Of a stretch of 64,000 bases of DNA, positions 1 to 64,000 are shown one piece after another. Each line of letters starts with the position of its first letter. Positions within the stretch are counted from its first letter, which is position 1. Location of the stretch: the NCBI GenBank assembly GCA_038207115.1, contig JBBRAC010000002.1, positions 57,819-121,818 of the forward strand. The letters are read 5' to 3'. The notes beneath the pieces are model-generated. The model was given only the letters and a program-made list of their open reading frames with translations, was not told the origin of the DNA and made no database searches. The position numbers and the translations under genes were made by a program. This DNA is from Candidatus Saccharimonadales bacterium. GTDB taxonomy: Bacteria; Patescibacteriota; Saccharimonadia; Saccharimonadales; UBA4665.

Positions 1-1
1 T

Positions 2-712
2 CCAGCTGAATCTATACCTGAAATCCTACAAAGGCTTACCCTTGAATATCCGAATAAGGGAGCTATCGATACATTGCTTGCTACAAATATGATTTCTGTT
101 GGTGTGGACATAGACCGTCTTGGTCTTATGCTTATTTTAGGTCAACCCAAAACAACTTCCGAGTACATCCAGGCATCAAGCCGCGTTGGGCGTAAGTATC
201 CCGGTCTTGTCGTTACTCTCTATAGCCCAGTCAAAAGTCGTGACCGTTCTCACTTTGAACAATTTAAAAAGTACCATCAATCCCTTTATCGTTACGTCGA
301 ACCAACAAGTGTAACTCCTTTTTCGGCACCAGTAAGGGATAAGGCACTACATGCCGTTATCATTACGCTTATTCGACATTACCTAGGGGTAGAAACTAGT
401 AAACAACTCTCAGAATTTAATCCCAACTCGGAGAAACTTCAAGAAGTCATAAAAATAATACTTGCCCGTGTAGCTAAGATTGACTCTGCAGAAGTTGAAA
501 GAACGAGAGAAGAAATTAATAAGATTATAGACACCATCAGTGATGTTAGTAGCCTGGGTGAAACAGCTATGTACGGTCCTGCTAATAGTCGGGAGAAGAC
601 CGCTCTTATGCGTACACCTACAGATAATGATACTGCCGGTCGGTATCCAACTCCCCAGTCAATGCGAAGCACTGATGTTGAATGTGCAGTAAGATTGGAC
701 CACTCAGCATGA
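2..712 (+). CDS. SF2 helicase, C-terminal part only (5' end lies outside the window); DrmA-like by context
   Basis: Reading frame is open from the window edge to TGA at 710-712. Helicase motif V/VI region: LLATNMISVGVDIDRL ... QASSRVGRKYPG. The stop overlaps the next start (ATGA at 709-712). Confidence 0.6.
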   Translation, partial: PAESIPEILQRLTLEYPNKGAIDTLLATNMISVGVDIDRLGLMLILGQPKTTSEYIQASSRVGRKYPGLVVTLYSPVKSRDRSHFEQFKKYHQSLYRYVEPTSVTPFSAPVRDKALHAVIITLIRHYLGVETSKQLSEFNPNSEKLQEVIKIILARVAKIDSAEVERTREEINKIIDTISDVSSLGETAMYGPANSREKTALMRTPTDNDTAGRYPTPQSMRSTDVECAVRLDHSA

Positions 713-2550
713 GAAACTACGATAACAAGAATGCACCCAAGCCGCCTACACTTCGTCGTAGCCAAACTATAACAACGTTTGGAGTTGGAGCAATTGCAGA
801 CCTCCCAGAGGCATCAGTAATGATTTGCGGGATTGATAAGTGGGATACACGTGGAGGTATTCGTCTTAGTGACCCTCGTCTTGAAAAAAAATTAGGTGTA
901 AGTTATTTCATGATGCCGCCTGATGCAGATGGCCCTGGTGACGGAATTACAGCAGTTCGATTCCCAAGGTGGATGCGTTGCCGGAAATGTAAATCGCTTA
1001 AAGGACTTGAGGCCTGGAGAGAAGCTGCTATTCCGACAAGTCGCTTCAGGTACTTTGATGAAAAACCATATTGCTACTTATGCTCACTAGATTTAATCCC
1101 ATCACGATTTGTTGTTGCATGCCATAAAGGCCATATAGATGATTTTCCATTTGTAGAATGGTCGCATACTGGCAAAGAAATTTGTTCTAGTCCACTGTTA
1201 ACCTATTCTGAACGTGGTAATTCTGCTGCATTGTCTGGTATATGGATTGGCTGCAAGTCATGTGATTCTGGTAAAAGCATGGGCGGTTCATTTAGCAAGG
1301 AGATACTAGAAAACGTGGCTCATTGTAAGGGTTCAATGCCCTGGGAGATGGTATGGAGTGATGAGTGTGGTGCAAACCTGACTACCCTGCAAAGAGGTGG
1401 TACTAATGTGCATTTCCCGACTCTCAAAAGCTCAATTCTAATTCCTCCTCATTCAACAGATAACCTAAAAACAAGAATAACTAACACTCTATTCTGGGCA
1501 GCATTTGAGTCTCAAAACGATATTGCATTACTTGAACCACTTATTGGACCTATAGCAGAGCAAATTGGAGAGCCGATTGAAAAAGTTCGTGAAGTTATAG
1601 ACGATATATTGGGTGATTCTGCTGACTCCAAAACTGATGATAAAAGTGAAGAAGATTATCGCTACGAAGAATACCGTGCCTTTTTAGGTGAATACGATAG
1701 AGAACTAAATAATGAACGGGATTTTCTTACAGAACAGCAAGATATATCCAAGTACAATCTTCCATTTATTAAGTCTATCGTTCTAGTAAAAAAACTTCGA
1801 GAAATAAGAGTCCAGACGGGATTTTCACGTATACGTCCTCCTCAATCTTCTGACGAGGAACCTACAGAGGATGAGGAGAAAATAGAAACTATGCCTGTGA
1901 GTCAAAACCGTAAATTACGTTGGTTGCCAGGTTATGAAGTAAGAGGTGAAGGAATATTTCTAGAGTTAAATGCGTCTGAACTTAAAAAATGGGCAAAAAA
2001 ACCGGCTACAATATCCCACTATAAGAATCTGATTGCTAGAACCAAGAAAAACCCTGATTCATTTGGAGTAATGAGCGAATTGACCCCTGAGTTTGTGCTT
2101 CTCCACACGATTTCGCACGCATTGATAAGACAGCTAAGTTTTGAGTGTGGCTATTCAAGTTCGGCATTAAGAGAACGGCTCTATTGCACATCAAATAATC
2201 TTGGAAACGAAATGTATGGACTACTTATTTACACAGCTGAAGGCGACTCAGACGGTACTTTAGGTGGGCTTGTCAGACAAGGAGAGCCTGATTTATTCCC
2301 GAATACCCTTAAACACGCTGTAGCTGATGCTCGATGGTGCTCAAGTGACCCACTCTGCATAGAATCAGATGGCCAAGGTTATCAGGCATTGAATCTGGCT
2401 GCCTGTCATTCTTGTTGTATGCTTCCAGAAACGTCATGTGAGCTACTAAATAGGTACTTAGACAGAGCCGCAGTTGTGGGTACTCTCAGCAACCCAGAGG
2501 TGGGTATATTCTCTGAAGAACTTAACCGGCTAGAGGCACAGCTTGGGTAA
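709..2550 (+). CDS. DUF1998 (MrfA-type Zn-binding) domain protein; DrmB-like
   Basis: C-terminal cysteine cluster typical of DUF1998: WCSSDPLC...LAACHSCCMLPETSCELLNRYLDRAAV. There are also N-terminal CxxC pairs (CRKCKS, CYLCS). ATG 709 is preferred over the ORF-track start at 682 because of the ATGA coupling to the helicase gene. Confidence 0.65.
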   Translation: MRNYDNKNAPKPPTLRRSQTITTFGVGAIADLPEASVMICGIDKWDTRGGIRLSDPRLEKKLGVSYFMMPPDADGPGDGITAVRFPRWMRCRKCKSLKGLEAWREAAIPTSRFRYFDEKPYCYLCSLDLIPSRFVVACHKGHIDDFPFVEWSHTGKEICSSPLLTYSERGNSAALSGIWIGCKSCDSGKSMGGSFSKEILENVAHCKGSMPWEMVWSDECGANLTTLQRGGTNVHFPTLKSSILIPPHSTDNLKTRITNTLFWAAFESQNDIALLEPLIGPIAEQIGEPIEKVREVIDDILGDSADSKTDDKSEEDYRYEEYRAFLGEYDRELNNERDFLTEQQDISKYNLPFIKSIVLVKKLREIRVQTGFSRIRPPQSSDEEPTEDEEKIETMPVSQNRKLRWLPGYEVRGEGIFLELNASELKKWAKKPATISHYKNLIARTKKNPDSFGVMSELTPEFVLLHTISHALIRQLSFECGYSSSALRERLYCTSNNLGNEMYGLLIYTAEGDSDGTLGGLVRQGEPDLFPNTLKHAVADARWCSSDPLCIESDGQGYQALNLAACHSCCMLPETSCELLNRYLDRAAVVGTLSNPEVGIFSEELNRLEAQLG

Positions 2551-3541
2551 CAAGGTTGGGCAGACTTAACTTTTTTTCAACAGCCCGCTTGACAAATGCT
2601 TCTTCGGATAAGTGACCATAGACCTGACTAGCGAGGGTTTCTATCACAGGTACACAAACGGAATTACCAAATTGTCTGTAAGCAGGTGTTTTAGCTAAGG
2701 GTAGTTTAAATGAGTCTGGGAAGCCCATTAATCTTGCACATTCTCGTGGGGTTAACATCCTTGGATTTTTACCCTTTTGTATGACTAAATTTTCACGACC
2801 ATCTTTACCGTATCTGGAAGTAAGAGTGTTAGCGATACCATTTGGGTCGACCATATAGTGCCTAAAGCCGTGTCCCTTTTCTTGATTTCTTACAGTCCTA
2901 GCTTGGTGCGATGCCCATAGTCTGTCTGAAATTGTAAATCGTGGTTCAGGGTTTTTCTCGAAAATTTCTTTTATTGTACTAATCCTGGGTTCAATTTCTT
3001 TAAATTGGAACTTTTTATCAAGAGTTGCAATCATATAAATTCTTTTTCTTCTCTGCGGAACGAGTGTTGAGGCATTTATTACTTTGTATTCAAAATGATA
3101 GCCCAAACCTTCAAGAGACTTTTTGATGGTTGCAAGCGTCTGACCCTTTTCGTGCTTTTCTAGGTTTGCTACATTCTCCAAGAAAACTATCGACGGCTTA
3201 TGATATTCGACTATTCTAATAATTTCAAAGAATAAGTTACCTTGTTTAACATCTTTAAACCCGTGTGCACGTTTTAGCCCATAACGAGCCGAGATTCCTG
3301 CTAAGGAGAAGGGCTGGCAAGGAAAGCCCGCACAAAGCACATCAAATTTCGGAATTTCTTTTTCGTTGACATCACGAATGTCTCTAGCATCTATATCGCC
3401 GTCAAAATTTGCTGAGTACGTACTGGCAGCACTTTTGTCATACTCGTTTGTGTATACACATTTGAGACCAGCTCGTTCAAAGCCAAGTCTAATTCCACCA
3501 ATGCCTGCAAATAAATCAATGAAAGTGTAGTTTTTAGACAT
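2522..3541 (-). CDS. DNA (cytosine-5)-methyltransferase (DrmMII-like by context)
   Basis: Canonical C5-MTase motifs: FIDLFAGIGG (I), GFPCQPFSLAG (IV), ENV (VI), QRRKR (VIII), GNSV (X). Convergent with the DUF1998 gene and overlaps it by 29 nt. Confidence 0.9.
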   Translation of the reverse strand: MSKNYTFIDLFAGIGGIRLGFERAGLKCVYTNEYDKSAASTYSANFDGDIDARDIRDVNEKEIPKFDVLCAGFPCQPFSLAGISARYGLKRAHGFKDVKQGNLFFEIIRIVEYHKPSIVFLENVANLEKHEKGQTLATIKKSLEGLGYHFEYKVINASTLVPQRRKRIYMIATLDKKFQFKEIEPRISTIKEIFEKNPEPRFTISDRLWASHQARTVRNQEKGHGFRHYMVDPNGIANTLTSRYGKDGRENLVIQKGKNPRMLTPRECARLMGFPDSFKLPLAKTPAYRQFGNSVCVPVIETLASQVYGHLSEEAFVKRAVEKKLSLPNLVTQAVPLAG

Positions 3542-3607
3542 AATTATACTTCTTATAATAGCATCTTAATTCTCCTGGTTTTACTAGAATAATAGCTACT
3601 AAATAAG

Positions 3608-3616
3608 TGTTATCAT
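3608..3616 (+). promoter_or_regulatory. extended -10 promoter, leaderless configuration
   Basis: TGTTATCAT, then a 6-nt spacer (TAAGGT), then ATG 3623. No SD. Confidence 0.5.
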
Positions 3617-3622
3617 TAAGGT

Positions 3623-4084
3623 ATGGTAAGAAATCAGCCAATTGAAATCGTCCAGGGTGGCTTTAGCGAACCCATACTTCAACCCTGCTACTTAGCATCT
3701 ATTGGTACTATCTTTTTGTTGAACCCTTATTTGGGACTCTTTTGGAGCACTGTAGTTGTCGCAGTACCAGCATTTTATATTGCTCTTAAGGTAGCTAAGA
3801 GACAAGAACGGCGTGATTCTGTACTACGAGAAATAGCATGGAATAAAATGCACCTATTTATTAACATCAGTGACATGAATAACTTTCTGAGAATAAATAA
3901 AAGAATCATCACATCAGCGATGGTCAAACAAAGCCTTAACGTAACCTATGCTCAAGCCACACAACTTACTAACGAACTAGTCTCAGCAGGAGTCGCACAA
4001 AGAAAAATAATCGCACTAGGCTCAATCAATAAAAAAGAAGCAATTACGCAACTGCCAAAACAGGCAAAGCTACAAACTAGCTAA
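3623..4084 (+). CDS. hypothetical protein with N-terminal hydrophobic segments
   Basis: 153-aa ORF with a leaderless-type promoter directly upstream. Hydrophobic stretch: IGTIFLLNPYLGLFWSTVVVAVPAFYIALKV. No recognisable family. Confidence 0.4.
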   Translation: MVRNQPIEIVQGGFSEPILQPCYLASIGTIFLLNPYLGLFWSTVVVAVPAFYIALKVAKRQERRDSVLREIAWNKMHLFINISDMNNFLRINKRIITSAMVKQSLNVTYAQATQLTNELVSAGVAQRKIIALGSINKKEAITQLPKQAKLQTS

Positions 4085-4115
4085 ATGTAATCTCTTTTCG
4101 CTATACTTAATTCTG

Positions 4116-4190
4116 GTTGCAACTTGGACAACGATGTCCCTCCAAACATAAGCGTTATGAAAGGCTTCTCAACTGAGAAGCCTTTTTGTT
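4116..4190 (+). repeat. intermodule element copy A (box + terminator hairpin)
   Basis: Box 4116-4153: GTTGCAACTTGGACAACGATGTCCCTCCAAACATAAGC. Hairpin AAGGCTTCTC/GAGAAGCCTT at 4161-4184, followed by a T-run. Confidence 0.7.
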
Positions 4191-4199
4191 TGATATGAT
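4191..4199 (+). promoter_or_regulatory. extended -10 promoter, leaderless configuration
   Basis: TGATATGAT, then a 7-nt spacer, then ATG 4207. Confidence 0.5.
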
Positions 4200-4206
4200 G
4201 TCTACT

Positions 4207-4656
4207 ATGAGAATAATAAATAGAAAAATTGCGGGGGCCTTCATTTTTTCTAGCGACGGAAAAGTCTTACTCGGTCATAATAAAAAAGGTGGAACGTACC
4301 AAGGTATGCTAGTTATCCCTGCTGGTGGTATCAAAGAACATGAAACGCCTTTCGAAGCAGTAAAGCGTGAAGTGTCTGAAGAGACCGGCCTCGATATATC
4401 GCACGCTTCAGTTAAACAATTTAAAACCATAGCTACTGGTGAGAGCGAAAAGACGCTCAAAGATACTAACGAAGTAGTCCATATGAAGATGGAATTTTAT
4501 GACTTCGAGGTGCGGATGCAAGAAGAGTCAAAGTCTCTCACACTAACATTTGAAGATGATTTTGGTGATGCTAAATGGTACACGCCCGCGGAGTTACGAA
4601 ACTTGCCAATCGGCCCTAACTCGCAAGCTGTGCTACAAAAGCTCCATTTTCTCTAA
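4207..4656 (+). CDS. NUDIX hydrolase
   Basis: Nudix box GGIKEHETPFEAVKREVSEETGL. Start 4207 was chosen from the promoter geometry; the ORF track starts at 4186 and ATG 4195 is also possible. Confidence 0.85.
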   Translation: MRIINRKIAGAFIFSSDGKVLLGHNKKGGTYQGMLVIPAGGIKEHETPFEAVKREVSEETGLDISHASVKQFKTIATGESEKTLKDTNEVVHMKMEFYDFEVRMQEESKSLTLTFEDDFGDAKWYTPAELRNLPIGPNSQAVLQKLHFL

Positions 4657-4660
4657 TTTC

Positions 4661-4736
4661 AGTTGCGATAGCGTGTACGATGGCCCTCCAAAGCATAAGC
4701 GTTATGAAAGACCTCTCCATCGAGAAGTCTTTTTTG
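4661..4736 (+). repeat. intermodule element copy B (box + terminator hairpin)
   Basis: Box 4661-4700: AGTTGCGATAGCGTGTACGATGGCCCTCCAAAGCATAAGC. Hairpin at 4709-4730, followed by a T-run. It begins 4 nt after the NUDIX stop. Confidence 0.8.
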
Positions 4737-4743
4737 CTATGAT
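4735..4743 (+). promoter_or_regulatory. extended -10 promoter, leaderless configuration
   Basis: TGCTATGAT, then a 7-nt spacer (ATAGCCT), then ATG 4751. Confidence 0.5.
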
Positions 4744-4750
4744 ATAGCCT

Positions 4751-5266
4751 ATGAACGATCCTAAACTAATCATATTAAGAGGACCATCTGGATCTGGAAA
4801 GACTATCATTTCCAAAATCTTGTTTGAGAAATCTCTAAACAAGATAGCACTTATTGAGCAGGATCATTATCGCTTTATTTTCAAGCCAGCGGGTGGTGGT
4901 GGCAAGACAAACTCGCCCACAATTCATAAAATGATTAAGAGCGATACACTCATAGCACTTAATGATGGTTACGATGTGGTACTAGAGGGAATACTAGGTG
5001 TTAATTCTTATGACACAGTATTGAAAGAAATTATGGATACACATCCGAATAATAATTTTTTATATTATTTCGATATAAGCTTTGAAGAGACAATACGTCG
5101 GCATTCAACTCGTATTGTTATGTTAGGTAGTGGATTTGACGAAGAAGACATGCGCCAATGGTACTCAGCTTCGCAAAAATCAATACACTTTACGGAAGAG
5201 ATTATACCCGAGCCATCGACGGTCAGAGACACTGTCATTCAGATTTTGTCTGATACTGGATTATAG
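4751..5266 (+). CDS. P-loop kinase-like protein (AAA_33/zeta-like)
   Basis: Walker A motif ILRGPSGSGKTIISK near the N-terminus. 171 aa. Substrate unknown. Confidence 0.6.
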   Translation: MNDPKLIILRGPSGSGKTIISKILFEKSLNKIALIEQDHYRFIFKPAGGGGKTNSPTIHKMIKSDTLIALNDGYDVVLEGILGVNSYDTVLKEIMDTHPNNNFLYYFDISFEETIRRHSTRIVMLGSGFDEEDMRQWYSASQKSIHFTEEIIPEPSTVRDTVIQILSDTGL

Positions 5267-5336
5267 TTCCAATAGCGTCTACTGTGGCCCCCAAGCATAA
5301 ACACTATGAGGACTTCTCAATTGAGGAGTCTTTTTT
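5265..5336 (+). repeat. intermodule element copy C (box + terminator hairpin)
   Basis: Box 5265-5302: AGTTCCAATAGCGTCTACTGTGGCCCCCAAGCATAAAC, overlapping the kinase stop codon. Hairpin GACTTCTCAA/TTGAGGAGTC at 5311-5330, followed by T6. Confidence 0.8.
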
Positions 5337-5422
5337 GTTTTGATGGCACAATGCTCATATGGTAGAAGTATTTATTTATTAACTGAAATTTTATCAGGAA
5401 GCGCAATCATCGGCGAGGCTAT

Positions 5423-6622
5423 CTACTTCTCCATAGCGCTACGACGATCAAGCCATATACGGTAGTCGGAAGTTACCATGTCAACGACATGAGAGCCAAA
5501 GCCTAATAAATTGTTACGAGGGTACAAATGGTTTTGTGGGCCGCAAAGGCCTGGCTCGTGCATCGTATACGTCGCCAAAGCGCCAAGCTCTGCAAGCTGC
5601 TCAGCTGAAACACGTAATTTTTTGGCTAGTTCTTCATTGCGAAAGATTGACGTAAATGGTTGATCCAAATCTATTTCGGAGTGAATCATTAGCGTTCCGG
5701 CCATTCCCATGCCAAGAATAGGAAGTGAAAAAGCCAAGGATGAGTCACCAAACGGTCGTTCAACGGCGGTATTAGCAATAGCAACTTTTACGAGGTTGCT
5801 TACGCCAAAGAACTGCCGGATGGCTATCTGCCTATCAATTGATCGGTCACTAAGTGCGTTAGAAACTGTCCACTCCGCCGGGCTGAAGCGGGGATAAAGC
5901 ACCTTTGGTCTTGGGGCGGCATAAATGTCAGGAAGCAATTCACCCGGTACACCCAGGTTAATAAGTTGTTCATGATGACGTCGGCCTATTACAGCGGGCC
6001 ATTCAGCTGTAGTCGCCGCCGAATCATCTCCGACGCCCCGGGCGCGATCAAGAAGTTTGAAAGCTCTACTTCGAGCTTTTTCGTCATTATTAGAAACTGC
6101 TTTGATCCAGTTTGAGGCGTATTTATTCGCCAATTCCGAATTCTGTAATTCTGGTACGGTAGCATTGGCGAGATACCATAATTTATGATAAGCCCAAGTT
6201 TCATCACCGTCCTTGTCTAGGTCAGACTCGTCAGTGACATCTGGCATAATTTCGGCATCATTACGCGTTAAAAGGCCCTTGCCAACTAGTCCGGCAGAGT
6301 ATTCCTTGGCCGTTGGTAGCTGGCGTTGCATGCGAAGAACTTCTTTTATAAAGCCACCTGGCGAATCAATTTCCTGCCCGCGATAACTATCTCTAAAACG
6401 ATTCCAAAGCGAGCCGTATGACAACGGATTCTGATCAATGCCGTGCGTGTCATATAGGTCCCATTCACCATTGGATTGAGCGGCATGACGTAGTTCATCG
6501 TCACTTCTACCTGGTAATTCAGGAGTCATGACCGGGAAATTTGTAGGGCTGTTCAACAAGTCGACTTCGGCAAGGCCAAATTCAACGTTTGTTGGTAATG
6601 AAATACGTTCTAAACCAGACAT
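5423..6622 (-). CDS. hypothetical protein (399 aa)
   Basis: Long uninterrupted ORF on the strand opposite to the boxes. No motif I can assign. Confidence 0.5.
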   Translation of the reverse strand: MSGLERISLPTNVEFGLAEVDLLNSPTNFPVMTPELPGRSDDELRHAAQSNGEWDLYDTHGIDQNPLSYGSLWNRFRDSYRGQEIDSPGGFIKEVLRMQRQLPTAKEYSAGLVGKGLLTRNDAEIMPDVTDESDLDKDGDETWAYHKLWYLANATVPELQNSELANKYASNWIKAVSNNDEKARSRAFKLLDRARGVGDDSAATTAEWPAVIGRRHHEQLINLGVPGELLPDIYAAPRPKVLYPRFSPAEWTVSNALSDRSIDRQIAIRQFFGVSNLVKVAIANTAVERPFGDSSLAFSLPILGMGMAGTLMIHSEIDLDQPFTSIFRNEELAKKLRVSAEQLAELGALATYTMHEPGLCGPQNHLYPRNNLLGFGSHVVDMVTSDYRIWLDRRSAMEK

Positions 6623-6705
6623 AATTTGTATATTTTAATACTATGTTATGAATATGTCAATAGTAGCGACACCTGCTCCTTTGCGAAATCACTTAGCCTA
6701 ATTTT

Positions 6706-6743
6706 AGTTCCCATAGCGCCTACAGGGGTCCTCCAAAGATACC
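6706..6743 (+). repeat. intermodule element copy D (box, GATACC subtype)
   Basis: AGTTCCCATAGCGCCTACAGGGGTCCTCCAAAGATACC. Downstream there is a long-range inverted repeat (ACAGATAC at ~6747-6754 with GTATCTGT at ~6799-6806) and a second partial box (TAGTTCCAATAT at ~6759-6770). Confidence 0.7.
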
Positions 6744-6833
6744 TAAACAGATACCAGCTAGTTCCAATATCACAACCCTGTTTTATTGTAACTAATTTGT
6801 ATCTGTTATTTAGTTCTAACCCCATTTGGTGTT

Positions 6834-6842
6834 TGTTACAAT
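6834..6842 (+). promoter_or_regulatory. extended -10 promoter, leaderless configuration
   Basis: TGTTACAAT, then a 6-nt spacer (TACATT), then ATG 6849. Confidence 0.5.
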
Positions 6843-6848
6843 TACATT

Positions 6849-7334
6849 ATGGAACAGTTTGATTTAGTAGACGAGAATGACATTGTTATTGGTACGACCG
6901 ACAAACCTACTGCCCATTCAACCATACAGCTTCACAGAGTTGCAGCTGTACACGTATTTAATGATCAAGGTGAGCTGTATGTTCAAGTACATAAATCCAG
7001 GGGTGGACTTTTTGACCATTCTGTAGGTGGTCACGTTTCAAAAGGCGAAGATTATGCCACAGCCGCAAGCCGTGAAGCAGATGAAGAACTCGGCATTAAG
7101 CAACTACTAACTAAACCTGCAACTTTTTATTCCGATGAGGGCGTTTATTCACATATGTTCGGGCTTTTCGAATGTGTCGCCGACCCAAGTTGGCAATTTG
7201 TACCTAACGATGAAGTTGAAGAAATTATACCTATGAGAATTGATGAAATCACAGAACTAATGGAAACTGAACCAGAAAAGTTTACCGGTGGGTTCATAAA
7301 TACAATGAGAGAATACCGCAAAATTAAAAACTAG
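6849..7334 (+). CDS. NUDIX hydrolase
   Basis: Nudix box GGHVSKGEDYATAASREADEELGI. Confidence 0.85.
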   Translation: MEQFDLVDENDIVIGTTDKPTAHSTIQLHRVAAVHVFNDQGELYVQVHKSRGGLFDHSVGGHVSKGEDYATAASREADEELGIKQLLTKPATFYSDEGVYSHMFGLFECVADPSWQFVPNDEVEEIIPMRIDEITELMETEPEKFTGGFINTMREYRKIKN

Positions 7335-7365
7335 TAGTAATATGGCCGCCACTTGATTGAATGAA

Positions 7366-7433
7366 AGTTGCGATAGACAAGACTATGGAACTCCAATACG
7401 CTTGTGCCTAAAACTCCTCTAATCTGAGGAGTT
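7366..7433 (+). repeat. intermodule element copy E (box, GACAAGAC subtype, + hairpin)
   Basis: Box 7366-7401: AGTTGCGATAGACAAGACTATGGAACTCCAATACGC. Hairpin AACTCCTC/GAGGAGTT at 7412-7433. Confidence 0.7.
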
Positions 7434-7438
7434 CATAC

Positions 7439-7490
7439 TTGACAGAATAATTAACTTAGAGTACAGTTTTATGTACAAGTATTTGTACAT
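7439..7490 (+). promoter_or_regulatory. yefM-yoeB promoter and palindromic operator
   Basis: TTGACA at 7439-7444, a 17-nt spacer, then TACAGT at 7462-7467. Palindrome ATGTACAA-GTAT-TTGTACAT at 7471-7490, carrying two TGTACA cores immediately before ATG 7491. Confidence 0.6.
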
Positions 7491-7745
7491 ATGAAAATAG
7501 CATCAATCTCAAAATTTCGTAAAGACATAAAGCGCTATGTGGATGAAGTAGACCAAGACCAGGAGCCTTTAATAGTCACAAGGGCTGATAACGTTTCGGT
7601 TGTGGTAATACCCCTTAGCACGTTTAACTCCTACTCAGAGACTGAGTATCTCCTGCGTAGTCCCGCCAATGCTCGCCGTCTCTTAAAATCTCTTGAACAT
7701 GCTCGTTCTGGAAACGTTCAAGCCCACGAACTAATAGAGGATTAA
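7491..7745 (+). CDS. yefM: type II antitoxin, Phd/YefM family
   Basis: 84 aa. N-terminus MKIASISKFRKDIKRYVDEV...PLIVTR, typical of YefM. Sits 4 nt upstream of the YoeB-like gene. Confidence 0.85.
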   Translation: MKIASISKFRKDIKRYVDEVDQDQEPLIVTRADNVSVVVIPLSTFNSYSETEYLLRSPANARRLLKSLEHARSGNVQAHELIED

Positions 7746-7749
7746 TTCA

Positions 7750-8010
7750 ATGAGCAGAAGGCTCACTTTCACACCTGAAGCTTGGGAAGAGTATCTTTAC
7801 TGGCAAAGTCATGATAAACAATTACTTAAAAAGCTCAACCAACTACTTAAAGAATACCAACGTGATCCGCTTGCAGGCATAGGCAAGCCAGAAACTCTTA
7901 AGGGAGACCTGTCTGGTTCTTGGTCAAGGAGAATTAATGACGAGCATCGTCTAGTCTACATAACAAACGATGACGAAATTAGAGTTACGTCATGTCGTTA
8001 TCATTATTAG
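7750..8010 (+). CDS. yoeB: type II toxin, Txe/YoeB family
   Basis: 86 aa. Sequence: FTPEAWEEYLYWQSHDKQLLKKLNQLLKE...GIGKPETLKGDLSGSWSRRINDEHRLVY...SCRYHY. Confidence 0.85.
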   Translation: MSRRLTFTPEAWEEYLYWQSHDKQLLKKLNQLLKEYQRDPLAGIGKPETLKGDLSGSWSRRINDEHRLVYITNDDEIRVTSCRYHY

Positions 8011-8143
8011 ATTAGTGTCTAATTAGTACAGGTGTCCATAATTTAATTTTGGGAGACACTTTACCACAAGCTAGGAACACAGATATTCGTGGTGAGGGAT
8101 GTGCTCCGCTCGTTAAACATGAACTGTACCTACTCTAATAAAA

Positions 8144-8216
8144 ATTGCGATAGCGTCTACGGTGGCCCTCCAAAACATAAGCAGTATAAAAGACTTCCCA
8201 ATTGGGAAGTCTTTTT
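8144..8216 (+). repeat. intermodule element copy F (box + terminator hairpin)
   Basis: Box 8144-8182: ATTGCGATAGCGTCTACGGTGGCCCTCCAAAACATAAGC. Perfect hairpin AGACTTCCCA/TGGGAAGTCT at 8191-8212, followed by a T-run. Confidence 0.8.
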
Positions 8217-8219
8217 GTT

Positions 8220-8228
8220 TGGTATGAT
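8220..8228 (+). promoter_or_regulatory. extended -10 promoter, leaderless configuration
   Basis: TGGTATGAT, then a 6-nt spacer (AATTGC), then ATG 8235. Confidence 0.5.
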
Positions 8229-8234
8229 AATTGC

Positions 8235-8882
8235 ATGACGAAAACACCTTCCATGCAAGAGATACTCGATAAAGTAGAATTTTTGTTTGAACGCTACTCA
8301 CTAAAATGAAGAGCAACCACACAGCCATACATACTAAAAGTTGCCGAGTGACAACTCGAGGGCCATACATACCACCCAGACGATGATTTGGTTCGCGAAA
8401 CGCTTATTGAGCATGTGGGCTCGTTGCCGATGCTTGGTACGGCACTCTACCCACTTATCAATGACCCCGAGGTTGATCTAGGACAGTCACTAATAATGAT
8501 GGCAACCCACGACATAGGCGAACTCATTACTGGTGACGAAATGGTTTTTACCAAAAAAGCTGACTCGCATATTGCGGAACGTAAAGCCGCCCTTGAACTG
8601 CTTGATCCTATGTACCATGCCATTTACGATAACGCCGAAACCAAAACGAGTAAGTCGGCAAAGTTCGCAAAGTCTATTGATAAGATCAACCCCGATATTA
8701 TCGATTACTTGATGCCACCCGAAATTACAAAGTGGCGATATAAAGAATATGTTGGTATTGAGCCAGAGCAAATTATTGAGACTATCGTCAAGCACAAACG
8801 TCCTCATATGCTCTGGAATCCTTTCATGACTGAATTTTACATATACCTTCTTGAACAACTTGATAAAAAACTTCGAGCCTAG
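8235..8882 (+). pseudogene. HD-domain phosphohydrolase (YfbR/HD_3-like), possibly inactivated by two in-frame TGA codons
   Basis: HD motif MATHDIGELITGDE. The leaderless ATG at 8235 is in the same frame as the ORF-track ORF (8388, TTG start). TGA codons at 8307-8309 and 8349-8351 interrupt that frame. Alternatively, a shorter protein may initiate at TTG 8388. Confidence 0.5.
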
Positions 8883-8953
8883 GCATATTGATTAGCTTAG
8901 TCCTGATAAGCTCCACGATGGCTCTCCAGCCCCGCTCGTAAAACTTCTCTGTT

Positions 8954-10191
8954 ATGAGGAGTGTTGCTATGATGATATTAATGAACTCTACACAGATAGC
9001 GCAATATAACGCCAGGCTGGCTAACATATCAGACTTCTTGTCTGGCTCGACTTTTATTTTGGCCATTTGGCTGCTGTACAGCTTGAACGTCTTACATCTA
9101 AAACCAACATTAGCAGTTATTACGTTTATGACCATCTGGATAGGTAGTGCGATACTGGAAATCCCCACCGGTGCTTTAGCCGATCGTGTAGGCAGGAAAA
9201 GAATCTTTATTATTGGCAACTGCTGTTCTGCCTCTATCCACTAGCCTAAGCCTTCAAGCTCCCTATAATCCCGCTTATAGCAACTTGTTTAGTAAGCGCA
9301 CTCGGCAGTGCTATGCGCTCTGGTTCGCTACTGCCAATTGTTCATGCCAGCTTCAAGAAAGCCGAGCTTGGAGACAAAGCCTACGAGCGCTTCCTAAGTG
9401 GTAATACTATGGCTACATTCGTCGCTAGGGCAGCTACTGGCTTAGCTGGTGCATGGCTGTACACGCTGAACCATACTTGGCCGTTCTATGCGATGTTCTT
9501 AGTAACATTCATGAACTTTTTACTCGGTTTTTACATCAAGGACACGGCAATCGAAGTAGATGAAAATGCCGTTAAAACGACTAATAATCAGCACATTAAG
9601 CAAACCCTAAGCACTATTCGTAGAAGCGACGTGGTGTTTGCTATAATCGTGGCCTTTGGACTACTTAACCTCGCAGCCGAGGCAACCTGGACAGGCTACC
9701 AAGTGTTCTTCCAATCAGACGGCCGAAGCCCATTCATAATTGGTGCGTTGTTTACGATAATTGCTTTCTGCTCGGCTACGTCAGCATATTTTATTCGTTT
9801 TGCTATCGGTAAGTTTCGGCCGCTCAACCTTATCCAATTTTTTGGGCTTGGCGTACTGCTGACCACTGCGTTAATCCTTCAGCCAAACCATGCACTACGC
9901 TTATTTGCCGTTGTGCCAATGGGGTTTGCATCAGGAACAAGCGCATTTGTTATGAACGCCAGCGTGCAGAAGTTCATTGCTAATCGCTATCAAGCAACGG
10001 CACTCTCGGTGGTGAGTTTTGTGACATACGCAGTTTATGGGATTGGCTCTATAGGTTTTGACGTTCTGCTGCAAATCTTTGGTGCCTCAAAAGTCAGGGC
10101 TATTTTGCTAGGAACAGCCTTACTGGTATCGGTAGCAATCGCTCTGTACAGCACTGGCCGAGTTAAGAAGGTTCCGTTAGAGACTGTTTGA
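8954..10191 (+). pseudogene. MFS transporter, disrupted
   Basis: The N-terminal piece (frame of 8954) carries MFS motif A (GALADRVGRKR) and stops at 9242-9244. The rest continues in the frame of 9313 (...ALGSAMRSGS..., multiple TMs). That frame has a TAA at 9247-9249, so at least two lesions are needed to explain the break. Confidence 0.65.
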
Positions 10192-10250
10192 ACTGATAGG
10201 CTAGATCAGCCCTGGGGTAGATGGCTTGTCTGGCTATTCACTTGGATTTT

Positions 10251-10315
10251 AGTTGCAATAGCGTTGACGGTGGCCCTCAATATCGTTTAAACAAAGACAG
10301 TGGTTCACTGTTTTT
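10251..10315 (+). repeat. intermodule element copy G (box + terminator hairpin)
   Basis: Box 10251-10280: AGTTGCAATAGCGTTGACGGTGGCCCTCAA. Hairpin ACAGTG/CACTGT at 10297-10311, then T5, then TGCTATTAT (10315-10323). Confidence 0.75.
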
Positions 10316-10372
10316 GCTATTATAGTTAAGCAAACAAATGGTTTAGTGGATTGTATTCTAAGGAGGTAAATT

Positions 10373-11107
10373 ATGGCAAATCAGACAAAATTTAGCGGCT
10401 TGAGGGCATTATTTATTAATTGCTCAATTAAATACAATAAAGAAGACTCACATACACAAAAATTGATGAATCGTTCGTCCGGAATAATGAAATCACAGGG
10501 GTTAGAAGTTGAGCATGTATACGCTCTGGATTATGATATAGCTTTTGGGATGATTAAAGATGGGACCGTTTTTGGGAAAAAGGATGACTGGCCAAAAATA
10601 CAAAAAAAGATTATGGCTGCAGACATCCTAGTCGTTGGTTCGCCTATTTGGTTGGGGGTAAAATCTTCTGTTGCTACATTAGTCATCGAAAGAATGTATG
10701 CATACAGCGGAGATCATAATAAAAAAGATCAATATTTGTACTATGGTAAAACCGGTGGTTGTATTATTACTGGTAACGAGGATGGCATAAAGCATTGCAG
10801 TATGGATTTACTCTACGCGTTGCAGCATATAGGCTATACGATCCCGCCACAGGCAGATTGTGGTTGGATTGGAGAAGCAGGTCCTGGACCAAGCTATGGT
10901 GATATAGAATGGAATGGTAAAAAGATAGATCCTCCATTGGGTTATGATAATGATTTCACAAATCGTAATGCCACATTTATGTCGTGGAATCTTATGCATA
11001 CAGCTCGGATGTTAAAGGACAATGGCGGCATTCCAGCGACCGGGAACACGACAAACGATTGGCAGCATGTTACGAATGCCAAAAATCAAAATCCCGAATA
11101 TAGATAA
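10373..11107 (+). CDS. flavodoxin-like NAD(P)H-dependent FMN reductase family protein
   Basis: Family motifs: ALFINCSIK, DILVVGSPIWLGVKSSVATLVIERM, TGNEDGIKH, GEAGPGPSYGD. Strong SD (AAGGAGGT) upstream of ATG 10373. Confidence 0.75.
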   Translation: MANQTKFSGLRALFINCSIKYNKEDSHTQKLMNRSSGIMKSQGLEVEHVYALDYDIAFGMIKDGTVFGKKDDWPKIQKKIMAADILVVGSPIWLGVKSSVATLVIERMYAYSGDHNKKDQYLYYGKTGGCIITGNEDGIKHCSMDLLYALQHIGYTIPPQADCGWIGEAGPGPSYGDIEWNGKKIDPPLGYDNDFTNRNATFMSWNLMHTARMLKDNGGIPATGNTTNDWQHVTNAKNQNPEYR

Positions 11108-11184
11108 GCCTCAATTTAAAAAATACCTATTATGTAGTTGGCATATGTATTTCTAACAGATTAATTAAATGCGGCCTCGGTTAC

Positions 11185-12327
11185 TTAAGCCAGCCGGGCT
11201 TCTTCGCTCATAAGATTCTGCCTGAAATAGTGCATTGCACATTGACCTGCCATATTTGCCGCCAGCTCAAGAGTAGACAGTTTTTCGTCGCCAGCCAAGC
11301 ATTCTTGGCGATATCGAATAAGACGTCTACCGATTTCCTTCAGAGCCGCTCGTTTCACCAGCTCCTCATCCGTAATGCCGACCTCAATCACATTTACACT
11401 GAAGTCAAACTGTGATTCCATAGCCTTTATATACCCCGCAGCATCGGGAAGATAGCCAACCATCTCTGCTAGCAATGCAAAATTCTCACAGTCCTTATCA
11501 TAATTTGTCCTTCCGCTACCCAAGTCGACTAGCCGATTGCCCAAATCGGCTGTGGCGGCGATGAATGCCAAATTTATGGGATGATCTGGGCTAAGACTAA
11601 ATATAGGAAACGTTTCAAATTTAGCAAAACCGACAGGTTCGCTGGCCGCTAGCTTTTTATATATCTCCGATAGAGCCACACCAAATTTTCCACTACCTCC
11701 TCCTGGACTCAGGAGTACCAAACTTCGATTAGGATCGGCAATTGTGTCATCGCCACCAAAGATGGTATCAAACTTTTCACCGTCTAGGCAGTTCGTATCT
11801 GGGTACCCGGGCACTTCGTAGCAAAACGACAGAGTTATTCCTGTACTCCGATACAAAGTGGCTGCAAAATTTTCAATAGCAGTGACATTTGCTTGTTCCA
11901 TTTGCCGAGGGGTGACTGCAACAACTACACTTTCGACGTCAATACCGTGAACTTGCTTGGCCTCGTTTACGATACGTACTGTTTCATCGTCGTAGCGCAA
12001 CCCAGAGTCACCGCGTATTCGACCATGCAAAGTTCGCCCTTCTGGGGGATAAAGAATATCACGAGCATTGACCACCATAGCGATTTTACTGTTGCACTCT
12101 TGTTGCAACCCGCGAACTATGGCTGCTTTATTGTCTGGGTTATAACCAGGGAAAACACGAGCTGCGTGGTGATCACCAAATGGCTTGCCACCAAACTCAA
12201 CTATAAGGTTTGCATCAGGCATGCTCTTCATACGACCTTGGAATGCGGCTAGCTGCGCTTCTAGATAGAGCTCATTATTAAAGGCCGGCTGGTCCAAAAC
12301 CACAGGCGTGGTTTTTTCGCCACTCAT
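11185..12327 (-). CDS. DUF1846 (UPF0371) family protein
   Basis: Family-typical strings: VEFGGKPFGDHHAARVFPGYNPDNK, SPGGGSGKFG, AKFETFPIF, HPINLAFIAATADL. The start overlaps the upstream kinase stop (TAATG). Confidence 0.7.
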   Translation of the reverse strand: MSGEKTTPVVLDQPAFNNELYLEAQLAAFQGRMKSMPDANLIVEFGGKPFGDHHAARVFPGYNPDNKAAIVRGLQQECNSKIAMVVNARDILYPPEGRTLHGRIRGDSGLRYDDETVRIVNEAKQVHGIDVESVVVAVTPRQMEQANVTAIENFAATLYRSTGITLSFCYEVPGYPDTNCLDGEKFDTIFGGDDTIADPNRSLVLLSPGGGSGKFGVALSEIYKKLAASEPVGFAKFETFPIFSLSPDHPINLAFIAATADLGNRLVDLGSGRTNYDKDCENFALLAEMVGYLPDAAGYIKAMESQFDFSVNVIEVGITDEELVKRAALKEIGRRLIRYRQECLAGDEKLSTLELAANMAGQCAMHYFRQNLMSEEARLA

Positions 12328-12947
12328 TAAATTTCAAGTATTCTATCGCTAATAGTGTCGACAACTTCCTCAAGTACAAGGTTATCAGTATCTATTATGA
12401 CACCCCCAAAAGGCGCCCGAGCCTCAACCTGTTCCAATAAAGAACGAGTCATTTCAAACAACCTATGCCCCGGTAGATTTGGCTGATAATCTTCGGGGCG
12501 TACATCGCTCTTTGTTACTAGACGCCGCTGTCGAACCGCCTCACTAACACTAAGTAATACCGCAAGGTCCGGCTCACGTATAAGCGGTCCTACGCACTCG
12601 TCAGCGTCGAAGCCACGATATTTTAGATCAGCTCGGACATCAAATATACCCCTATCTTTAACGACTGTGACCCCCAAGTCTGTTAGCTCTGTAATGACCA
12701 TACTATCCACGGATGTTTTAGCAGCTTGTAGCGCTATAAAATATTTGGACTTGTCGCCTATTTCTTCTCGTAAAGAGCGATTCGAGAATGGGTTATGCCA
12801 GTTATTGTCTTCACGCCAATCATCAAAGAAAATGGCAGGGTGGCCATGTGCGTTGAGTCGACCGGCTACCTTACGCCCAACAGTAGTTTTACCAACACCG
12901 TCCGGTCCATGGATTGTAATATATGAAGATTTTTCTAAACGTATCAT
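12327..12947 (-). CDS. thymidylate/deoxynucleoside-kinase-like P-loop protein
   Basis: Walker A motif ITIHGPDGVGKTTVGRKV. 206 aa. Operonic with NUDIX (upstream) and DUF1846 (downstream). Confidence 0.6.
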   Translation of the reverse strand: MIRLEKSSYITIHGPDGVGKTTVGRKVAGRLNAHGHPAIFFDDWREDNNWHNPFSNRSLREEIGDKSKYFIALQAAKTSVDSMVITELTDLGVTVVKDRGIFDVRADLKYRGFDADECVGPLIREPDLAVLLSVSEAVRQRRLVTKSDVRPEDYQPNLPGHRLFEMTRSLLEQVEARAPFGGVIIDTDNLVLEEVVDTISDRILEI

Positions 12948-12972
12948 TCTGAGTTACCATGGTGTTTCGTCA

Positions 12973-13404
12973 TTAAAGAATTTGTAAGAATAAATCAGAC
13001 CCCTGTGAATTACTACTAACAGATTCCAGCATTCCTGCAATCTCGTCACCTCTCATAAGGCCCTGCAGGGCGAGCTTACGCACCGAATCAAGCGACATAT
13101 ACTCACTTTTATGCTGCCCAGAAAATTCTGGTTCGTTTGCTACGGTGCATACGAAAACGAACTTGATTACGGTATTGCCTTCGTGTGAATTTGGCTTGTT
13201 GACAACTCCTACAAGCTTTTCCGAGGTAACTTGGTAGCCAGTTTCTTCTCTTACTTCACGACGCAAACAGTCAATAATACTCTCAGCTTCCTCCAGTTTG
13301 CCGCCCGGCAAGCCCCATTTTCCGACAGCGCTAGGCTTCGTTTCTTTGATAAGCAAAAATTCGTCATCTTTTCGTACAATAGCACTACTCACAACTACAA
13401 TCAT
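12973..13404 (-). CDS. NUDIX hydrolase
   Basis: Nudix box GGKLEEAESIIDCLRREVREETGY. Confidence 0.85.
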   Translation of the reverse strand: MIVVVSSAIVRKDDEFLLIKETKPSAVGKWGLPGGKLEEAESIIDCLRREVREETGYQVTSEKLVGVVNKPNSHEGNTVIKFVFVCTVANEPEFSGQHKSEYMSLDSVRKLALQGLMRGDEIAGMLESVSSNSQGSDLFLQIL

Positions 13405-13491
13405 GAGACACCCCTAACTTCGGTCATATTTTGCGCAAGAGTATTATTATACAGTATTTAGGCTCTCGGTGCGTATCGGTGGTCCGGTTCC

Positions 13492-13529
13492 AGTTGCGAC
13501 AGCGTCCATGGTGGCCCCCCAAAGATACC
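13492..13529 (+). repeat. intermodule element copy H (box, GATACC subtype)
   Basis: AGTTGCGACAGCGTCCATGGTGGCCCCCCAAAGATACC. It is preceded by a partial tandem copy (GTGCGTATCGGTGGTCCGGTTCC, 13469-13491). Downstream there is an inverted repeat, AGAGATATAGA...TCTATATCT. Confidence 0.75.
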
Positions 13530-13589
13530 TCAAGAGATATAGATTAGTTCCTGTTAAAGCATCGTTGTTTTTTGTCACTATTCTATATC

Positions 13590-13598
13590 TGTTATCAT
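13590..13598 (+). promoter_or_regulatory. extended -10 promoter, leaderless configuration
   Basis: TGTTATCAT, then a 6-nt spacer (TTTGCT), then ATG 13605. Confidence 0.5.
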
Positions 13599-13604
13599 TT
13601 TGCT

Positions 13605-14000
13605 ATGACAAATCACCTTATAGACCCACGCATTGATGAATACCTACGCAGCCTGCCTGAATGGCAAGGAAACATTTGTAATCAAATCCGTGAGCTTATA
13701 CACGAGGCTGACTTAGGTATAGCCGAGACCATTAAATTCACAAATAGACCATACTTCATTTTGAACGGTAACATCTGTGCATTACTTGCTACAAAAAGCC
13801 ACGTTAATGTATTTATTTACGACCCAATAGCTCCTGACCCAGAAAACATTATTAATCAGGGGCACCGTAATCAGACTCCTCGGTCAATCCAAATTAAAGA
13901 AAGTGATCAAATTAATTCAAATGCACTAAAAAACCTTATCAAGGCGGTTGCAGATAATAATAAAGCAGGCGGTTGGCGAAAACTTCAAAAAGCTAAATAG
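13605..14000 (+). CDS. DUF1801 (YdhG-like) domain protein
   Basis: Sequence: IDEYLRSLPEWQGNICNQIRELIHEA...ETIKFTNRPYF...KSHVNVFIY. Start taken at ATG 13605 from the promoter geometry; the ORF track starts at 13572. Confidence 0.6.
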   Translation: MTNHLIDPRIDEYLRSLPEWQGNICNQIRELIHEADLGIAETIKFTNRPYFILNGNICALLATKSHVNVFIYDPIAPDPENIINQGHRNQTPRSIQIKESDQINSNALKNLIKAVADNNKAGGWRKLQKAK

Positions 14001-14019
14001 ATATTCTGTCATTGAAAAT

Positions 14020-14052
14020 AGTTGCCATAGACAAGACGATGGATCTCCAAAT
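14020..14052 (+). repeat. intermodule element copy I (box, GACAAGAC subtype)
   Basis: AGTTGCCATAGACAAGACGATGGATCTCCAAAT. It shares the GACAAGAC.ATGGA.CTCCAA variant with copy E. Confidence 0.65.
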
Positions 14053-14204
14053 TAATCATCCACGATTGCATAGGTTATTCTAACGGTTGCGTTTGAAATT
14101 GGAAGTCAGGTACTTTAAACCATTAGGAGGGGCGGAGTATACTGTATGTGTATTCAACTAACAGCAGCTAAAAATAAACGTTTCTAGACGTCGGATGTCA
14201 CAGC

Positions 14205-15932
14205 ATGGTACGCCCCGAGAACCCCGTAGTATTATTGGAAGATAATACATACTTCTCACCGGAAATCACCCCGGAGGACGGATCTCGGCTTGTGCTCGAC
14301 CTGGCGGCCTTGGCCATGCTCGCCACCAATCCGATCGAAGCAGCTGCAGAAACAGACCGCAGCACTGAAGCGTTCCGCGTGTGGCGTAACCCTGACACGT
14401 ATGAAGTAAGTATCGACAGCAGCATCACACTTGAAGATTACCGGGGCATAACAGCGCCCGAGGATATGGCGCTGCTGGAACAGCAGGCTGAGGGCCTACG
14501 CGGGAAAAAGGTGGTATTCATCAACCCTACGCTGGAAGGCGGCGGCGTGGCCATGCTACGACCGCCACTCATCCATTTGCTGCGGCAGTTAGGCGTTGAC
14601 GCACACTGGTACGTCATGGATGGCCGGAAAAAACCTGATGACCCAAATCCCTTCGACTTTACCAAGCTCATGCACAACATCTCGCAGCGGCGCATGCCAG
14701 CCGACGTACGGATTACCGAAGGAGGCAAAGCAGTACACTGGCGGTGGAACACCGAAAATGCTGAGGTTTTGCTGGTGCAAGACACCATCCTGACGGCCGA
14801 CATTATTATACCCGATGATCCGCAACCGGCACCGCTCATCCGCGGTCTCCAAGCCGCCAACCCACAGGCTAAAATAATATCGCGTAACCACATTGACACC
14901 TCGTACGACTTGATTGCTGACCCCACCACACCGCAAAGTGAATTAGCGCGGTACCTTTTGGATGAATGTGGCATGCGAGGTGTCGATGCAATCGTGACAC
15001 ACCCTGTGGATGCCTTCATGTATCCCGGTATGGAGGATAAGACCTTTTTTGCGCCGGCTACCGTGGAACCGTTTGATGACCTAAACAGAGCGCTCACCGA
15101 AACAGAAATTAATGATGGACTGACATTCATTAACAGCGAAATATCGGCTAAAAACCTTGAGTCGGCAGTGGCGGGCCACCCGGAAGACTTGCAAGCGTTG
15201 GTCGACCCTACACAGCGGCGTATTATTCTGGTAGCGCGATTTGATGAATCAAAAGGCATGCACCTGGCGATGGAGCTGGGCGTACGCACCCGGGAAAAGA
15301 TGCGCGCCGGCGGCGTGGCCGAAGCAGCTTTACCGCAAGTAATTATCGTTGGCAATGGTTCCGTCGATGACCCGAGCGGGGTGCCAATGTTTGAGAAGAT
15401 GATGAAGCTCAGGCGAGAAAAGTATCCGGACGAAATGGAGGGTATCATCCTGATGCGCCTGAAGCACAATTACAAAGCCATGAATGCGCTGATGTACCCA
15501 TCATCGGCTGCTGGCGAGGCCAGCCCGGCGCCAGTCATTGGCATACAGACTTCCGAAGCAGAGGGCTGTGAAACACGCATTAGTGACTGGATCCGTCACG
15601 GTATACCGGTCGTTGTTGCTAACCGGGGCGGCATGCCCTTGCAGGTGGTCGAAGGCCAATCTGGCTTCATTCTCGACTTTGGCAAGCCCGACTTCGACCT
15701 CGACCACGGCGCCAACCTTATCTGCGAGCAGATGACAGACGCCGAAAAATATGCAGCCCTGTGCCGTACCACCCTTAGCACGGCCGAGACTTTCAATAAC
15801 CGGGATTTCACCACGGTGGCAAATACCATTCGGTGGATGCGCATTTTCACGAGCGTGCTCAACGGTACCCCGGCCGACAAACACTGGAAGCTCGACGACT
15901 TAGCCGGGCAGAAATTGTTACAAGCCTCCTAA
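14205..15932 (+). CDS. GT4-family glycosyltransferase, trehalose synthase/phosphorylase (TreT)-like
   Basis: 575 aa. N-terminal GT-B signature INPTLEGGGVAMLRPPLIHLLRQLGVDAHWYVM. C-terminal half: SEAEGCETRISDWIRHGIPVVVANRGGMPLQVVEGQSGF. Markedly GC-rich relative to its flanks. Confidence 0.55.
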   Translation: MVRPENPVVLLEDNTYFSPEITPEDGSRLVLDLAALAMLATNPIEAAAETDRSTEAFRVWRNPDTYEVSIDSSITLEDYRGITAPEDMALLEQQAEGLRGKKVVFINPTLEGGGVAMLRPPLIHLLRQLGVDAHWYVMDGRKKPDDPNPFDFTKLMHNISQRRMPADVRITEGGKAVHWRWNTENAEVLLVQDTILTADIIIPDDPQPAPLIRGLQAANPQAKIISRNHIDTSYDLIADPTTPQSELARYLLDECGMRGVDAIVTHPVDAFMYPGMEDKTFFAPATVEPFDDLNRALTETEINDGLTFINSEISAKNLESAVAGHPEDLQALVDPTQRRIILVARFDESKGMHLAMELGVRTREKMRAGGVAEAALPQVIIVGNGSVDDPSGVPMFEKMMKLRREKYPDEMEGIILMRLKHNYKAMNALMYPSSAAGEASPAPVIGIQTSEAEGCETRISDWIRHGIPVVVANRGGMPLQVVEGQSGFILDFGKPDFDLDHGANLICEQMTDAEKYAALCRTTLSTAETFNNRDFTTVANTIRWMRIFTSVLNGTPADKHWKLDDLAGQKLLQAS

Positions 15933-15972
15933 GCCATGTATAAACTTGGTTCAAACGATGTTAAAAAAGCTG

Positions 15973-16001
15973 TTGACGACAAATATTCTACTTGCTATAT
16001 T
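15973..16001 (+). promoter_or_regulatory. sigma70-type promoter (orphan)
   Basis: TTGACG at 15973-15978, a 17-nt spacer, then TGcTATATT with the hexamer at 15996-16001. Confidence 0.55.
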
Positions 16002-16007
16002 CTTTCA

Positions 16008-16156
16008 CGGAAGACCAAGTGAAACAGCACATTAGTTCGATATATGTAGCCAATCGAGTTAGTAAGTTACGAGTTTGTTAGTTAGTAAGCTACATCTGTG
16101 GGTGCAAGTCTTCCCGTAAGTAATAAGAGGCACGATACTAGTGCCTCTTATTTTTT
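16008..16156 (+). ncRNA. candidate structured small RNA (unknown family)
   Basis: Lies between a consensus promoter and a strong intrinsic terminator (AATAAGAGGCAC/GTGCCTCTTATT at 16122-16152, then a T-run). Nested stems: ACGGAAGAC (16007-16015) with GTCTTCCCGT (16108-16117), and ATGTAGC with GCTACAT. There are two direct GTTAGTAAG(T/C)TAC repeats. No ATG-initiated ORF. Confidence 0.35.
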
Positions 16157-16445
16157 ATCCTTTTACCTGTATAAGCTATCCAGCTACATTCATAGCTAAG
16201 ATAGCTAAAGATTCAGATAACTTAGATGTAGATTTTGAGCTTGCAGAACAGGCTTCTAAAGGCAGCCCCCTCCAAGCAAACTGGCAAGAAAATCGCCTTT
16301 TTGCATCAAAGGAAAAACTGTATACCGACACCGCCAAACGGCTCTTCGAGCAATTGTCCATCAGTAATCCACACGATTGGCATCTAAATGGGCGCAATCG
16401 ACGTAAAGCTGGTGACTGGAAAAGCTGACTTCAAAATCGAATCTC

Positions 16446-16483
16446 AGTTTCGATAGCGTTCACGGCAGAACCCATATATAAGC
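16446..16483 (+). repeat. intermodule element copy J (box)
   Basis: AGTTTCGATAGCGTTCACGGCAGAACCCATATATAAGC. Confidence 0.6.
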
Positions 16484-16528
16484 AGTTCGGAAGACCACTT
16501 CTAAAGCATTTGAAATTCATGTAAACTA

Positions 16529-16565
16529 TTGACATTTAGTCTAATGTACATACAATAGACTAAAT
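16529..16565 (+). promoter_or_regulatory. TA-operon promoter with flanking 9-bp inverted repeat (operator)
   Basis: TTGACA at 16529-16534, a 16-nt spacer, then TACAAT at 16551-16556, then 7 nt to ATG 16564. TTTAGTCTA (16535-16543) and TAGACTAAA (16557-16565) are a perfect inverted pair bracketing the -10. Confidence 0.55.
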
Positions 16566-16839
16566 GAAAACCGCTACAGTAAATTTTAAAACCGATGAAG
16601 CGACTAAGCTTAAGGCCCAAAAAGTGGCCAGTCAGATTGGCATCCCTCTCAGCAATCTCTTGAACGCATATCTTTACGAGCTTGCAAACACAGGCAGTGT
16701 TCATTTTACCGCGTCAGAACCTATGACAGAAAAGATGGAACTATTGATTGCTGAAGCCGAAAAAGAGATTGCTGCTGGTGAAGTAAGCGGCCCATTTGAG
16801 TCTCTCGAAGAAATGTTTACACATCTAGATAGCCTGTAA
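16564..16839 (+). CDS. type II antitoxin, RelB/DinJ family
   Basis: Sequence: MKTATVNFKTDEATKLKAQKVASQIGIPLSNLLNAYL. The stop overlaps the toxin start (TAATG). Confidence 0.75.
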   Translation: MKTATVNFKTDEATKLKAQKVASQIGIPLSNLLNAYLYELANTGSVHFTASEPMTEKMELLIAEAEKEIAAGEVSGPFESLEEMFTHLDSL

Positions 16840-17096
16840 TGGTTATTAAAACTACAAAAGGTTTTGATAAGCAATATGCTAAGGTAAACATCAAAATTAA
16901 AACCGCTTTTAAAAATCGCATAAACTTATTTAAGGCAAACCCATTTGATACAAGTCTAAGGAATCATTCTCTTAAGGGCAGATACTTGGGCTATCGGAGC
17001 ATAGATATTACCGGCGATGTCCGAGCACTCTATACAACGCAAGGCGATACAATTATCATATTCGGATTCATCGGAACACATAGCCAGCTATATTAA
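16839..17096 (+). CDS. type II toxin, RelE/YafQ family mRNA interferase
   Basis: 85 aa. Sequence: FDKQYAK...NPFDTSLRNHSLKGRYLGYRSIDITGDVRALY...IIIFGFIGTHSQLY. Confidence 0.75.
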   Translation: MVIKTTKGFDKQYAKVNIKIKTAFKNRINLFKANPFDTSLRNHSLKGRYLGYRSIDITGDVRALYTTQGDTIIIFGFIGTHSQLY

Positions 17097-17120
17097 AAAT
17101 ATAAGCCTTACTTATATTTT

Positions 17121-17156
17121 ACGACAGCAAAGGCTAGGCTCCTCCTAGCATAAGCG
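17121..17156 (+). repeat. intermodule element copy K (degenerate box)
   Basis: ACGACAGCAAAGGCTAGGCTCCTCCTAGCATAAGCG keeps the ...CTCC...GCATAAGCG 3' part of the box. Confidence 0.4.
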
Positions 17157-17183
17157 TACAAACGATTCCGCGCCGGGGTTATA

Positions 17184-17192
17184 TGCTAGACT
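17184..17192 (+). promoter_or_regulatory. extended -10 promoter, leaderless configuration
   Basis: TGCTAGACT, then a 6-nt spacer (AATTTT), then ATG 17199. Confidence 0.45.
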
Positions 17193-17198
17193 AATTTT

Positions 17199-17606
17199 AT
17201 GAATAGATTGATTTCTGCCAGAACAGCATCAATCTTAGCTACGATTCTACTGATGGTTTACGCAACCTTTCAGTTATGCCTTATTCTTGGGGCACCGTGG
17301 GGACATTTTACATGGGGTGGAGCACATGAGGTTTTACCCGCATCGCTCCGAATAGGCAGCGCCGTATCAATTTTGGTTTACCTCATATCTATGGCCTTAA
17401 TTCTGAGTAGAGCCGGCGTAAAAAAGATTATTAGGAACAAAAAAATAGCCTATTTCGGTACTTGGATACTTACCATTTACCTTTTCTTGGGGGTGTTGAT
17501 GAACGTCGTTTCAAGAAGCCATTTAGAAAGATACAATGCCCCGTTCATACTTTTACTAGCGATACTGTTATTGATTGTTGCGAAGTCCAAGCGAATAGAA
17601 TCATAG
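17199..17606 (+). CDS. integral membrane protein (4 predicted TM segments)
   Basis: 135 aa, hydrophobic throughout (ILATILLMVYATFQLCLILGAPWG, AVSILVYLISMALILS, ...). Confidence 0.55.
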   Translation: MNRLISARTASILATILLMVYATFQLCLILGAPWGHFTWGGAHEVLPASLRIGSAVSILVYLISMALILSRAGVKKIIRNKKIAYFGTWILTIYLFLGVLMNVVSRSHLERYNAPFILLLAILLLIVAKSKRIES

Positions 17607-17671
17607 TCCAATACAGCCAGCGCTGTTACCCAAATTTGCAGCAGTAAGATTTTAATGTTACTGTTTACTTT

Positions 17672-18649
17672 ATGTCTGAAATACTGAGCATCGACCGGCT
17701 CGCGAGACAGATTGGGCTCGAAGAACTAGCTACCATTAGCCAAGAAGAAATGGAGGCTCATTTTCTGCCAGCGGCCGTAACCGGACTGTCTGATAAAGAC
17801 ATCGAACTCTGGCACAACCCATTCACCGGGAGAAAAGCTGAGCTATATGGCGAGAAGTCTTTCGGTACAGGGCTTGTGGCACAGAACATTGCGCGTACCG
17901 CAATTGCGAATGGTACGTCACCGGGACCGCTCTATGATTTTCAAGTCTTGGCTGCGCAAAGATTCACCGAACCGGGTTGCCCATGGGATCCTCGTGATAC
18001 CCAAAGCGCCGTGCGTATAAGTCACGATTTCGTAACAATAGATGATAATCTGCTGGGCCTTGCTAGAGCTCCTGCCTTTGTGTTTGATTTTGGCGCCGGC
18101 CTAAATGGTCGTATTCACATTTCAGACCAAATAAAATTGATAGAACAAGGCCGACGCCCCTTTGTCTATAGTCCGCTCTCGCGACTACCCTTCATAAACC
18201 AAACATTGGGTCGTACGTATGAGGCAAGCTATGGATCCGAGGCAGCCGAGGCAATTAAGCGTAAGAAGTTATACCTTGGCCGAGAAAACGGCATCGCAGC
18301 CGCTACGGACGAAATCGTCAAGACACTGCGAACACGTAAGGCAATGGTAGACATTGCAGACATAGTGCTCGTTACCGGAGCTCAGCACGCCGCACTAGCG
18401 GACATACAGCACGGTATAGAAAACGCTTTCCCGCTTCTGAAGGAAGGCGGCATGCTTGTTCTGCGTGCCTTAGCGCGTCCTGCGCTAACAGAGCTTGGCA
18501 CAGACGAGATTGCTGGTTGGGCCTACAATGCGGGATTCCCAGAAAAAAATGCTATTCACTACGAACCCACCTACGACCGTGTCGGCCCGCAGGAACAAAG
18601 TGGACACTTCGGCACACGAGAAATGAAGACAGTCGTACTCACCAAGTAG
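17672..18649 (+). CDS. hypothetical protein, weak class-I SAM-methyltransferase-like motifs
   Basis: 325-aa ORF. Weak motifs: VFDFGAGLNG (motif I-like) and LKEGGMLVLR (post-motif). The assignment is tentative. Confidence 0.3.
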   Translation: MSEILSIDRLARQIGLEELATISQEEMEAHFLPAAVTGLSDKDIELWHNPFTGRKAELYGEKSFGTGLVAQNIARTAIANGTSPGPLYDFQVLAAQRFTEPGCPWDPRDTQSAVRISHDFVTIDDNLLGLARAPAFVFDFGAGLNGRIHISDQIKLIEQGRRPFVYSPLSRLPFINQTLGRTYEASYGSEAAEAIKRKKLYLGRENGIAAATDEIVKTLRTRKAMVDIADIVLVTGAQHAALADIQHGIENAFPLLKEGGMLVLRALARPALTELGTDEIAGWAYNAGFPEKNAIHYEPTYDRVGPQEQSGHFGTREMKTVVLTK

Positions 18650-18882
18650 CCTGTAGCTCTACGAATGTTTGAAAAATATTCGGACAAGGTAGAGGTGGCG
18701 GCTTAGTTTTGGCATTACTGTGCTAGGGTACCAAAAGGAAGCAGTTGGGACCAAGAGTAAGTCCTGCCTGTCTATTTGGTTCGAACTTTTCTGGTGCAAC
18801 GGTAATTATACTTACTGCGGGAACATAAAACTTGTATAAATTAAACCTAGTGGTATGATTAAGCTTTGTGACAGGAGCAAAC

Positions 18883-19797
18883 ATGCGCGAGGCCGTATAT
18901 ATATTGATAGGGCGATTACCCTTCTTTGCTTTTACCATTCTCGTGGCCACCCTTTTGGTAGCAGCAACTTTTGGGATGGTAAAACATAGCAACGACCCTT
19001 CGGTGTACGGTGCAAATTCTAGCATATCGAGTGATTCGCTTCTTGAGGCCAGCGGCCTCGCCCCAGCCCTAAAAAGTCTTAGCCTGGGCATACATTCGGT
19101 GGGCACAAGCATCATGCATGGCGTACGAGCCACAGGCATGGCTATAGTGGATAGCACCCGGTTTGTTGGCAATGTTTTGCATGCCATAACGTTTGGCGTG
19201 CTACATGGCGTAGCCAGCGTGTATGGGGCGATTTTCCGCTTCCCTGGCCATGTAGTAAGTTTTACGGCTAACGCACTCGATTTGAACCATATTATCAAGC
19301 CAGCCGATACCATTCATGTACCGACGTTTGTGGCGGTCGCAGCTGCAGCTCCTCTGCCGGTCACACCTGCACCAATCATTACACCTACACCTCAGCAACC
19401 CGCTCCTACCACCTACGCCAGCGGCGCCATCACACCCACCACTATACCCGCGCCACAGTCAGCAAACCTATACGCCCGAGGGAATTGTACTTGGTGGGTC
19501 TCGTACCGGCGTTTCCAAATCAATGACCCAATTCCGCAGTGGTGGGGCAATGCCGCCACTTGGGCCAGCCGGGCTGCACGCGACGGCTACACCGTAGATC
19601 ACCGCCCCAGCCCCGGAGCAATTATGCAAACGGCAAATTCGGCCGGTGGTTTAGGCCACGTCGCACTTGTCGAAAGCGTTGACCCAGATGGCACCTGGCA
19701 TATTTCAGAAATGAACTTTTATGGCTACGGTGTAGTCGACCACCGGGCAAACCCGCCGTCCCTAGCTTCCAGCTACAACTTTATCCACGATAACTAA
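18883..19797 (+). CDS. membrane-anchored CHAP-domain peptidoglycan amidase/peptidase
   Basis: C-terminal CHAP signature GNCTWWVSYRR...GAIMQT...GHVALVESV. N-terminal TM and a Pro/Thr linker. SD (AGGAG) 5 nt before ATG 18883. TGGTATGAT promoter at 18851-18859. Confidence 0.8.
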   Translation: MREAVYILIGRLPFFAFTILVATLLVAATFGMVKHSNDPSVYGANSSISSDSLLEASGLAPALKSLSLGIHSVGTSIMHGVRATGMAIVDSTRFVGNVLHAITFGVLHGVASVYGAIFRFPGHVVSFTANALDLNHIIKPADTIHVPTFVAVAAAAPLPVTPAPIITPTPQQPAPTTYASGAITPTTIPAPQSANLYARGNCTWWVSYRRFQINDPIPQWWGNAATWASRAARDGYTVDHRPSPGAIMQTANSAGGLGHVALVESVDPDGTWHISEMNFYGYGVVDHRANPPSLASSYNFIHDN

Positions 19798-19856
19798 AAA
19801 CAGAGAACATCCAAAAGTGTACAAAGAAGCCAGTACGAATCTGTCTTTTGGTGCAG

Positions 19857-20204
19857 CTACGTCCATTCAAAAAAGACCATCAAGTAACCATTTAGATCAC
19901 GCAGACTGAATTCTCACTGGCCGCCTATGGTCTGCTGTGGTTCACTTTCGGGTTGATAACCGGCAATAAGAGCGGCTGCCTAAAAAGTCTCCAGATCTAC
20001 GCTAACAAGTACTAACGATCCATCTTTTGAGGTATCAACGATATTGTGGGCCACAGGGAATTCCTTGGAAAACCAATGTACATGGACCACGGCGATTCGA
20101 CCAACATCCTTGGCAACAGGAAAGCCTAAACCTTCATAAAACGATATTGTCTTTTCCAGATCAACTACGTTACTCCCCAAATAAGATACACTTTTAGGCT
20201 ACAT
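19857..20204 (-). pseudogene. VOC/glyoxalase-family gene with three in-frame stop codons and no frameshift
   Basis: Strong SD (AAGGAGG), then ATG at 20204. One continuous frame of 116 codons reads M*PKSVSYLGSNVVDLEKTISFYEGLGF...VDLETF*AAALIAGYQPESEPQQTIGGQ*EFSLRDLNGYLMVFFEWT*. Internal stops: TAG at 20199-20201, TAG at 19980-19982 and TGA at 19914-19916 (plus-strand coordinates). Confidence 0.7.
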
Positions 20205-20288
20205 AATGCCTCCTTTGTTTAGAGCATGATGTATAGTATGTTTTGATTATCGAGATACTTTGTTTTCTAAGCATATGCAATACACGTC

Positions 20289-20753
20289 ATGAATTATACA
20301 TCCACTCAAGCTCTGCAACACCGTGTGATTATGGCCGCTCGAGAGTACGGGATAAGCACAACATTGTTCCGCAATACTGTCAGTAAGAAGCTAAGGGTAC
20401 ATGTCACCGATATGGAGTGCCTAGCACTACTCTTATTTAAAGGCATTGCCACGCCTACCGAGCTTAGCAGCTATACGGGGCTGAGTTCTGGTGCTACAAC
20501 GGCTATGCTAGACCGCCTTGAAAAAGCCAAGCTTTTGCACCGCAAGCCAAACCCAAACGACCGTCGTGGAACGCACGTAGAGGTTGATGCACGCTCCATA
20601 CTACTGGTCGGGCCGATGTTTGCCGAGACCAGAGACGCCCAAGACCAGCTTGTTGCTAGCTACTCTCCGCAAGAACTTGAAATTATTGCCCTATTTTTTG
20701 AACGGTTTACTGCCATTTGGGAAGAAGGCCGAAAGAAGTTAGTTGCACGGTAA
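20289..20753 (+). CDS. MarR-family transcriptional regulator
   Basis: Winged-helix region: PTELSSYTGLSSGATTAMLDRLEKAKLLHRKPNPNDRRGTHVEV. Confidence 0.85.
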   Translation: MNYTSTQALQHRVIMAAREYGISTTLFRNTVSKKLRVHVTDMECLALLLFKGIATPTELSSYTGLSSGATTAMLDRLEKAKLLHRKPNPNDRRGTHVEVDARSILLVGPMFAETRDAQDQLVASYSPQELEIIALFFERFTAIWEEGRKKLVAR

Positions 20754-20855
20754 GGGGCCTTTTCGTACGAACACCCTGCCTCAGCGAGCCCGGCATACAC
20801 TATCTGCGGAGCGCTGTGGTCATAAACGTATACGCGTATCTATTTAGAACTTATT

Positions 20856-20864
20856 TGATATAGT
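20856..20864 (+). promoter_or_regulatory. extended -10 promoter, leaderless configuration
   Basis: TGATATAGT, then a 6-nt spacer, then ATG 20871. Confidence 0.45.
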
Positions 20865-20870
20865 ATGCCT

Positions 20871-21263
20871 ATGAATATCCAACCGTTGGCAATTGTAGCG
20901 TGTGCAGTGGTAGCGTTCGTAGTAAGTAGCGTGTGGTACGTGGCGTTTAGTAAGTTGCGGGCAACAGTGCTCGGGTTCAATGTAAGCGAGGAGCGGAAGC
21001 CAAAACCCCGCAATATTCTTCTAGAACTTTTGCGAACCATAGTACTTGCCTACCTATTTGCGGTGGTACTTTCACGAATGCGAAGCAGCGACTTGCGTGC
21101 GTCACTTGAGCTCGGCTTGCTACTCTGGCTCGCCTTTCCTGTCATTCTCCTGGGCGGTTCTGTCATGTGGGATAAGGCGCCAGGCAAACTAGCATTGGTG
21201 CATGCCGGCGATTGGCTGATTAAGCTGATGATAATCGCTTTTATTATTGGCCTGTGGCAATAG
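20871..21263 (+). CDS. DUF1761 membrane protein
   Basis: Family-typical N-terminus MNIQPLAIVACAVVAFVVSSVWYVAF. The ORF-track start at 20865 lies immediately against the -10 hexamer. Confidence 0.6.
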   Translation: MNIQPLAIVACAVVAFVVSSVWYVAFSKLRATVLGFNVSEERKPKPRNILLELLRTIVLAYLFAVVLSRMRSSDLRASLELGLLLWLAFPVILLGGSVMWDKAPGKLALVHAGDWLIKLMIIAFIIGLWQ

Positions 21264-21310
21264 CTGTATTCCCAGCCAAGCAACAAACCTAGCGTTGTAA
21301 CGGCAAGTTA

Positions 21311-22303
21311 TTATCGGCTGGACGAACGACTCGTTTTGAGTCTTCGCGGTGGCCGTTTAGTTTTTTTGGCATTAGTAACGGCCCGCGCGAACTGGCGCTC
21401 GGTATCGTTGTCGGCGTAGCGCGCTACTGGGTCGCTAAGTAGCACCGGGTTTTTGGACTTTTCATCGAGATCTTTCAAGAGTGCCAGTGCGGTCTTCTCT
21501 ATGAGCCACTGCCTGCCCGGCGCCGTTTCGGCTACAGCAGTCATGTGCCAGACGCCATCGCCATGCTGGTCGCTACTCATAATCTTGAGTCGGCTCACCA
21601 CCAGCGAAGGTCCCGTCGGCAGTAAGGTACTTGCCCGCTCAATGAGCGCTTCGGCCTGCTTGGGGTCCAAAACAAACAGCTCGACAGCCATAGTCCAGAC
21701 ACCTTTTTGGGCGATGCGCACGCCGGCAATATTCTGGTTCGATATCCATATTACTTCGCCATTGAGGCCGCGGATGCGGGTGGAACGCAGCGTTATTTTC
21801 TCTACCACACCTTGCAATTCCGGAAATGGCACAATGGTTATCAGGTCGCCCACACCAAACCAATGCTCGGCCATCATGCCACCGCCAAAGGCAAAATCGC
21901 GCAGCAATGGGCTAAACACACCACCGATAACCACAATCAGGATGGCGCTAGCGCCCACTAAGGCCGTAGGTTTGCTGCCTTGGGGGTGAGTAAATACCCA
22001 CCAGAAGTAGAGGGCCAATATCAGGAACAACACCCGTACAATTGCTGTCGAAAGTATCAGCCAGGTTTCGACGCTTCGAAAACGGTTTACGGCCGCCAGA
22101 TCCGTGGCGGCATCAGCTTGTTTGCCAATGCTCCGGCTTAAACGGCGTAGCACTAACGCAAAAACCTTGCCAAGCGCCCAACCCAGCACAAGCGCCATTA
22201 CCAGCACCCAGAACGAGCTGCCCGAAAACAGCGCTTCCGAAATCTGTTTCAGGGCGCCACTCGACTGGTTTATAGAATCATTGACGGTATTATTTCCGAA
22301 CAA
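21311..22303 (-). CDS. small-conductance mechanosensitive channel (MscS family)
   Basis: Sequence: FGVGDLITIVPFPELQGVVEKITLRSTRIRGLNGEVIWISNQNI, preceded by 3 TM helices. Confidence 0.85.
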   Translation of the reverse strand: MFGNNTVNDSINQSSGALKQISEALFSGSSFWVLVMALVLGWALGKVFALVLRRLSRSIGKQADAATDLAAVNRFRSVETWLILSTAIVRVLFLILALYFWWVFTHPQGSKPTALVGASAILIVVIGGVFSPLLRDFAFGGGMMAEHWFGVGDLITIVPFPELQGVVEKITLRSTRIRGLNGEVIWISNQNIAGVRIAQKGVWTMAVELFVLDPKQAEALIERASTLLPTGPSLVVSRLKIMSSDQHGDGVWHMTAVAETAPGRQWLIEKTALALLKDLDEKSKNPVLLSDPVARYADNDTERQFARAVTNAKKTKRPPRRLKTSRSSSR

Positions 22304-22464
22304 AAACGAAGCTCCTATCTGTCTTAAGCTAGTGATGACGGCAGCTAGGCGCTACCGGTTCTTATAACTTATGGTAACGTACTGTGGCGCTATTGTCAAA
22401 GGAGCGGTTTGATTTTGCAGCTACTTTCCAGCCAGCCGCTAATCTGTTAGAATGTAGCAGTTAC

Positions 22465-22541
22465 GCGCCCGTAGCTCAGTGGATTAGAGTACTTGGCTTC
22501 GGACCAAGGGGTCGTAGGTTCAAATCCTGCCGGGCGTACCA
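22465..22541 (+). tRNA. tRNA-Arg (anticodon TCG), CCA encoded
   Basis: Manual cloverleaf. Acceptor GCGCCCG/CGGGCGT (G1-U72 wobble). D arm GCTC...GAGT. Anticodon stem CTTGG/CCAAG with loop CTTCGGA. T arm GTAGG-TTCAAAT-CCTGC. Then A-CCA. Confidence 0.9.
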
Positions 22542-22690
22542 AACAAACAGCTCATGCTTGTCATGGGCTTTTTGTTTGGCCTAGTTCCGGCGCAGCTGGA
22601 ACTACGACCAGAGATCTTCCGGCAGGAAAATATCGAGGCCTGTATAGTCGTCAGTCGTATGCCCACTAGCCTTTGCAAACCCGCGCTTTG

Positions 22691-22719
22691 ATTACCGTGG
22701 GCAATCCTCCTAGGCGTAC
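22691..22719 (+). repeat. degenerate box-like sequence (copy L) outside the array
   Basis: ATTACCGTGGGCAATCCTCCTAGGCGTAC resembles copy K and the ACGGTGGCCCTCC core. It lies between tRNA-Arg and a NUDIX gene. Confidence 0.3.
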
Positions 22720-22761
22720 TCCTCTCTGAACCCTAAAAAGACGTCCAACTGGTGCTTCTTT

Positions 22762-22770
22762 TGTTATGAT
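22762..22770 (+). promoter_or_regulatory. extended -10 promoter, leaderless configuration
   Basis: TGTTATGAT, then a 6-nt spacer (ACTGCT), then ATG 22777. Confidence 0.5.
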
Positions 22771-22776
22771 ACTGCT

Positions 22777-23262
22777 ATGCCCATTCCAAGATTAGATCCC
22801 GAAACTATACGAAAACACAAAGGCGTCAGCTTCACGGGCGTCGGAACTGTATTCTTCTGCCATGACGGTCAGGGGAAGTTTCTTATGAGCAAACGAAGTA
22901 AGAATACTCGTGACGAGCAAGGCACATGGGAAGTTTCAGGTGGCGGCCTTAAGTGGGGCGTAGCCGCTGAGCGTAATGTACGGCGAGAGATAAGAGAAGA
23001 ATATGGTGCGGATGCCAAGGATGTCATCTTTATGGGATACCGCGATGTATTTAGGGAGCTTAAAGACGGCACGCCTACTCATTGGTTGATGCTTGACTAT
23101 GCAATAGAGGTAGATCCCTGCCAGGTAAAACGAAACGAGCCAGACATGTCTGATGAAATTGGCTGGTTTACGCTGAATACACAACCATCACCCGTTCATT
23201 CACAACATCTGTCACTAATGAAGAAGTACTCTAAGCAAATCGAGCAACTATTAAGCACCTAG
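22777..23262 (+). CDS. NUDIX hydrolase
   Basis: Nudix box GGGLKWGVAAERNVRREIREEYG. Confidence 0.85.
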   Translation: MPIPRLDPETIRKHKGVSFTGVGTVFFCHDGQGKFLMSKRSKNTRDEQGTWEVSGGGLKWGVAAERNVRREIREEYGADAKDVIFMGYRDVFRELKDGTPTHWLMLDYAIEVDPCQVKRNEPDMSDEIGWFTLNTQPSPVHSQHLSLMKKYSKQIEQLLST

Positions 23263-23320
23263 CTTGGTCCTAGACCTCAGTAGCCACGCTGTACCAATTT
23301 TATGTACTATGAAACTTTGG

Positions 23321-24007
23321 TTAGTGGCTCGAGAGGGTGACTACTGTGTTGATAGTGGTGGCTATGATTACCGTGCCGAAAACGTAGGCCAGCAGAGCTT
23401 GCTTAAGCACAGTAGAGCGAATAGTTTTGTTCTGGATCTCCGTATCAGATACCTGGAATGTCATGCCGACAGTAAAAGCCAGGTAGGCAAAGTCGGCGTA
23501 ACATGGCTTGGCTTGTTCGTTAAAATCTATGCCGCCTTCCGGATCGCCGTAATACAGCCGAGCGTATTTGAGCATAAAAATAGTATGCACCACGGCCCAC
23601 GAAACAACGACGCTAAACAGTCCCAGCGCAATATCGACACCCTTCTCAGATCCTTGTGCACTGCTGGCACGCAATATTAGCACCCCCACGCCGGTCAAGC
23701 TCGCCAGGCTGGTTGCCAGCAGTAAAACATCGGCTACGCCCCGGCCAGGGTTTTCGCGTAAGGCATGGCTACGTGTTGTGTTGGAATCAAACCTCAGTAC
23801 GCTAAACATCTCAGACATGACATAGACTAAAGCCGCACTATCCCAGGCGACCAGTGGGGCAAACGCGGCTTTGCCCACGGCCAGTACCACTCCTCCCGCC
23901 ACCAGGCCAACCAGCGCCGCAACCAGCAGTCGACTGCGGGCGGACATGTAGGTTTCGCTTGATTTGCCCATAAGTACTTGCAGTATACACCGAACGGAAC
24001 CGGTCAT
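23321..24007 (-). CDS. DUF1345 membrane protein
   Basis: Multi-TM protein. Sequence: YGDPEGGIDFNEQAKPCYADFAYLAFTVGMTFQVSDT. Confidence 0.5.
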   Translation of the reverse strand: MTGSVRCILQVLMGKSSETYMSARSRLLVAALVGLVAGGVVLAVGKAAFAPLVAWDSAALVYVMSEMFSVLRFDSNTTRSHALRENPGRGVADVLLLATSLASLTGVGVLILRASSAQGSEKGVDIALGLFSVVVSWAVVHTIFMLKYARLYYGDPEGGIDFNEQAKPCYADFAYLAFTVGMTFQVSDTEIQNKTIRSTVLKQALLAYVFGTVIIATTINTVVTLSSH

Positions 24008-24016
24008 GAAGCACTG

Positions 24017-26011
24017 CTAGCGCGAAAGTATCCAGGCAAGCAGGTAGGTGCGCGAGTTGGCGTCGTCTATATGGGTATCTGCCAGTTTTTGCGCGTCAGC
24101 TAGCGCTCCGCTTTTATCGCGCAGCGCACGATACATTAGTAAATAATCACCGAATTGTCGGTCGTAGTTACCATCGGGCACGGTTGTGCTTAGGTTGGAC
24201 GTAATGCGGTTCGCCTGGGTAGCTACGCTACTCATAGCCGGATTCATTGGTATCAGCTGAATCCCGAAAATAGCAGCCGGTTCGGCACTAAAAAATGTAG
24301 CGTAATCACGCTTACCACCCCAGTTTATGCCAACAGTCTGATGGTTAAAGCCCTTAAACGCATTGGACGATGTATCTATGGCCGTCCATTGTTGTCCAGC
24401 ACTGGCAAATTCCCTGCTAAGCTGCCAGCTAGCCTGAGCCGATAGCGCAGTATCACCCCTAGCTTGAGCCCATAGCGCCAAACCATTCCAAGCGTTTACG
24501 GCTTCACTGCTCGATTCCTGATTGTTACCGTCATCGAACTGGCCATAGCCCGAAGCCCACGAATGCCCGAAATAGGGGTCAAACACTCTTAGCTTAGGGA
24601 ACGATGCCGAACTGGTAGGCGCAGCAATGTCGTAGGCCAGCAACCGGACAAATGGTTCGTATTTATTGGCAAACGACTGGTCGTAGTGGGCCATAATTGC
24701 CATCGTGTACAAAAAATAACCATAGTGAAAATGGTGGTCATTAAATTGGTCGGCGCCAAATGACGCCTCTACACCCACTAAGCCTTTCGCCGTAGTGTCA
24801 TAGGCAAAGTAGCGATTGTCCCGTACACTCGATCCCTTCGCGTCAAACCACTGCGAGAGGTCTGTTTCGAGCGCGCTTCGCAATGTTTTGGCTTGATCTT
24901 TTTGGCCGAGTTGGTTGGCTAGAGCGTACAAATTGGCTGCTCGGTACAACTCCTTGCCACCAAAATAACTGTCCGTTTTCTGCAGATTCGTATTTGCTAC
25001 ATCAGAAACAAGCTGGGCTTTTAAGGTATCTTTATCTGACTGGGTTAGCCTGGTAAGCGGTAAGGTATCGCTCGGAGCAATTTTGGGCGTTGAAAAGGAA
25101 ATGGCAGCGGACTTATAGAGCTGCAGCGTACCGTAAATAGTTTCGTACGTACCGGCAGCCTTAGCCGCAGTTACGTTTTGGCCGGGAAGCGCCACATACA
25201 AACCGTTGCCGCCCTTCGTGTTATAGCGTAGCTGTGTTTTGATGGCGCTACCATCGGCATAGCTTACATCCACTGAAGTGAGCGGCTGCGCATAGCTTGC
25301 CATGTCTGCTGCCGTCGTGCCCGTAGCGACCGCATACAGCACTATGTTGCTTCCCTTTTGTAGCTGCAGTGAGCCTCCATCATAAGCCACCTTTGGAGCC
25401 ACAAAAGCATACTGCTGCTTTGCGATAGTCTTTACATATACCCCACCGGACTGCGCGGTAAAGCCTGGCAAGGCAAGCTTTTGCGGACGATCTGCTTCGT
25501 AGCTCAGGAACGGCGTTCCTTCGGCCACGGTTAGCTTCCCCACATCTGCCCCGGCTTTTTGGTATTGCAGTGTGACAGACAAACTGTCGTAGCGGCTAAC
25601 GAGGTACCTGTCCGCATCCAGTCCGGATACCACTGCCGGATTGTAGCCACCGGTTATCGTGTTGGTTGTGGCTGTGACAATTGGTAAACCAAAACTAAAA
25701 TTACTCCCACTCGGCTTAAACGAAAGGGGCAACGGGAAAACGGCTTTCGGATCTTTATTGAGCGCAATTCCACTAAACCAGTGGTTGGTCGGAGGCACTA
25801 AGCCTTTGGCCACATGGGCCAAATCTATGGTGCTGTTGGTGTGCTTTGGCAAGCTGGCGAGCAGGGAAGAATCAATCTGCACTGCTACCGACGTGGTAGG
25901 GTTTTTTTGCGGAATAGCGAGCATACTAACCGAGCCAAGCATGACCAACGCGGCTAGAATTACCCACCAGTACTTTCGTGTGTAGATTGTTAGCCGATTC
26001 GCCGTCTGCAC
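24017..26011 (-). CDS. glycoside hydrolase family 81 (endo-beta-1,3-glucanase)-like, membrane/secretion-anchored
   Basis: GH81 hallmark FNDHHFHYGYFLY. 664 aa with an N-terminal TM (YWWVILAALVMLGSVSMLAI). Confidence 0.7.
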   Translation of the reverse strand: MQTANRLTIYTRKYWWVILAALVMLGSVSMLAIPQKNPTTSVAVQIDSSLLASLPKHTNSTIDLAHVAKGLVPPTNHWFSGIALNKDPKAVFPLPLSFKPSGSNFSFGLPIVTATTNTITGGYNPAVVSGLDADRYLVSRYDSLSVTLQYQKAGADVGKLTVAEGTPFLSYEADRPQKLALPGFTAQSGGVYVKTIAKQQYAFVAPKVAYDGGSLQLQKGSNIVLYAVATGTTAADMASYAQPLTSVDVSYADGSAIKTQLRYNTKGGNGLYVALPGQNVTAAKAAGTYETIYGTLQLYKSAAISFSTPKIAPSDTLPLTRLTQSDKDTLKAQLVSDVANTNLQKTDSYFGGKELYRAANLYALANQLGQKDQAKTLRSALETDLSQWFDAKGSSVRDNRYFAYDTTAKGLVGVEASFGADQFNDHHFHYGYFLYTMAIMAHYDQSFANKYEPFVRLLAYDIAAPTSSASFPKLRVFDPYFGHSWASGYGQFDDGNNQESSSEAVNAWNGLALWAQARGDTALSAQASWQLSREFASAGQQWTAIDTSSNAFKGFNHQTVGINWGGKRDYATFFSAEPAAIFGIQLIPMNPAMSSVATQANRITSNLSTTVPDGNYDRQFGDYLLMYRALRDKSGALADAQKLADTHIDDANSRTYLLAWILSR

Positions 26012-26012
26012 A

Positions 26013-26729
26013 TTACCCCCGTGGTTTTATTAGCTTTTCTAGTGTTTGCTTGGTGGAATCGTACAGTGTTTTACCACTCAGATGCAATTCACATGACACC
26101 GGCGTACCAATAGTAAAGCTTGATTTAGGCAAGTTTTTCACCCGGGCCTTTATAACTGTTTGGGCGTCGGTGCCCACACTTTCCACCGAAACATCAAAAA
26201 CCGAAGCCTGGACACGCTGGTTATTGGGCAACGTTACCGACAGCAGATCGCCGTTATGGATCCGGGCATAATCCGGCGGGCTTAGTTCAAACTTGGCGAC
26301 TACGTAGAATGAATTGTCGCGCGTAACGGTAGCAATCTCATTATTTGCCGGCACAAACGCCCCTTCTATGTACGAAATATTGGAAACAGTCCCTGCGTTA
26401 GTGGCCTTGAGCGTAATCTGATTCTGATTATCTACGCTGTATGCTAGGTCCGCTTTGTTTATGGTGCCACTGGCTATACCATTATTTAACAAGCTGCTTT
26501 TAATTACGAACAGGGGTTGCCCTGCCGAAACGTGAGCGCCTTGGATAACATATTGCTTGGTTATGATACCTGAGTAATCCGTGCCGATAGTAATTGTGTC
26601 TGCCCGTAGCTGCGCCGAACGTGAACTGATGTTCGAGAGCGAAAAATTAAGCGCTACCAACAGGCCAAACAGCACTAATCCTACGAATAGTAATCCAAAA
26701 AATAACCGAAATCTATTAGTCCAACTCAT
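26013..26729 (-). CDS. HlyD/membrane-fusion-like protein
   Basis: N-terminal TM. Lipoyl-like motif GIITKQYVIQGAHVSAGQPLFVIKS. The start overlaps the GT2 stop (ATGA at 26726-26729). Confidence 0.55.
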   Translation of the reverse strand: MSWTNRFRLFFGLLFVGLVLFGLLVALNFSLSNISSRSAQLRADTITIGTDYSGIITKQYVIQGAHVSAGQPLFVIKSSLLNNGIASGTINKADLAYSVDNQNQITLKATNAGTVSNISYIEGAFVPANNEIATVTRDNSFYVVAKFELSPPDYARIHNGDLLSVTLPNNQRVQASVFDVSVESVGTDAQTVIKARVKNLPKSSFTIGTPVSCELHLSGKTLYDSTKQTLEKLIKPRG

Positions 26730-28402
26730 GCTACTCCTAGTTGTACTTGCTTCTTAGATTGATTCATGGCCCGCTTGAGCCGGCGCGTTTCGCGAACCGC
26801 GATGTATACAAACGTGCCAAGCACCAAGGTATTTATGCCGTTCCAGAACAGTGATAGGGAAAGTACGCCGGTATAATTAACCTTCCACACTCCAACAGCT
26901 GTAGTGCCCAGTAGAAAGACAAAGAACAGAACCTGCGGAATGATGTAGTTTAACGCAGAGTCAATTTTGGTTATGCTGCCCGTAGCGTGCCAAGACTGTT
27001 CCCTCCTGAACAAAGCGTTGAAGAAGGCTGAGATGTATATCGGGAATGAAGCATTGGAAAGCAGCAAGGTTTGGACACGGAAGCCACCCATTGTATAAAA
27101 CGCCACAAGGATTTGCATGACGTAAAAGCCACTGTAATACAACCCCCACGTGAGCACCGGTAGATGCAAATTGACCGGCGTTAAATTGAGGAATATCTGC
27201 AGTGGTGGCAGCAGTAACAAAAAGAGTGATGCCATACCGTTCAGATAGTATGTCACCGTACCAAAGTACTGCAGGCGCTGGTCGACGGTTAGTTTGTGGT
27301 TACGCAGCGGATTGTCCTGGAACAAAATTTCAAAGCCACCGGTTGCCCAACGCAGCTGCTGCTTGGTATAGGCCTTGATGCTATTGGGTGTTTTGCCTAC
27401 GGCTAAAATGTTTGGGATATACACCGACTTGTAACCCGCTTCGTGCAAGCGCAGTGAAGTCCATATATCTTCAGATTTAGATGCCTGGTACATGCCGCCG
27501 ATGGCCTGAATGGCGGAACGGCGAAAAACAACGTTAGTCCCGACACAAAAAGCTGCGTTGAAACGGTTTTTGCCTTGCTGGATAAGCGCATAAAACAGGT
27601 GCTGCATGTATCCTGCACCCCGCGAAATAGTGTTGTCCAGGTTATCGTAATGCTGAGGAGTTTGTACAAACGCCGTCCGAAAGTCTTCAAAAAACGGAAG
27701 CGTTTCATACAAGAAGTCAGAGCTTGGCACAAAATCGGCGTCAAATATGACAAAAAACTGCCCCTTGGTCTGGCTCAGGGCGTAGTTGACATTGCCGGCT
27801 TTAGCTCCCTCGTTGCCAGCCCGCCGAATATAACCAACGTGCAGTTTTTTGGCCAACAGTTGCACCTCTTCAGACTTGCCATCATCAAGAATATACGTAT
27901 TGTGAGAACCCCGTAGTGCATGCGCCGCTTTGGTTGTCCGTTGTATGATTTCTAAATCTTCGCCATAAGTCGTAATAAAAACATCAACCGTTATGGGTTT
28001 GCTATGTAACTGTAGGGGTGTCTGGAGCTTTTGCATGCTCAGCATGGTTTCGACGTTTGGGGCTAATTTCTTCTGTTTTACAAACAGCCGGTCTTGGGCG
28101 GCATGGAACTGGAAATTTCGTGGATCATAGCCGCTTGCAAGCACTGTCCATAACGCCAGCAACGCTTGGGCCAGCAGGAATGTTTCGGCCAAAATGACCA
28201 GTACATACGGTAGCAGGTCACCACGGTTACTTGGGTTAAACAGGAATGAGGCGTACAGCAGCACGCCAATCCCCGATATAAGCACCAGCATCATAAGGGT
28301 CGGAGATTTAAGATGATTCTCTATAGAAGCAGCCTCGGTTTGGCTGTCTTGTAATAACTCCTTAGCGCCAGCTGCCTGACGTTGTTTTCTGAATATTCTC
28401 AT
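26726..28402 (-). CDS. processive family-2 glycosyltransferase (cellulose/curdlan-synthase-like)
   Basis: Motifs: VIFDADFVP (DxD), SEDIWTSLRLH (TED-like), QQLRWATG (QxxRW). TM helices flank the catalytic domain. Start set at internal ATG 28402 (MRIFRKQRQ); the ORF track extends to 28504. Confidence 0.8.
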   Translation of the reverse strand: MRIFRKQRQAAGAKELLQDSQTEAASIENHLKSPTLMMLVLISGIGVLLYASFLFNPSNRGDLLPYVLVILAETFLLAQALLALWTVLASGYDPRNFQFHAAQDRLFVKQKKLAPNVETMLSMQKLQTPLQLHSKPITVDVFITTYGEDLEIIQRTTKAAHALRGSHNTYILDDGKSEEVQLLAKKLHVGYIRRAGNEGAKAGNVNYALSQTKGQFFVIFDADFVPSSDFLYETLPFFEDFRTAFVQTPQHYDNLDNTISRGAGYMQHLFYALIQQGKNRFNAAFCVGTNVVFRRSAIQAIGGMYQASKSEDIWTSLRLHEAGYKSVYIPNILAVGKTPNSIKAYTKQQLRWATGGFEILFQDNPLRNHKLTVDQRLQYFGTVTYYLNGMASLFLLLLPPLQIFLNLTPVNLHLPVLTWGLYYSGFYVMQILVAFYTMGGFRVQTLLLSNASFPIYISAFFNALFRREQSWHATGSITKIDSALNYIIPQVLFFVFLLGTTAVGVWKVNYTGVLSLSLFWNGINTLVLGTFVYIAVRETRRLKRAMNQSKKQVQLGVA

Positions 28403-28567
28403 TTGGTTGCAATACAATAACATATTTATTGTTTTTGAAGAGTATGAAAACTTACAATAACAAGCTATTTTACTGACTAAATACCTTTTTGCAGGCACGG
28501 GCATTTTGGCTTCCGCATTCGTCGAATGAAGTGCTCAGGGGATATGTGCGGTACAATCTACAGGTAC

Positions 28568-28644
28568 GCACCCGTAGCTCAGCTGGATAGAGCGTTGGTT
28601 TCCGGTACCAAAGGTCGTAGGTTCGAATCCTATCGGGTGTACCA
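28568..28644 (+). tRNA. tRNA-Arg (anticodon CCG), CCA encoded
   Basis: Manual cloverleaf. Acceptor GCACCCG/CGGGTGT. D arm GCTC-AGCTGGATA-GAGC. Anticodon stem TTGGT/ACCAA with loop TTCCGGT. T arm GTAGG-TTCGAAT-CCTAT. Then A-CCA. Confidence 0.9.
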
Positions 28645-28845
28645 ATTCTATGTAACATAGGATCTATTCTTTAGATCAGTCGCCCCAACCATACATGCAG
28701 AAATATATACTCATAAACTTTCTAGAAGGTGTTCCTGTTGGTTATGAATTTGATTAAACTGCCAACATAGAGGTTCTAGCTTCGTTAACGGTTATCATCT
28801 AAATTATATGGCCACTGTTACCAACCCCGAGGAGCTTCGCACCAC

Positions 28846-29949
28846 TTAACGAGCTCGGGTTACGAATCCTTCGTCAGCATGTACCACAATCAGCTCATTA
28901 TTTTTAAGCACTTTCGTGGCGGTTCCCGTTCCAACTATGCACGGCTTATGCAGTTCTCGGGCAATAATTGCTGCATGAGAAAGTATGCCCCCTTGGTCCG
29001 TAACAATTGCCGATGCTTTTTGCATGAGCGGTACATAGTTTGGCGTCGTCACTTCGCATACAAGGACCGCTCCCGTTGGAAAGTCTACCCCCAAGTTATC
29101 AGGCGACACGATACACACAGGCCCCTCAGCACTGCCAGGGCTCCCTGTCTGCCCAGAGACAAGCGCACGGCTAGATTTACTGGACTCTGTCCTTATGATG
29201 ATATCAGCGTACAAATCACCGAGTGACTTACTGTAGTCAATATACCAGGTGCCCATCGATGAGTCGGTAGTTTCAAAGTAACCCTGCAAGTAGCCGTTTA
29301 CAAAAGTAGACCCAAGTCTTTCCTCTAATTCTGTTTGCTTGGCAGGTTCTGGGACATAAATAAGTTCTACAAGCTTCTTAAGATGTGCAATCGCATGTTC
29401 ATCGTTAGGCATGATTGCCCAATCTTTATAGTCATACCTGAAAACAGAGGGCGCCTGTTTTTCGTGGAATCCTTGGGTAAGCTGATGGTGCCCTCCATTA
29501 ATAATCTCACCCTGAATGCCATATTTATTGACAATAAATATAGTTGCCCAGGAGGAATCTGGAGCATGAGGAACGAAATCAGCCTTGTAAGCCTTCGGGT
29601 CAATCCCCTGCTCCAAAAACCAAGCGTAGGCTCCTGTAATAGATTTTCCCCTCATCCGAAGCTTTGGAAGGCCATCATTCTTTGGCATTAACCTAAGAGC
29701 ACAAAGTTCATCACCGCGTTGACGTAAGAAAGCGGTAAATCTGGGATTATCGTCTCTGAGCTCTGCTGCTTCAAACTGTGTTGGTTTATCAAAAGGCAAA
29801 CCAATCGTGTCATTCAGTAATCGTAACCGCTCTCGTTTTTCGTTATCCTCTTTACGAATTAGTGCCGTATCCGCATGTTTAATATCTTCCAGCCATTCAG
29901 TTAAAGATTTCTGGGTTTTCAATAATTCCGCTAGTTTGTCGTCTGCCAT
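28846..29949 (-). CDS. PEP-utilising-enzyme mobile (phosphohistidine swivel) domain protein with unknown N-terminal domain
   Basis: C-terminal sequence: VTTPNYVPLMQKASAIVTDQGGILSHAAIIARELHKPCIVGTG. No TIM-barrel PEP/pyruvate domain follows. Confidence 0.7.
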   Translation of the reverse strand: MADDKLAELLKTQKSLTEWLEDIKHADTALIRKEDNEKRERLRLLNDTIGLPFDKPTQFEAAELRDDNPRFTAFLRQRGDELCALRLMPKNDGLPKLRMRGKSITGAYAWFLEQGIDPKAYKADFVPHAPDSSWATIFIVNKYGIQGEIINGGHHQLTQGFHEKQAPSVFRYDYKDWAIMPNDEHAIAHLKKLVELIYVPEPAKQTELEERLGSTFVNGYLQGYFETTDSSMGTWYIDYSKSLGDLYADIIIRTESSKSSRALVSGQTGSPGSAEGPVCIVSPDNLGVDFPTGAVLVCEVTTPNYVPLMQKASAIVTDQGGILSHAAIIARELHKPCIVGTGTATKVLKNNELIVVHADEGFVTRAR

Positions 29950-29965
29950 CCCTGCTCCTTCCCTC

Positions 29966-30790
29966 TTATTTTACATCGCCAAGCCGCAAGCCCGTGATAG
30001 GCCGACACTGCAGTACATAGAGCTTATTGTGGCAGAGCGCCCATTCAACATCGACAGGATAGCTAAAAAACACTTCAAGTTGCCGTACGATAGCACTGAG
30101 CTGAACAATGTGCCTATCGGATAGCTTTTGAAGGCTCATACCCGTACCCAGGCCCTCCCAGACTGTTTCCCCAAGAGTATTGATGACTAATTTCTTTGTT
30201 TGCGGCGCTAAACGCTTATCGATAATGGTGTCGTCAGATTTATGTACCGTATAGGCATCGGGGGTTATCTCACCAGACACTATTGCTTCACCCAGTCCTA
30301 AGCCGGCCTCTATGATAATTTTTGTAGTATCTTGCGAGACTGGGTGCACCGAAAACGCAACGCCACTAACTTCACTCTGTATCATCTTTTGAACAATGAC
30401 TCCGACTTTGCCGCTTTCTACATTTTTCTGGACCGCATATGATTGGGCGCGTGGCGAATGTGTCGATTTCCAACATAACTCAATATGGTGCACCAGATTG
30501 TTTTCGCTAGTATTAAGAAACGTATCGAGCTGCCCAGCCCAAGCCGCAGCCTGCCCATCTTCGTTGACAGCGCTGGATCGAACCGCCACAAACTTTGCGT
30601 GCAGATCGTAAAAATGGTTCAAAATATTCTTTTGCAGCTCTGGCGTCATTGCCGGACATGCGGACGAAATAACAAAACCCCTAGGAACATTGAACCCGGC
30701 CTGTATCATTTTGGCTAATGCGTACGCCTTGCCACCAGCCGTGCGCCTATCATTCGCATCGGCCATATCAAATAGCTGCTGACTGCTCAT
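29966..30790 (-). CDS. PPDK_N-type ATP-grasp (pyruvate phosphate dikinase/PEP synthase N-terminal) domain protein
   Basis: Sequence: GGKAYALAKMIQAGFNVPRGFVI...VAVRSSAVNEDGQAAAWAGQLDTFLN...DVEWA. Lies 16 nt upstream of the swivel-domain gene. Confidence 0.75.
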   Translation of the reverse strand: MSSQQLFDMADANDRRTAGGKAYALAKMIQAGFNVPRGFVISSACPAMTPELQKNILNHFYDLHAKFVAVRSSAVNEDGQAAAWAGQLDTFLNTSENNLVHHIELCWKSTHSPRAQSYAVQKNVESGKVGVIVQKMIQSEVSGVAFSVHPVSQDTTKIIIEAGLGLGEAIVSGEITPDAYTVHKSDDTIIDKRLAPQTKKLVINTLGETVWEGLGTGMSLQKLSDRHIVQLSAIVRQLEVFFSYPVDVEWALCHNKLYVLQCRPITGLRLGDVK

Positions 30791-31003
30791 CTACATAATC
30801 ATATCAGGCTTACACTCAAGCCACCCGTAGATTCAAGTGCTTCGTTGTAATACCAGCAACTCAGCCATACCACCGTCTAGCAATTCAAGTCCCTATCGGC
30901 GATCTGTTACTATTCAGTTCTGACATTCTTAAAAACTCAGACAAATTTTGAACCCTACTATTTATAGTTTGGGATAGAGACACAAATTACTTAAAATACA
31001 TAC

Positions 31004-31414
31004 ATGATATATCAAGCACTAGAGGCAATTGTTAAGACAATTGACGCTGATTCCGCAGCAATAATGGTACCAGACGAAACAGAGAGAGTTCTATTCTGTT
31101 ACGACAGTTTTAATATGCCCGCAGAATGGGTAGCCATAAAAAATTCATTTGATGAAGAGGTGCCCGGTGGTACTGTTGAAGTCTATAAAACTGGTGAACC
31201 TGCGATTAGTAATCATTTACAGAAAACACTCAAAAGCTACTACGTAGAGTCGGTAATGATTGTGCCAATACGTCGTGATGAAAAAACTATTGCGACACTT
31301 GAACTGATTCACGTCAAAGATAATAAAGCGTTCAACGAGGACGATCGGCGACAGGCAGAGGAGTTTGTAAAACAAATTTCGTTTAAAAAAGGTAGTTCTA
31401 ATGTCACACACTAA
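31004..31414 (+). CDS. GAF-like domain protein
   Basis: 136 aa. Weak GAF-like pattern: AAIMVPDE...LFCYDSFNMP...YYVESVMIVPIRRDEKTIATLEL. Leaderless geometry: TAAAAT at 30992-30997, then 6 nt, then ATG. Confidence 0.4.
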   Translation: MIYQALEAIVKTIDADSAAIMVPDETERVLFCYDSFNMPAEWVAIKNSFDEEVPGGTVEVYKTGEPAISNHLQKTLKSYYVESVMIVPIRRDEKTIATLELIHVKDNKAFNEDDRRQAEEFVKQISFKKGSSNVTH

Positions 31415-31510
31415 GCGCTACCTTATTTCAATTCTGCATATGTCGTCTGGTAGTATTTGTTACCAACAGCGGATTAGCCCTAAAGGAGTTCGAACTATTA
31501 TGGGTTAGCT

Positions 31511-31519
31511 TGATACAAT
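31511..31519 (+). promoter_or_regulatory. extended -10 promoter, leaderless configuration
   Basis: TGATACAAT, then a 6-nt spacer (TAGGGT), then ATG 31526. Confidence 0.5.
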
Positions 31520-31525
31520 TAGGGT

Positions 31526-32158
31526 ATGGACAAACGTTACGTCGAGCAAGCTATTGAGCAACAAGTACCACCCAACAGCGCGGTCCTGAACCAAACCGCA
31601 CAGGAAATACCTCCGAAAGATATAGCTAATCCCGAAACTCAAGATTTGGTTGATGCACTATTTAGGGTAGCTTACGGCCGTCAAGGTGACGCAAAGTATC
31701 CTACCCTTGTTGGCTTGGCAGCTCCCCAAATAGGCATTTCGAAACGAGTTGTTATCATCGGCATGAATGCGGTAGGCGGAGGAGAACAGCCGGACTTACA
31801 CGAATTTATAAACCCCAAAATCATTGTTACATCTGAGGAGACCGAAGATGGCCGCGAAGGCTGTTTTTCAACCGGTAGAGTTTGCGGGATAGTGGCACGC
31901 GCCAAGAACGTTACAGTCAGGGCCTACACCCGCGACGGTCGGCAATTCGAGCACGAATTTACAGGTTTCCCAGCCCGCGTTGCACAGCACGAAATAGACC
32001 ATTTGGACGGTATTCGCTTTCCCGACAGAATTACCGACGATAAAAAACTCCACTGGGTTGAAGCAGCACAGTTTGGAGAGTACCGCCAAAACTGGCAAAA
32101 TTGGCCAGTCAATTGTTCACCAGAAAAATGGGAATCCATCAAGCTAGGCAATACCTAG
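31526..32158 (+). CDS. def: peptide deformylase
   Basis: Three PDF motifs: GLAAPQIG, EGCFS, QHEIDHLDG. Confidence 0.9.
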   Translation: MDKRYVEQAIEQQVPPNSAVLNQTAQEIPPKDIANPETQDLVDALFRVAYGRQGDAKYPTLVGLAAPQIGISKRVVIIGMNAVGGGEQPDLHEFINPKIIVTSEETEDGREGCFSTGRVCGIVARAKNVTVRAYTRDGRQFEHEFTGFPARVAQHEIDHLDGIRFPDRITDDKKLHWVEAAQFGEYRQNWQNWPVNCSPEKWESIKLGNT

Positions 32159-32526
32159 TTTTCGACTTCTAGCAGCTAAGCCGTAGCCAATTTATACGTT
32201 TGTTTTATTCGGGCGAACAATGAGAAATAGATAGCCCTTTACCCCAAACACACCAAACAGCCCACCTAAACTTGCCCATGAAAGAGCGGCTTATAGATTT
32301 CTTTTTTGGCATCCATATAGATGCCTACCCGCGCAGACTACCCACACTAGTACTGCTACGTATTGTTCCATGGCAGGAGTATAGCAGCCACGCTACACAA
32401 CGCCATTTCCGGCTGGGGGTGTGCTTGAACTTGCGGTGGTCTACCGAGTGATAAAGACCGAACCTCACCGAACGTAGCAAGGCAACGGTATGTACTTATT
32501 TCAAAATCTGCCGTAACACGTTCTTC

Positions 32527-32721
32527 TTAGTGAGCTATAAATTTGAGCAAGTCGTACGTTAGAAAAGCCGGCCAGACAACTGCTTTTAAAAATGCCAGTA
32601 CTACCGGCCAAAAACCATGAGCTACTTGAATGTAGTAAACCAGTGATCCTACTAGTCCAAAGAAATATATCGGGCTAGAAATAGTAGACGATTTTTGAAT
32701 TTTGCACTTATTGTCCATCAT
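32527..32721 (-). CDS. small membrane protein (2 TM)
   Basis: SD (GGAGG) 9 nt before ATGATG at 32721. Sequence: MMDNKCKIQKSSTISSPIYFFGLVGSLVYYIQVAHGFWPVVLAFLKAVVWPAFL. Confidence 0.45.
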   Translation of the reverse strand: MMDNKCKIQKSSTISSPIYFFGLVGSLVYYIQVAHGFWPVVLAFLKAVVWPAFLTYDLLKFIAH

Positions 32722-32900
32722 TGATGCTTTCCTCCGCCTAACACTGTACGGCTTTATCAATAATTAACCGGTGACAGCAATCACTCGACCAAGCTTACGC
32801 CAGGCATTTTCAATCCAATTTGAGCTTCCCCTAAAAGGACGTACAGTACTGCCAACACCATTTGTACGTTACACTAAGGGGGTAACGAAAAGGAGTAGGT

Positions 32901-33278
32901 ATGGAATATATTTCGGCTTTTAGCGGGTTCTCGGTTACTAACATTGTGGCAGCCAAAGAGTTTTACGTGGGCAAGCTGGGGCTGGAACTTACCAGCCAGA
33001 GTAGGGGCTTAGAATTTAGCCTGCCTGGTGGTGGAACGCATTTTATATATGAAAAATCGGACCATACACCCGCTGAGTACACGGTGCTTAATTTTGTGGT
33101 GAGCGATATAGACGCGTCCGTAGATATGCTAACCAAGGCAGGCGTAAAGTTTGAGCGCTACGAAGGCATGCACCAAGACGAAAAAGGCATTGCCCGGGGC
33201 AAAAGCGCCGACCAAGGCCCCGACATTGCCTGGTTTACCGACCCAGCCGGGAACATTCTGTCCGTTTTGCAGAATTAA
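32901..33278 (+). CDS. VOC/glyoxalase-family protein
   Basis: Sequence: FSVTNIVAAKEFYVGKLGLEL ... WFTDPAGNILSVLQ. SD (AAGGAG) upstream. Confidence 0.75.
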   Translation: MEYISAFSGFSVTNIVAAKEFYVGKLGLELTSQSRGLEFSLPGGGTHFIYEKSDHTPAEYTVLNFVVSDIDASVDMLTKAGVKFERYEGMHQDEKGIARGKSADQGPDIAWFTDPAGNILSVLQN

Positions 33279-33358
33279 GCCGCCCCACAAGCTGAAAAAA
33301 CAGTTGTAATTAAAGCGCTTACGTTTAATACTTAAGGTAAACCTAACTGCGATGGATT

Positions 33359-34096
33359 ATGCAACCAAACGAACAAAACCCTAACACCAACCCACAAGAT
33401 GGCAGCATTCCTGTGCGCCCCGTGATTCAGCGGCCGATACTAAACGACTTTGCGCCCCGTCCGAACGCCGTAACCCGCCCACCATACCCCAATCCGACAG
33501 CTTCATCTGTACCCCCGCAAACCGTAAGCCCACAACCAAACCAAGCCCCTACCCCGACAACGGCAGTTTCCTATGTGGCAACCCCCCTCCCTCAGCCACC
33601 CGTGGAAATGGCGCAGAGCGATGATTTACTCCCCCCCGGCTTGCCCGAAGACGATATAACGCTGGAAAATGATACTAAGCCCGTGAAAGAACCAAGCGAA
33701 ACGGGACATGCCGGGCTGGTTGGCCTAGCGGTGTTCGGCGTCTTGACGGCCCTCTTTTTACTGCCACTGCTGCCAGGCAAAACGCTCGATAATTTTCCCG
33801 GTAGCTCGCAATCTTTTTCCAGTGGCGACCAAGCCCTAGCGTGCTTGCAACCGCCGGCCAGTAGCAATAGCTCAACTTCCTTCGATTCCAAGGCTGGCTT
33901 TCCCATAACCTACACCTATGCTTCCACGAGCAAACAAACCGCCACCTGCGATAGCAAAAGCCAGAGCGTGGTTTCGGGCCACTCCTCGCAGTTTAATCCG
34001 CTGGGCTTAGTTATAAATATTGCTACCGCGCTGACAGTGGCAGCAGTAGTCGGTCTAGTATGGAAAAAGATTTTTGGCGTCAAAGATAAGTATTAG
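33359..34096 (+). CDS. proline-rich membrane protein
   Basis: Pro/Gln/Thr-rich N-terminus of ~110 aa. Two TM segments: LVGLAVFGVLTALFLLPLL and LVINIATALTVAAVVGLVW. Confidence 0.5.
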   Translation: MQPNEQNPNTNPQDGSIPVRPVIQRPILNDFAPRPNAVTRPPYPNPTASSVPPQTVSPQPNQAPTPTTAVSYVATPLPQPPVEMAQSDDLLPPGLPEDDITLENDTKPVKEPSETGHAGLVGLAVFGVLTALFLLPLLPGKTLDNFPGSSQSFSSGDQALACLQPPASSNSSTSFDSKAGFPITYTYASTSKQTATCDSKSQSVVSGHSSQFNPLGLVINIATALTVAAVVGLVWKKIFGVKDKY

Positions 34097-34869
34097 ATAG
34101 CTGGAAGCTCCATGGCTTTCCCTCGGGTATAATCAGCTAGTCGCCGACGTGTTGTGGTTTGGCCCAAAAGCACAAAGTTTTGGGGCAGCCATAGGCTATA
34201 CCCTTCGCCCGCGACAATCAAATCCAGCTGACTGAAGGTCTGCCCTGCCGCCCGGCACAAGGCTCGTAGCACCTTAGACTGCAGACCGTGATAGGTACTA
34301 ATGACATTCATGGCGATGACGCCTCCTGGCTGCACATGCTTGACGTAAGCTTGGAAAGCTTCGGCCGTTTGCAACTCGCGCGGTATCTGCTCATTAGTAA
34401 ACGCGTCCACGAAGATGATATCGAAACAGGTGTCATGCTGCTGGAGCCAGCTTAAGCCGTCGGCGTGCTCAATCTGCAGCCGCTTGTCGCGGGGCAAGTC
34501 AAAGTACCGGTACGCCAGGCCGGCCAGGTCGGCGTCGGGTTCCACCATCACTATATGTACGTCTGGTAAGGCTGCAAGCAGCGCAGTGGCTAGCGTGCCG
34601 ACACCCCCACCGATGATAAGCACCGTTTTTGGCAGGAGGCTCGAAGCAAGTTCGAAAAAACACTGGTTGTACTCGAACAGCAGGTCGGGCTTGCCGTCGG
34701 TTGCCACGCCTGACTGTGCAGTCTGGGGATCGAGACTATACAGGACGCGCGCCGCACGGCCGTCGTACAGCGTGTCCACTATTTGATAGTGTCCGCCCTC
34801 AGTCTCACCCTCCCACACAGTCTGCCCTTGCATGCTGGTAGTATGAACCCATCTCGTATCGTTTCTCAA
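34093..34869 (-). CDS. spermidine-synthase-like class I methyltransferase-fold protein
   Basis: Sequence: VLIIGGGVGTLATALL...VHIVMVEPD...FDIIFVDAF. The ORF-track start is TTG; ATG at 34833 is an alternative. Confidence 0.5.
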   Translation of the reverse strand: MRNDTRWVHTTSMQGQTVWEGETEGGHYQIVDTLYDGRAARVLYSLDPQTAQSGVATDGKPDLLFEYNQCFFELASSLLPKTVLIIGGGVGTLATALLAALPDVHIVMVEPDADLAGLAYRYFDLPRDKRLQIEHADGLSWLQQHDTCFDIIFVDAFTNEQIPRELQTAEAFQAYVKHVQPGGVIAMNVISTYHGLQSKVLRALCRAAGQTFSQLDLIVAGEGYSLWLPQNFVLLGQTTTRRRLADYTRGKAMELPAI

Positions 34870-35014
34870 GACGTGCGGGTAAGTTTCGGGCGTGCTGGAT
34901 GTTTGGAGCCGGTGGAAGCATAACCGTAGTTACGGTGACGGCTGGTACGGGCAGCTAGTGCCGCGAAGGCTAAACGTAACTGGAAAAAGATGCGAGCTGG
35001 GTTCATCCCAAGAC

Positions 35015-35497
35015 TCAGGCTGCGAGGCTGTTCTGATTCTGGTTCTGATGGCGCTGGCGCTTACGCTGTAGTTGGCGCTGGGCTTCGTCACGACCGATTG
35101 CGCTCAGTACGGTTTGCTTGTACTCGAGCTGATGTTTGCGTCGGGCGGTGTCCTCGCCGAGAGCACCCAGTACGAATATGACATATTCAAAAAACGGCCG
35201 ATTGTTCTCATCAATAATTACTTCAGCTGGCGCCAGCCCATTCTCCATAACGATGGTTGCTCTTACTACCAAGCCCCCCAAGGTGCTCTCGGCGCTATAC
35301 GCCAGCACTTCGCGTCCAAAGTACGTCTCTAGCGCCTGGTGCGCTATCTCATGAGCAATGGGGTTGAGCTGCCCCGGCCTAAGCACGAGCGGTAGTTCGG
35401 AATTAGCAAGAATTGGGGGACAATCCGGCCCGAGCCCGAGTGGTAGTTCGGAATTGGTAGAAAGTGGTAGGCAATCTGGCCCGGATAGGTGTGGCAT
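35015..35497 (-). CDS. small HExxH-motif protein with 17-aa tandem duplication
   Basis: Motif NPIAHEIAHQALE. N-terminal repeat GPDCLPLSTNSELPLGL / GPDCPPILANSELPLVL, encoded by two 45-nt repeat units at 35387-35431 and 35438-35482. Confidence 0.45.
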   Translation of the reverse strand: MPHLSGPDCLPLSTNSELPLGLGPDCPPILANSELPLVLRPGQLNPIAHEIAHQALETYFGREVLAYSAESTLGGLVVRATIVMENGLAPAEVIIDENNRPFFEYVIFVLGALGEDTARRKHQLEYKQTVLSAIGRDEAQRQLQRKRQRHQNQNQNSLAA

Positions 35498-35570
35498 GAT
35501 GGTTTGTTTTATATGTATTTTGCTACGCTTGTAGTATGGGCCCCTCTAGCGAACATGGCAGTGAGTTTTA

Positions 35571-36149
35571 TCACGTACGCACATGACGCAAAATTGCTAT
35601 AAAGTCGCTGTAATAAGTACGGCACAACCACACTCCCACCAGTAGTAACAGCGGTAAAACCACAAAATTTTCGACCGCTTTGCCGGTTGTTATCCGAAAG
35701 CGACGTAGCGGTGGCAAACCAAATTTATACGGTATAGGCAGCAGCCACGGCACACCTTCTTTGGTAAGTGTATCCATCACCAGGTGTGAAATATAACCGA
35801 CTAGAAAGGCATACCAAATTAAACGGCTGTCGGCATGCGGCATTATAGGGTGTAAAAACATCAGCAAGAGCTTGCTGAGCCAACCAAACAGGGCCAGCCC
35901 TAGCAGCGAATGGCTTACAAACCGGTGGCCACCCAGCAAGCGTCCAAACGCTCGGCCCACAAAATGTCCTTCGGGCAGATTGCGCCATAGCGGCGCGGTA
36001 GGCTGGTCGATATCCGGGGCTATGCCACCCAGCTGGTTGGCCACAAAGGCGATAATCAGCGTGGAAAGCGCCAGCGTATCATGCCCATACGCCAGCAGTA
36101 GCGCGCCAAAAGCCAGCAAAGCGGCAGTATCGTGTGTCCGTGCAGTCAT
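35571..36149 (-). CDS. membrane-bound metal-dependent hydrolase (YdjM/DUF457-like)
   Basis: Multi-TM protein with conserved His/Asp positions (HDT, APDIDQP, SHSLLG, SHLVMD). Start set at ATG 36149; the ORF track has GTG 36182. Confidence 0.5.
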   Translation of the reverse strand: MTARTHDTAALLAFGALLLAYGHDTLALSTLIIAFVANQLGGIAPDIDQPTAPLWRNLPEGHFVGRAFGRLLGGHRFVSHSLLGLALFGWLSKLLLMFLHPIMPHADSRLIWYAFLVGYISHLVMDTLTKEGVPWLLPIPYKFGLPPLRRFRITTGKAVENFVVLPLLLLVGVWLCRTYYSDFIAILRHVRT

Positions 36150-36246
36150 GCTACTAGTATAACGTAAGCGTAGTGCTGCCACGCGGTTCTAGGACTGCAT
36201 ATTCCGAATCACAGCCTCACTACAGTACCAGCTTTTCAGCAGCCGC

Positions 36247-37863
36247 CTAAGGCTCCTGGTGTTCGGTTTGGCCCCACTTTGCTTCCCGCTTGAGGGGCCG
36301 GAGGTACTGCTGCAAAATGGTGGCCTTTTTCTCGCCCAGTAGATGTACCAAATCTTGGTCACGCGCCTGCATAACCCCACGCAAGCTTCCAAACGTGCGG
36401 ATGAGTTTTTTACGAGTCTGCGGGCCGATTGTCGGGATGTCATCAAGCATGCTGGCCGTTTGGTGCTTTACCTTAAGTACGCTGTGGTAGGTAACGGCAA
36501 AACGGTGGCTTTCGTCACGAATGCGCTGCAGCAGTTTGACTGCGTTAGTGTTGTGTGGCAGGTTTACCAGGATAAAATCGTCACTTTCAGTGGCAAAACC
36601 GCCCAGCCGGTGCATGGCCTCAATGTTCAGCGTTACATTACTCCCCCGCGCTGTGGATTCGGCAGGCGAAGTGTCAGATGATACGTTAGCTTCACCGGAA
36701 TTCGACATTCGGGCTTCGGGATTCGGTTTCCTAATAACGATTTGCTCTTCACGCTTGGCCAAACCTATAAACGGCAGCTTTTCGCAACCGGCGGCGTCGC
36801 GCGCCTGTATAGCTGCATCTAGCTGACCTTTGCCGCCGTCTATCAGCACCAGGCTGGGTTTGCCCCAGGCTTTTACATTCTTCTCGCTGAGTCGCCGTGC
36901 AAGCGTTTCGTTCATGTTGTAAAAGTCGTTGTTGTGCTCGAGCTTAGTTTTAAACTTGCGGTACTCGCCCTTGTCGCTTACGCCGTTGGTAAACACCACC
37001 ATACTGGCAACGACGTTTGTGCCCTGCATGTGGGAAATGTCGTAGCCTTCTATGCGGCGTGGGAAGCCCTGAAGCGTCAGCAAATCAACTAATTCACTCA
37101 GGGCGTGGTCTTTCGATATGTCCAAGAATTCTTTGTCGCTAAATATTACCTGTTTACCTAGGTTCTGCAGCGATGTCAGCTGATTGCGCAATTTGGCAGC
37201 CTGCTCAAACTGCTGGGCTTTCGAGGCCCGCTTCATATCGCGCTCGACTTCCTTCAGAATAAACGTGCGTTTGCCTTGGATGACGGCTATGAGTTTACGA
37301 AGGTTTTTGCGATAATCTTCCAGACTGGTTTTGCCTTCTTCCAGGCCCGGATCAAGGCCTAGGTGGTAGTGCAAACTGGCGCGCTTTTGACCCGGAACAC
37401 GGCGCGTGGCAAACGGAAATATGCGCCGCAGTAGCTTCAGCGCCTGGCGGACGCCATAGGTCGAGAAGTACGGACCAAAGTACATTGCACCGTCATCCAG
37501 CGGCCGGCGCGTCGTACCCACTGTAGGAAAATCGCTGTCGTAGTCGATGCGGATGTAGCTCATGGCTTTGTCATCGCGTAGCAAAATGTTGTAGCGCGGC
37601 ATATAGCGGCGAATCATTTCGGCCTCCAGAAACAGGGCTTCGAGCTCGCTTTCCACTATCATCCAGTCGGTGTCGTGAATTTCTTCTACCAACGCTTCTG
37701 TTTTGGGATCGCGGTTTCGAGACGCCTGGAAATACTGCCGAACGCGGTTACGTAGCACGGCCGCTTTGCCGACATAAATAATTTCGCCCGATGCAGACTT
37801 ATGAAAATACACTCCCGGCTCTTTGGGGAGGTCCTGTAGCTTGGACTCGAGTGCTTTGTTCAC
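36247..37863 (-). CDS. uvrC: excinuclease ABC subunit C
   Basis: GIY-YIG N-terminus GVYFHKSASGEIIYVGKAAVLRNRVRQYF. UVR region, endonuclease region and a C-terminal HhH (IPTIGPQTRKKLIRTFGS). Confidence 0.9.
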   Translation of the reverse strand: MNKALESKLQDLPKEPGVYFHKSASGEIIYVGKAAVLRNRVRQYFQASRNRDPKTEALVEEIHDTDWMIVESELEALFLEAEMIRRYMPRYNILLRDDKAMSYIRIDYDSDFPTVGTTRRPLDDGAMYFGPYFSTYGVRQALKLLRRIFPFATRRVPGQKRASLHYHLGLDPGLEEGKTSLEDYRKNLRKLIAVIQGKRTFILKEVERDMKRASKAQQFEQAAKLRNQLTSLQNLGKQVIFSDKEFLDISKDHALSELVDLLTLQGFPRRIEGYDISHMQGTNVVASMVVFTNGVSDKGEYRKFKTKLEHNNDFYNMNETLARRLSEKNVKAWGKPSLVLIDGGKGQLDAAIQARDAAGCEKLPFIGLAKREEQIVIRKPNPEARMSNSGEANVSSDTSPAESTARGSNVTLNIEAMHRLGGFATESDDFILVNLPHNTNAVKLLQRIRDESHRFAVTYHSVLKVKHQTASMLDDIPTIGPQTRKKLIRTFGSLRGVMQARDQDLVHLLGEKKATILQQYLRPLKREAKWGQTEHQEP

Positions 37864-37897
37864 CCCTATAGTATAATCTGTCTAGCTCTGAACTTGG

Positions 37898-38149
37898 TTA
37901 GTTTCGTGATTCGCATGTAGTGCAGGGAAAAGACTTGCCCAAGTTTCCCCTTGGGTAGAGATTGCCCAGTCTACGTCTGCGGATTGCCCCGGCCATCCGC
38001 AGACGAGGCGCCTTTTCGGAATGCTCTGGAATAGTCACCATGCCTGTTTTCGCCAAAATATCCCGGGTACTCTCATGTGGTTCGGCGGTTTTTAAGACCT
38101 CATCAAGCGTCAGAAACGGCGTTGGGGGTAAGGTTGATTTATGAGTCAT
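37898..38149 (-). CDS. hypothetical small protein
   Basis: 83-aa ORF immediately upstream of uvrC. No motif found. Confidence 0.25.
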   Translation of the reverse strand: MTHKSTLPPTPFLTLDEVLKTAEPHESTRDILAKTGMVTIPEHSEKAPRLRMAGAIRRRRLGNLYPRGNLGKSFPCTTCESRN

Positions 38150-38547
38150 CTACCATCGTTTTAGCATATAATTATAAGGCTGGTAAGAACCCGCTGTGAT
38201 ATGACTTGCGATTTTACCTGCTGGAGTCAGCAAAAATGCAATCCGCGCAATATACAGCAAAGTTTTAATAATACAAAAGATATTTGAAGATATTGTAATT
38301 TTGCTTACATTTCCGGTATAATTATTGTTAGCAAAAAGGTTGAGTAAGAATAAATTTCCATAGACTTGCTCGGTAGTCACAGAAATGTTAAAGTAAGCCC
38401 AAGATAAACATCTGTAAAAGAACGAATACCCTCGATTGTTGTTCGATTTCGCTACTGATGCCTCTTCTCTGCCATAACCAGTATCAAAACCGGACAAAAA
38501 TCCGGACTGTTGTTCGCCCTAACTCCGCTAGCCTAGGCACGTACATA

Positions 38548-38671
38548 GTTGTGGGCCGTAGTGTCGACTGACTCTTAGTCGATAGTGCGGCCCACAACCA
38601 CCTACCACCCCAGGTGTGCGTCGAGAAAGGAGCTCGAGCTTCAGGCACACACCTTAACAATTCGTGTTAAG
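38548..38671. promoter_or_regulatory. cluster of inverted repeats at the island's left edge (candidate oriT, parS or operator region)
   Basis: IR1 at 38548-38598: GTTGTGGGCCG...CGGCCCACAAC, with inner TCGACT/AGTCGA. IR2: AGGTGTG (38612-38618) with CACACCT (38648-38654), enclosing the palindrome AGCTCGAGCT (38631-38640). IR3: CTTAACA-ATTCG-TGTTAAG (38653-38671). Confidence 0.5.
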
Positions 38672-38721
38672 CAAACACAACCTCACCGATCCATCCGCGC
38701 AAGCAAGGAAGGGGCACGCGC

Positions 38722-40269
38722 ATGAGCGCCAATCCTCAGCACGACTCAACGCAAGTGGAAGAAGGAGGACGACCCAACTTGGGCCTATTCCTGCCGGATG
38801 CGGAGGAGAACACAGGCGCGACAACACCTGCCCCTGCTCCGACCACCAAACCCACTAGCTCCAGCACACCACCCCCCAAGACCGCCCCCACCACGAGGCC
38901 TCAATCGCCACGCAGGACACGGAGGGACGTCAAGCGTGCCCACAAGGCTGCCGCCAAAGCCGCCAACAGGGCCCGCAATGAGACTACCAAGTCACCCCGA
39001 GTATCTGGTGTGCCGGCCCGCAAGATCATCATCCGTACGATTCTCGTAGTCGTCGGCTTCGGTCTGCTGTACGTCTGGTACAGGCAGGGGGGGGGCACAT
39101 CACGAATCGTCAGCATCGGCCTGGCCGCCGTAATCGTCATCGGTTTGCTCTCGAGCAAGTACCTGGCAAAGCGGCGGGCCAACAAGGGCGACACCTCAGG
39201 GTTCATCGACAGATTGCCCGCATGGGTGACCGCTGGCAAGCCAATCGGCAAGGGACCGCGACGTCTGCTGTGGCTGGTGTACGTCCACTTGGGGCTCTAC
39301 AAGGCCAGGTGGATTCCCCAGCCGCGACCGCACGGTCTTCACCTCCGTCGCATCATTGAGTGGAGGAGATACATCGTCGAACAGCGTCAGCATTCGATGG
39401 CCATCGTCACGGTACACACCACCAAGGGTGGAGCTGCCAAGACGACGGTTTCGACGTGGTTCGCAGCAATCCTGATGTGGATCATCAAGCTGGTCGTCCA
39501 CGTCTTCGACACCGACAACGGTAAAGGCAAGGTCGCCAAACGGTTCGGCATCGAGCCCGACCAGACCATGTCCAGCCAGGAGGTCGTCAGGGAGGTCGTC
39601 CACTACAACTGGGGCCCAACCTACCAGGACCTAGTTCAGCGCGTTCGCGCAGATCTGGACACCGGCGTGATGGTGTTCCACTGCAGGGCCGGCGAGTCCA
39701 TCGAGAGCGGGGACGTCATCGAAACGCTCACCCGCGTCGCAACTACCTGTCACACTCTGGTGGTCGACACCGCACCCGGCTTCGACAGAACCGCCACAGA
39801 TGGTGTGATGCGGCTCGGCACTGTGCACATCTTGACCGGACGCTTCCCCTCCGAGGAGGATATGGACGACATCGGTCAGACCCTCAAGCACGAGCCCTAC
39901 CACCTATCCGAACGGCTCGACCAGGTCATCATCGTGGTCAGTGACGTCAACTGGCTCCACTTCAATACCCGTACCCAGTACGAGTTGGCGGAGATCAACG
40001 GAGTCGACCCTGAGCGCATCGTGCTCATCCCGCACATCCGCCACCTGGCTCGCACGCGAAACGTCATCATCAACGTACTTAGCCCCAAGGCCCTGTACGC
40101 GTGGGTACGTCTCGTACGCGTCCAGACAGCTGTGGCTGTGGCCTACAACCGCAATCACCCCGCTCGGACACTGCCTGGCGAAGTCACCAACACAACCGAA
40201 CAGCACCACCCTGAGCAGCACACGTCTGCCCAGGCAACCTCTGACTGCGATCCCGCAGGAAGGAAGTAG
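38722..40269 (+). CDS. membrane-anchored ParA/MinD-like ATPase with Pro/Lys-rich N-terminal extension
   Basis: Deviant Walker A motif VHTTKGGAAKTTVS and Walker B-like TLVVDTAPG. Two TM segments (IIIRTILVVVGFGLLYVWY, IVSIGLAAVIVIGLL) follow a ~95-aa P/T/K/R-rich tract. Confidence 0.55.
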   Translation: MSANPQHDSTQVEEGGRPNLGLFLPDAEENTGATTPAPAPTTKPTSSSTPPPKTAPTTRPQSPRRTRRDVKRAHKAAAKAANRARNETTKSPRVSGVPARKIIIRTILVVVGFGLLYVWYRQGGGTSRIVSIGLAAVIVIGLLSSKYLAKRRANKGDTSGFIDRLPAWVTAGKPIGKGPRRLLWLVYVHLGLYKARWIPQPRPHGLHLRRIIEWRRYIVEQRQHSMAIVTVHTTKGGAAKTTVSTWFAAILMWIIKLVVHVFDTDNGKGKVAKRFGIEPDQTMSSQEVVREVVHYNWGPTYQDLVQRVRADLDTGVMVFHCRAGESIESGDVIETLTRVATTCHTLVVDTAPGFDRTATDGVMRLGTVHILTGRFPSEEDMDDIGQTLKHEPYHLSERLDQVIIVVSDVNWLHFNTRTQYELAEINGVDPERIVLIPHIRHLARTRNVIINVLSPKALYAWVRLVRVQTAVAVAYNRNHPARTLPGEVTNTTEQHHPEQHTSAQATSDCDPAGRK

Positions 40270-40273
40270 CACC

Positions 40274-40699
40274 ATGCGTACAATCACCCAGCGCGTGCCG
40301 CGTCACCAAAGCCTGCGGGCTCTGCTGACCCTCGCGCTCGAGAAGATTTACCTCACCATCGTGGCGGCGACAGTCGTCGGCTGGATGAGCATGCAGCCGG
40401 CAACGGCCGCACCCACCCCCACGCCAACGCCAACGCTGAATGACATGTTCTCCGGCGGAACCGTAGCGCCAGAGGTCAAGGTGCCAATCCAGAACTCGGT
40501 CGCGACGTTCCTCTACGGAAGCGCAGCCGTCTTTCTGATCATCTTGGTTGCTGGGGTGGCCATGTCCGGCTTCGGAGAGAAGCCCAAGACGGCCAAGAAG
40601 ATGATGCTCGCCGGCGCCGCTGGCATCATCATCACCGCAGGTCCTGCCGTGATCATGCAGCTCATCCAGCACGGCGGCGCCCACCTCGCAGGCACCTGA
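40274..40699 (+). CDS. small two-TM secreted protein, VirB2/TrbC/PrgI-like
   Basis: 141 aa. Signal-like N-terminus ending ...QPATAAPTPTPTP, then two hydrophobic helices (AAVFLIILVAGVAMSGF, MMLAGAAGIIITAGPAVIM). Its position precedes the VirB6-like gene. ATG 40274 was used instead of ORF-track start 39941. Confidence 0.4.
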   Translation: MRTITQRVPRHQSLRALLTLALEKIYLTIVAATVVGWMSMQPATAAPTPTPTPTLNDMFSGGTVAPEVKVPIQNSVATFLYGSAAVFLIILVAGVAMSGFGEKPKTAKKMMLAGAAGIIITAGPAVIMQLIQHGGAHLAGT

Positions 40700-40782
40700 A
40701 CAACCCACCATCCGTAGGGGGCGGTTAGCCACCTCGCCGGCCGTCCCCTACGACCCTCCGCTCTAACACTGAGGAGATACTC

Positions 40783-42144
40783 ATGGATATTTGGGATCTA
40801 CTGAAGAGCCTGTTCAGCGGAGGCTTGTCTATCACGACTCCGCGTGACCTGATGCTGTCGTACATCTACGGCAGCATGGTTGACTCGCCCACCCCCGACA
40901 TCAATGTTCAGCAGTACTACGACTGGCTTTCGATGTTCCGCTGGATTGCCCTAATCCTTCTGGTGGTGGAACTCTGTATCCGCCTCTGGAGGGGTACAAG
41001 TAACGACTCACTGGGCTACGAGATGAAGCAGTACGGGTTCAGCCTCGGTTTCTACGTGGTTGCCCTGCCTTCCATCCCGGCCTTTCTGATGGGTGCACGC
41101 CTTTTCGGCAACGCCCTTGGAAAGTTCTTCCTGACTGGGTTCGTCGGCGGCGACAAGAACGCCTTCATGACCTCTGTTTCGGCCCTAAGCGGCGTCGCAC
41201 CTGTCGATGTCGTGCTAAGCATCATCCAGTTCGTTTTCTTGGTGGTGCTTACCCTGTCGCTGTACGCCATCCCTGTCATGTTCGTCGTAAGCTGCATCCT
41301 CTTCATGGTGGGTGTCAGTACCCGGTGGATGGGCGCCTTCGGCGACAAACTGTTCGGGCTAAGCCTGCTCGTCACGCTGTACGGCGCGCTCGGCAATGGG
41401 ATCATCATGGCCATTCTAGGCGTAGGTGTAGCAGCCGGTAAGCTCGTCTTTCCGGATGACGCCTACGCTCGTGCCAGTGTGAACACGGTGGTCATCATCG
41501 TGGCCGCATCGGTCACTGGGTGGGTCCTCAAGAGCGTCAAAGAAGACGTTAAGGCCATGGTCAAAAACGCTAAGGATGGTTACCAAAACGTCCGCGGCAA
41601 GTTGCACGGCGAAACCCCCCAGTACGAACGCGCAGGCGGCAAGCGACAGGTGGATGAGACCGTAAACGCCAACACGCGCCACGGCTCAAACAACGACGCC
41701 AATGCTGGCAGCTCCGCCAATACTGCGCCTAACAAGGCACAGGGTGACCAAGCTGCATCCCACGAGGCAACACCAGCGGAAACCCCGCGACACTCCTCAA
41801 CAGCAGCCCGTTCGCTGACCCGCAGGCAGTCCGATCAGCCACAACGCGGTCAAGAGCCCAACCCAGACGCTTCCCAAGCGTCTCAACCGGCCTCCGCCAC
41901 ACCTGACCGGAGTACGTCTCGGCAGGAAACTGGGTCACCACGGACGTCAGAGCCTGTGCCACAGGAGAGGCCTTCGGCCCCTCACAGCGCGCAGGCAGCG
42001 TCATCGCCCAGGCCTACCACCACCGGTGGTCAGGCTCACACGTCTGCCATTCGTGAAGAACCATACACCGGATCCCGTCATGGGCTACCGGAAACGGAAT
42101 ACACGACCAAGCAGACCCAGACCGCAGAAAGGAGTCGGGCATGA
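40783..42144 (+). CDS. polytopic membrane protein, VirB6/TrbL-like, with disordered C-terminal tail
   Basis: At least 6 hydrophobic segments in the first ~250 aa. The C-terminal ~180 aa are rich in S/P/T/Q/A/R. Confidence 0.45.
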   Translation: MDIWDLLKSLFSGGLSITTPRDLMLSYIYGSMVDSPTPDINVQQYYDWLSMFRWIALILLVVELCIRLWRGTSNDSLGYEMKQYGFSLGFYVVALPSIPAFLMGARLFGNALGKFFLTGFVGGDKNAFMTSVSALSGVAPVDVVLSIIQFVFLVVLTLSLYAIPVMFVVSCILFMVGVSTRWMGAFGDKLFGLSLLVTLYGALGNGIIMAILGVGVAAGKLVFPDDAYARASVNTVVIIVAASVTGWVLKSVKEDVKAMVKNAKDGYQNVRGKLHGETPQYERAGGKRQVDETVNANTRHGSNNDANAGSSANTAPNKAQGDQAASHEATPAETPRHSSTAARSLTRRQSDQPQRGQEPNPDASQASQPASATPDRSTSRQETGSPRTSEPVPQERPSAPHSAQAASSPRPTTTGGQAHTSAIREEPYTGSRHGLPETEYTTKQTQTAERSRA

Positions 42145-43703
42145 CAACCTACGACCCGGTACATACCGCACCCCGGAAACGGCCCGTCCGATTCCACCCG
42201 TTCAACTTCATTTGTTGGGGATTGGGTGTGGCCATCGGGCTGACGGGTCTGTACCTGACCCAGCAGCTACAGTGGCTACTGGCATTCCCGCTGGGCTTCG
42301 TGGTAGGGCTACCCGTGAAAGACTACGGCTCGCCCCACGCCTGGCTGCTCAGCAAGTGGAGAATCCGACGCGCCTGGAAACGCGCCCATGGAGTGCTCCG
42401 ACGTCCACCGCTCAGCGCGACCGGCAAGAAGGGCACGCCTCTGACAAAGCTGGACCATGTCCGTCTCGTCGAGGCCAACATCCTAGATGGCCCGGCCCTG
42501 ACCAAACTACCGCTCTACACCACCACCAGTGGCGATGACCTCACTGTCCTACTACTGATCTCGGGCGCCAGCCCAGATTGGATTAGCGGCGACGGTAACG
42601 ATAAGTTCGGGTGGGACCTCCGATTCATCGCAGCGATGAAGCACGCCTTCGACGCCACGCGCACTCCCGCTATCAGCTACGCCATGGGACGCATCCAGCG
42701 CCCCTCCAACCGCGAGCCAGGGCTGCTCTACAACAAACGCCGTGGCAACCAGGACATCTTCTGGGCGGCCGCTGAGAACCATGTCCATCCTGAGGACGCA
42801 GCCAAGCAGGCATCAAGTCCCGAGGAGCTTGCCAAGGCCACGATTGGGTCACAAATCCATGACAACTTTGACAAGATTCATGCCATCGCAGGGGGGTCAA
42901 CCCACTATGCCGCTCTCACTCTGCCCTGGCCCACGGGACACTTCGGTCGCAAGGTTGACCTGGCCAATCCAATCGCCTTCCGCAAGTCGGCGCTCTGGAA
43001 AACGCTCTCTAAGGTAGCCGCCAGCTACCGAGCCTGCGGCATCCCAGCCAGACTGCCCTCCACCGCAGAGGCCGAGGACTTCTGGACAACTGCTCTCAGC
43101 CACACCGAACTGCCCACCCAGCAGTTCTACCAACAACTACGAGGAATAGCGGGCGAGGCATCAGAGTCAAACGGCATGCTACGCGTTCCGATGTCGGCTG
43201 CTTGCACCAAGGAGGGAGTCATTCGCATCGGGGGGACATACATGATGGCGGGCTACGCCACCGCGTTCAACAGGAGCAATCTGTACCCCGGCTTCCAGCC
43301 GAACCTGGCCGTTCTCGACAACGACGTGGCATACACGTTTGCGACCTATGTCGATGCCAAACACATCGGTAGCGAGAAGCACCGCGCTCGGGAAGCCGAA
43401 CGTGGCAGGCGCATGTTGCGAGACTTGAGCGGAGGTGCTCTGAACAAGGGCGTCTCTGACCCAGCCCATGAAATGGCGCTGGCTGATGACATCAGCTACC
43501 GCCGGGAACTGGAAGATGCTGGTCAGCGCTCCGGCGATGGCTATTTCCTGTTCACCGTCATGGCGAGAAGTGACGAGGATGTCCTCATCAAGTGGGAAGA
43601 CACCATCACCCAACTCGGTGGGATCTACGAGATCGAACAACTCTATGACCCAGAGGAGGTGTTCGACACCGTCCTCGCACAACTGTGCATCAAGGTCAGG
43701 TAG
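42141..43703 (+). CDS. conjugation-module protein with N-terminal TM hairpin (possible VirB3/VirB4 N-terminal-domain equivalent)
   Basis: 520 aa. Two N-terminal TMs (FNFICWGLGVAIGLTGLYL, LLAFPLGFVVGLPV). The start overlaps the previous stop (ATGA at 42141-42144). No NTP-binding motif. Confidence 0.3.
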   Translation: MTTYDPVHTAPRKRPVRFHPFNFICWGLGVAIGLTGLYLTQQLQWLLAFPLGFVVGLPVKDYGSPHAWLLSKWRIRRAWKRAHGVLRRPPLSATGKKGTPLTKLDHVRLVEANILDGPALTKLPLYTTTSGDDLTVLLLISGASPDWISGDGNDKFGWDLRFIAAMKHAFDATRTPAISYAMGRIQRPSNREPGLLYNKRRGNQDIFWAAAENHVHPEDAAKQASSPEELAKATIGSQIHDNFDKIHAIAGGSTHYAALTLPWPTGHFGRKVDLANPIAFRKSALWKTLSKVAASYRACGIPARLPSTAEAEDFWTTALSHTELPTQQFYQQLRGIAGEASESNGMLRVPMSAACTKEGVIRIGGTYMMAGYATAFNRSNLYPGFQPNLAVLDNDVAYTFATYVDAKHIGSEKHRAREAERGRRMLRDLSGGALNKGVSDPAHEMALADDISYRRELEDAGQRSGDGYFLFTVMARSDEDVLIKWEDTITQLGGIYEIEQLYDPEEVFDTVLAQLCIKVR

Positions 43704-43741
43704 TCCGGTCACGGCTTAACACGAAGTACACGGTGTGTGAA

Positions 43742-43791
43742 GGGGGGCGGTAGCTCAAAAAGCAGTACGCATTTATGCGTAACCGCCCCCC
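43742..43791 (+). terminator. GC-rich hairpin without U-tract
   Basis: GGGGGGCGGT (43742-43751) pairs perfectly with ACCGCCCCCC (43782-43791). It encloses a second hairpin, TACGCAT-TT-ATGCGTA (43766-43781). Confidence 0.45.
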
Positions 43792-43936
43792 TAGCACAAC
43801 CCTTGAGCCAGTTTTCTAAATTTACTTCAGAAAGTATTTAGCAAACTAGCCCAGGGTGTCGTGACAACCTACTTGCACGCATGTACAACCCTGTGAGTTC
43901 CTTAACAACCCAACCCTCCTGAAAGGAGCTACCCAA

Positions 43937-45469
43937 ATGGGTACCCACCTGTTCGACCGGATTGAACCCTTTAAGGGCCCGCTCGACCGGTTCCTCATCC
44001 ACAACTGGCTCCTGACAGCGCCGCTCTTGATGCCAGGCTTCCCACTCGCCATTACCGACGATGCGGACTACGCACCCATTGGTTTTGACCTGACACTGCT
44101 CAAGAGCCTCTTCGCCGACGTCGAGGCAAAGTGGATAGGCGTACTTGGAGAGCAAGGCTTCGGTAAGACCTTCCTGAGCAATGTGTTCCTGATGCTCGCG
44201 ATGGGTGCTGATGTAGGTGGAGGATCGGCACGTTGCGCCATCAACTCGGTCAAGCGCAACCAGATGAACCGACCCGAGACCGCACCGCTGGTCGAAGATT
44301 TGCTGCGCTGCACCATCATCGACCCGCGCAGGATGAAGCTGAACCCTTTGTCCCGCCTCATCGGCCTGACGTTCGACGAGCAGTTTACGCTAGTACGCCG
44401 GATGGTTGAGGTCTCGCAACGGGAAGAGTTCTCCCTGCAGAAGAAGAACGTCCTGAAGCAGGCGCTCAAGGAAGTCAGGGAGCACGAAAGACCCTCATTC
44501 CCCGAACTCAGCCGGATTCTGTCCGACTACGAGCCTCTAGACGAAGACCTGCCCGTGAACCCGCTGGTAGGACCCGACGATGTAGCGCTGCCCGGACTGG
44601 AAGCCAGCGGGCCAAACGGCCGCCAGCCTAAGGCAGGTAGCCTACTCGAACAGTTCCGGGACGAACTGCGCCACGCCGCTTTCGAGCTGAAGCTAGCCAT
44701 CGATGTGTTCAATGAAGGTGACTTCTTCAGCATCTTCAGCGGCGAGAGCGATGAGATTGTCGAGCTGATGAGCCAGCGAGCCGTCTCCTACGACATGAAA
44801 GGCATCGAAGGTGACGTGCGTTCCATCATCGAACTGGTGCTGGGAGCTATCCAGATGTCGGCCATCAGGCCCGACCCAGATGACCCCATCAACCCTAACC
44901 GGCCGAAGCACCCGGAGCGCATCCCACACTACATCGTCACGGACGAAGCCTACACGCCGTGGGAGAACTCCTTCTTCGCCGAGGCCGAATACGTCAAGAT
45001 GAAGACCCAACGCGAGCACGGGATCGTCGGCATGACGATTTTCCACCGCTTGCGTGACCTGCAGGACGCCATCGCCAACCCAGTCGCAGCCAAAAAAGCC
45101 GCGAACTCGCTCAACGAGATCACGGTCTGGTGCATCTTCAGGCAAAAGAGGGCGGAGATTCCAAACATCCGAGCCTTCTTCGGCTTGGCGGAGTACATCC
45201 TGCAAGACTTGGTGCACCTGCCGAAGGGCCACTTCTGGCTCATCGTTCCAGGCCAGGCGCCACGGCGATGCTTCGTTGTCGGTACAGATCTGATGATCAA
45301 TACCTTCAACACCGACGCGGCCAACGACGCGCTCTTGCAGCTTTGGTTCGCAACTCGTGACCCCAAGGTGCTCCAAAAGTACCTGATTGCCACGACCCCA
45401 GAGGTCATCGAAGACGAAGAAGAACAGGGAGCAGGTGTACTCTATGAACGGACGCTTGCGAAGGTCTGA
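43937..45469 (+). CDS. VirB4/TraE-like conjugation ATPase (C-terminal ATPase-domain-sized)
   Basis: Walker A motif VLGEQGFGKTFL and Walker B motif HYIVTDEAYT. SD (GAAAGGAG) upstream. Confidence 0.5.
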   Translation: MGTHLFDRIEPFKGPLDRFLIHNWLLTAPLLMPGFPLAITDDADYAPIGFDLTLLKSLFADVEAKWIGVLGEQGFGKTFLSNVFLMLAMGADVGGGSARCAINSVKRNQMNRPETAPLVEDLLRCTIIDPRRMKLNPLSRLIGLTFDEQFTLVRRMVEVSQREEFSLQKKNVLKQALKEVREHERPSFPELSRILSDYEPLDEDLPVNPLVGPDDVALPGLEASGPNGRQPKAGSLLEQFRDELRHAAFELKLAIDVFNEGDFFSIFSGESDEIVELMSQRAVSYDMKGIEGDVRSIIELVLGAIQMSAIRPDPDDPINPNRPKHPERIPHYIVTDEAYTPWENSFFAEAEYVKMKTQREHGIVGMTIFHRLRDLQDAIANPVAAKKAANSLNEITVWCIFRQKRAEIPNIRAFFGLAEYILQDLVHLPKGHFWLIVPGQAPRRCFVVGTDLMINTFNTDAANDALLQLWFATRDPKVLQKYLIATTPEVIEDEEEQGAGVLYERTLAKV

Positions 45470-45995
45470 TCGGCTGGTTCTCGGCGTGCTTGTGGTAGTT
45501 GCACTCATCTGCTTCGCACTGTGGAGCGTCTCCAGAAATACTACCTCGGGAGCGCCACCCCAGGCCACTTCCTCGCCGACCAGCAGTCCGACTGCTACCG
45601 CAACGGCCACCAAGCAGCCCAGCGATCTCGAGCAAGCGGTTTACCGCTTCGAGAGCGTGTACGCCCTGCCCCCAAGCAGTAGGCGCACCGAGCAGCTGAA
45701 GGCCATGACCACCCCGGACGGTTTCGCGGCCCTCAACACTGAGACGACAGGTACCTCGCATGCCGAACAGGCTGCCGGCGCCGTCACCGCTCAAGTTGAG
45801 ACAAACCTCTCATCCGTCCAGTCTGAGGCCTTCGACGACCCCAACGTCGTCTCGGTGTCCTCTACTGTCGTCATCAACACGTTCCGAAACGGCCAAAAGC
45901 TGAACACTGTTCCTGTAATGCGCATCGCCTCCTGGGTGAAGCAGAACGGGCAGTGGAAGCTGGCAGCCGTACAGCCTAGCGCAACTTCGACCTAA
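45444..45995 (+). CDS. membrane-anchored NTF2-like protein, VirB8/TcpC-like
   Basis: N-terminal TM (LVLGVLVVVALICFALW), a S/P/T linker, and a ~130-aa C-terminal domain ending NGQWKLAAVQP. ATG 45444 overlaps the 3' end of the ATPase gene. Confidence 0.35.
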   Translation: MNGRLRRSDRLVLGVLVVVALICFALWSVSRNTTSGAPPQATSSPTSSPTATATATKQPSDLEQAVYRFESVYALPPSSRRTEQLKAMTTPDGFAALNTETTGTSHAEQAAGAVTAQVETNLSSVQSEAFDDPNVVSVSSTVVINTFRNGQKLNTVPVMRIASWVKQNGQWKLAAVQPSATST

Positions 45996-46007
45996 GGAGG
46001 TGAGTTT

Positions 46008-47525
46008 GTGCGCATCGGAAAGTTTTTTGTCTTGCCAGTCCTAGCAATCGGCATCATCGTTGCCGGCATCACAGGAGGAGCCAACCAGGCACTACCCGGG
46101 CTCCTCAACCAGGCCTGCAGCCAGCAGAGCACGAGTTTCAACGCCGTGCAAGTGACACTGGGGAGCGCAAGCTCATCCAGCTCACCGGAGCAGCAGGCCA
46201 ACGCCAAGATCATCATCGGCGTCGGGCTCGCCCGAGGTAGGAGCCAGCGCGACATCAAAATCGCCCTGATGACTGCCTTGCAAGAGTCCGGCCTGCGCAA
46301 CCTCCCCTACGGCGACCGAGACAGCCTGGGACTCTTCCAGCAACGGCCTTCAGTCATCGCGTGGGGGACAGCCTCGCAGATCATGGATCCGACGCATGCG
46401 TCGAACAAGTTCTATGAGGCGCTCGAAAGAGTCACCAACCGCGACTCAATGCCTCTAGGAGCTGTGGCGGAAGCTGTTCAACGCCCCGCCGCGGGAGCCT
46501 ACCAGACCCCGGGCAACTCCTTCATGGCCAAGGAACCGGCTGCCAACGCCCTTCTGGCTGGCAACAGCGCCAGTCTGGCTAGCAGTCTAGTAGTAGCACC
46601 GGCCGTGCAGTTCTCGCCCTCACCCTGCTCGACGAACTCCATTACCGCTGGCAACCCCAGCTCGGTGGAAATCGCCGTTCAGGCAGCTCTTGCCGAACAG
46701 GGCAAGCCGTACCAGTGGGGGAGTGGCCCGAGCGATGCAAGTTTCGACTGCTCGGATCTCATGCAGTTCGCCTTCGCCAAAGCGGCCGTTAAGCTGCCAC
46801 GTGTGGCCAGCGCCCAGTACAGCTTCGGCGTTCCAGTACCCAAGCCAGGGTCTGGTACGCTCGCCGAGTGGCTGAAGGTGCTGCAACGCGGCGATCTCAT
46901 CTATTGGACGAACTCAGCGCAGGCCACGTCGCCAAGCCAAATCGTTCACGTTGCCATGTACCTCGGCAACGCCCAGATGATCGACGCACCACGGTCCGGA
47001 AAGTTGGTCGGCGTCAAGCCCATCTACGGTGACACGGCAGGTCTATGGTTCTTCGGAGCCAGCCGGCCCATCTCGACGGTCACCACCGCCCTGGCCAGTA
47101 GCATCAACCCCGCTCTGGTTAAGGACGGCTGGCAAGCGCCGCTCAAGACCAAGCTAGTAGTCACCTCACCGTTCGGGATGCGCGTCCACCCCATTACGGG
47201 CATCCTTAAGCTCCACGACGGCACCGATTTTGCAGCTGCGACTGGCACACCAGTCTACGCCGCAAACAGCGGAACGGTCTCTACCCAAGTCACGGCGGCA
47301 GTCGGGCTTGTCGTAACGATCGATCATGGCGGGGGTGTCATCACCAAGTACGAACATCTCAGTCGGTTCGTGCTTACCGGCCCGGTCCAAGCCGGCCAGC
47401 TCATCGCCCTCTCGGGCAGCACCGGACAGTTCACGACTGGCCCACACCTCCACTTCACCGTGGAAGTAGACGGCAAGCCGGTCAACCCCATCGACTTCAT
47501 GCGTCAGCATGGATTGACCCTCTGA
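46008..47525 (+). CDS. three-domain cell-wall hydrolase (transglycosylase-like + NlpC/P60 + M23)
   Basis: N-terminal region: YGDRDSLGLFQQRPS...WGT. NlpC/P60: GKPYQWGSGPSDASFDCSDLMQFAF...HVAMYLG. M23: HDGTDFAAATGTPVYAANSGTV...DHGGGVITKYEHL...GSTGQFTTGPHLHFTV. GTG start with SD (AAGGAGGTG). Confidence 0.8.
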   Translation: MRIGKFFVLPVLAIGIIVAGITGGANQALPGLLNQACSQQSTSFNAVQVTLGSASSSSSPEQQANAKIIIGVGLARGRSQRDIKIALMTALQESGLRNLPYGDRDSLGLFQQRPSVIAWGTASQIMDPTHASNKFYEALERVTNRDSMPLGAVAEAVQRPAAGAYQTPGNSFMAKEPAANALLAGNSASLASSLVVAPAVQFSPSPCSTNSITAGNPSSVEIAVQAALAEQGKPYQWGSGPSDASFDCSDLMQFAFAKAAVKLPRVASAQYSFGVPVPKPGSGTLAEWLKVLQRGDLIYWTNSAQATSPSQIVHVAMYLGNAQMIDAPRSGKLVGVKPIYGDTAGLWFFGASRPISTVTTALASSINPALVKDGWQAPLKTKLVVTSPFGMRVHPITGILKLHDGTDFAAATGTPVYAANSGTVSTQVTAAVGLVVTIDHGGGVITKYEHLSRFVLTGPVQAGQLIALSGSTGQFTTGPHLHFTVEVDGKPVNPIDFMRQHGLTL

Positions 47526-48007
47526 AGAAGGAGATTGGAACAAACACCGCTGGATTACCAGCAAAACCCACAGTGGTTCTGGTGGGAACGAGTGTGCACT
47601 ACGCGTGCGCAGCTAGTACCCTAGAACCCTCAGAGGATTATCGTCCTCTGCCAAACCCAAGATACGGCCCGCCGGTCCGTGTGATCTCACAAGATCATAA
47701 ATACCGGCTACAACTTAAGTTCTGAAACATCGTTTAAGCACTTAAGCCGTATGATTTCGTAAGGTGGCTACGGGATTTTTTACGAGATTTTCGCAGTTTT
47801 TCATGTGGTATAAGTTGGATTCGCTTGGTTGGCATGTTTCGCAAATCAGGGCCAGAATAGATATGAAATGGGTTCAATGTTTATTCAACCAAATCCTGTC
47901 TGCTATTCATTGAACCCCATTTATTTTTTAAGCAATGTTGAGCTCCGTTTTTCAGGCCTAAACAAAAGCAATTTGACGAGCTAGGTTTGCTAGGCATAAA
48001 ATATGCT

Positions 48008-49141
48008 ATGGAAAACACTTACCCGCTAGCTCTCACATTTGACGATGTTTTGCTGAAGCCCGGATATTCCGACTTTGAGCGTGAAATCATCGACCTTTCT
48101 ACTAACGTAACGCGCAACATCCGGCTCAAATGTCCATTGGTTGCAGCCCCTATGGACACGGTCACCGAAAGTGGACTGGCGATTGCTCTTGGAAAACTTG
48201 GCGGCATCGGCATTATCCACCGTAACCTGAGCATCGAAGACCAAGCGGCGGAAGTTGCAAAAGTCAAACGAGCAAAACAGCTCGTTGGTGCGGCCGTGGG
48301 GTCTAGCAACGGCTATGAAAGGCGTGTCAAAGCACTGGTAGCAGCTGGCGTAGACGTCCTACTGGTCGATAGCGCCCATGGTTACTCGGCCAAAGTTATC
48401 AGCACCGTACAGCACATAAAAGCTCACTACAAAGTTGACGTTATTGCCGGCAGTGTAGCCACAGCCGAAGGTGCCGAGGCGTTGATTGATGCAGGCGCAG
48501 ATGGGCTACGCGTAGGGATGGGGCCAGGTGCTATTTGCTCAACCCGTATCGTTTCCGGTATGGGCGTACCGCAATTAAGCGCCCTACTTGATACCGTTCA
48601 AGTTGCCGCCTTACACGGTGTACCCGTTATTGCTGATGGCGGTATTATCCACTCCGGCGACGTCGTTAAGGCTTTGGCCGCCGGCGCTTCGTGCGTCATG
48701 ATGGGCCGCATGTTCGCCGCCACCGTGGAATCTCCCGGAAAGACCGTGCCTTTAAAATCGTCTCAGGTACCCGGCCGGTTCCAAAACATTATCGATGGCT
48801 CAGACGAATATTTGTTTAAAGAGTACCGGGGCATGGGTTCGATTGCGGCCATGAAACGCGGCATGGAAGTCAGTTCCGAAGACGAATTCCACGGCAAAAA
48901 TTACCAGGGCGATGTATTAGTGGCCGAAGGCGTCGAAGGGCTGGTTCCCTGCTCTGGGACTGTCAAAGATTTGGTTGACCAAATGCTCGGCGGCGTCACC
49001 AGCGGTATGTATTACGTCGGCACGCCGACCATAGCGGGGCTCTGGCAAAACGCGCGCTTTATGCGTATTACCACGGCGAGCCTCAGCGAAAGCCATCCGC
49101 ACGATTTATTTATTACTAACGGCGGTGGAAATTACCAGTAG
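48008..49141 (+). CDS. guaB: IMP dehydrogenase family protein lacking the CBS/Bateman subdomain
   Basis: Sequence: [65 protein letters not shown]. ...VAKVKR joins directly to [10 protein letters not shown], where the CBS pair normally sits. Confidence 0.75.
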
Positions 49142-49161
49142 CGATCACTCTGCGCCCTGTC

Positions 49162-50055
49162 TTAAACGGGACTAGCCAACTGCTCGCAGGCTACAGTGTG
49201 AAATAATTTTGGCGGGTTTTGTTTGCAGGTTTCACATATCAGTACCAAGTCGTTACAAGTGGTGAGGGCGCAGTTTTCAAAGTTACTCGTTTTGCCCGCG
49301 CAGTGGATGCACTCGCCCAGTACTTTGGCGTGATCGCTAAATTCCAGGCCCATGCGGTCGTCGAACACGTACAGGCTGCCTTCCCATAGGCCATCATCAC
49401 CATACTCTTGGCCGTATTTGACGATACCACCGTCTACTTGGTACACATCCTTGAAGCCACGGTTTTTCATAAGGCTGCTTAAGATTTCGCAGCGAATGCC
49501 GCCCGTGCAATACGTAACGACCGGTTTGTCTTTGATATGGTCATATTTGCCGCTTTCGAGTTCAGCTATAAAATCTTTGCTCGTGCGGGCGTCTGGCACA
49601 ACGGCATTTTTAAACCTACCAACCTTAGCTTCGTAGGCGTTACGGCCGTCAAAGAACACCACGTCGTCGCCGTGTTCTGCGACCAGTTTGTTGACTTCTG
49701 CCGGCTTCAAATGGGTACCGCCGCCAACGACACCATTTTCATCTACCCGAAGCTCTTCGCCGGCGCCAAAGGCGACGATCTCGTTACGCACTTTCACTTG
49801 TAGTTTCGGAAAATGATCGCGTTTGCCATCACTCCATTTGAACTCCATAGCCTTGAAACTGGGGTATGTTTTGGTGGCTTTAGCATATGCTTTCAGGCCT
49901 TCTAGCTCACCGCCAACCGTACCGTTGATACCATGTTTCGAAATGAGGATTCGCCCCTTGAGGTTTAGCTTTTCGCATAATGTTTTTTGCCATAAGCGAA
50001 CTGCCTCCGGATCGGCCAGTGGGGTAAATTTGTAATACAGCAGTATTTTTTCCAT
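49162..50055 (-). CDS. trhO: rhodanese-domain tRNA uridine(34) hydroxylase (TrhO/YceA, UPF0176)
   Basis: Sequence: [16 protein letters not shown]...HGINGTVGG...[11 protein letters not shown], plus a C-terminal Cys cluster. Start 50055 was set from the promoter TGTTATAAT (50072-50064). Confidence 0.8.
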
Positions 50056-50063
50056 TTGCATTC

Positions 50064-50072
50064 ATTATAACA
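50064..50072 (-). promoter_or_regulatory. extended -10 promoter, near-leaderless configuration
   Basis: The minus strand reads TGTTATAAT, then 8 nt, then ATG 50055. The ORF-track ATG at 50061 is only 2 nt from the hexamer. Confidence 0.45.
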
Positions 50073-50312
50073 TCGGTGATATAGTTGTAAATTATTATCT
50101 AAAGGAAAGGGCGAGCCACACCATGTATATTCAGACACCAGTAGAACCGACCGGCTATGTCCGTTCCATCTCTTTTTAATTTCGATCCCAAACCAAATCG
50201 GCATCGTGAGCCGATAGCAAAACCAAACAACTACCAACTACACTAAGCTCTCCTGCCTGAGCGGGAACATGCTTTGTAGCAAACAGGTCAGCACCAAGGA
50301 GGGCTGTACCGT

Positions 50313-52097
50313 ATGCAACATTCTAAACCCCCTACTAATCTTGTGGTGCGATATTTTTGGCACAAGGCCTGGCGCGAACGAAGGTACGTGCTCATTATTT
50401 TGGCCGTTATGCCACTGAACGTACTCATGAACCAAATCATCCCGCCTATCATCATGGCCAACGTGCTGAGCAAACTCGCCAAGCACGACTTTGTGCCGCA
50501 CGCGCTATGGGCCAGCTTTGGCTGGCAGCTCGTGGCGTACGCCCTGCTGGTGCTGGTGGGCGGCCTGTCGTGGCGCATCATCGACTCATGCGTCTGGCGC
50601 ATGGAAGGCACGGTCGAAAAAAACATTGCCGCCGAAGTGTTTTCGCACTTGCTGGCCCAGAGTGCACGCTTTCACGCCGATAATTTTACCGGCTCGCTAG
50701 TGTCCCAGACCAACAAGCTAATGGGCGGCTACATCCGCTTTGCCGACACGACAACGTTTATGATATTGCCACTGTTTTTTGGCTTACTATTTTCGCTAGT
50801 GGTACTAGCTAAGGTTGCACCACTGTTTGCGCTGGTGCTGTTCGCGTTTGCGCTACTGTACATGGTCAGCTCAGTGCTAATAACTCGCCAAGTGCGCACC
50901 CTTGGCTCTAAGCACGCCGAAATAGAGAGCGCGCAAACGGGCGTTCTGGCCGATGCCATAACCAACGCTATGGCGGTCAAAAGCTTCGGTAACCAAGCCT
51001 ACGAAGAAGGCCGCTTTAACACCGCGCTGGATCGAACCAAACATAGCTTGCTCCGCTTTGGTTCGGCACACCAAAAACAGCAGCTGTATTTTGGCACGCT
51101 GCTCAGCACCATCTCTGCACTCTCACTGCTTGCGGCTGTTATTGCCGTGATGGTGTTCGATGCCAATGCCGCCACAGTCTACCTCATATTCGTCTACACC
51201 GGCGTAGCCGGCGAGCAACTCTTTAGCTTTAGCAACAACGCCATGCGCAATTACAACCGCGCCATGGGCGATGCGGGCGATATGATTGCCAAGCTGCAAC
51301 TGGTTCCCGAAGTAATCGATGTGCAAAACCCCGAAGAAACAACTATCCGGCGCGGCACAATCGAATTCAAAGATGTCGCGTTTACGCACGACGGTGCGGA
51401 CGACGCAATTTTTGACAGCCTGAACTTGCGTATAAAGCAAGGCGAAAAAATCGGCCTGGTTGGACACAGCGGCTCGGGCAAAACAACTCTGACCCGTCTG
51501 CTACTGCGTTTTTCGGACATTCAGGGCGGCGCAATAACCATCGATGGCCAAAATATTGCGAAAATATCTCAGGATGACTTACGCCGGCACATCGCCTACG
51601 TGCCGCAAGAGCCGCTACTGTTTCACCGCAGCATACGCGAAAACATTGCCTACAGCGAACCGAACGCTACACCCGAAATGATAGAAGGCGTGGCCAAAAT
51701 GGCCAGTGCGCACGAATTCATCCAGCGCCTGCCTCTGGGGTACGATACCCTGGTGGGAGAACGGGGCGTCAAACTGAGCGGTGGCCAAAGACAGCGTGCG
51801 GTGATTGCCCGCGCGATGCTCAAAAACGCACCCATTTTGGTGCTCGACGAAGCCACCAGCGCCCTCGACAGCGAAAGCGAAGTGCTGATTCAGGCCGCGC
51901 TCTGGAAACTGATGGAAGGTCGCACCGCCATTGTAATAGCCCACCGGCTATCGACCATTCAAAAAATGGACCGCATAATCGTGCTGGACGAGGGAAAAAT
52001 CGTCGAGCAAGGCTCCCACAAAGAACTGCTAACTAAACAGAATGGCACATACGCCAGACTCTGGGCTCACCAATCTGGTGGCTTTATGGAAGACTAA
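50313..52097 (+). CDS. ABC exporter, fused permease/ATPase (MsbA-like)
   Basis: Six-TM N-terminal half. Motifs: GHSGSGKTTL, LSGGQRQR, ILVLDEATSALD. SD (AAGGAGG) upstream. Confidence 0.9.
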   Translation: MQHSKPPTNLVVRYFWHKAWRERRYVLIILAVMPLNVLMNQIIPPIIMANVLSKLAKHDFVPHALWASFGWQLVAYALLVLVGGLSWRIIDSCVWRMEGTVEKNIAAEVFSHLLAQSARFHADNFTGSLVSQTNKLMGGYIRFADTTTFMILPLFFGLLFSLVVLAKVAPLFALVLFAFALLYMVSSVLITRQVRTLGSKHAEIESAQTGVLADAITNAMAVKSFGNQAYEEGRFNTALDRTKHSLLRFGSAHQKQQLYFGTLLSTISALSLLAAVIAVMVFDANAATVYLIFVYTGVAGEQLFSFSNNAMRNYNRAMGDAGDMIAKLQLVPEVIDVQNPEETTIRRGTIEFKDVAFTHDGADDAIFDSLNLRIKQGEKIGLVGHSGSGKTTLTRLLLRFSDIQGGAITIDGQNIAKISQDDLRRHIAYVPQEPLLFHRSIRENIAYSEPNATPEMIEGVAKMASAHEFIQRLPLGYDTLVGERGVKLSGGQRQRAVIARAMLKNAPILVLDEATSALDSESEVLIQAALWKLMEGRTAIVIAHRLSTIQKMDRIIVLDEGKIVEQGSHKELLTKQNGTYARLWAHQSGGFMED

Positions 52098-52151
52098 TTA
52101 CAATCGTAGTTGCGTTCATGCATAGCCTCTATGCACAGCACCGTATAGTAT

Positions 52152-53500
52152 TTACTTTAGTCCAGAAGACTTATTGTAGCGCGCATCAGCTATCTGTTGT
52201 TCTCGAATCGCTTGAGCCGCCTGGTCTAGAGGAGTAACCGTGATAGTTAACACATCAGGCGCGCTAAGGCTTTTGAGAGTGCTTGATCTGACAACGGCGT
52301 TCATTTTTTCGTCATGTAGGACATTCGTGGTTTCGGCCCAGTGTTTAGTTGCTTCATCATAGCCGTTAAATGCCGGTGTATACTCGATTTTATATTCTTG
52401 GCCTGCTCCAATAGCTTCGGCCTCAATTTGATAATTAGGCTCCCATGCTGTTACGCCATTTTTAGACTCGCCGTGCTTTCCATGTCGGCCCAATCCTATG
52501 ACAACTTTAGATATTGTTTTGTCGATTTTTTTCAGGGGGTCGTTATCACTTACGTTTAGAGAAACACCATAAATACCTCCTGGCTCGGCTGACAATGAAT
52601 AGCTCACTCCAGGTTGGGGGTTAGAGAGTACCTTGAAGCGCTGGGGTAAAAGCATGTTCAGGGCATTCGGGGTGAAGGCAGAACTGTCCTCGGGCGGAAG
52701 AGCCGACCCCATCACACCCTCAGCGCCGTAGAAATTTTCCCTGTCGCTATCCGGTTGACGCGCTACGCTGCAGCCCCGAACTACAAAATCAGCAATGTCT
52801 TCTTCTCGGCGGGGGGATTCCTGCCTATCAATCAAGTCACCTCTCGCTACAAGTTTGTCGCAAGTGAGCTCAGTGACATGTGAAAGGCCTGATTGGTGCC
52901 CCGATTCGTGCAGAATAATTCCAGGAGAAAATTTGTCGTGCTTAATGTGTGGATTGTATGCATTAAATGGCTTTGTCTGTAGAAACGCATCGCCCAGCGC
53001 TCCATTGCACATAGGCTTTTGGTTTAGCAGGACGTGTAGCAAAACACTATCACCCAAATGATGTTCTAGTCGGGTTAGATTATTTATATTTTTCAGGTCA
53101 GAATCGGTATAGCAGGAATCGGCCGTTTTTGTCTTACCCTCAGGAAGTACAGATACATGAAATATATTCTCGAGACTTATGTGTGCCGCACCATACGTTT
53201 CCCAGCGCATTCGAGTATCGGCCTGATGAAAAGCTTCCGTTATGTCTGCGGGCTTGTAGCCTGTGGTTGCGCCGAAATGATCATTTACGAGCACTGCGTA
53301 ATTATTGTCATCATGAGACATCGGTCGCAGGAAAGGAACGGACGCTATGTTAGGAGAGTCAGTAGAGGGGGGGCGCCCCATACACTAGGGGAATTATAAG
53401 CGGCTCCTAGCAACTCAAATCCACCTGTCAGCGCTAAGCCAGCAACAACAACACCGATTGATCCGGCACGGGAAAGTGACGGTTGTTCATGAGAGCCCAG
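52152..53500 (-). pseudogene. metzincin-type zinc metalloprotease gene, frameshifted at a homopolymer and truncated by IS30
   Basis: HExxHxxGxxH motif: ILHESGHQSGLSH. A TM-anchor-encoding segment (SIGVVVAGLALTGGFELLGAAY, ORF 53533..53345) is out of frame with the body (53381..52152) across G7 at 53367-53373 (C7 on the coding strand). One extra C would fuse the two. The upstream frame has no native start before the IS30 end. Confidence 0.55.
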
Positions 53501-53504
53501 ACTT

Positions 53505-54610
53505 AAATCTGAAGTGCAACAAACAGATCTCACTGGTCTAGGCCAGGCGTTAGCCTGGCTGGTACTGTGTTGGTGTATGAATACCTACACACATATCGCT
53601 AAGCTAGAACGGTACGAGATTTCAATATTAATAAAGCGTGGGCATAGTGTAGCTGAAGTGGCGCAGGAAATTGGGCGCGACAAAAGCAGCATTTACCGAG
53701 AGCTTAGGCGCAACAAAGTTGCCGGAGCTTACAACGCTAGAAAGGCCGACCACAAGGCCTACGTCACTCGTAAGTACGCCAAGTACCAAGCCATGCGTAT
53801 AATTGGAGATATGAAGCTACGAGAATATGTTGACACTTGTCTGTTAGACAGAGATTGGTCACCAGAACAGATTGCTGGTCGCATTGCGAGAGAGACTGGC
53901 ATGCAACCAATTTCTGCACCTACCATCTACAAATATATTCGCAGCCCGTACGGTCGTAAGCTCGAGCACGAGCTTGAGCTTGCCAAGAAGAAGCGAACAA
54001 AACGTTGGCAGCGCAAAGTCACACAGTTAGAGGGTCGGGTATTCATTGACGCTCGCCCAGAGGCCGTGAGCATGCGTCAGCAATATGGTCACTGGGAAGC
54101 TGACTTTATTGTCAGTGGCAAACCTTACGGGATGGCCTCGTTACTCGTGCTCCACGAGCGCGTAAGCCGTTACACGCTCGTACGTAAACTCAGTGCCCGT
54201 ACCATTGCTGAGGTCGAGGATGCACTGGTCACAATGACGAAAGGCATTGGCCCATTTAAAACCCTGACCATTGACAACGACATTGCATTTGCTCGGCACT
54301 TCAAGCTCAGTGAACTACTCGAAACGCCAGTTTTCTTTACCCATCCCTACCACTCATGGGAGAAAGGTGGTGTCGAAAATGTGAACCGATTGATTCGACG
54401 CTACGTCCCAAAAAGCTGTGATATATCTGTGTTTACAGACGAAGAAATCGCTTCATATCAGCAAAAGATTAATGATATGCCGAGGAAAGTACTTGGCTAC
54501 GAAACAGCTCAGGAAGTGTACGATAGCTATCGGCAACAAGCACTAGATGAAAGGACAAGATATGAACAATACGTCTAATAATTTACAGTTGGCTGTTGCA
54601 CTTGAGGGTT
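53505..54610 (+). mobile_element. IS30-family insertion sequence (ends approximate)
   Basis: Imperfect terminal inverted repeats: CTGAAGTGCAACA at 53509-53521 versus the reverse complement of 54594-54606 (CTCAAGTGCAACA). A single transposase gene lies between them. Target-site duplication was not resolved. Confidence 0.7.
53577..54578 (+). CDS. IS30-family transposase
   Basis: HTH region: GHSVAEVAQEIGRDKSSIYRELRRN. DDE region: HWEADFIV...LTIDNDIAF...HSWEKGGVENVNRLIRRY. Confidence 0.9.
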   Translation: MNTYTHIAKLERYEISILIKRGHSVAEVAQEIGRDKSSIYRELRRNKVAGAYNARKADHKAYVTRKYAKYQAMRIIGDMKLREYVDTCLLDRDWSPEQIAGRIARETGMQPISAPTIYKYIRSPYGRKLEHELELAKKKRTKRWQRKVTQLEGRVFIDARPEAVSMRQQYGHWEADFIVSGKPYGMASLLVLHERVSRYTLVRKLSARTIAEVEDALVTMTKGIGPFKTLTIDNDIAFARHFKLSELLETPVFFTHPYHSWEKGGVENVNRLIRRYVPKSCDISVFTDEEIASYQQKINDMPRKVLGYETAQEVYDSYRQQALDERTRYEQYV

Positions 54611-54721
54611 GCGGACAGCTTATATTCATAGATAATTATTATAACACAATATATATAAAACATACGTAGTCATGGTATGGTATGATGCCAATGACAAACG
54701 AAAGAAAGGCATGGTAACAAT

Positions 54722-55666
54722 TTGAATATTCTTGTTCTATCTCGGCGAGACGATCGGGAAAGTTACGATACCCAGGCGAGTATGCTCAGGGGTCTTAGAG
54801 CCACGGCCAGTGATGCGACGTATGCGGGTGCAGATTTTGAAAATCTAATATTCTGCTTTGACGGGACCAAGCTATCGGTAACTGATAGCGCGTCCGGAGT
54901 AGATGTTGCAGACCACGATGCCATTATGCTAATAGGCTGGTTTAAGAGTAAAATGCTGGACGATACTGCACGGGCGGTGGCCCATTATGCCCATTCTAAA
55001 GGGGTACCTTTCGTAAACAGTGAAGCGTACCATGGCCGATCGTTTACAAAACTAAGCCAGTGTGTGATTGCTGCTCTGAACGGTGTCAACGTAACGCCTT
55101 TTCTGTTCGCTATAGATAAGCAAGTGCTTTTGAGGGCAGTCGCCAGCTCTCGTCCTACTTTCCCGCGCATTCTGAAGGCGGTGGCCGCTAGCAGAGGGCA
55201 GGACAACTATCTGGTTCACTCCTATGATGAAATCGCAGCGCTGTTAGCCGAGGCATCCGATCCCCCCAAAAACTTCATTCTTCAGGAATTCGTACCAAAT
55301 GAAGGCGACTTTCGGCTGATCGTGATGGGTGGTACGGTACGCCTGGCCATACACCGCAAAGCACCGCTAGATAGCCATCTCAATAACACCTCTCAGGGGG
55401 GCGTTGCTAGATTGGTAGAGCCAGCTGAACTGCCAGAAAAGGTGATTGCCGACTCGATACTGCTTGCAAAGCTGTTGCGGCGAGAAGTGACAGGGGTAGA
55501 TATGATACAGCACCGCGATACTGGTCAGTATTACTTTTTGGAGGCAAATAACATGCCCCAGCTATCTACCGGTAGCTTTGTACCAGAGAAAATGAAAATA
55601 GTAGCTGGTTACCTGGCGGAGCTAGCAGAGAAAACGACTACTGTAGATATTGACCAAACAGATTAA
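54722..55666 (+). CDS. RimK-like ATP-grasp ligase
   Basis: Sequence: FILQEFVPNEGDFRLIVMGG...NTSQGGVA...TGVDMIQHRDTGQYYFLEANNMPQL. TTG start (LNILVLSRR). Confidence 0.7.
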   Translation: MNILVLSRRDDRESYDTQASMLRGLRATASDATYAGADFENLIFCFDGTKLSVTDSASGVDVADHDAIMLIGWFKSKMLDDTARAVAHYAHSKGVPFVNSEAYHGRSFTKLSQCVIAALNGVNVTPFLFAIDKQVLLRAVASSRPTFPRILKAVAASRGQDNYLVHSYDEIAALLAEASDPPKNFILQEFVPNEGDFRLIVMGGTVRLAIHRKAPLDSHLNNTSQGGVARLVEPAELPEKVIADSILLAKLLRREVTGVDMIQHRDTGQYYFLEANNMPQLSTGSFVPEKMKIVAGYLAELAEKTTTVDIDQTD

Positions 55667-55758
55667 ATATGTTACTATCGAGTAGTTAAAGTTCCGGTAT
55701 ATGCACGTTTCGTATTGAATTAGTTGCTGAAAGGCAAAGAGTAAGGTTAGATGTAGAC

Positions 55759-57078
55759 ATGTCACGATTTCAAGACGCACAGGAACGAGATATGATCCTA
55801 TTTGTAGGGTCTTATCTGGGTGCCCAACAGACTGCATTGACGAAGTTAAGCAAACGTCTTGGCCGACAGCTTACGGCCTGTGTACTCCTGGATGATGCTG
55901 ATATGGCTGCTCGTAAACGTTACGAGAAGCAACCGAAAGCAGTCATAATCTTGTGCGATTTCTCGAAGGACACTTATATCCAAAAAGCACTGCTACCATA
56001 CAAACACCGTTTTCTAGCCCTAACCTGCCGTGCCGAAAAGAACATACCATTACTGCGTAAGGTGGTACCACACGTTCCATATTTGAACACCCCAACCGAA
56101 AAATCGTTAGACTGGACGACAGACAAGATTAAAATGCGCCAAATGCTACGGGCCTATGATCGGAGTATCGCGCCTAAATTCGTCGTTGCTCACGATGCCG
56201 CTAAAGAGACACTAGATAAAATTGAAAAGGCTGTTGGTTTTCCGCTAATAATCAAACCGGCAGGACTGGCGGCCAGTTTGCTCGTGACCCTGTGTTTCCA
56301 CCGTGAAGAGTTGGAAGCAAATCTCGCTAAGACTGTTAAGAAAATTGATCAGATTTATAAGAAAAAGAGCGGGCGTGGTGAACCTCAAATATTAATCGAA
56401 GAGTTTATGGAAGGCACAATGTACTCCATAGATTCATACGTAAATCAGCGCGGAGTGGTCTATCACATGCCTCTTGTTCACGTTCGCACGGGACGATCAG
56501 TGGGCTTCGAGGACTTTTTCGGCTACATGCGTATTACGCCTGTTGGCCTCAAGCCGCATAAAATCGAAGCCGCCAAACGAGTGGCCGAAAAAGCAATCGA
56601 AGCGTTGAATATGCGCAGCACGAACTGCCATATTGAACTTATGAAAACAGAGGATGGCTGGAAGGTAATTGAACTTGGGCCACGCATAGGTGGTTTCCGA
56701 CATGAAATGTACGAACTCTCGTATGGCATGGATCACTCCATGAATGACATACTCATCCGCATCCCCCAGAAGCCTGTCCTGACTAAAAAAGTCAAAGGCT
56801 ACACCGTAGTTATGCAGTTTTATGCCCGCCAAAAGGGCCGACTGGTGAGTCTGGAAGGTATAAATAAAATCCGCAAGCTGGAATCTTTTTCGCGGATTGA
56901 GATTAAGAAAAAAATCGGTGATATGTGTGACTTTGCCCGCAATGGCGATGATCCTGTCTTTGATATAGTGTTGTTTAATAAAAACCGCTCAAGACTACTG
57001 GCAGATATTCGTCGGCTGGAACTCGCCGTAGCCATAAAAGTTAAAAAAACGGGTACTCAGACTGTTGTTTCAAAATAG
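55759..57078 (+). CDS. ATP-grasp domain protein (carboxylate-amine ligase-like)
   Basis: Sequence: GFPLIIKPAGLAASLLV...ILIEEFMEGTMYSIDSYV...HIELMKTEDGWKVIELGPRIGG. Confidence 0.7.
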   Translation: MSRFQDAQERDMILFVGSYLGAQQTALTKLSKRLGRQLTACVLLDDADMAARKRYEKQPKAVIILCDFSKDTYIQKALLPYKHRFLALTCRAEKNIPLLRKVVPHVPYLNTPTEKSLDWTTDKIKMRQMLRAYDRSIAPKFVVAHDAAKETLDKIEKAVGFPLIIKPAGLAASLLVTLCFHREELEANLAKTVKKIDQIYKKKSGRGEPQILIEEFMEGTMYSIDSYVNQRGVVYHMPLVHVRTGRSVGFEDFFGYMRITPVGLKPHKIEAAKRVAEKAIEALNMRSTNCHIELMKTEDGWKVIELGPRIGGFRHEMYELSYGMDHSMNDILIRIPQKPVLTKKVKGYTVVMQFYARQKGRLVSLEGINKIRKLESFSRIEIKKKIGDMCDFARNGDDPVFDIVLFNKNRSRLLADIRRLELAVAIKVKKTGTQTVVSK

Positions 57079-57148
57079 AGCAGCTGTAGGGTACTGCAGC
57101 CTCTGCTGCCATGAGACCTTACTAAGACGCTTGTGGTAAAATCGGGGT

Positions 57149-57649
57149 ATGACATATCTTGCTATTTTGGCGGCACTGGCGCTTGTGCCGGTGTTGCTTA
57201 TAGTGCTGCTGCGCGTCAACGGCGCGATTGCGTTTATGAGTCTGTGCCTCGGCAGCGTGCTGCAAACCTATGTGGCGGCCGATGTAACTGATTTGGTTGG
57301 CAGCTTGGCCAAAAAAGGCAGCTTTAGTATTGGTTCATGGGTGCAGCTGGGGCTGCTGGTAGTGCCGTTTTTGCTTACGGTGCTATTTACGCGCGGCGGC
57401 GTGAACGGTAGCAAAAAGTTTACGAACTTTTTGCCGGCACTGGCCACCGGCCTGCTCACAGCGCTTTTGGTAGTTCCGTTGCTGCCGGCCAATTGGCAAC
57501 GAAACATCCACGCCCTATCGGTTTGGCATCAGCTTAGCAATTTGCAGACTTCGGTCATCATCGGGGGAGCGGTGTTTAGCCTGCTGTTTTTGCTTTTTAC
57601 CCACCGCACCAGGCACGGTGGCGATGAAAAAAAGCACGGCAAACACTAA
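57149..57649 (+). CDS. integral membrane protein
   Basis: 166 aa with about 5 hydrophobic segments. No family assigned. Confidence 0.5.
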   Translation: MTYLAILAALALVPVLLIVLLRVNGAIAFMSLCLGSVLQTYVAADVTDLVGSLAKKGSFSIGSWVQLGLLVVPFLLTVLFTRGGVNGSKKFTNFLPALATGLLTALLVVPLLPANWQRNIHALSVWHQLSNLQTSVIIGGAVFSLLFLLFTHRTRHGGDEKKHGKH

Positions 57650-57837
57650 ACGACGTCTCGGTAGCGGTTGGTCGATATGCGATGAATGTTTGAACCTGAC
57701 ATGAAGTTTGCGGGTACTTCCGATATGCTGCGCTCCCTTGCATGAGCCGCGGCAGAAGTGTTGTACGCAGCTCAACAGTTGTATTAAAAACAAACGGCGC
57801 TTAAACTGGCAATGTTCTTGCTACTATAGGTGTACCT

Positions 57838-58926
57838 ATGAAGAATATAAGTTCAGCACACACACGCCGGCATACTCTTGACCAAGAAGTAGTAAAGCAG
57901 CGGGTAAACCAGTTTCTGGATGATTTCTATGCTGCCCGCGTTGTGCGCAGCGACCTGCTCGATGCGCACTACGGTGATTTGTGGCGAGCGGTGCAAAGCC
58001 TGGGTCTGGCTGGCGGCAAACGCTACCGTTCGTATCTTTTGCTGCTGGCTTATGACACCTACGGCGGGTTAGAGTATGAAGCCGTGCTGCCCTGTGCTGC
58101 CGCGCAGGAGCTACTGCACCTGAGCTTGCTGATTCACGACGATATCATCGACAAAGACCTGATACGCTACGGCCAAGACAATGTCGCTGGACTCATGAAA
58201 AAGACCTATCTAAGCCTTGGGGCGGGGGACCAGGCCAACCACCTAGCGGCCAGTGCGGCGTTGCTGGCGGGAGATTTACTGCTGTCGAGCGCCTACGAAA
58301 TTATTGCGGCGAGCAACCTGAGTGACCGTCAGAAAAACCAGGCAACGCTACAGCTAAGCGAATCGATGTTTTTTGTGGCCGGTGGTGAGCTGCTGGATAC
58401 CGAATCGGGCGTGCGGGGAGTTGCCAGCCTACCGCTCAAAATTGCCGACTACAAAACAGCCCGCTACTCGTTTGTTACGCCGCTGCTTACCGGCGCACTG
58501 CTAGCGGACGCGCCTGCCCAAGAGTTTCGGACGCTCGAAGATTTTGGAGTGGCACTGGGAATTGCCTATCAGCTGAGAGATGATTATTTGGGCATGTACG
58601 GCGACGAGGCCGTTACGGGCAAATCGACGCTGGGTGACATACGCGAAGGTAAACGGACATATTTAGTACAGCAAGCCTTGGGGCGAGCCAGTGCCGCCGA
58701 GCGTAAGCTGCTGGGTGCGCTCCTGGGCAAAGCAGATGTGAGCCGGGCGGAGGCGGATACGGTTAGGCAGATAGTGGAGCGGTGCGGTGCAAAGTCGGTT
58801 GCGCTCGAAAAAATTGCCGGTTATGCGGCAGTTGCCAGTCAAGCGCTCCAGCGTCTGCAGATTGGAGCCGATGCAAGAAAATCGTTCGAACGGGTGATGC
58901 TCCAAGCCACGGAACGGACGAAATGA
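57838..58926 (+). CDS. crtE: polyprenyl (geranylgeranyl) diphosphate synthase
   Basis: First Asp-rich motif LIHDDIID and second Asp-rich motif RDDYLGMYGD. Confidence 0.85.
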   Translation: MKNISSAHTRRHTLDQEVVKQRVNQFLDDFYAARVVRSDLLDAHYGDLWRAVQSLGLAGGKRYRSYLLLLAYDTYGGLEYEAVLPCAAAQELLHLSLLIHDDIIDKDLIRYGQDNVAGLMKKTYLSLGAGDQANHLAASAALLAGDLLLSSAYEIIAASNLSDRQKNQATLQLSESMFFVAGGELLDTESGVRGVASLPLKIADYKTARYSFVTPLLTGALLADAPAQEFRTLEDFGVALGIAYQLRDDYLGMYGDEAVTGKSTLGDIREGKRTYLVQQALGRASAAERKLLGALLGKADVSRAEADTVRQIVERCGAKSVALEKIAGYAAVASQALQRLQIGADARKSFERVMLQATERTK

Positions 58927-59726
58927 CGGACCGCTACCTGGATACATCGCGTGCTGCAAGCCGATTGTTTATGAATTCCTACTCCAGTTCGTTTGGTATA
59001 GCGAGCCGTCTGTTCGCCAAACCGGTGCGTCTGCACATGTACAATGTGTACGGCCTAACGCGCCTAGCCGATGAAATTGTCGACACCTACCGCGGTGCAC
59101 ACGCCGAGCAGCTCTTGGATGAGCTAGAGGCCGAGACGCACCGGGCGCTCGAGCGAGGCTATAGCGCGAATCCTATTGTCCACGCTTTTCAAGACACCGC
59201 CCGAACCTTTGGCTTTGAGCGCGAACTACTGCAGGCGTTTTTTTCGAGTATGCGAACCGACCTCCGCCAGCACACCTTTACCAAGGCCGAATACCGGGTC
59301 TACATCCACGGTTCCGCAGAGGTAGTTGGTCTGATGTGCCTACACGTATTTTGCGCCAGTGATCAGGCGCAGTACCGGGAACTGCAAGCCGGCGCTTCGC
59401 GGCTGGGTGCGGCCTATCAAAAAGTGAATTTCCTGCGTGATATTGCCACCGACTACCGTGAGCTGGGCCGCATGTATTTTCCGGGGATCGATTTCGATAC
59501 TATGACCGAAGCTGACAAGGCGGCGATTGTTACTGACATAGAGGCAGATTTTGCCATTGCCGAGCCGGCTCTGCAGCGTTTGCCACCAAGTGCTCAACGA
59601 GCAGTTCGGGCTAGCTATCGCTACTACTCTGCGCTGTTGGCCAAGCTTAAAGCGACCCCCATTGAACAGATAAAAACGCATCGCATACGTATAAGCAATG
59701 TGCGTAAGCTTAGGCTACTGGTGTGA
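58923..59726 (+). CDS. crtB: phytoene synthase
   Basis: Sequence: SSSFGIASRLF...YNVYGLTRLADEIVD...YQKVNFLRDI. ATG 58923 overlaps the crtE stop (ATGA). Confidence 0.85.
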   Translation: MTDRYLDTSRAASRLFMNSYSSSFGIASRLFAKPVRLHMYNVYGLTRLADEIVDTYRGAHAEQLLDELEAETHRALERGYSANPIVHAFQDTARTFGFERELLQAFFSSMRTDLRQHTFTKAEYRVYIHGSAEVVGLMCLHVFCASDQAQYRELQAGASRLGAAYQKVNFLRDIATDYRELGRMYFPGIDFDTMTEADKAAIVTDIEADFAIAEPALQRLPPSAQRAVRASYRYYSALLAKLKATPIEQIKTHRIRISNVRKLRLLV

Positions 59727-61231
59727 AGAGCGCGATAATTATCGGCGCCGGTATAGGCGGTTTGGCACTGGCTAATCTGCTGGCCAAAGCCGGGCTGCAG
59801 GTGACGGTGTACGAAAAAAACGATCAGCCTGGAGGCCGAGCGGGCCGGTTGGATCTCGACGGCTTTCGGTTTGATACTGGTCCTTCGTGGTATCTCATGC
59901 CAGAAGTTTTTGAGCACTACTACCATCTGCTCGGGCAGGACATTACCCGACAACTGAATTTGGTCCGGCTAAATCCGGGCTACAGGGTAAGTTTCCAGGA
60001 TGGCACTAAACTAACCGTACAGGGAGACAAAGCCGCCGATAGACAGATGTTTGAATCGCTCGAACCGGGCAGTGGCCCTTCGCTTGATGCCTATTTGAAG
60101 CAGGCGGCCCAAACCTACAGCCTTGCCCAAAAATACTTTTTGTATAACAACTTTGAATCGGTTCGTAGCGTGCTGCACGCCGAGGTTTTGGGCCATGCTA
60201 AGAGCATGGCGTCGCTCGGGTTTAGAAGTATACACGGCAATGCAGCGAAACAGTTTGCCAACCACAAATTGCAGCAGGTGCTCGAGTACCCCGCCGTGTT
60301 TTTGGGGGCATCGCCGTTCAACACGCCCGCTATATATTCTCTGATGAGCCATTTGGATTTTACGCAGGGCGTGTTTTACCCACAGGGTGGCCTGTACGAA
60401 ATTATTGCGTCGCTCGACAGCACAGGCAAAGCACTAGGCGTGCAGTACCACTACAATGCACCGGTGCGCGCTATAACCACAAAAAACGGCCGGGCAATTG
60501 GAGTTGAGCTGGATGGTAGGAGGGCCACGGCCGACATAGTGATTTCTAACGCCGACCTGCACTTTACCGAAACACAGCTATTGCCCCCTGCTTGCCAGAC
60601 CTACCCGGAGAAATACTGGCGGAAGCGCACGGCCGGGCCATCGGCCGTTTTGCTGTATTTGGGTGTACGGGGTAGGCTGGATAATCTGCAGCATCACAAT
60701 CTGTTTTTTGCTAAAGATTGGCAGGCCGGATTTGCTGATATCTTTGAACGCAAACGCTGGCCCGAGCCTGCTTCGATGTACGTCTGCGCAGCGAGCAAAA
60801 CAGATCCAAACGTTGCGCCTACGGGTTGCGAGAACCTGTTTGTACTAGTCCCCGGGCCGGCCGTAGCTACCCTTTCCTCTTCTGAGTTAGAGCGGCTGGC
60901 CGATAGCTACATTGCCCAGCTGGCAGTTGAAATAGCTGTGCCTGATTTAGCGGAACGCATTATGGTAAAGCGCGTCTTCGGCCCGGCAGATTTTAGCGAG
61001 CGGTTTAACGCCTGGGAAGGCACGGCCCTGGGGCTGGCACACACCCTGAAACAAAGCGCCATGTTCCGGCCTCGAAACAAAAGCCGCAAGGTCGAGCAGC
61101 TATATTATGTGGGTTCTAGCACCGTGCCCGGCATTGGTCTGCCAATGTGCCTCATAAGCGCCGAGCTTGTTTACAAACGGATCATCGGTGATAAGTCGAG
61201 TGGGCCGTTGCAAGGAATTGCCAAGCTATGA
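59723..61231 (+). CDS. crtI: phytoene desaturase
   Basis: FAD fold IIIGAGIGGLALANLLAKAGLQVTVYEKNDQPGGRAG. C-terminal sequence YYVGSSTVPGIGLPM. GTG start overlaps the crtB stop. Confidence 0.85.
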   Translation: MKSAIIIGAGIGGLALANLLAKAGLQVTVYEKNDQPGGRAGRLDLDGFRFDTGPSWYLMPEVFEHYYHLLGQDITRQLNLVRLNPGYRVSFQDGTKLTVQGDKAADRQMFESLEPGSGPSLDAYLKQAAQTYSLAQKYFLYNNFESVRSVLHAEVLGHAKSMASLGFRSIHGNAAKQFANHKLQQVLEYPAVFLGASPFNTPAIYSLMSHLDFTQGVFYPQGGLYEIIASLDSTGKALGVQYHYNAPVRAITTKNGRAIGVELDGRRATADIVISNADLHFTETQLLPPACQTYPEKYWRKRTAGPSAVLLYLGVRGRLDNLQHHNLFFAKDWQAGFADIFERKRWPEPASMYVCAASKTDPNVAPTGCENLFVLVPGPAVATLSSSELERLADSYIAQLAVEIAVPDLAERIMVKRVFGPADFSERFNAWEGTALGLAHTLKQSAMFRPRNKSRKVEQLYYVGSSTVPGIGLPMCLISAELVYKRIIGDKSSGPLQGIAKL

Positions 61232-61545
61232 GCCACTACACCTACCTCTGTAGCTTGCTAGCGGTCATCGGGCTGCTGGTGATTACGGACGGCCGCTATA
61301 AGCTGGCCTTCTTCGCTAACTGGCGGCAGACGGCCAAGGTGCTGGGTACGGCGATGCTTTTTTTCCTAGCATGGGATAGCCTGGGTGTTCGGCTCAAGAT
61401 TTTTTATCCCGACAACTCTGCCTATGCGCTGCACGTTATGGTTTTGCCCGGCGTGCCGGTGGAAGAAGGGCTGTTTCTGTTTTTGTTTACCTACCTAACG
61501 CTGCTACTTTGGAGGGGTTGTGTACACCTACGTCTTGCTCAATAG
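61228..61545 (+). CDS. lycopene cyclase-domain small subunit (CrtYe/CrtYc-like)
   Basis: 105-aa 3-TM protein. Overlaps the crtI stop (ATGA). Paired with a second small subunit. Confidence 0.65.
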   Translation: MSHYTYLCSLLAVIGLLVITDGRYKLAFFANWRQTAKVLGTAMLFFLAWDSLGVRLKIFYPDNSAYALHVMVLPGVPVEEGLFLFLFTYLTLLLWRGCVHLRLAQ

Positions 61546-61810
61546 CGCGGTGCTAGCATCCGTGGCGCTGCTCGTCTGGCGCAGCCGTGCTGGGTTGCCC
61601 TGGAAACAGTTAGGAATAGTGCTGTGCGTGGTCGCGGTAATGACTGCGGCGTTCGACTCACTACTCATTTACGAACACGTCTTTGCCTACAATAGCTTGA
61701 AAATTCTGGGACTGTACATTGGCAAAGCGCCGCTGGAAGATTTTGCCTATACTATCGCTGCAGTGGTACTAATACCCTACTTGTGGAGCCGATATGCTAA
61801 CAAAGATTAA
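61520..61810 (+). CDS. lycopene cyclase-domain small subunit (CrtYf/CrtYd-like)
   Basis: 96-aa 3-TM protein. GTG start preceded by GGAGGGG. Contains PLEDF, typical of the heterodimeric cyclase family. Confidence 0.65.
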   Translation: MYTYVLLNSAVLASVALLVWRSRAGLPWKQLGIVLCVVAVMTAAFDSLLIYEHVFAYNSLKILGLYIGKAPLEDFAYTIAAVVLIPYLWSRYANKD

Positions 61811-62654
61811 CCAACTATTCATAACTTCGCGCCCAGTGTCGTGGGTCAATACGGCCTATCCGTTTGCGGCCGGTTACTTTATGACCACGCGTAGTGTTGA
61901 TGCGACGTTGGTTGTTGGCACGCTGTTTTTCCTGATTCCCTATAATCTGCTAATGTATGGCGTTAATGATGTGTTTGATTACGAGTCGGACATTCTGAAT
62001 CCGCGCAAGGGCGGTGTAGAGGGAGCTAAGCTGGCCAAATCGACTCACCGCTTTATTTTGCTGAGTGCGTTTGGTCTGGCAGTGCCGTTTATCGTCTTTT
62101 TGCTGTTGCGGAGCACCCCTACTGGTAAGTTAGTGCTACTGGCAGCTACTTTTACTGTGCTGGCCTACAGCCTGCCTCGGCTGCGGTTTAAGGAGCGGCC
62201 ATTTATCGATTCCATGACATCCAGCAGCCACTTTGTAGGCCCGCTGGTTTATGCCCTGACCTTTAGTGTTTACCACCCCAGGTATGGCGTAATTGTGCTC
62301 GCATTCTTCCTGTGGGGAATGGCTAGTCATGCTTTCGGCGCTGTGCAAGATATTGTGGCGGACAGGCAAGCCGGGATTGGGTCAATCGCTACCGTTATTG
62401 GTGCTAAACAAACCGTTCGTTTTGCCGTTGGGCTGTATGTGGCAGCGGCTGTCCTGCTAGCTACACTGGGAAGCATTGGGGCAGCTGTGGGCCTACTGAA
62501 TGTGCTGTACATAGCGAATAGTTGGCCCTATCTATCGGTATCAGAAGCAGCCGCCGAATCAACGAACCATGCCTGGAAGCGCTTCATATGGCTAAACCAG
62601 CTGGCCGGCTTCGTAGTAACCATCACGCTCATTTATCTCTTCCGCTTCCACTAG
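61794..62654 (+). CDS. UbiA-family prenyltransferase, lycopene elongase (CrtEb)-like
   Basis: Asp-rich motifs GVNDVFDYESD and QDIVADRQAG. Polytopic. Immediately downstream of the cyclase pair. Confidence 0.7.
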   Translation: MLTKINQLFITSRPVSWVNTAYPFAAGYFMTTRSVDATLVVGTLFFLIPYNLLMYGVNDVFDYESDILNPRKGGVEGAKLAKSTHRFILLSAFGLAVPFIVFLLLRSTPTGKLVLLAATFTVLAYSLPRLRFKERPFIDSMTSSSHFVGPLVYALTFSVYHPRYGVIVLAFFLWGMASHAFGAVQDIVADRQAGIGSIATVIGAKQTVRFAVGLYVAAAVLLATLGSIGAAVGLLNVLYIANSWPYLSVSEAAAESTNHAWKRFIWLNQLAGFVVTITLIYLFRFH

Positions 62655-62752
62655 AGCCGGCTCTACCTTGGCAAGCGGGCCACCCCAGGCAATTGGAGTT
62701 AATCCATTGCAACCAGGGCAGCCCGTGTGCAGTAAAGCTTCGGTAGCGAAAT

Positions 62753-63550
62753 TTAGTGGCTTGAGCCGCTACCAGATTTGCCGCTGGAATTGCCACCGTG
62801 CGAGGAGTCATCGACAACCGCAGAGTTATGAGTCTCGGTCTGGGTCGTGGGGGTAGTAGAGCTGTTAGTATTACTGCCAGAGTCGTGACTGCCAGAACCA
62901 GAATTGTCCGAATTCGAAGACGAATTTGAGCTGTCGTCAGATTGCTTCGAGGAAGTTGAAGGACTATCTTTAGATGACTGGTTTCTGACGACACTGCCGT
63001 CAACGGCGTTGATAGCTACGCGTGCGCCATCGGTAAACCGTACGCTAAATACTAAACTTCCTTCTTCGTTCTCTAGCTCAATTTTTTGGACAGTACCAGG
63101 ATGAGCCGCTAGTGCGAGAGCACGTGCTTTGGCAAAATCAATGGTTGCTGTTTGGTTGGCTGGTAAGGTTGCTGCACCATCTAGTTCGGTGTCATCAGCA
63201 GCGGTAACTGCCGCTCCGGTTTGAGCATTAAAAGACAAGGTACTGCCGTCCGAAAGCTTTACTTTGTATACTAAAACGCCGTCTTCGCTCTCGAGTTGCA
63301 CACCGAGAACGGTTGTACCAGGTTTTTGGGCCAGCGCTAGTTCCTTAACCTTGTCGGTGCTTAGAAGGTCGGCAGGGAGGGGTGCAGCTAGCGTCGACCT
63401 AGACGATACCAGTGATGTGCTGTTTTTTACGCTGCTGCTTTTGGGCTGTTTGGTAGACACGTAGTAACCGGAAACGCCAATCAGCGCCGCTACTACAACT
63501 GCCAGAACTGCTATATGTGCTATACCTTGCTCGTTTTTTGCTAGATTCAT
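62753..63550 (-). CDS. secreted/anchored protein with two PepSY domains and a Ser-rich tail
   Basis: N-terminal TM. Repeats: ...GTTVLGVQLESEDGVLVYKVKLSDGSTLSFNAQTG and ...PGTVQKIELENEEGSLVFSVRFTDGARVAINAVDGSV. Confidence 0.65.
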   Translation of the reverse strand: MNLAKNEQGIAHIAVLAVVVAALIGVSGYYVSTKQPKSSSVKNSTSLVSSRSTLAAPLPADLLSTDKVKELALAQKPGTTVLGVQLESEDGVLVYKVKLSDGSTLSFNAQTGAAVTAADDTELDGAATLPANQTATIDFAKARALALAAHPGTVQKIELENEEGSLVFSVRFTDGARVAINAVDGSVVRNQSSKDSPSTSSKQSDDSSNSSSNSDNSGSGSHDSGSNTNSSTTPTTQTETHNSAVVDDSSHGGNSSGKSGSGSSH

Positions 63551-63616
63551 ATGATTGATTCCTTATCTAATATATTAAAAACTTTTTACGGATGCCTTGT
63601 GGCCTAATGATAACGG

Positions 63617-64000
63617 TTACTGAGCGACAATTTTGCCAGTTTCACCAGGGCTCAGGTGGTTGTGTATGCCCCACGTACCCGCTTTGGTAACGGTAAATGT
63701 CTTACTTTCGCCCGACTTCACCACACCAACATTTAGTTCTGGCTCATCGGTGTGGGCGGGATGTGGGTCAGAGTCCATCTGCATAGCTTCGGAATCGGCA
63801 TTTTTGATGGTAACCGTGCTACCTACCTTTACATTTGTAACGGCTGGCTGAAAGCCAGTGCTCATGTACGTTATAGTTGCTGCACTAGCAGCTGAAGGGG
63901 TTTTTACTGGTGCCGCACTAGTCGTGCTGCTGGTTGCGGTCGTTTGGTTGGAGTCGGTAATGGTAGACTTTTTGTTCAAAGCTAAAGCGCCACCGAGGGT
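63617..64000 (-). CDS. cupredoxin-fold-like secreted protein (5' end beyond the window)
   Basis: Sequence: FQPAVTNVKVGSTVTIKNADSEAMQMDSD...TFTVTKAGTWGIHNHLSPGETGKIV. The frame stays open to the window edge. No Cys copper ligand is visible. Confidence 0.4.
   Translation of the reverse strand, partial: TLGGALALNKKSTITDSNQTTATSSTTSAAPVKTPSAASAATITYMSTGFQPAVTNVKVGSTVTIKNADSEAMQMDSDPHPAHTDEPELNVGVVKSGESKTFTVTKAGTWGIHNHLSPGETGKIVAQ

What the first reader, a model, noticed from the sequence alone, without database searches (positions are those of the whole stretch)
4116..17198. Same-orientation 38-nt box + terminator + promoter units divide 13 kb into exchangeable-looking gene modules (cassette array with no attC site or integrase in view)
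At least ten copies of a conserved box (consensus AGTTGCGATAGCGTCTACGGTGGCCCTCCAAAGCATAAGC) start at 4116, 4661, 5265, 6706, 7366, 8144, 10251, 13492, 14020 and 16446. A degenerate copy lies at 17121, and another lies at 22691 outside the array.

All copies are on the plus strand. Each lies a few nt to a few tens of nt after a gene end, and one overlaps a stop codon at 5265. In several copies the box is followed by a GC-clamped hairpin plus T-run, then a TGnTATgAT promoter that puts the next ATG 6-7 nt downstream.

The segments between boxes hold one to four genes of unrelated function: NUDIX, kinases, two TA pairs, a flavodoxin-like protein, DUF1801 and a GT4 enzyme. Their GC content differs widely (about 37% versus about 63% on spot counts), and several genes are decaying. 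TA pairs interspersed among small accessory genes and highly similar junction repeats recall sedentary chromosomal integrons, but the repeat is not an attC site.

Three sequence subtypes exist:
- ...CATAAGC plus a short hairpin (copies A, B, C, F, J)
- ...GATACC plus a long-range inverted repeat (copies D, H)
- GACAAGAC.ATGGA.CTCCAA (copies E, I)

There are also partial tandem or nested boxes at 13469-13491 and around 6759-6770, which suggests the unit itself propagates. The box contains CCTCC and would be transcribed in the 3' UTR of the upstream gene. A conserved 3'-UTR RNA element is therefore an alternative explanation to a recombination site.
Basis: partly seen in the sequence, partly recalled or inferred. 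Interest (0 to 1): 0.8.

Follow-up and report, generated by a model that had tools for sequence, protein, structure and literature searches.

The report
tRNA-Lys-anchored gene-cassette array in Saccharibacteria
The repeated box is a copy of the last bases of a lysine tRNA gene joined to a conserved 20-base arm. It marks where small one-gene modules have been spliced one after another behind that tRNA gene, giving these tiny parasitic bacteria an integron-like store of swappable accessory genes whose recombinase is still unknown.

Summary
Eleven same-strand copies of a 30-nt box (consensus AGTTGCGATAGCGTCTACGATGGCCCTCCA) and one decayed terminal copy divide window 4.1-17.2 kb into 11 modules. 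No copy lies elsewhere in the 64 kb.

The box is conserved across dozens of Candidatus Saccharibacteria species:
- 46 related loci hold at least two boxes (181 boxes); none mixes strands.
- Median spacing is 741 nt.
- Each of six large contigs (383 kb-1.9 Mb) matched the strict pattern in one 8-kb block only.

The last 10 nt of the box (TGGCCCTCCA) are the 3' end of tRNA-Lys. In 33 of 34 co-oriented cases an intact tRNA-Lys heads the array.

Two genomes differ by one 533-nt cassette inserted exactly after the tRNA's CCA. Homology between genomes often ends 0-3 nt after the box.

The boxes are therefore attachment-site scars from serial site-specific integration of small cassettes at tRNA-Lys. 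Each cassette carries a tRNA trailer and terminator, its own promoter and an ORF. Cargo resembles chromosomal-integron cargo (NUDIX, HAD, toxin-antitoxin pairs, methyltransferases).

The box forms no hairpin, so it is not attC-like, and it is not REP-like. GC skew gives no support for a dif site. No recombinase is encoded nearby, so one acting in trans is inferred.

I found no published description. I rate it a new variant of a known kind.

The parts
1..4114 (+). Block upstream of the first box: DISARM class 2 genes (DrmA C-terminal part 74-712, DrmB 682-2550, DrmMII 2522-3541 on the minus strand) plus an unknown 153-aa ORF (3623-4084) that has its own TGTTATCAT promoter. It may be a large proximal cassette. 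The expected tRNA-Lys head of the array is not in the window and presumably lies beyond the left edge.
   Evidence: PADLOC hits: DrmA 1e-58, DrmB 5e-81, DrmMII 1e-108. ARAGORN, Rfam and blastn find no tRNA-Lys in the window.
4115..4144 (+). Box 1: GGTTGCAACTTGGACAACGATGTCCCTCCA. The left arm is degenerate and the core is intact apart from one mismatch. It is followed by a type-2 trailer and the terminator at 4159-4186.
   Evidence: PWM 19.3 bits; terminator scan.
4145..4660 (+). Cassette 1: trailer, terminator, promoter and a NUDIX hydrolase ORF (4186-4656).
   Evidence: Pfam NUDIX 3e-16.
4661..4690 (+). Box 2: AGTTGCGATAGCGTGTACGATGGCCCTCCA. The core TGGCCCTCCA at 4681-4690 equals the 3' end of tRNA-Lys. 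Downstream elements are the AAGCATAAGCGTTATG trailer, a hairpin with T-run at about 4707-4735, an extended -10 (TGCTATGAT) at 4735-4743, and the ATG at 4751.
   Evidence: PWM 49.4 bits; sequence; tRNA comparison.
4691..5264 (+). Cassette 2: P-loop, zeta-toxin-like kinase ORF (4751-5266). Its stop codon overlaps box 3.
   Evidence: Pfam Zeta_toxin / AAA_33.
5265..5294 (+). Box 3, followed by the terminator at 5308-5333.
   Evidence: PWM 38.4 bits.
5295..6705 (-). Cassette 3: an opposite-strand 399-aa ORF (5423-6622) with no Pfam or PADLOC match. A homologue lies in the array of L010.
6706..6735 (+). Box 4, with a type-3 trailer (AAGATACCTAAACAGATACC...) that contains a nested partial box and a long-range inverted repeat.
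   Evidence: PWM 31.5 bits; trailer classes.
6736..7365 (+). Cassette 4: NUDIX ORF (6849-7334).
   Evidence: Pfam NUDIX 5e-12.
7366..7395 (+). Box 5, with a variant centre (GACAAGAC) and a type-1 trailer (ATACGCTTGTGCCTAAAAC) followed by a hairpin.
   Evidence: PWM 22.7 bits.
7396..8142 (+). Cassette 5: Phd/YefM antitoxin (7491-7745) and YoeB toxin (7750-8010). Homologous cassettes occur in the arrays of L072, L038 and L002.
   Evidence: Pfam; tblastx.
8143..8172 (+). Box 6, followed by the terminator at 8188-8215.
   Evidence: PWM 48.0 bits.
8173..8898 (+). Cassette 6: HD-domain ORF (8388-8882).
   Evidence: Pfam HD_3 1e-7.
8899..8928 (+).
   Evidence: PWM 20.5 bits.
8929..10250 (+). Cassette 7: an MFS transporter gene split into two ORFs (8954-9244 and 9313-10191), so a decaying gene.
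   Evidence: Pfam MFS_1 matches on both pieces.
10251..10280 (+). Box 8.
   Evidence: PWM 41.9 bits.
10281..13491 (.). Cassette 8, with four genes: FMN reductase-like (10373-11107, +), DUF1846 (11185-12327, -), thymidylate-kinase-like (12327-12947, -) and NUDIX (12973-13404, -).
   Evidence: Pfam.
13492..13521 (+). Box 9, with a type-3 trailer.
   Evidence: PWM 39.3 bits.
13522..14019 (+). Cassette 9: DUF1801 ORF (13572-14000).
   Evidence: Pfam.
14020..14049 (+). Box 10, with the same variant centre as box 5.
   Evidence: PWM 21.3 bits.
14050..16445 (+). Cassette 10: trehalose-synthase-like glycosyltransferase (14205-15932), at 51% GC, and a 95-aa ORF. A homologue of the glycosyltransferase lies near the array in L009.
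   Evidence: Pfam TreT_GT1; GC content.
16446..16475 (+). Box 11, which is decaying: AGTTTCGATAGCGTTCACGGCAGAACCCAT.
   Evidence: PWM 13.7 bits, below the null maximum of 16. It is accepted because of its register and position.
16476..17116 (+). Cassette 11: RelB antitoxin (16564-16839) and YafQ toxin (16839-17096). Homologous cassettes occur in the arrays of L026, L028, L057, L001 and L002.
   Evidence: Pfam.
17117..17157 (+). Terminal, heavily decayed box (17117-17146, 16 of 30 matches) with an intact type-2 trailer, AGCATAAGCGT (17147-17157). This is the distal end of the array.
   Evidence: My alignment of the sequence to the consensus. The PWM score is below threshold.

Best explanation
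The 13-kb region is the distal part of a tandem array of small integrative gene cassettes accreted at the 3' end of a tRNA-Lys gene in a Candidatus Saccharibacteria chromosome.

**What the box is.** Each box is an attachment-site junction with two parts:
- Positions 1-20 (AGTTGCGATAGCGTCTACGA) are a conserved arm that ends every cassette.
- Positions 21-30 (TGGCCCTCCA) duplicate the last ten bases of tRNA-Lys: acceptor strand, discriminator base and CCA.

**Proposed mechanism (inferred).**
1. A cassette exists, at least transiently, as a circle. Its site reads arm - TGGCCCTCCA - tRNA trailer and terminator - promoter - ORF.
2. A site-specific recombinase encoded elsewhere in the genome crosses it over with the same 10 nt at the end of tRNA-Lys, or with a resident box.
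3. The tRNA is rebuilt and now uses the cassette's trailer and terminator. The cassette gene is expressed from its own extended -10 promoter, often as a leaderless mRNA. Older cassettes are pushed distally.
4. Because every junction keeps arm, core and trailer, cassettes stay excisable and can be exchanged among species.

The locus thus works like a sedentary integron, with tRNA-Lys in the role of attI and the box in the role of attC, although the site is of a different kind.

**Shown:** the identity of the box with the tRNA end, the tRNA at the array head, a cassette-level insertion polymorphism, homology breakpoints at the box, the cargo, and the absence of a local recombinase.

**Inferred:** the recombinase acting in trans, the circular intermediates, tRNA-proximal insertion as the usual route, and the expression signals.
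For: **The box is real, clustered and conserved**
- Eleven co-oriented boxes lie in the window and none elsewhere in it.
- The strict pattern gave 79 matching stretches among the GTDB species-representative genomes. About 70 come from Saccharibacteria or mis-binned contigs and about 8 are chance matches.
- 46 loci hold at least two boxes (181 boxes in all). None mixes strands. Spacing has a median of 741 nt and an interquartile range of 603-1066 nt.
- Six contigs of 383 kb to 1.9 Mb each match in a single 8-kb block.

**Link to tRNA-Lys**
- The tRNA-Lys genes inside L001, L002 and L018 end in ...CCCAGATGGCCCTCCA and are followed by the same trailers as the boxes.
- 35 of 77 box-bearing loci contain a tRNA-Lys gene. 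In 34 of 35 it is on the box strand, and in 33 of 34 no box lies upstream of it. The next box follows at a median of 660 nt.
- The base before TGG is C in 25 of 34 tRNAs, but A or G in about 97% of boxes and C in none of the eight commonest variants. TGGCCCTCCA is exact in 130 of 212 boxes. The crossover therefore lies within positions 21-30.

**Cassettes are the units of exchange**
- L018 reads tRNA-Lys | cassette A | box. L002 reads tRNA-Lys | 533-nt cassette X + box | cassette A | box. Cassette A is 97% identical between the two, and the junction falls exactly after CCTCCA.
- 24 of 74 right ends of inter-genome homology segments fall within -20 to +60 nt of a box start, against a null fraction of 4.3%. 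Sixteen of them lie at offsets +29 to +33.
- The window's Phd/YoeB, RelB/YafQ and 399-aa cassettes have homologues inside the arrays of other genomes, and the GT gene has one beside the array of L009, next to different neighbours.

**The arm looks selected**
- Pairwise identity is 0.8-0.97 at most arm positions. It is the same within and between genomes.

**Expression and termination signals at junctions**
- 89 of 238 junctions have a terminator-like hairpin, against 10 of 308 random positions.
- 67 of 238 have TGnTAnnAT-N4-9-ATG, against 10 of 308.

**Genomic position and cargo**
- In about 20 species the array lies at a conserved chromosomal position beside murD-murI-folD.
- Cargo families include NUDIX, HAD, YafQ, ParE, YoeB, RelB, Phd, methyltransferases and GNAT.
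Against: **No recombinase identified**
- Pfam and PHROGs scans of 257 ORFs in and around arrays found none apart from one large serine recombinase.
- phmmer with XerD and lambda Int against all 1,914 open frames found nothing. That test is insensitive: XerD and lambda Int do not detect each other in it.
- The window itself encodes none that I could find.
- The one large serine recombinase near a box (L067) belongs to a family tied to tRNA-Leu. In the complete genome CP064992.1 its gene lies about 465 kb from the array.

**Other gaps**
- The window contains no tRNA-Lys, so for this particular array the head is only assumed to lie off-window.
- No free circular cassette and no box-bearing virus or plasmid was found; two viral-collection scans gave zero real hits.
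- Box quality falls only weakly with distance from the tRNA (rho = -0.21, p = 0.09).
- Only about a quarter to a third of junctions keep a recognisable trailer motif.
- Exchange between genomes could also occur by transformation and homologous recombination through the conserved boxes.
Confidence: 0.8

Rival explanations
1. The boxes are fossil attR scars of conventional large tRNA-Lys-integrating islands or prophages that have since been whittled down by deletion. The modules were never mobile as single cassettes, and the array is a graveyard rather than a working cassette platform.
For: - Tandem accretion and decay at tRNA genes is a well-known process. The tycheposon preprint, read, describes partial tRNAs and degenerate remnants.
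- No integrase is present.
- Several window boxes are degenerate (4115, 8899, 16446, 17117), and one cargo gene is broken (the MFS gene).
- A multi-kb DISARM block precedes the first box.
Against: - The modules are uniformly small (median spacing 741 nt). Many of them begin with a terminator and their own promoter and end a few nt after a stop codon in a well-preserved 20-nt arm. Random deletion would not produce this pattern.
- The arm is as conserved between species as within them, over more than 200 copies.
- A 533-nt single-gene cassette is present or absent with exact junctions.
- No integrase fragments were seen in arrays.
Confidence: 0.12
2. The box is a conserved 3'-UTR RNA element (for stability, processing or termination) shared by accessory genes. 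The DNA-level array is incidental.
For: The box lies in the 3' UTR, a median of 10 nt after the stop codon and before a terminator. It contains CCUCC.
Against: - No stable fold exists on either strand (z = +0.35 to +1.06).
- Conservation is in primary sequence, with no compensatory changes at the only candidate pairing (AGCGU/ACGCU), judged by inspection.
- Rfam gives no hit.
- The conserved 3' part is explained by identity to the tRNA-Lys end, and DNA insertion polymorphisms break exactly there.
- 39 of 186 in-array ORFs are on the opposite strand and still sit in box-bounded modules.
Confidence: 0.03
3. The box is the chromosomal dif site, and the modules are Xer-dependent integrated elements (an IMEX-type array).
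For: My initial reading saw an 11-6-11 layout with partial dyad symmetry (GCGATAG / GCCATCG). No local recombinase is needed under this model, and there is one locus per genome.
Against: - GC skew shows no consistent switch across arrays in 47-52 loci.
- By my comparison with the E. coli dif sequence recalled from memory, the arms match the XerC and XerD consensus in only about 5-6 of 11 positions.
- The core is the tRNA-Lys 3' end, and arrays sit beside folD and tRNA-Lys rather than at a terminus.
Confidence: 0.02
4. The box is a REP- or MITE-like intergenic element that copies itself, or an attC site of an integron that has lost its integrase (a CALIN).
For: The repeat lies in intergenic 3' positions, there are nested partial copies in type-3 trailers, and the cargo resembles that of integrons.
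Against: - The box is not palindromic.
- It is never found on the opposite strand within a locus and is confined to one block per large contig.
- It has no R''/R' (RYYYAAC...GTTRRRY) architecture and no bulged hairpin.
- It is sequence-conserved across species, unlike attC sites.
- No intI gene is present.
Confidence: 0.02

Closest known systems
tRNA-gene-targeting genomic islands in tandem arrays (Islander-type islands; sublocation at the 3' end of the tRNA, Williams 2002, cited from my own knowledge)
   Same: An intact tRNA gene sits at one end, and a displaced copy of its 3' end forms a direct repeat at the far end of each insert. Successive inserts are stacked in one orientation, and the insert supplies the sequence that restores the tRNA.
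   Different: - The inserts here are mostly 0.4-1.5 kb and hold one or two genes, with no integrase, excisionase or replication genes.
- The repeat consists of only 10 nt of tRNA plus a 20-nt arm conserved across the whole clade.
- Arrays reach 8 boxes within 8 kb, and 12 junctions in this window.
CIMEs and site-specific accretion at streptococcal ICE sites, including the tRNA-Lys(CTT) hotspot of Streptococcus agalactiae (cited from my own knowledge of Pavlovic 2004, Bellanger 2011, Puymege 2013)
   Same: The elements are flanked by att sites and have no recombination genes of their own. They accumulate in tandem and depend on a recombinase supplied from elsewhere. The target is even the same kind of gene, the 3' end of tRNA-Lys.
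   Different: CIMEs are few, kilobases long, and clearly derived from a cognate ICE whose integrase is known. Here no parent element or integrase is visible, the cassettes are many and tiny, and the site is conserved across the clade.
Tycheposons and the tRNA-linked genomic islands of Prochlorococcus (bioRxiv 10.1101/2020.12.28.424599, read)
   Same: Both occur in a streamlined genome whose flexible genes are concentrated next to particular tRNA genes. Both show partial tRNA copies between neighbouring elements, with new arrivals pushing older ones into the island.
   Different: Tycheposons carry a tyrosine or large serine recombinase and usually a replication module together with several kb of cargo, and a genome holds only 1-2 of them. 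Here every unit lacks those genes, and the units are one-gene cassettes with a uniform end.
Sedentary chromosomal integrons and CALINs
   Same: Works alike in these respects:
- a long co-oriented array of mostly single-ORF cassettes
- each cassette ends in a recombination site close to or overlapping the stop codon
- toxin-antitoxin cassettes are interspersed
- cargo includes NUDIX, acetyltransferase and methyltransferase genes
- a cassette pool is shared among genomes
   Different: Not a member:
- the site is a 30-nt unstructured, sequence-conserved duplex site rather than a folded attC
- the array head is a tRNA gene rather than attI with intI and Pc
- many cassettes bring their own promoter and terminator
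SCCmec-type composite islands at the 3' end of rlmH (orfX)
   Same: Elements stack in tandem behind the 3' end of one conserved gene, separated by short direct repeats of that gene's end. Some units lack the ccr recombinases.
   Different: The target there is a protein-coding gene, the elements are 3-60 kb, and the Ccr serine recombinases are known.

Membership tests
Integron / CALIN (attC cassette array) | attC site: an imperfect palindrome of 57-141 nt that folds as a single-stranded DNA hairpin with R''/L''-L'/R' boxes (RYYYAAC...GTTRRRY) | tested here: not met
   Ten ssDNA folds of five window boxes, on both strands, gave MFE of -1.4 to -3.7 kcal/mol. Nine of the ten had z of +0.35 to +1.06 and one (10243-10290, minus strand) z = -0.52, so none is clearly more stable than its shuffles. 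No inverse core lies upstream of the GTTGC (sequence).
Integron / CALIN (attC cassette array) | An intI tyrosine recombinase with attI and the Pc promoter at the head of the array (not required for a CALIN) | tested here: not met
   No Phage_integrase match in the window ORFs scanned, none listed among the families shown for the 257 ORFs of related loci, and no phmmer hit with XerD or lambda Int. The array head in related loci is tRNA-Lys.
Integron / CALIN (attC cassette array) | A co-oriented array of short cassettes, each ending in the recombination site | tested here: met
   181 boxes in 46 loci with no mixed strands. 147 of 186 in-array ORFs are co-oriented with the boxes. The median gap from stop codon to box is 10 nt.
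tRNA-gene-integrating genomic island (Islander criteria) | An intact tRNA gene at one end | tested here: met
   Met in related loci: tRNA-Lys is on the box strand in 34 of 35, and heads the array in 33 of 34. Not met inside this window, which contains no tRNA-Lys; the head is presumed to lie off-window.
tRNA-gene-integrating genomic island (Islander criteria) | A displaced copy of the tRNA 3' end as a direct repeat at the distal end of the insert | tested here: met
   Box positions 21-30 (TGGCCCTCCA) equal the tRNA-Lys 3' end and are exact in 130 of 212 boxes. The same trailer classes follow both tRNA and boxes.
tRNA-gene-integrating genomic island (Islander criteria) | An integrase gene within the island | tested here: not met
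   None was detected in or beside the arrays of 77 loci or in the window. The tools would miss very divergent recombinases.
CIME / accretion array | Flanked by att sites while lacking its own recombination and transfer genes | tested here: met
   Same evidence as above, plus cargo-only content.
CIME / accretion array | A cognate autonomous element (ICE, IME or phage) with the matching integrase and att site | tested here: inconclusive
   Two scans of IMG/VR found no box-bearing virus, and no such element appears in the 77 loci. Whole genomes and plasmids could not be searched.
Tycheposon | A tyrosine or large serine recombinase with a replication module and cargo, integrated at a tRNA gene | tested here: not met
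   The units carry no recombinase or replication genes. Only the tRNA-linked tandem layout is shared.
IMEX / dif array | A site at the replication terminus where GC skew switches sign | tested here: not met
   Mean skew is -0.008 upstream and -0.005 downstream of arrays, and the sign is positive in 43% and 48% of loci respectively. The 8-kb blocks limit the power of this test.
IMEX / dif array | A 28-bp XerC arm - 6 bp - XerD arm consensus (…TTATGTTAAAT) | tested here: not met
   By-eye comparison with the E. coli dif sequence, recalled from memory, gives about 5-6 of 11 matches per arm. This is a weak test.
REP / BIME or MITE | A palindromic unit dispersed genome-wide in both orientations | tested here: not met
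   The box has no hairpin. There is one matching block per large contig and a single orientation per locus.
Curated RNA family (Rfam 15) | A match at the gathering score | tested here: not met
   Only the two tRNA-Arg genes were found in the 64 kb.

The most novel reading that the evidence does not exclude
Saccharibacteria, and perhaps other members of the Candidate Phyla Radiation, possess a clade-wide gene-cassette platform that works like an integron but evolved independently.
- tRNA-Lys serves as the insertion site.
- A 30-nt unstructured arm-plus-core site marks every cassette.
- Each cassette is self-contained: tRNA trailer and terminator, promoter, and often a leaderless ORF.
- A conserved recombinase, not yet identified and encoded away from the array, inserts, excises and reshuffles single-gene cassettes drawn from a pool shared across species.

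This would be a main route by which these competent, genome-reduced epibionts acquire accessory and defence genes.
Probability: 0.45. Interest if true: 0.85.

Novelty: new variant of a known kind. Interest (0 to 1): 0.72.

Why it matters
Saccharibacteria have roughly 1-Mb genomes, live attached to host bacteria, and have few recognised mobile elements. How they gain flexible genes is poorly understood.

This locus shows a dedicated hotspot, conserved in position, where dozens of species keep stacks of one-gene modules bounded by a single conserved site. The modules include toxin-antitoxin pairs, NUDIX and HAD hydrolases, resistance-like enzymes and possibly whole defence systems.

If the cassettes are actively mobilised, this is a second, independently evolved solution to the problem that integrons solve. 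It uses a simple 30-nt duplex site that could be tested directly, and perhaps exploited, once the recombinase is found.

It also gives a practical marker. Searching for the pattern GTTGC.ATAGC....AC..TGGCCCTCCA locates the accessory-gene store in any Saccharibacteria assembly.

Even on the conservative reading (accretion scars at a tRNA gene), the miniature, integrase-less, uniformly terminated cassettes are unusual among tRNA-linked islands. I found no description of them in seven full-text literature searches.

Tried and rejected
1. **dif/Xer idea.** It was prompted by an apparent 11-6-11 layout. I dropped it after finding no GC-skew switch and after the tRNA-Lys identity emerged.
2. **attC-like or RNA structure.** The ssDNA folds show no structure. 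A candidate pairing between the arm (AGCGT) and the type-1 trailer (ACGCT) shows no compensatory changes. Type-1 and type-2 trailers turned out to be two versions of one quasi-palindrome, A[AC]GC[AT]TA[AT]GC[GT]T. It occurs in 50 of 211 box trailers and 12 of 34 tRNA trailers, against 3 of 385 random positions. Its role is unexplained.
3. **Concerted evolution of boxes within a genome.** None: identity within genomes equals identity between genomes at all 30 positions.
4. **Large serine recombinase as the cassette recombinase.** The only recombinase near a box is L067:1485-3080. Its family has 797 relatives. In all three loci examined the gene's 3' end overlaps a convergent tRNA-Leu. No boxes and no repeated tRNA-Leu fragments lie within 10 kb, and in CP064992.1 the gene is about 465 kb from the tRNA-Lys array. 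I treat it as a separate system.
5. **Strain variants of this exact array.** Exact-protein look-ups returned only short contigs with the same gene order.
6. **Viral contigs.** No true box match.
7. **Age gradient of boxes along arrays.** Weak and not significant, and biased by how the loci were ascertained.
8. **Flank-pair counts.** 12 pairs shared only the upstream flank, 37 only the downstream flank, and 3 both. The downstream counts are inflated by the conserved trailers, so I relied on BLAST segment ends instead.
9. **L001 versus L002.** The comparison is messy: one breakpoint lies at a second tRNA-Lys(TTT) inside the array rather than at a box. That observation is what revealed the tRNA link.
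10. **Literature.** Searches for Saccharibacteria or Patescibacteria combined with integron, attC, cassette, tRNA-Lys, integrase or genomic island found nothing relevant.

Full report
**1.

A position weight matrix built from related genomes scores eleven + strand copies, at 4115, 4661, 5265, 6706, 7366, 8143, 8899, 10251, 13492, 14020 and 16446. The first ten score 19-49 bits and 16446 scores 13.7 bits. The best score in shuffled 64-kb strands is 16 bits, and nothing else in the window passes. The copy at 8899 is new.

The copy at 17121 is a real but heavily decayed terminal box (17117-17146) that keeps an intact AGCATAAGCGT trailer (sequence). The copy at 22691 is not a box (section 9). The three strongest predicted terminators in the region sit directly after boxes, at 4159-4186, 5308-5333 and 8188-8215.

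**2. The box is a clade-wide element of Candidatus Saccharibacteria, and it is always arranged in this way.**

A degenerate 24-nt pattern from the box gave 79 matching stretches of DNA among one genome per GTDB species. About 70 come from Saccharibacteria or Saccharimonadales assemblies, or from small and probably mis-binned contigs. About 8 are isolated chance matches in unrelated taxa, against my expectation of about 17.

Bases that the pattern did not constrain are also conserved: AG before it and TCCA after it. This gives a 30-nt core, AGTTGCRATAGCGTCTACGRTGGCCCTCCA, while the sequence further out is unrelated.

Rescanning the fetched 8-kb blocks found 212 boxes in 77 loci. The 46 loci with two or more boxes hold 181 boxes, and none mixes strands. 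Spacing has a median of 741 nt and an interquartile range of 603-1066 nt. Six contigs of 383 kb to 1.9 Mb, including the complete genome CP064992.1, each match in one block only. The box is therefore confined to one co-oriented array per genome.

**3. What the box is.**

While comparing L001 with L002, I found that one homology breakpoint fell on a tRNA gene inside the array rather than on a box. The gene is tRNA-Lys. It ends ...GGGTTCAAGTCCCAGATGGCCCTCCA, the same last 10-12 nt as the box, and it is followed by the same trailers that follow boxes.

A systematic survey confirmed the link:
- 35 of the 77 box-bearing blocks contain a tRNA-Lys gene (31 with anticodon CTT, 4 with TTT).
- 34 of the 35 are on the box strand.
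- In 33 of those 34 no box lies upstream of the tRNA.
- The first box follows at a median of 660 nt.

The tRNA therefore heads the array. Positions 21-30 of the box (TGGCCCTCCA, exact in 130 of 212 boxes) duplicate its acceptor 3' strand, discriminator base and CCA. The base before TGG is C in 25 of 34 tRNAs, but A or G in about 97% of boxes and C in none of the eight commonest variants. The trailers after the tRNA and after the first box of the same locus differ. Any crossover is therefore confined to the shared 10 nt. Positions 1-20 of the box (AGTTGCGATAGCGTCTACGA) are not tRNA-like. They form a conserved arm that ends every cassette.

**4. Cassettes are the units of gain, loss and exchange.**

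The clearest case is L018 against L002. L018 reads tRNA-Lys...CCCTCCA | AGCATAAGCGTTTTATAATTTCAG... (cassette A, an opposite-strand 133-aa ORF) ... box. L002 reads tRNA-Lys...CCCTCCA | TGAAAACATAAAC... (cassette X, 533 nt, a 94-aa membrane ORF) ... AGTTGCGATAGCTTCGCACATGCCCCTCCA | AGCATAAGCGTTTTATAATTTCAG... (cassette A) ... box. Cassette A is 97% identical over 517 nt. Cassette X, with its own box, is inserted exactly at the end of the tRNA. This is the signature of site-specific integration with a duplicated core.

More generally, 24 of 74 right ends of inter-genome BLAST segments fall within -20 to +60 nt of a box or tRNA end, against 4.3% for random positions. Sixteen of them lie at offsets +29 to +33, that is 0-3 nt after CCA.

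The window's own cassettes have homologues inside other genomes' arrays, next to different neighbours:
- Phd/YoeB in L072, L038 and L002
- RelB/YafQ in L026, L028, L057, L001 and L002
- the 399-aa ORF in L010

The glycosyltransferase gene has a homologue beside the one-box array of L009.

Box variants are no more alike within a genome than between genomes at any of the 30 positions. This pattern fits one recognition system and one cassette pool for the whole clade. It does not fit local concerted evolution.

**5. Anatomy and likely working of a cassette.**

Typical junctions read in this order:
1. The stop codon of the upstream gene. The median gap to the box is 10 nt, 140 of 212 boxes have a gap of 30 nt or less, and 38 stop codons overlap the box.
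2. The arm, then the core.
3. A short trailer. In 24-35% of junctions this is the quasi-palindrome A[AC]GC[AT]TA[AT]GC[GT]T, against 0.8% at random positions.
4. A GC-rich hairpin with a T-run, at 89 of 238 junctions against 10 of 308 random positions.
5. TGnTAnnAT followed 4-9 nt later by ATG, at 67 of 238 junctions against 10 of 308.

I infer that each cassette must bring a working trailer and terminator, because whichever cassette sits first supplies the 3' flank of tRNA-Lys. That would explain why a terminator follows so many boxes. The promoter makes each cassette independent of its position in the array.

Of 186 in-array ORFs, 147 are co-oriented with the boxes, and the median length is 167 aa. 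Pfam families found in 141 in-array ORFs include:
- NUDIX (8 ORFs)
- HAD (7)
- YafQ, ParE and YoeB toxins with RelB and Phd antitoxins
- methyltransferases
- GNAT acetyltransferases
- DUF6364 and DUF5674

Larger cassettes encode metabolic enzymes, and APH kinases and a Vgb lyase occur beside arrays. This is the kind of cargo seen in sedentary chromosomal integrons.

In about 20 species the tRNA-Lys and its array lie beside the core genes murD, murI and folD. In a few species the tRNA-array segment is inverted relative to folD.

In this window the distal flank (CHAP-domain gene, then tRNA-Arg(TCG), then tRNA-Arg(CCG)) resembles that of L058. I base this on gene order: the window's CHAP-domain gene is the representative of a six-member cluster, and tRNA-Arg(TCG) and tRNA-Arg(CCG) lie downstream of the array in both. 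Upstream of box 1 lie a DISARM class 2 set (DrmA, DrmB, DrmMII) and one small ORF. The window has no tRNA-Lys. The head of the array is therefore off-window, and the DISARM block may be a large proximal cassette. This last step is inference.

**6. What catalyses it is unknown.**

- No recombinase was detected in the window: Pfam on 49 ORFs and phmmer with XerD and lambda Int on every open frame of at least 80 aa.
- In the related loci, Pfam on 141 in-array ORFs and on 116 ORFs of 230-560 aa in and around arrays listed no integrase family. PHROGs on the second set gave a single 'integrase' hit. Both reports show only the 25 families with the most members.
- phmmer with XerD and lambda Int found nothing among 1,914 frames. 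This test is insensitive, since the two queries do not detect each other.
- The single hit is a large serine recombinase in L067 (Resolvase, Recombinase and Zn-ribbon domains). Its family is widespread in Saccharibacteria, with 797 relatives at 46-85% identity among the best.
- In all three contexts examined, the 3' end of this gene overlaps a convergent tRNA-Leu. No boxes and no repeated tRNA-Leu fragments lie within 10 kb. In the complete genome CP064992.1 the gene sits at 1.053 Mb, whereas the tRNA-Lys array is at 0.292 Mb.
- I therefore treat it as a separate tRNA-Leu-linked system and do not claim that it acts on the boxes.
- No virus in IMG/VR carries the box.
- The most economical inference is a recombinase encoded elsewhere in the chromosome.

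**7. Rivals.**

- *RNA element.* The box has no stable fold on either strand, no Rfam match and no compensatory changes by inspection. The DNA-level evidence explains its conservation.
- *dif/IMEX.* There is no GC-skew switch and the arm match is poor.
- *attC, REP or MITE.* These fail on structure, orientation and distribution.
- *Fossil scars.* This is the serious rival: the boxes would be scars of ordinary large islands, with no cassette-level mobility. It fits the lack of an integrase and the decayed copies. It does not explain the uniform small size, the self-contained promoter and terminator design, the arm preserved in more than 200 copies across species, or the single-cassette insertion.
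- *Homologous recombination.* Exchange between species could also run through natural transformation and homologous recombination between boxes. That would complement the site-specific origin of each junction rather than replace it.

**8. Comparison with known systems, and novelty.**

In mechanism this belongs with integrative elements that target the 3' end of tRNA genes and accrete in tandem. Examples are Islander-type islands, streptococcal CIME/ICE accretion (including at tRNA-Lys) and Prochlorococcus tycheposons. In function it works like a sedentary integron.

It is not a member of the integron family, because attC structure and intI are both not met. It is not a tycheposon either, because it has no recombinase or replication module. 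Its distinguishing features are:
- miniature one-gene cassettes without an integrase
- a uniform 20-nt arm
- a 10-nt tRNA core
- conservation of site and locus across a whole class of Candidate Phyla Radiation bacteria
- a recombinase that is not encoded nearby

Seven full-text searches and two papers checked found no description of it. I rate it a new variant of a known kind, with interest 0.72. If active cassette mobilisation in trans is shown, it would rank higher.

**9. Limits.**

- Related loci are 8-kb blocks chosen because they match a strict pattern. Copy numbers, the 'one locus per genome' inference and the age-gradient test (rho = -0.21, p = 0.09) are all affected by that ascertainment.
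- Whole genomes could not be scanned.
- The head of this particular array was not seen.
- The recombinase searches would miss highly divergent enzymes.

Noticed in passing
window 74-3541: A DISARM class 2 defence gene set lies immediately upstream of the first box: the DrmA C-terminal part (74-712, cut by the window start), DrmB (682-2550) and the DrmMII C5-methylase (2522-3541, minus strand). It may be a multi-gene cassette of the same array.
   Followed up: partly
window 22465-23262: tRNA-Arg(TCG) lies at 22465-22541. About 150 nt further on is a decayed copy of its own 3' half (about 22686-22715: GGGCAATCCTCCTAGGCGTACTCC, compared with GGTTCAAATCCTGCCGGGCGTACCA). Then come a hairpin, a TGTTATGAT promoter and a NUDIX ORF that looks leaderless (22777-23262). 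This looks like a second tRNA-gene integration scar.
   Followed up: partly
window 38700-47500: A block of about 60% GC sits in a window that is otherwise 40-53% GC. It encodes a ParA-like ATPase (38722-40269), three large ORFs with no Pfam match (40783-45469) and an NlpC/P60 + M23 peptidase (46008-47525). It looks like horizontally acquired conjugation- or cell-wall-related DNA, possibly from a high-GC host such as an actinobacterium. Its ends were not examined.
   Followed up: partly
window 53514-54578: An ORF with an IS30-type HTH_38 N-terminal domain (354 aa), probably a transposase. It is the only mobile-element enzyme seen in the window, and it lies 36 kb from the array.
   Followed up: no
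L067:1420-3080; L083:10001-11358 (CP064992.1); L084:8278-9941: A conserved family of large serine recombinases of about 530 aa occurs in Saccharibacteria and Patescibacteria (797 relatives). In all three loci examined, the 3' end of the gene overlaps the 3' end of a convergent tRNA-Leu by about 22 nt. In two of the three loci the gene lies next to an SBP_bac_5-SecG-holin-PepP gene group. No repeated tRNA-Leu fragments lie within 10 kb. The family may be a domesticated or resident tRNA-Leu-linked recombinase. Whether it also acts on the tRNA-Lys boxes is unknown.
   Followed up: partly
after boxes and tRNA-Lys genes in the window (for example 4692-4703) and in related loci: A quasi-palindromic 12-mer, A[AC]GC[AT]TA[AT]GC[GT]T, starts 1-4 nt after the CCA in 50 of 211 box trailers and 12 of 34 tRNA-Lys trailers, against 3 of 385 random positions. 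It appears in two forms: ACGCTTATGCTT ('type 1') and AAGCATAAGCGT ('type 2'). It partly resembles the box arm (GCGATAGCGT). Its role is unexplained; it could be the second recombinase arm or a tRNA 3'-processing signal.
   Followed up: partly
L008, L023, L053 versus L003, L005, L009 and others: The tRNA-Lys-plus-array segment lies on the same side of folD in both orientations in different species. This implies that the whole segment has been inverted at some point.
   Followed up: no
L004 (box-oriented coordinates) about 5943-5975: An exact TGGCCCTCCA core, followed by a terminator, is preceded by neither a tRNA nor the canonical arm (...GGGTTTCAAAAATGTATATCC|TGGCCCTCCA). Other kinds of element may therefore use the same core. 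In that genome, as in the window, several kb of larger genes lie between this site and the regular boxes.
   Followed up: no
window 8954-10191: An MFS transporter gene is split into two ORFs (96 aa and 292 aa), so this cassette's cargo gene is a pseudogene. A short contig from SRR19962014 has the same gene order (L080).
   Followed up: partly
window 5423-6622 (minus strand) and L010:3558-4757: A 399-aa protein with no Pfam or PADLOC match recurs as an opposite-strand cassette in two arrays.
   Followed up: no

Follow-up and report, generated by a model that had tools for sequence, protein, structure and literature searches.

In the 64-kb stretch of a 177-kb contig analysed here (the window), seven co-oriented open reading frames occupy positions 38722–47525 of the + strand. 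They are ORF1 (38722–40269, 515 aa), ORF2 (40274–40699, 141 aa), ORF3 (40783–42144, 453 aa), ORF4 (42141–43703, 520 aa), ORF5 (43937–45469, 510 aa), ORF6 (45444–45995, 183 aa) and ORF7 (46008–47525, 505 aa). A preliminary description of this DNA had recognised seven co-oriented genes in an island of about 57–63% GC, set between AT-rich junctions in a region of about 47–50%, and our counts agree with it. The GC content of the cassette is 0.601 versus 0.479 in the remainder of the window, and 1-kb steps from 39001 to 47000 vary between 0.568 and 0.616. Steps adjoining the GC-rich cassette have values of 0.50–0.55, the range across the whole window being 0.38–0.56, and the left junction (about 38150–38500) is visibly AT-rich in the sequence.

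The difference in composition between cassette and flanks is mainly synonymous, with a GC3 of 0.735 in cassette genes versus 0.532 in 18 flanking genes and a GC2 of 0.469 versus 0.410. SD-like ribosome-binding sites precede all seven cassette genes versus about 10 of 36 flanking genes (Fisher p = 6e-4); for the latter, the start codon of the longest ORF was used. In at least 10 flanking genes a TAnnnT box lies 6–16 nt upstream of the start codon, which would fit leaderless transcripts and the contrast between SD-led cassette and leaderless flanks drawn previously. Genes internal to an operon require an SD regardless of their origin.

The uvrC-IMPDH site and its flanks

The left host flank is uvrC (36247–37863, − strand), identified with Pfam. 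It appears leaderless: a TATACT box immediately precedes the GTG start codon. On the right lies an IMPDH/GuaB-like gene (47987–49141, + strand; Pfam IMPDH, 1.7e-126) without CBS insert. The best GTDB matches of the IMPDH protein are Saccharimonadales MAGs (70–76% identity), and UvrC reaches up to 80% identity to Saccharimonadales MAGs, the 80% being found at locus L011. The host therefore belongs to Saccharimonadales (Saccharibacteria/Patescibacteria), a lineage of episymbionts, as had been considered, and the chromosome is that of an ultrasmall bacterium.

The uvrC-IMPDH-rhodanese-ABC synteny is conserved in relatives. In L011 uvrC directly abuts the IMPDH gene, and the site is empty in both L011 and L009. 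Since the two genes are directly adjacent in relatives, the approximately 10 kb that separate them here represent an indel, and related genomes differ in whether they carry the cassette at this site. None of 80 other loci had the cassette within 10 kb of the IMPDH gene. The AT-rich left junction (37898–38497, − strand) lies within the indel and outside the GC-rich cassette. It holds two small ORFs of doubtful coding status (37898–38149, 83 aa; 38150–38497, 115 aa), neither matching Pfam, NCBIfam or PHROG, and sigma-70-like sites at 38293–38322 (+ strand) and 38200–38171 (− strand).

An abrupt GC step, AT-rich junctions on both sides and a metagenome-assembled source could betray a chimera, in which a GC-rich foreign fragment was joined to a Saccharibacteria contig. 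However, a Logan contig from SRR19962014, produced by a different assembler, matches the window base for base along 17,738 bp that include both junctions, and the uvrC-cassette junction recurs independently in two further samples (SRR27955498 and SRR27308737). Read support at the junctions had been called for earlier; with this independent assembly we regard a mis-assembly as extremely improbable.

No relaxase, T4CP/FtsK-like ATPase or recombinase/integrase was detected with Pfam among 40 ORFs of the window, in line with the preliminary description. The scan covered the cassette's seven genes plus 33 further ORFs of at least 115 aa, that is most, not all, of the larger ORFs (those at 3623–4084, 4186–4656, 6849–7334, 17199–17606 and 20289–20753, for example, fall outside it), and the search concerns 64 kb of the 177-kb contig rather than the whole genome, elsewhere in which a T4CP or relaxase could be encoded.

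A VirB4-type ATPase and its candidate partner

ORF5 (43937–45469) encodes a VirB4-type ATPase reduced to the C-terminal P-loop domain, which carries a helical insertion. Its sequence gave no match in Pfam, NCBIfam or PDB. The previously noted motifs GEQGFGKT (Walker A) and VTDEAY (Walker B) are both present, and the Walker A/B positions that they occupy do not vary among 12 homologues. An AF2 model (pLDDT 75) retrieved the VirB4 C-terminal domain 4AG5/4AG6 as best Foldseek match (E = 5e-12, TMt 0.67–0.70), followed by DndH, HerA, TrwK, Cag-beta and TrwB. In profile-profile comparison with hhalign, ORF5 aligned to the C-terminal domain of Pfam-positive VirB4 proteins along 385 columns (99.6% probability, E = 6e-25). 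Fold and profile comparison together establish that ORF5 is homologous to VirB4.

The product of ORF4 (42141–43703) combines an N-terminal helical hairpin (residues 20–56) with a soluble mixed alpha/beta body, and matches neither Pfam nor NCBIfam. Its AF2 model is of low confidence (pLDDT 48). Foldseek places only TrwK/VirB4 chains among the first 12 matches of this model (TM about 0.3, E = 5e-4 to 5e-3), and beyond these the score falls to E = 0.17; hhalign against VirB4 profiles found nothing. On these structural matches, ORF4 is a candidate for a VirB4 N-terminal-domain-like (TrsD-like) partner of the ATPase.

The other cassette proteins

ORF1 (38722–40269) encodes a protein whose N-terminus is disordered and rich in Pro, Ser and Thr, followed by two TM-like segments (residues 102–143) and a ParA/MinD-type P-loop domain with a deviant Walker A motif, TKGGAAKTT. 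Matches of the single sequence are modest (Pfam CbiA, E = 3e-4, under the curated cutoff; NCBIfam ParA, E = 4e-4). The family profile matched FleN/MinD/ParA structures over about 230 positions (E = 2e-5), establishing ORF1 as ParA/MinD-like and agreeing with its earlier reading as a membrane-anchored ParA-like ATPase. The P-loop is degenerate or missing in the homologues of L002, L004 and L087.

ORF2 (40274–40699) had been likened to VirB2/PrgI. By hydropathy and alignment its topology is VirB2-pilin-like: a signal-like N-terminal segment is followed by a PTPTPT linker and then by a pair of hydrophobic helices at the C-terminus, with a short basic loop between them. It thus resembles a VirB2 pilin rather than PrgI. 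No VirB3/PrgI homologue was found. The Pfam scan gave no family match for ORF2 itself; one of 33 scanned members of the cassette family, presumably an ORF2 homologue, matches PF18895 T4SS_pilin (E = 7.7e-4).

The polytopic protein of ORF3 (40783–42144) has 6–7 TM-like segments within residues 48–249 and a low-complexity tail of about 200 aa. This topology suits the VirB6-like assignment made before. A precomputed PF19590 TrbL_3 match of the L003 homologue was not reproduced at E ≤ 0.01, and ORF3 has no sequence match in PDB, leaving it a weak candidate for a VirB6/TrbL-like protein. ORF6 (45444–45995) encodes a protein anchored by an N-terminal TM segment, from which a Pro/Ser/Thr linker leads to a C-terminal domain of about 110 aa with faint NTF2-like signals (DUF4440, E = 0.0076; Ring_hydroxyl_B, E = 0.075). 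Together with the anchor, these lend slight weight to the proposed VirB8/TcpC-like NTF2 protein, and ORF6 may tentatively be considered VirB8-like. A conserved gene occupies the ORF6 position in loci that reach beyond the ATPase gene, none being called in L094/L095.

ORF7 (46008–47525) carries a signal/TM anchor followed by the three domains announced in the preliminary description: an endolysin/transglycosylase-like lytic domain (about residues 44–184, with ES...GLFQQ motifs), NlpC/P60 (232–349; Pfam, 3.8e-17) and M23 (402–494; Pfam, 1.4e-25). Residues 44–184 match the PHROG endolysin phrog_29272 (E = 5e-24), and residues 59–497 the tape-measure family phrog_10030 (E = 3e-52). Judged from these domains, ORF7 is a three-domain cell-wall hydrolase, analogous to VirB1. 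With a VirB4-type ORF5, a ParA/MinD-like ORF1 and NlpC/P60 plus M23 in ORF7, the cassette conforms to the monoderm-type T4SS core recognised at the outset.

Control regions and predicted RNA structure

Upstream of ORF1, a control region (38532–38663, + strand) contains an imperfect 38-nt inverted repeat (38532–38614), a hairpin GGTGTGC...GCACACC (38613–38653) and the motif CCTTAACAA (38652–38660), 70 nt before the ORF1 start codon. The same motif is found 37–70 nt upstream of ORF1 in L002, L003, L004, L006, L089 and L090. The ORF4-ORF5 intergenic region (43704–43936, + strand) is conserved and structured: a gap of 173–289 bp exists at this position in 11 of 11 cassette loci, the remaining genes abutting one another. 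In the window it comprises, all on the + strand, a GC-rich hairpin just 3′ of the ORF4 stop codon (HP1, 43742–43791), two further hairpins (HP2, 43801–43855; HP3, 43852–43893), the motif CCTTAACAAC (43900–43909), a CA-rich spacer and the SD GAAAGGAG (43921–43928). RNAalifold predicted 11 pairs, 8 of them with compensatory changes, and MFE z-scores lay between −1.95 and −5.99 in 10 of 10 sequences; no Rfam match was obtained for this gap. A conserved CCTTAACA-plus-hairpin element thus precedes both ORF1 and ORF5, and the cassette probably forms two expression units, ORF1–4 and ORF5–7, each preceded by such an element.

A rare and divergent cassette family

Ten further loci share the gene order of the cassette, and all detectable ATPase relatives have these seven genes in the same order. 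One of the relatives sits in a complete genome of 1.0 Mb. The family is rare and very divergent, with a fixed seven-gene order.

The preliminary description had proposed a foreign, high-GC monoderm ancestry. Recent transfer from the episymbiont's own high-GC actinobacterial host, which it also suggested, would account for a cassette of 60% GC and 0.74 GC3 within a window of 48% GC, for the consistent use of SD sites and for the affinities of the hydrolase. Residues 60–340 of ORF7 share 35–45% identity with C40/M23 proteins encoded on plasmids of Streptomyces, Pseudonocardia, Leifsonia and Citricoccus, their best plasmid matches are exclusively Actinomycetota (E = 1e-30 to 1e-35), and NCBIfam matches are of the RipA/RipB/RipC/DIP1281 type. 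Moreover, actinobacterial plasmid clusters end, as here, in a protein of about 213 aa followed by a C40 peptidase, and a Leifsonia plasmid has a ParA-like ATPase adjoining an M23 hydrolase. Nevertheless, the hydrolase is the only component with an actinobacterial or actinophage-like look, and its identity to actinobacterial proteins does not exceed 45%. The ORF5 ATPase gave no tblastn match in 72,556 plasmids, and its family profile matches a Pseudonocardia VirB4-like protein at the Walker A motif only. The ATPase relatives examined, close and distant, lie in contigs of about 50–58% GC from Saccharibacteria or an unplaced host, and two of the cassettes (L003, L004) adjoin a uvrC 74–78% identical to that of the window. 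Cassette GC exceeds flank GC in every locus with a usable flank (by merely 2–4 points in L005, L089 and L094); raised GC is therefore a property of the family, not the mark of a single recent import. A recent foreign origin is accordingly not supported, the placed relatives being Saccharibacteria with the same gene order and usually raised GC, and we consider a recent actinobacterial import very improbable. Best homologues of the same lineage and composition, named beforehand as the observation that would speak against it, are nearly what was found, the host lineage being placeable for only 2 of the 10 other loci.

Raised GC3 and presence/absence variation are also compatible with a mobile element. 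An ICE or IME, intact or decaying, with relaxase, T4CP and integrase elsewhere or lost, could move among Saccharibacteria and favour a uvrC-proximal site. The site is occupied or empty in close relatives, L011 lacking the cassette at 80% UvrC identity, and in three genomes ATPases only 35–38% identical adjoin uvrC genes 74–82% identical. The window ATPase is nearer to those of L089/L090 (44–45% identity), which have different flanks, than to the uvrC-linked L003/L004. Cassette GC3 is above that of the flanks in most loci, HicA/HicB genes stand at the L004 equivalent of the left junction, and contigs from three samples end at the same base, 107 bp past the hydrolase gene. Against this stand the missing integrase, relaxase and T4CP, both in the scanned window ORFs and beside the seven genes in the 10 other loci, the absence of terminal direct or att-like repeats flanking the cassette, a cassette-only contig without terminal overlap, and the lack of relatives in PLSDB or IMG/VR. 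The cassettes also diverge so strongly that exchange, if any, must have been ancient or infrequent. On balance an ICE or IME seems unlikely, if worth keeping in mind.

Comparison with known systems and proposed function

Domesticated, relaxase-less T4SSs have been described for Patescibacteria (Wang 2023; Quinonero-Coronel 2025; PMC10633639, PMC12102498). They are chromosomal, mostly miss a relaxase and have VirB2-like pilins; virB4 neighbours include TrsD (VirB4-N-like) and peptidases or lysozymes, and T4CP genes are usually distant from virB4 (PMC12102498). In S. epibionticum, such a relaxase-less T4SS is essential for epibiotic growth (PMC10633639). The earlier suggestion that a secretion or contact apparatus was domesticated is reasonable; being the published view of Patescibacteria T4SSs, it is not new. 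What is new is the layout and divergence relative to the canonical S. epibionticum system, the invisibility to Pfam and the variable locus.

In overall logic the cassette resembles the S. epibionticum T4SS (SEML1_0006-0019): both combine a pilin, VirB6 and an NTF2-like protein with a VirB4-N-like protein beside VirB4, place a peptidase or lysozyme 3′ of virB4 and lack a relaxase. This shared component logic would be expected of a relocated, fast-evolving copy of the canonical system, orthologous to SEML1_0006-0019. With 336 cluster representatives reached by the ORF5-family profile, the family is moreover wider than 12 proteins. Yet no protein of about 600 aa occurs among the best 150 matches of this profile, whereas the S. 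epibionticum VirB4 has 612 aa and is recognised as a TraG P-loop protein (K12063). That system further includes a PrgI protein (PF12666), a VirB6 of 1088 aa and six PF18895 pilins; the cassette has a C-terminal-domain-only ATPase without Pfam match, no PrgI, one pilin and a ParA-like first gene. The cassette is also missing from the site in relatives and from the neighbourhood of IMPDH in the 80 loci mentioned above. We judge orthology with the canonical system very improbable.

We thus favour, as fairly probable, a chromosomal, relaxase-less, monoderm-type T4SS-like apparatus of the Saccharimonadales bacterium, belonging to a rare and divergent family of seven-gene cassettes. The cassette would be an accessory island, diverging rapidly and maintained in or passed among Saccharibacteria, and not a recent import from Actinobacteria. 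By analogy with the S. epibionticum T4SS, the apparatus may serve epibiotic interaction, be it by contact, export of effectors or exchange of macromolecules, and not conjugation. ORF3, ORF4, ORF5 and ORF6 could form a cytoplasmic-membrane translocon, in which the split VirB4 pair ORF4 and ORF5 would power the building of a short pilus or conduit from ORF2, while ORF7 might open peptidoglycan, either the bacterium's own or that of the actinobacterial host.

Composition and genomic setting of the cassette

The preliminary description had proposed a GC-rich block of seven co-oriented genes, and both points hold. The block (window 38722–47525) has 60.1% GC versus 47.9% in the remaining window, and seven co-oriented ORFs (ORF1 to ORF7, + strand) lie at the positions where they had been located, a second, independent gene caller being in agreement. 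GC content reaches 57–62% in the 1-kb windows of 39001–47000, with 50–55% in neighbouring windows and 38–56% over the whole window. The rise in GC2 (0.469 in the cassette versus 0.410 in the flanks) is smaller than that in GC3 (0.735 versus 0.532 in flanking genes, n = 18), and the GC excess of the cassette falls mostly at synonymous sites.

The contrast between SD use in the cassette and leaderless genes around it, also proposed from first inspection, was recovered. SD-like sites precede 7/7 cassette genes and about 10/36 flanking genes (Fisher p = 6e-4), in a comparison where the start codons of flanking genes are those of the longest ORFs and where operon-internal genes require an SD regardless of ancestry. 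At least 10 flanking genes carry a TAnnnT box 6–16 nt ahead of their start codon, which fits leaderless mRNAs.

Housekeeping genes stand on both sides of the cassette, in a chromosomal setting in a Patescibacteria genome: uvrC on the left (36247..37863, − strand) and the IMPDH gene on the right (47987..49141, + strand). The best matches of IMPDH (70–76% identity) are from GTDB species representatives labelled Candidatus Saccharimonadales or Saccharibacteria, and in four of the matched genomes uvrC is located just upstream of IMPDH, in divergent orientation. The spacing between the two genes is only 83 bp in two of these Saccharimonadales relatives (L011, whose UvrC is 80% identical to that of the window, and L009), and L014 and L016 have small gaps. 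Rhodanese and ABC-transporter genes come next after IMPDH in the relatives, as in the window. Since uvrC and IMPDH are near-adjacent in relatives, the ~10.1 kb between the end of uvrC (37863) and the start of IMPDH (47987) corresponds to an indel.

No tRNA gene is present at the cassette site, the nearest ones being at 22.5 and 28.6 kb. Direct repeats across 37700–48100 are restricted to short chance-level matches, with no att-type flanking repeats, and the contig made up of a related cassette alone (L090) shows no terminal overlap that would indicate a circle. Among 80 other loci, none has a cassette relative within 10 kb of IMPDH. A chimeric assembly, a concern raised in the preliminary description, is contradicted by a Logan contig from SRR19962014 that is identical to the window across 17,738 bp, both junctions included, and the uvrC–cassette junction was seen again in two further samples. 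Given this identical contig and this recurrence, the cassette is not an assembly artefact.

The interval between uvrC and the cassette (37898–38497) contains two small AT-rich minus-strand ORFs without family match. The same interval in L004, a locus with a related cassette, is occupied by a HicA/HicB toxin-antitoxin pair (1283–1749). The uvrC-side junction seems to collect small accessory genes.

A VirB4-type ATPase and its upstream neighbour

The two motifs previously reported for the ATPase, GEQGFGKT and VTDEAY, are present in ORF5 (510 aa), and their Walker A/B positions are invariant across 12 homologues. ORF5 gave no match in Pfam, NCBIfam, PHROG, PADLOC or PDB-sequence searches. T3SS ATPases retrieved in PDB sequence and profile searches matched at the Walker A level only and were discarded. 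A structural model built from the 12 homologues (pLDDT 75) found as its best Foldseek match the C-terminal domain of Thermoanaerobacter VirB4 (4AG5/4AG6, TM 0.67–0.70), followed by DndH, HerA, TrwK, Cag-beta and TrwB; the E-value for VirB4 (5e-12) is better than those for Cag-beta (1.5e-7) or TrwB (1.6e-5). Alignment of the ORF5 family with the C-terminal ATPase domain of Pfam-positive (AAA_10 / TraG P-loop) VirB4 proteins using hhalign gave a probability of 99.6% (E = 6e-25). As judged from model and profile, ORF5 is a VirB4-type ATPase without the N-terminal domain, and provides the VirB4-family ATPase expected of a T4SS.

A word-indexed search for homologues of ORF4 (520 aa), even with a profile, gave only 3 proteins; the model was therefore built from three sequences and is poor (pLDDT 48). 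TrwK/VirB4 chains make up the whole of its top 12 Foldseek matches (E 5e-4 to 5e-3), and scores collapse afterwards. At the sequence level nothing was found for ORF4 in Pfam, NCBIfam, PHROGs or PADLOC, and hhalign detected no relationship between the ORF4 family and the VirB4 N-terminal region. On the basis of an N-terminal helical hairpin, the place of the gene directly upstream of the ATPase and the VirB4-only Foldseek matches, we tentatively consider ORF4 as a VirB4-N-domain-like (TrsD-like) partner of the ATPase. The helical hairpin could stand in for VirB3. TrsD-like proteins adjoining virB4 are the most common T4SS component reported in Patescibacteria (PMC12102498).

Other cassette proteins

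ORF1 combines two TM-like segments with a ParA/MinD-type domain carrying a deviant Walker A (TKGGAAKTT). Its single-sequence Pfam match falls under the curated cutoff. With the family profile, FleN/MinD/ParA structures came up at E = 2e-5, the match covering profile positions 183–414. The P-loop is degenerate in several homologues. With the deviant Walker A and the MinD/ParA fold, ORF1 has the features of ParA/MinD (SIMIBI) ATPases.

ORF2 has a VirB2-pilin-like topology, and one member of the cassette family, not specified in the output, matches PF18895 at E = 7.7e-4. ORF3, a VirB6-like candidate, is polytopic, with 6–7 TM-like segments and a disordered tail; its only family match is a precomputed TrbL_3 assignment in the L003 homologue, which was not reproduced on rescan. 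ORF6, a candidate for a VirB8-like bitopic protein, begins with a TM anchor and a linker; the small domain that follows matches NTF2-like families weakly (E = 0.008). PDB profile searches gave no match for ORF3 and were uninformative for ORF6, and no PrgI or VirB3 match was found among all cassette proteins in Pfam and NCBIfam. Beyond the weak NTF2-like signal of ORF6, searches of Pfam, NCBIfam, PHROGs and PADLOC returned nothing for ORF2 to ORF6, whose families escape the first three of these collections.

ORF7 is a three-domain muralytic enzyme, with an N-terminal lytic domain followed by NlpC/P60 and M23 domains. Residues 44–184 match a PHROG endolysin (E = 5e-24), all three domains are matched by a phage tape-measure family (E = 3e-52), and the protein matches the NlpC/P60 structures of Tn916-like Orf16/17. 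This domain content is that of a dedicated cell-wall hydrolase (VirB1 analogue), as found in T4SSs. The best plasmid matches of residues 60–340 are all from Actinomycetota (35–45% identity), and the NlpC/P60 domain resembles the RipA/RipB/DIP1281 types of NCBIfam. As its relatives are actinobacterial and actinophage enzymes, the probable target of ORF7 is the host wall; either the ancestry of the domains or an adaptation to actinobacterial peptidoglycan could lie behind this affinity.

Search for DNA-transfer genes

The lack of a relaxase, a coupling protein or a recombinase, already remarked upon, was borne out among 40 Pfam-scanned ORFs of the 64-kb window, itself part of a 177-kb contig (the 7 cassette genes and 33 others of at least 115 aa, most of the larger ORFs apart from several of 135–165 aa), none of which encodes a relaxase, a coupling protein, an FtsK-like translocase or a recombinase. 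The hallmarks of conjugative elements, i.e. relaxase (MOB)/oriT, type IV coupling protein (T4CP) and integrase/recombinase with att repeats, were not found in the scanned ORFs or around the cassette, and the only HerA/FtsK-superfamily ATPase found in the window is ORF5. Relaxase, coupling-protein and recombinase genes are likewise missing beside the seven genes in ten other cassette loci. As neither a relaxase nor a T4CP was found in the scanned window ORFs, classical conjugation is unlikely; a relaxase-less, T4SS-like reading of the cassette is supported.

Distribution and divergence of related cassettes

A word-indexed search among 5.8 billion proteins retrieved 12 ATPase homologues with 28–45% identity, none of them (0/12) with a Pfam domain. 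When 1.84 billion cluster representatives were searched exhaustively with a profile, 336 matches came out at E ≤ 1e-3 (28 of them at E ≤ 1e-30), mostly proteins of 420–510 aa without Pfam match; the top 150 include no ~600-aa TraG-P-loop protein. No ATPase relative was found in GTDB representatives (single-protein query), JGI metagenome contigs, IMG/VR or PLSDB.

At all loci examined the gene order is constant (ParA-like, pilin-like, polytopic, ~520 aa, ATPase, ~190 aa, hydrolase), including the distant loci L087 (a complete 1.0-Mb genome, CP023991.1) and L094; the ~190-aa gene was not called in L094 and L095. Cassette GC content is 55–61%, above that of the flanks wherever a flank is usable, the margin being no more than 2–4 points at L005, L089 and L094. 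A clear rise in GC3 is seen in the cassettes of L003, L004, L087 and the window, but not in that of L002. To the left of the L087 cassette, a Band_7 gene and a gene for a 345-aa protein (2536–4916) have GC3 values of 0.92 and 0.83, versus 0.74 for the cassette, so that the compositional anomaly can reach past the seven genes.

The L003 and L004 cassettes adjoin uvrC genes that are 74–78% identical to that of the window and 82% identical to each other; the uvrC-proximal location is recurrent. The ATPases of these three cassettes are only 35–38% identical pairwise, and the window ATPase is nearer (44–45%) to those of cassettes with other flanks than to the uvrC-linked ones. Site occupancy, ATPase divergence and flank patterns together lead us to regard the cassette as an accessory module within Saccharibacteria, either very fast-diverging or exchanged.

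A recent actinobacterial ancestry, envisaged in the preliminary description, is not sustained: the ATPase has no match in PLSDB, and its profile did not recognise the VirB4 of an actinobacterial plasmid (Pseudonocardia, 911 aa). When two plasmid clusters of Actinobacteria were searched with HMMs of the cassette proteins, the ParA-like protein alone was matched. As to the nearest taxa, nothing was found that would suggest a recent actinobacterial origin of the ATPase, whereas the hydrolase does have its best plasmid matches in Actinomycetota. Homologues of the same lineage and composition, held at the outset to speak against a foreign origin, are nearly what was obtained, the host lineage being placed only for L003 and L004.

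Three contigs from three sequencing runs (L090, L091 and L092) have their 3′ ends at the same base, 107 bp past the hydrolase stop, and L090 (8.4 kb) is almost exactly the cassette. These shared ends hint that the flanks vary, or are repeated, in that population.

A conserved element upstream of ORF5 and ORF1

The ORF4–ORF5 gap (window 43704–43936) is the sole sizeable non-coding gap inside the cassette, with a length of 173–289 bp in 11/11 loci. It harbours a structured intergenic element, with equivalents in L002–L006, L087, L089, L090, L093 and L094, in which a GC-rich terminator-like hairpin right after the ORF4 stop is followed by two adjacent hairpins, an unpaired motif (CCTTAACAAC), a CA-rich spacer/leader and an SD. 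The unpaired motif has the form (C)CTTAACA(A/T)C. In RNAalifold the basal part of the second hairpin is recovered, 8/11 pairs showing compensatory changes, and folding z-scores range from −1.95 to −5.99 for 10/10 sequences tested, the boundaries of which were picked by eye. No Rfam match was found for the element.

The motif is also present upstream of ORF1 (gCA-CCTT[A/C]ACA[A/T]-C; window 38613–38663, and L002, L003, L004, L006, L089 and L090), 37–70 nt from the gene in these seven loci, with a GTGCGC...GCGCAC-type hairpin ahead of it. The strict pattern has a background of 0.023 per kb in other Saccharibacteria loci; 10 matches were obtained in 21 target regions, far beyond chance. The presence of the same motif and hairpin before ORF1 and ORF5 suggests one type of regulator or promoter for ORF1–4 and ORF5–7, and two co-regulated expression units would be the simplest reading of these sequences. 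The CCTTAACA motif was rejected as a sigma-70 −35 box, with no consistent −10 box 17 nt downstream; a −10-like reading (TAACAT/TAACAA) is possible. The motif is a candidate promoter element, regulator site or RNA signal.

Comparison with known systems

Chromosomal T4SSs of monoderm type, without relaxase and with VirB2-like pilins, have been described as near-universal in Patescibacteria (PMC10633639; PMC12102498; PMC12857230), and S. epibionticum needs its relaxase-less T4SS for epibiotic growth (PMC10633639). The suggestion that the cassette encodes a domesticated apparatus is therefore sound but not new, having been published for Patescibacteria (PMC10633639, PMC12102498). The S. epibionticum system (SEML1_0006-0019) and the cassette share the host phylum and class, a chromosomal location and a monoderm (MPF_FATA-like) set. 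Both have a VirB2-like pilin, a VirB4-N-like protein beside the ATPase (a candidate in the cassette), an NTF2-like protein (weak matches in the cassette) and a hydrolase downstream of the ATPase, in a cluster without relaxase or coupling protein. By analogy, a non-conjugative role in host interaction may be presumed for both.

The two systems differ in many respects. The VirB4-type protein of the cassette (510 aa) has the C-terminal domain only and no Pfam/KEGG-type signature, whereas that of S. epibionticum (612 aa) has a TraG P-loop. No PrgI or VirB3 was found in the cassette, in contrast to S. epibionticum with its PrgI (PF12666), and the single pilin of the cassette compares with an array of six PF18895 proteins there. 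Its VirB6 candidate is of 453 aa versus 1088 aa in S. epibionticum, which also has a 998-aa membrane protein. The membrane-anchored ParA/MinD-like first gene is found in the cassette only, the gene order is different, and the cassette occupies the variable uvrC/IMPDH site whereas locus tags 0006-0019 are at the genome start. Unlike the S. epibionticum T4SS, the cassette has a GC3 about 0.2 over background and conserved CCTTAACA/hairpin elements. Component signatures of the Patescibacteria clade (TraG P-loop VirB4, PrgI PF12666, PF18895) have no match in the window cassette proteins. In view of these absent canonical signatures, of the possibly split VirB4, of the single pilin and of the ParA-like gene, we classify the cassette as T4SS-like, a variation on the T4SS of Patescibacteria whose membership in the published clade is not demonstrated.

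Conjugation clusters of T4SS type on actinobacterial plasmids, such as the one on p1 of Pseudonocardia sp. DSM 110487 (NZ_CP080522.1, 71.7–79.1 kb), also end with a gene for a ~200-aa protein and, after it, one for a C40 (NlpC/P60) hydrolase, 35–39% identical to ORF7 residues 60–340, with small membrane proteins and a P-loop ATPase upstream. They differ by their ATPase (911 aa in p1), which falls outside the ORF5 profile, by being plasmid-borne and by not opening with a ParA-like gene in an order like that of the cassette. ICEBs1 CwlT, Tn916 Orf14 and pIP501 TraG resemble ORF7 as multi-domain muralytic enzymes (glycosidase-like plus NlpC/P60 or CHAP) at the operon end. Relative to these proteins and to actinophage tape-measure modules, ORF7 has an additional third catalytic domain (M23), and, unlike the hydrolases of Gram-positive conjugative elements and actinophages, it is not associated with DNA-transfer or virion genes. 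Precedents for non-conjugative use of VirB4 machines from loci without relaxase or coupling protein are Bordetella Ptl and Brucella VirB (T4CP-less effector T4SSs), and H. pylori ComB and archaeal Ced (DNA uptake); these differ from the cassette by their diderm or archaeal architecture and show no sequence relationship past VirB4.

A possible mode of action

In the mechanism that we propose, ORF3, ORF4 and ORF6 would form a membrane platform, with ORF4 docking a hexameric ORF5 ATPase. ORF2 might polymerise into a short pilus or conduit, ORF7 would cut peptidoglycan, and ORF1 could position or scaffold the complex. Candidate substrates are protein effectors, or macromolecules exchanged with the host.

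The cassette family appears undescribed, being defined by its layout, divergence, variable locus, GC3 bias and cis elements. More speculatively, and with the odds in our opinion against it, it may represent a second, unrecognised T4SS-like class in environmental Saccharibacteria, with a split VirB4, a ParA/MinD-like organiser, a single pilin and an actinobacterial/actinophage-type hydrolase. Such a class would be accessory and hypervariable, swapped at a uvrC-proximal hot spot, and would act as a determinant of host range or penetration under arms-race selection, with hairpin/CCTTAACA control at two points. VirB4 would here be divided between a membrane-anchored N-domain protein (ORF4, a candidate) and an ATPase limited to the C-terminal domain (ORF5).

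Saccharibacteria and other Patescibacteria rely on host bacteria, and the relaxase-less T4SS is among the few machines shown to be essential for this way of life. A second T4SS-like cassette of different architecture, variable between strains, would, if real, offer a natural handle on host specificity, and its presence or absence at the same locus would permit comparison of strains with and without it. CONJscan-type profile surveys probably miss or under-count the family. The conserved cis element provides a testable entry point to regulation.

Other features of the window

Some 6 kb beyond the right end of the cassette, a 409-aa protein without family match (52152–53381) adjoins a 354-aa protein (53514–54578) with an HTH_38 domain and no detected catalytic domain; HTH_38 is typical of the N-termini of IS30-family transposases. 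The low-GC segment 1–13500 (38–46%) encodes a helicase with an MrfA Zn-binding domain, a C-5 cytosine DNA methylase (2522–3541) and a zeta-toxin-like kinase (4751–5266); it may form a defence or mobile island of its own. Positions 57838–62654 carry a carotenoid-type set (polyprenyl synthetase, phytoene/squalene synthase, phytoene desaturase-like amine oxidase and UbiA prenyltransferase), which seems unusual in a Saccharibacteria contig, this lineage being described as without many biosynthetic pathways. Finally, a trehalose-synthase-like GT, a GH81 glucanase, a cellulose-synthase-like GT2 with a HlyD-like partner and a CHAP-domain protein are encoded at 14205–15932, 24017–28504 and 18868–19797; these clustered envelope and polysaccharide genes could bear on host interaction too.
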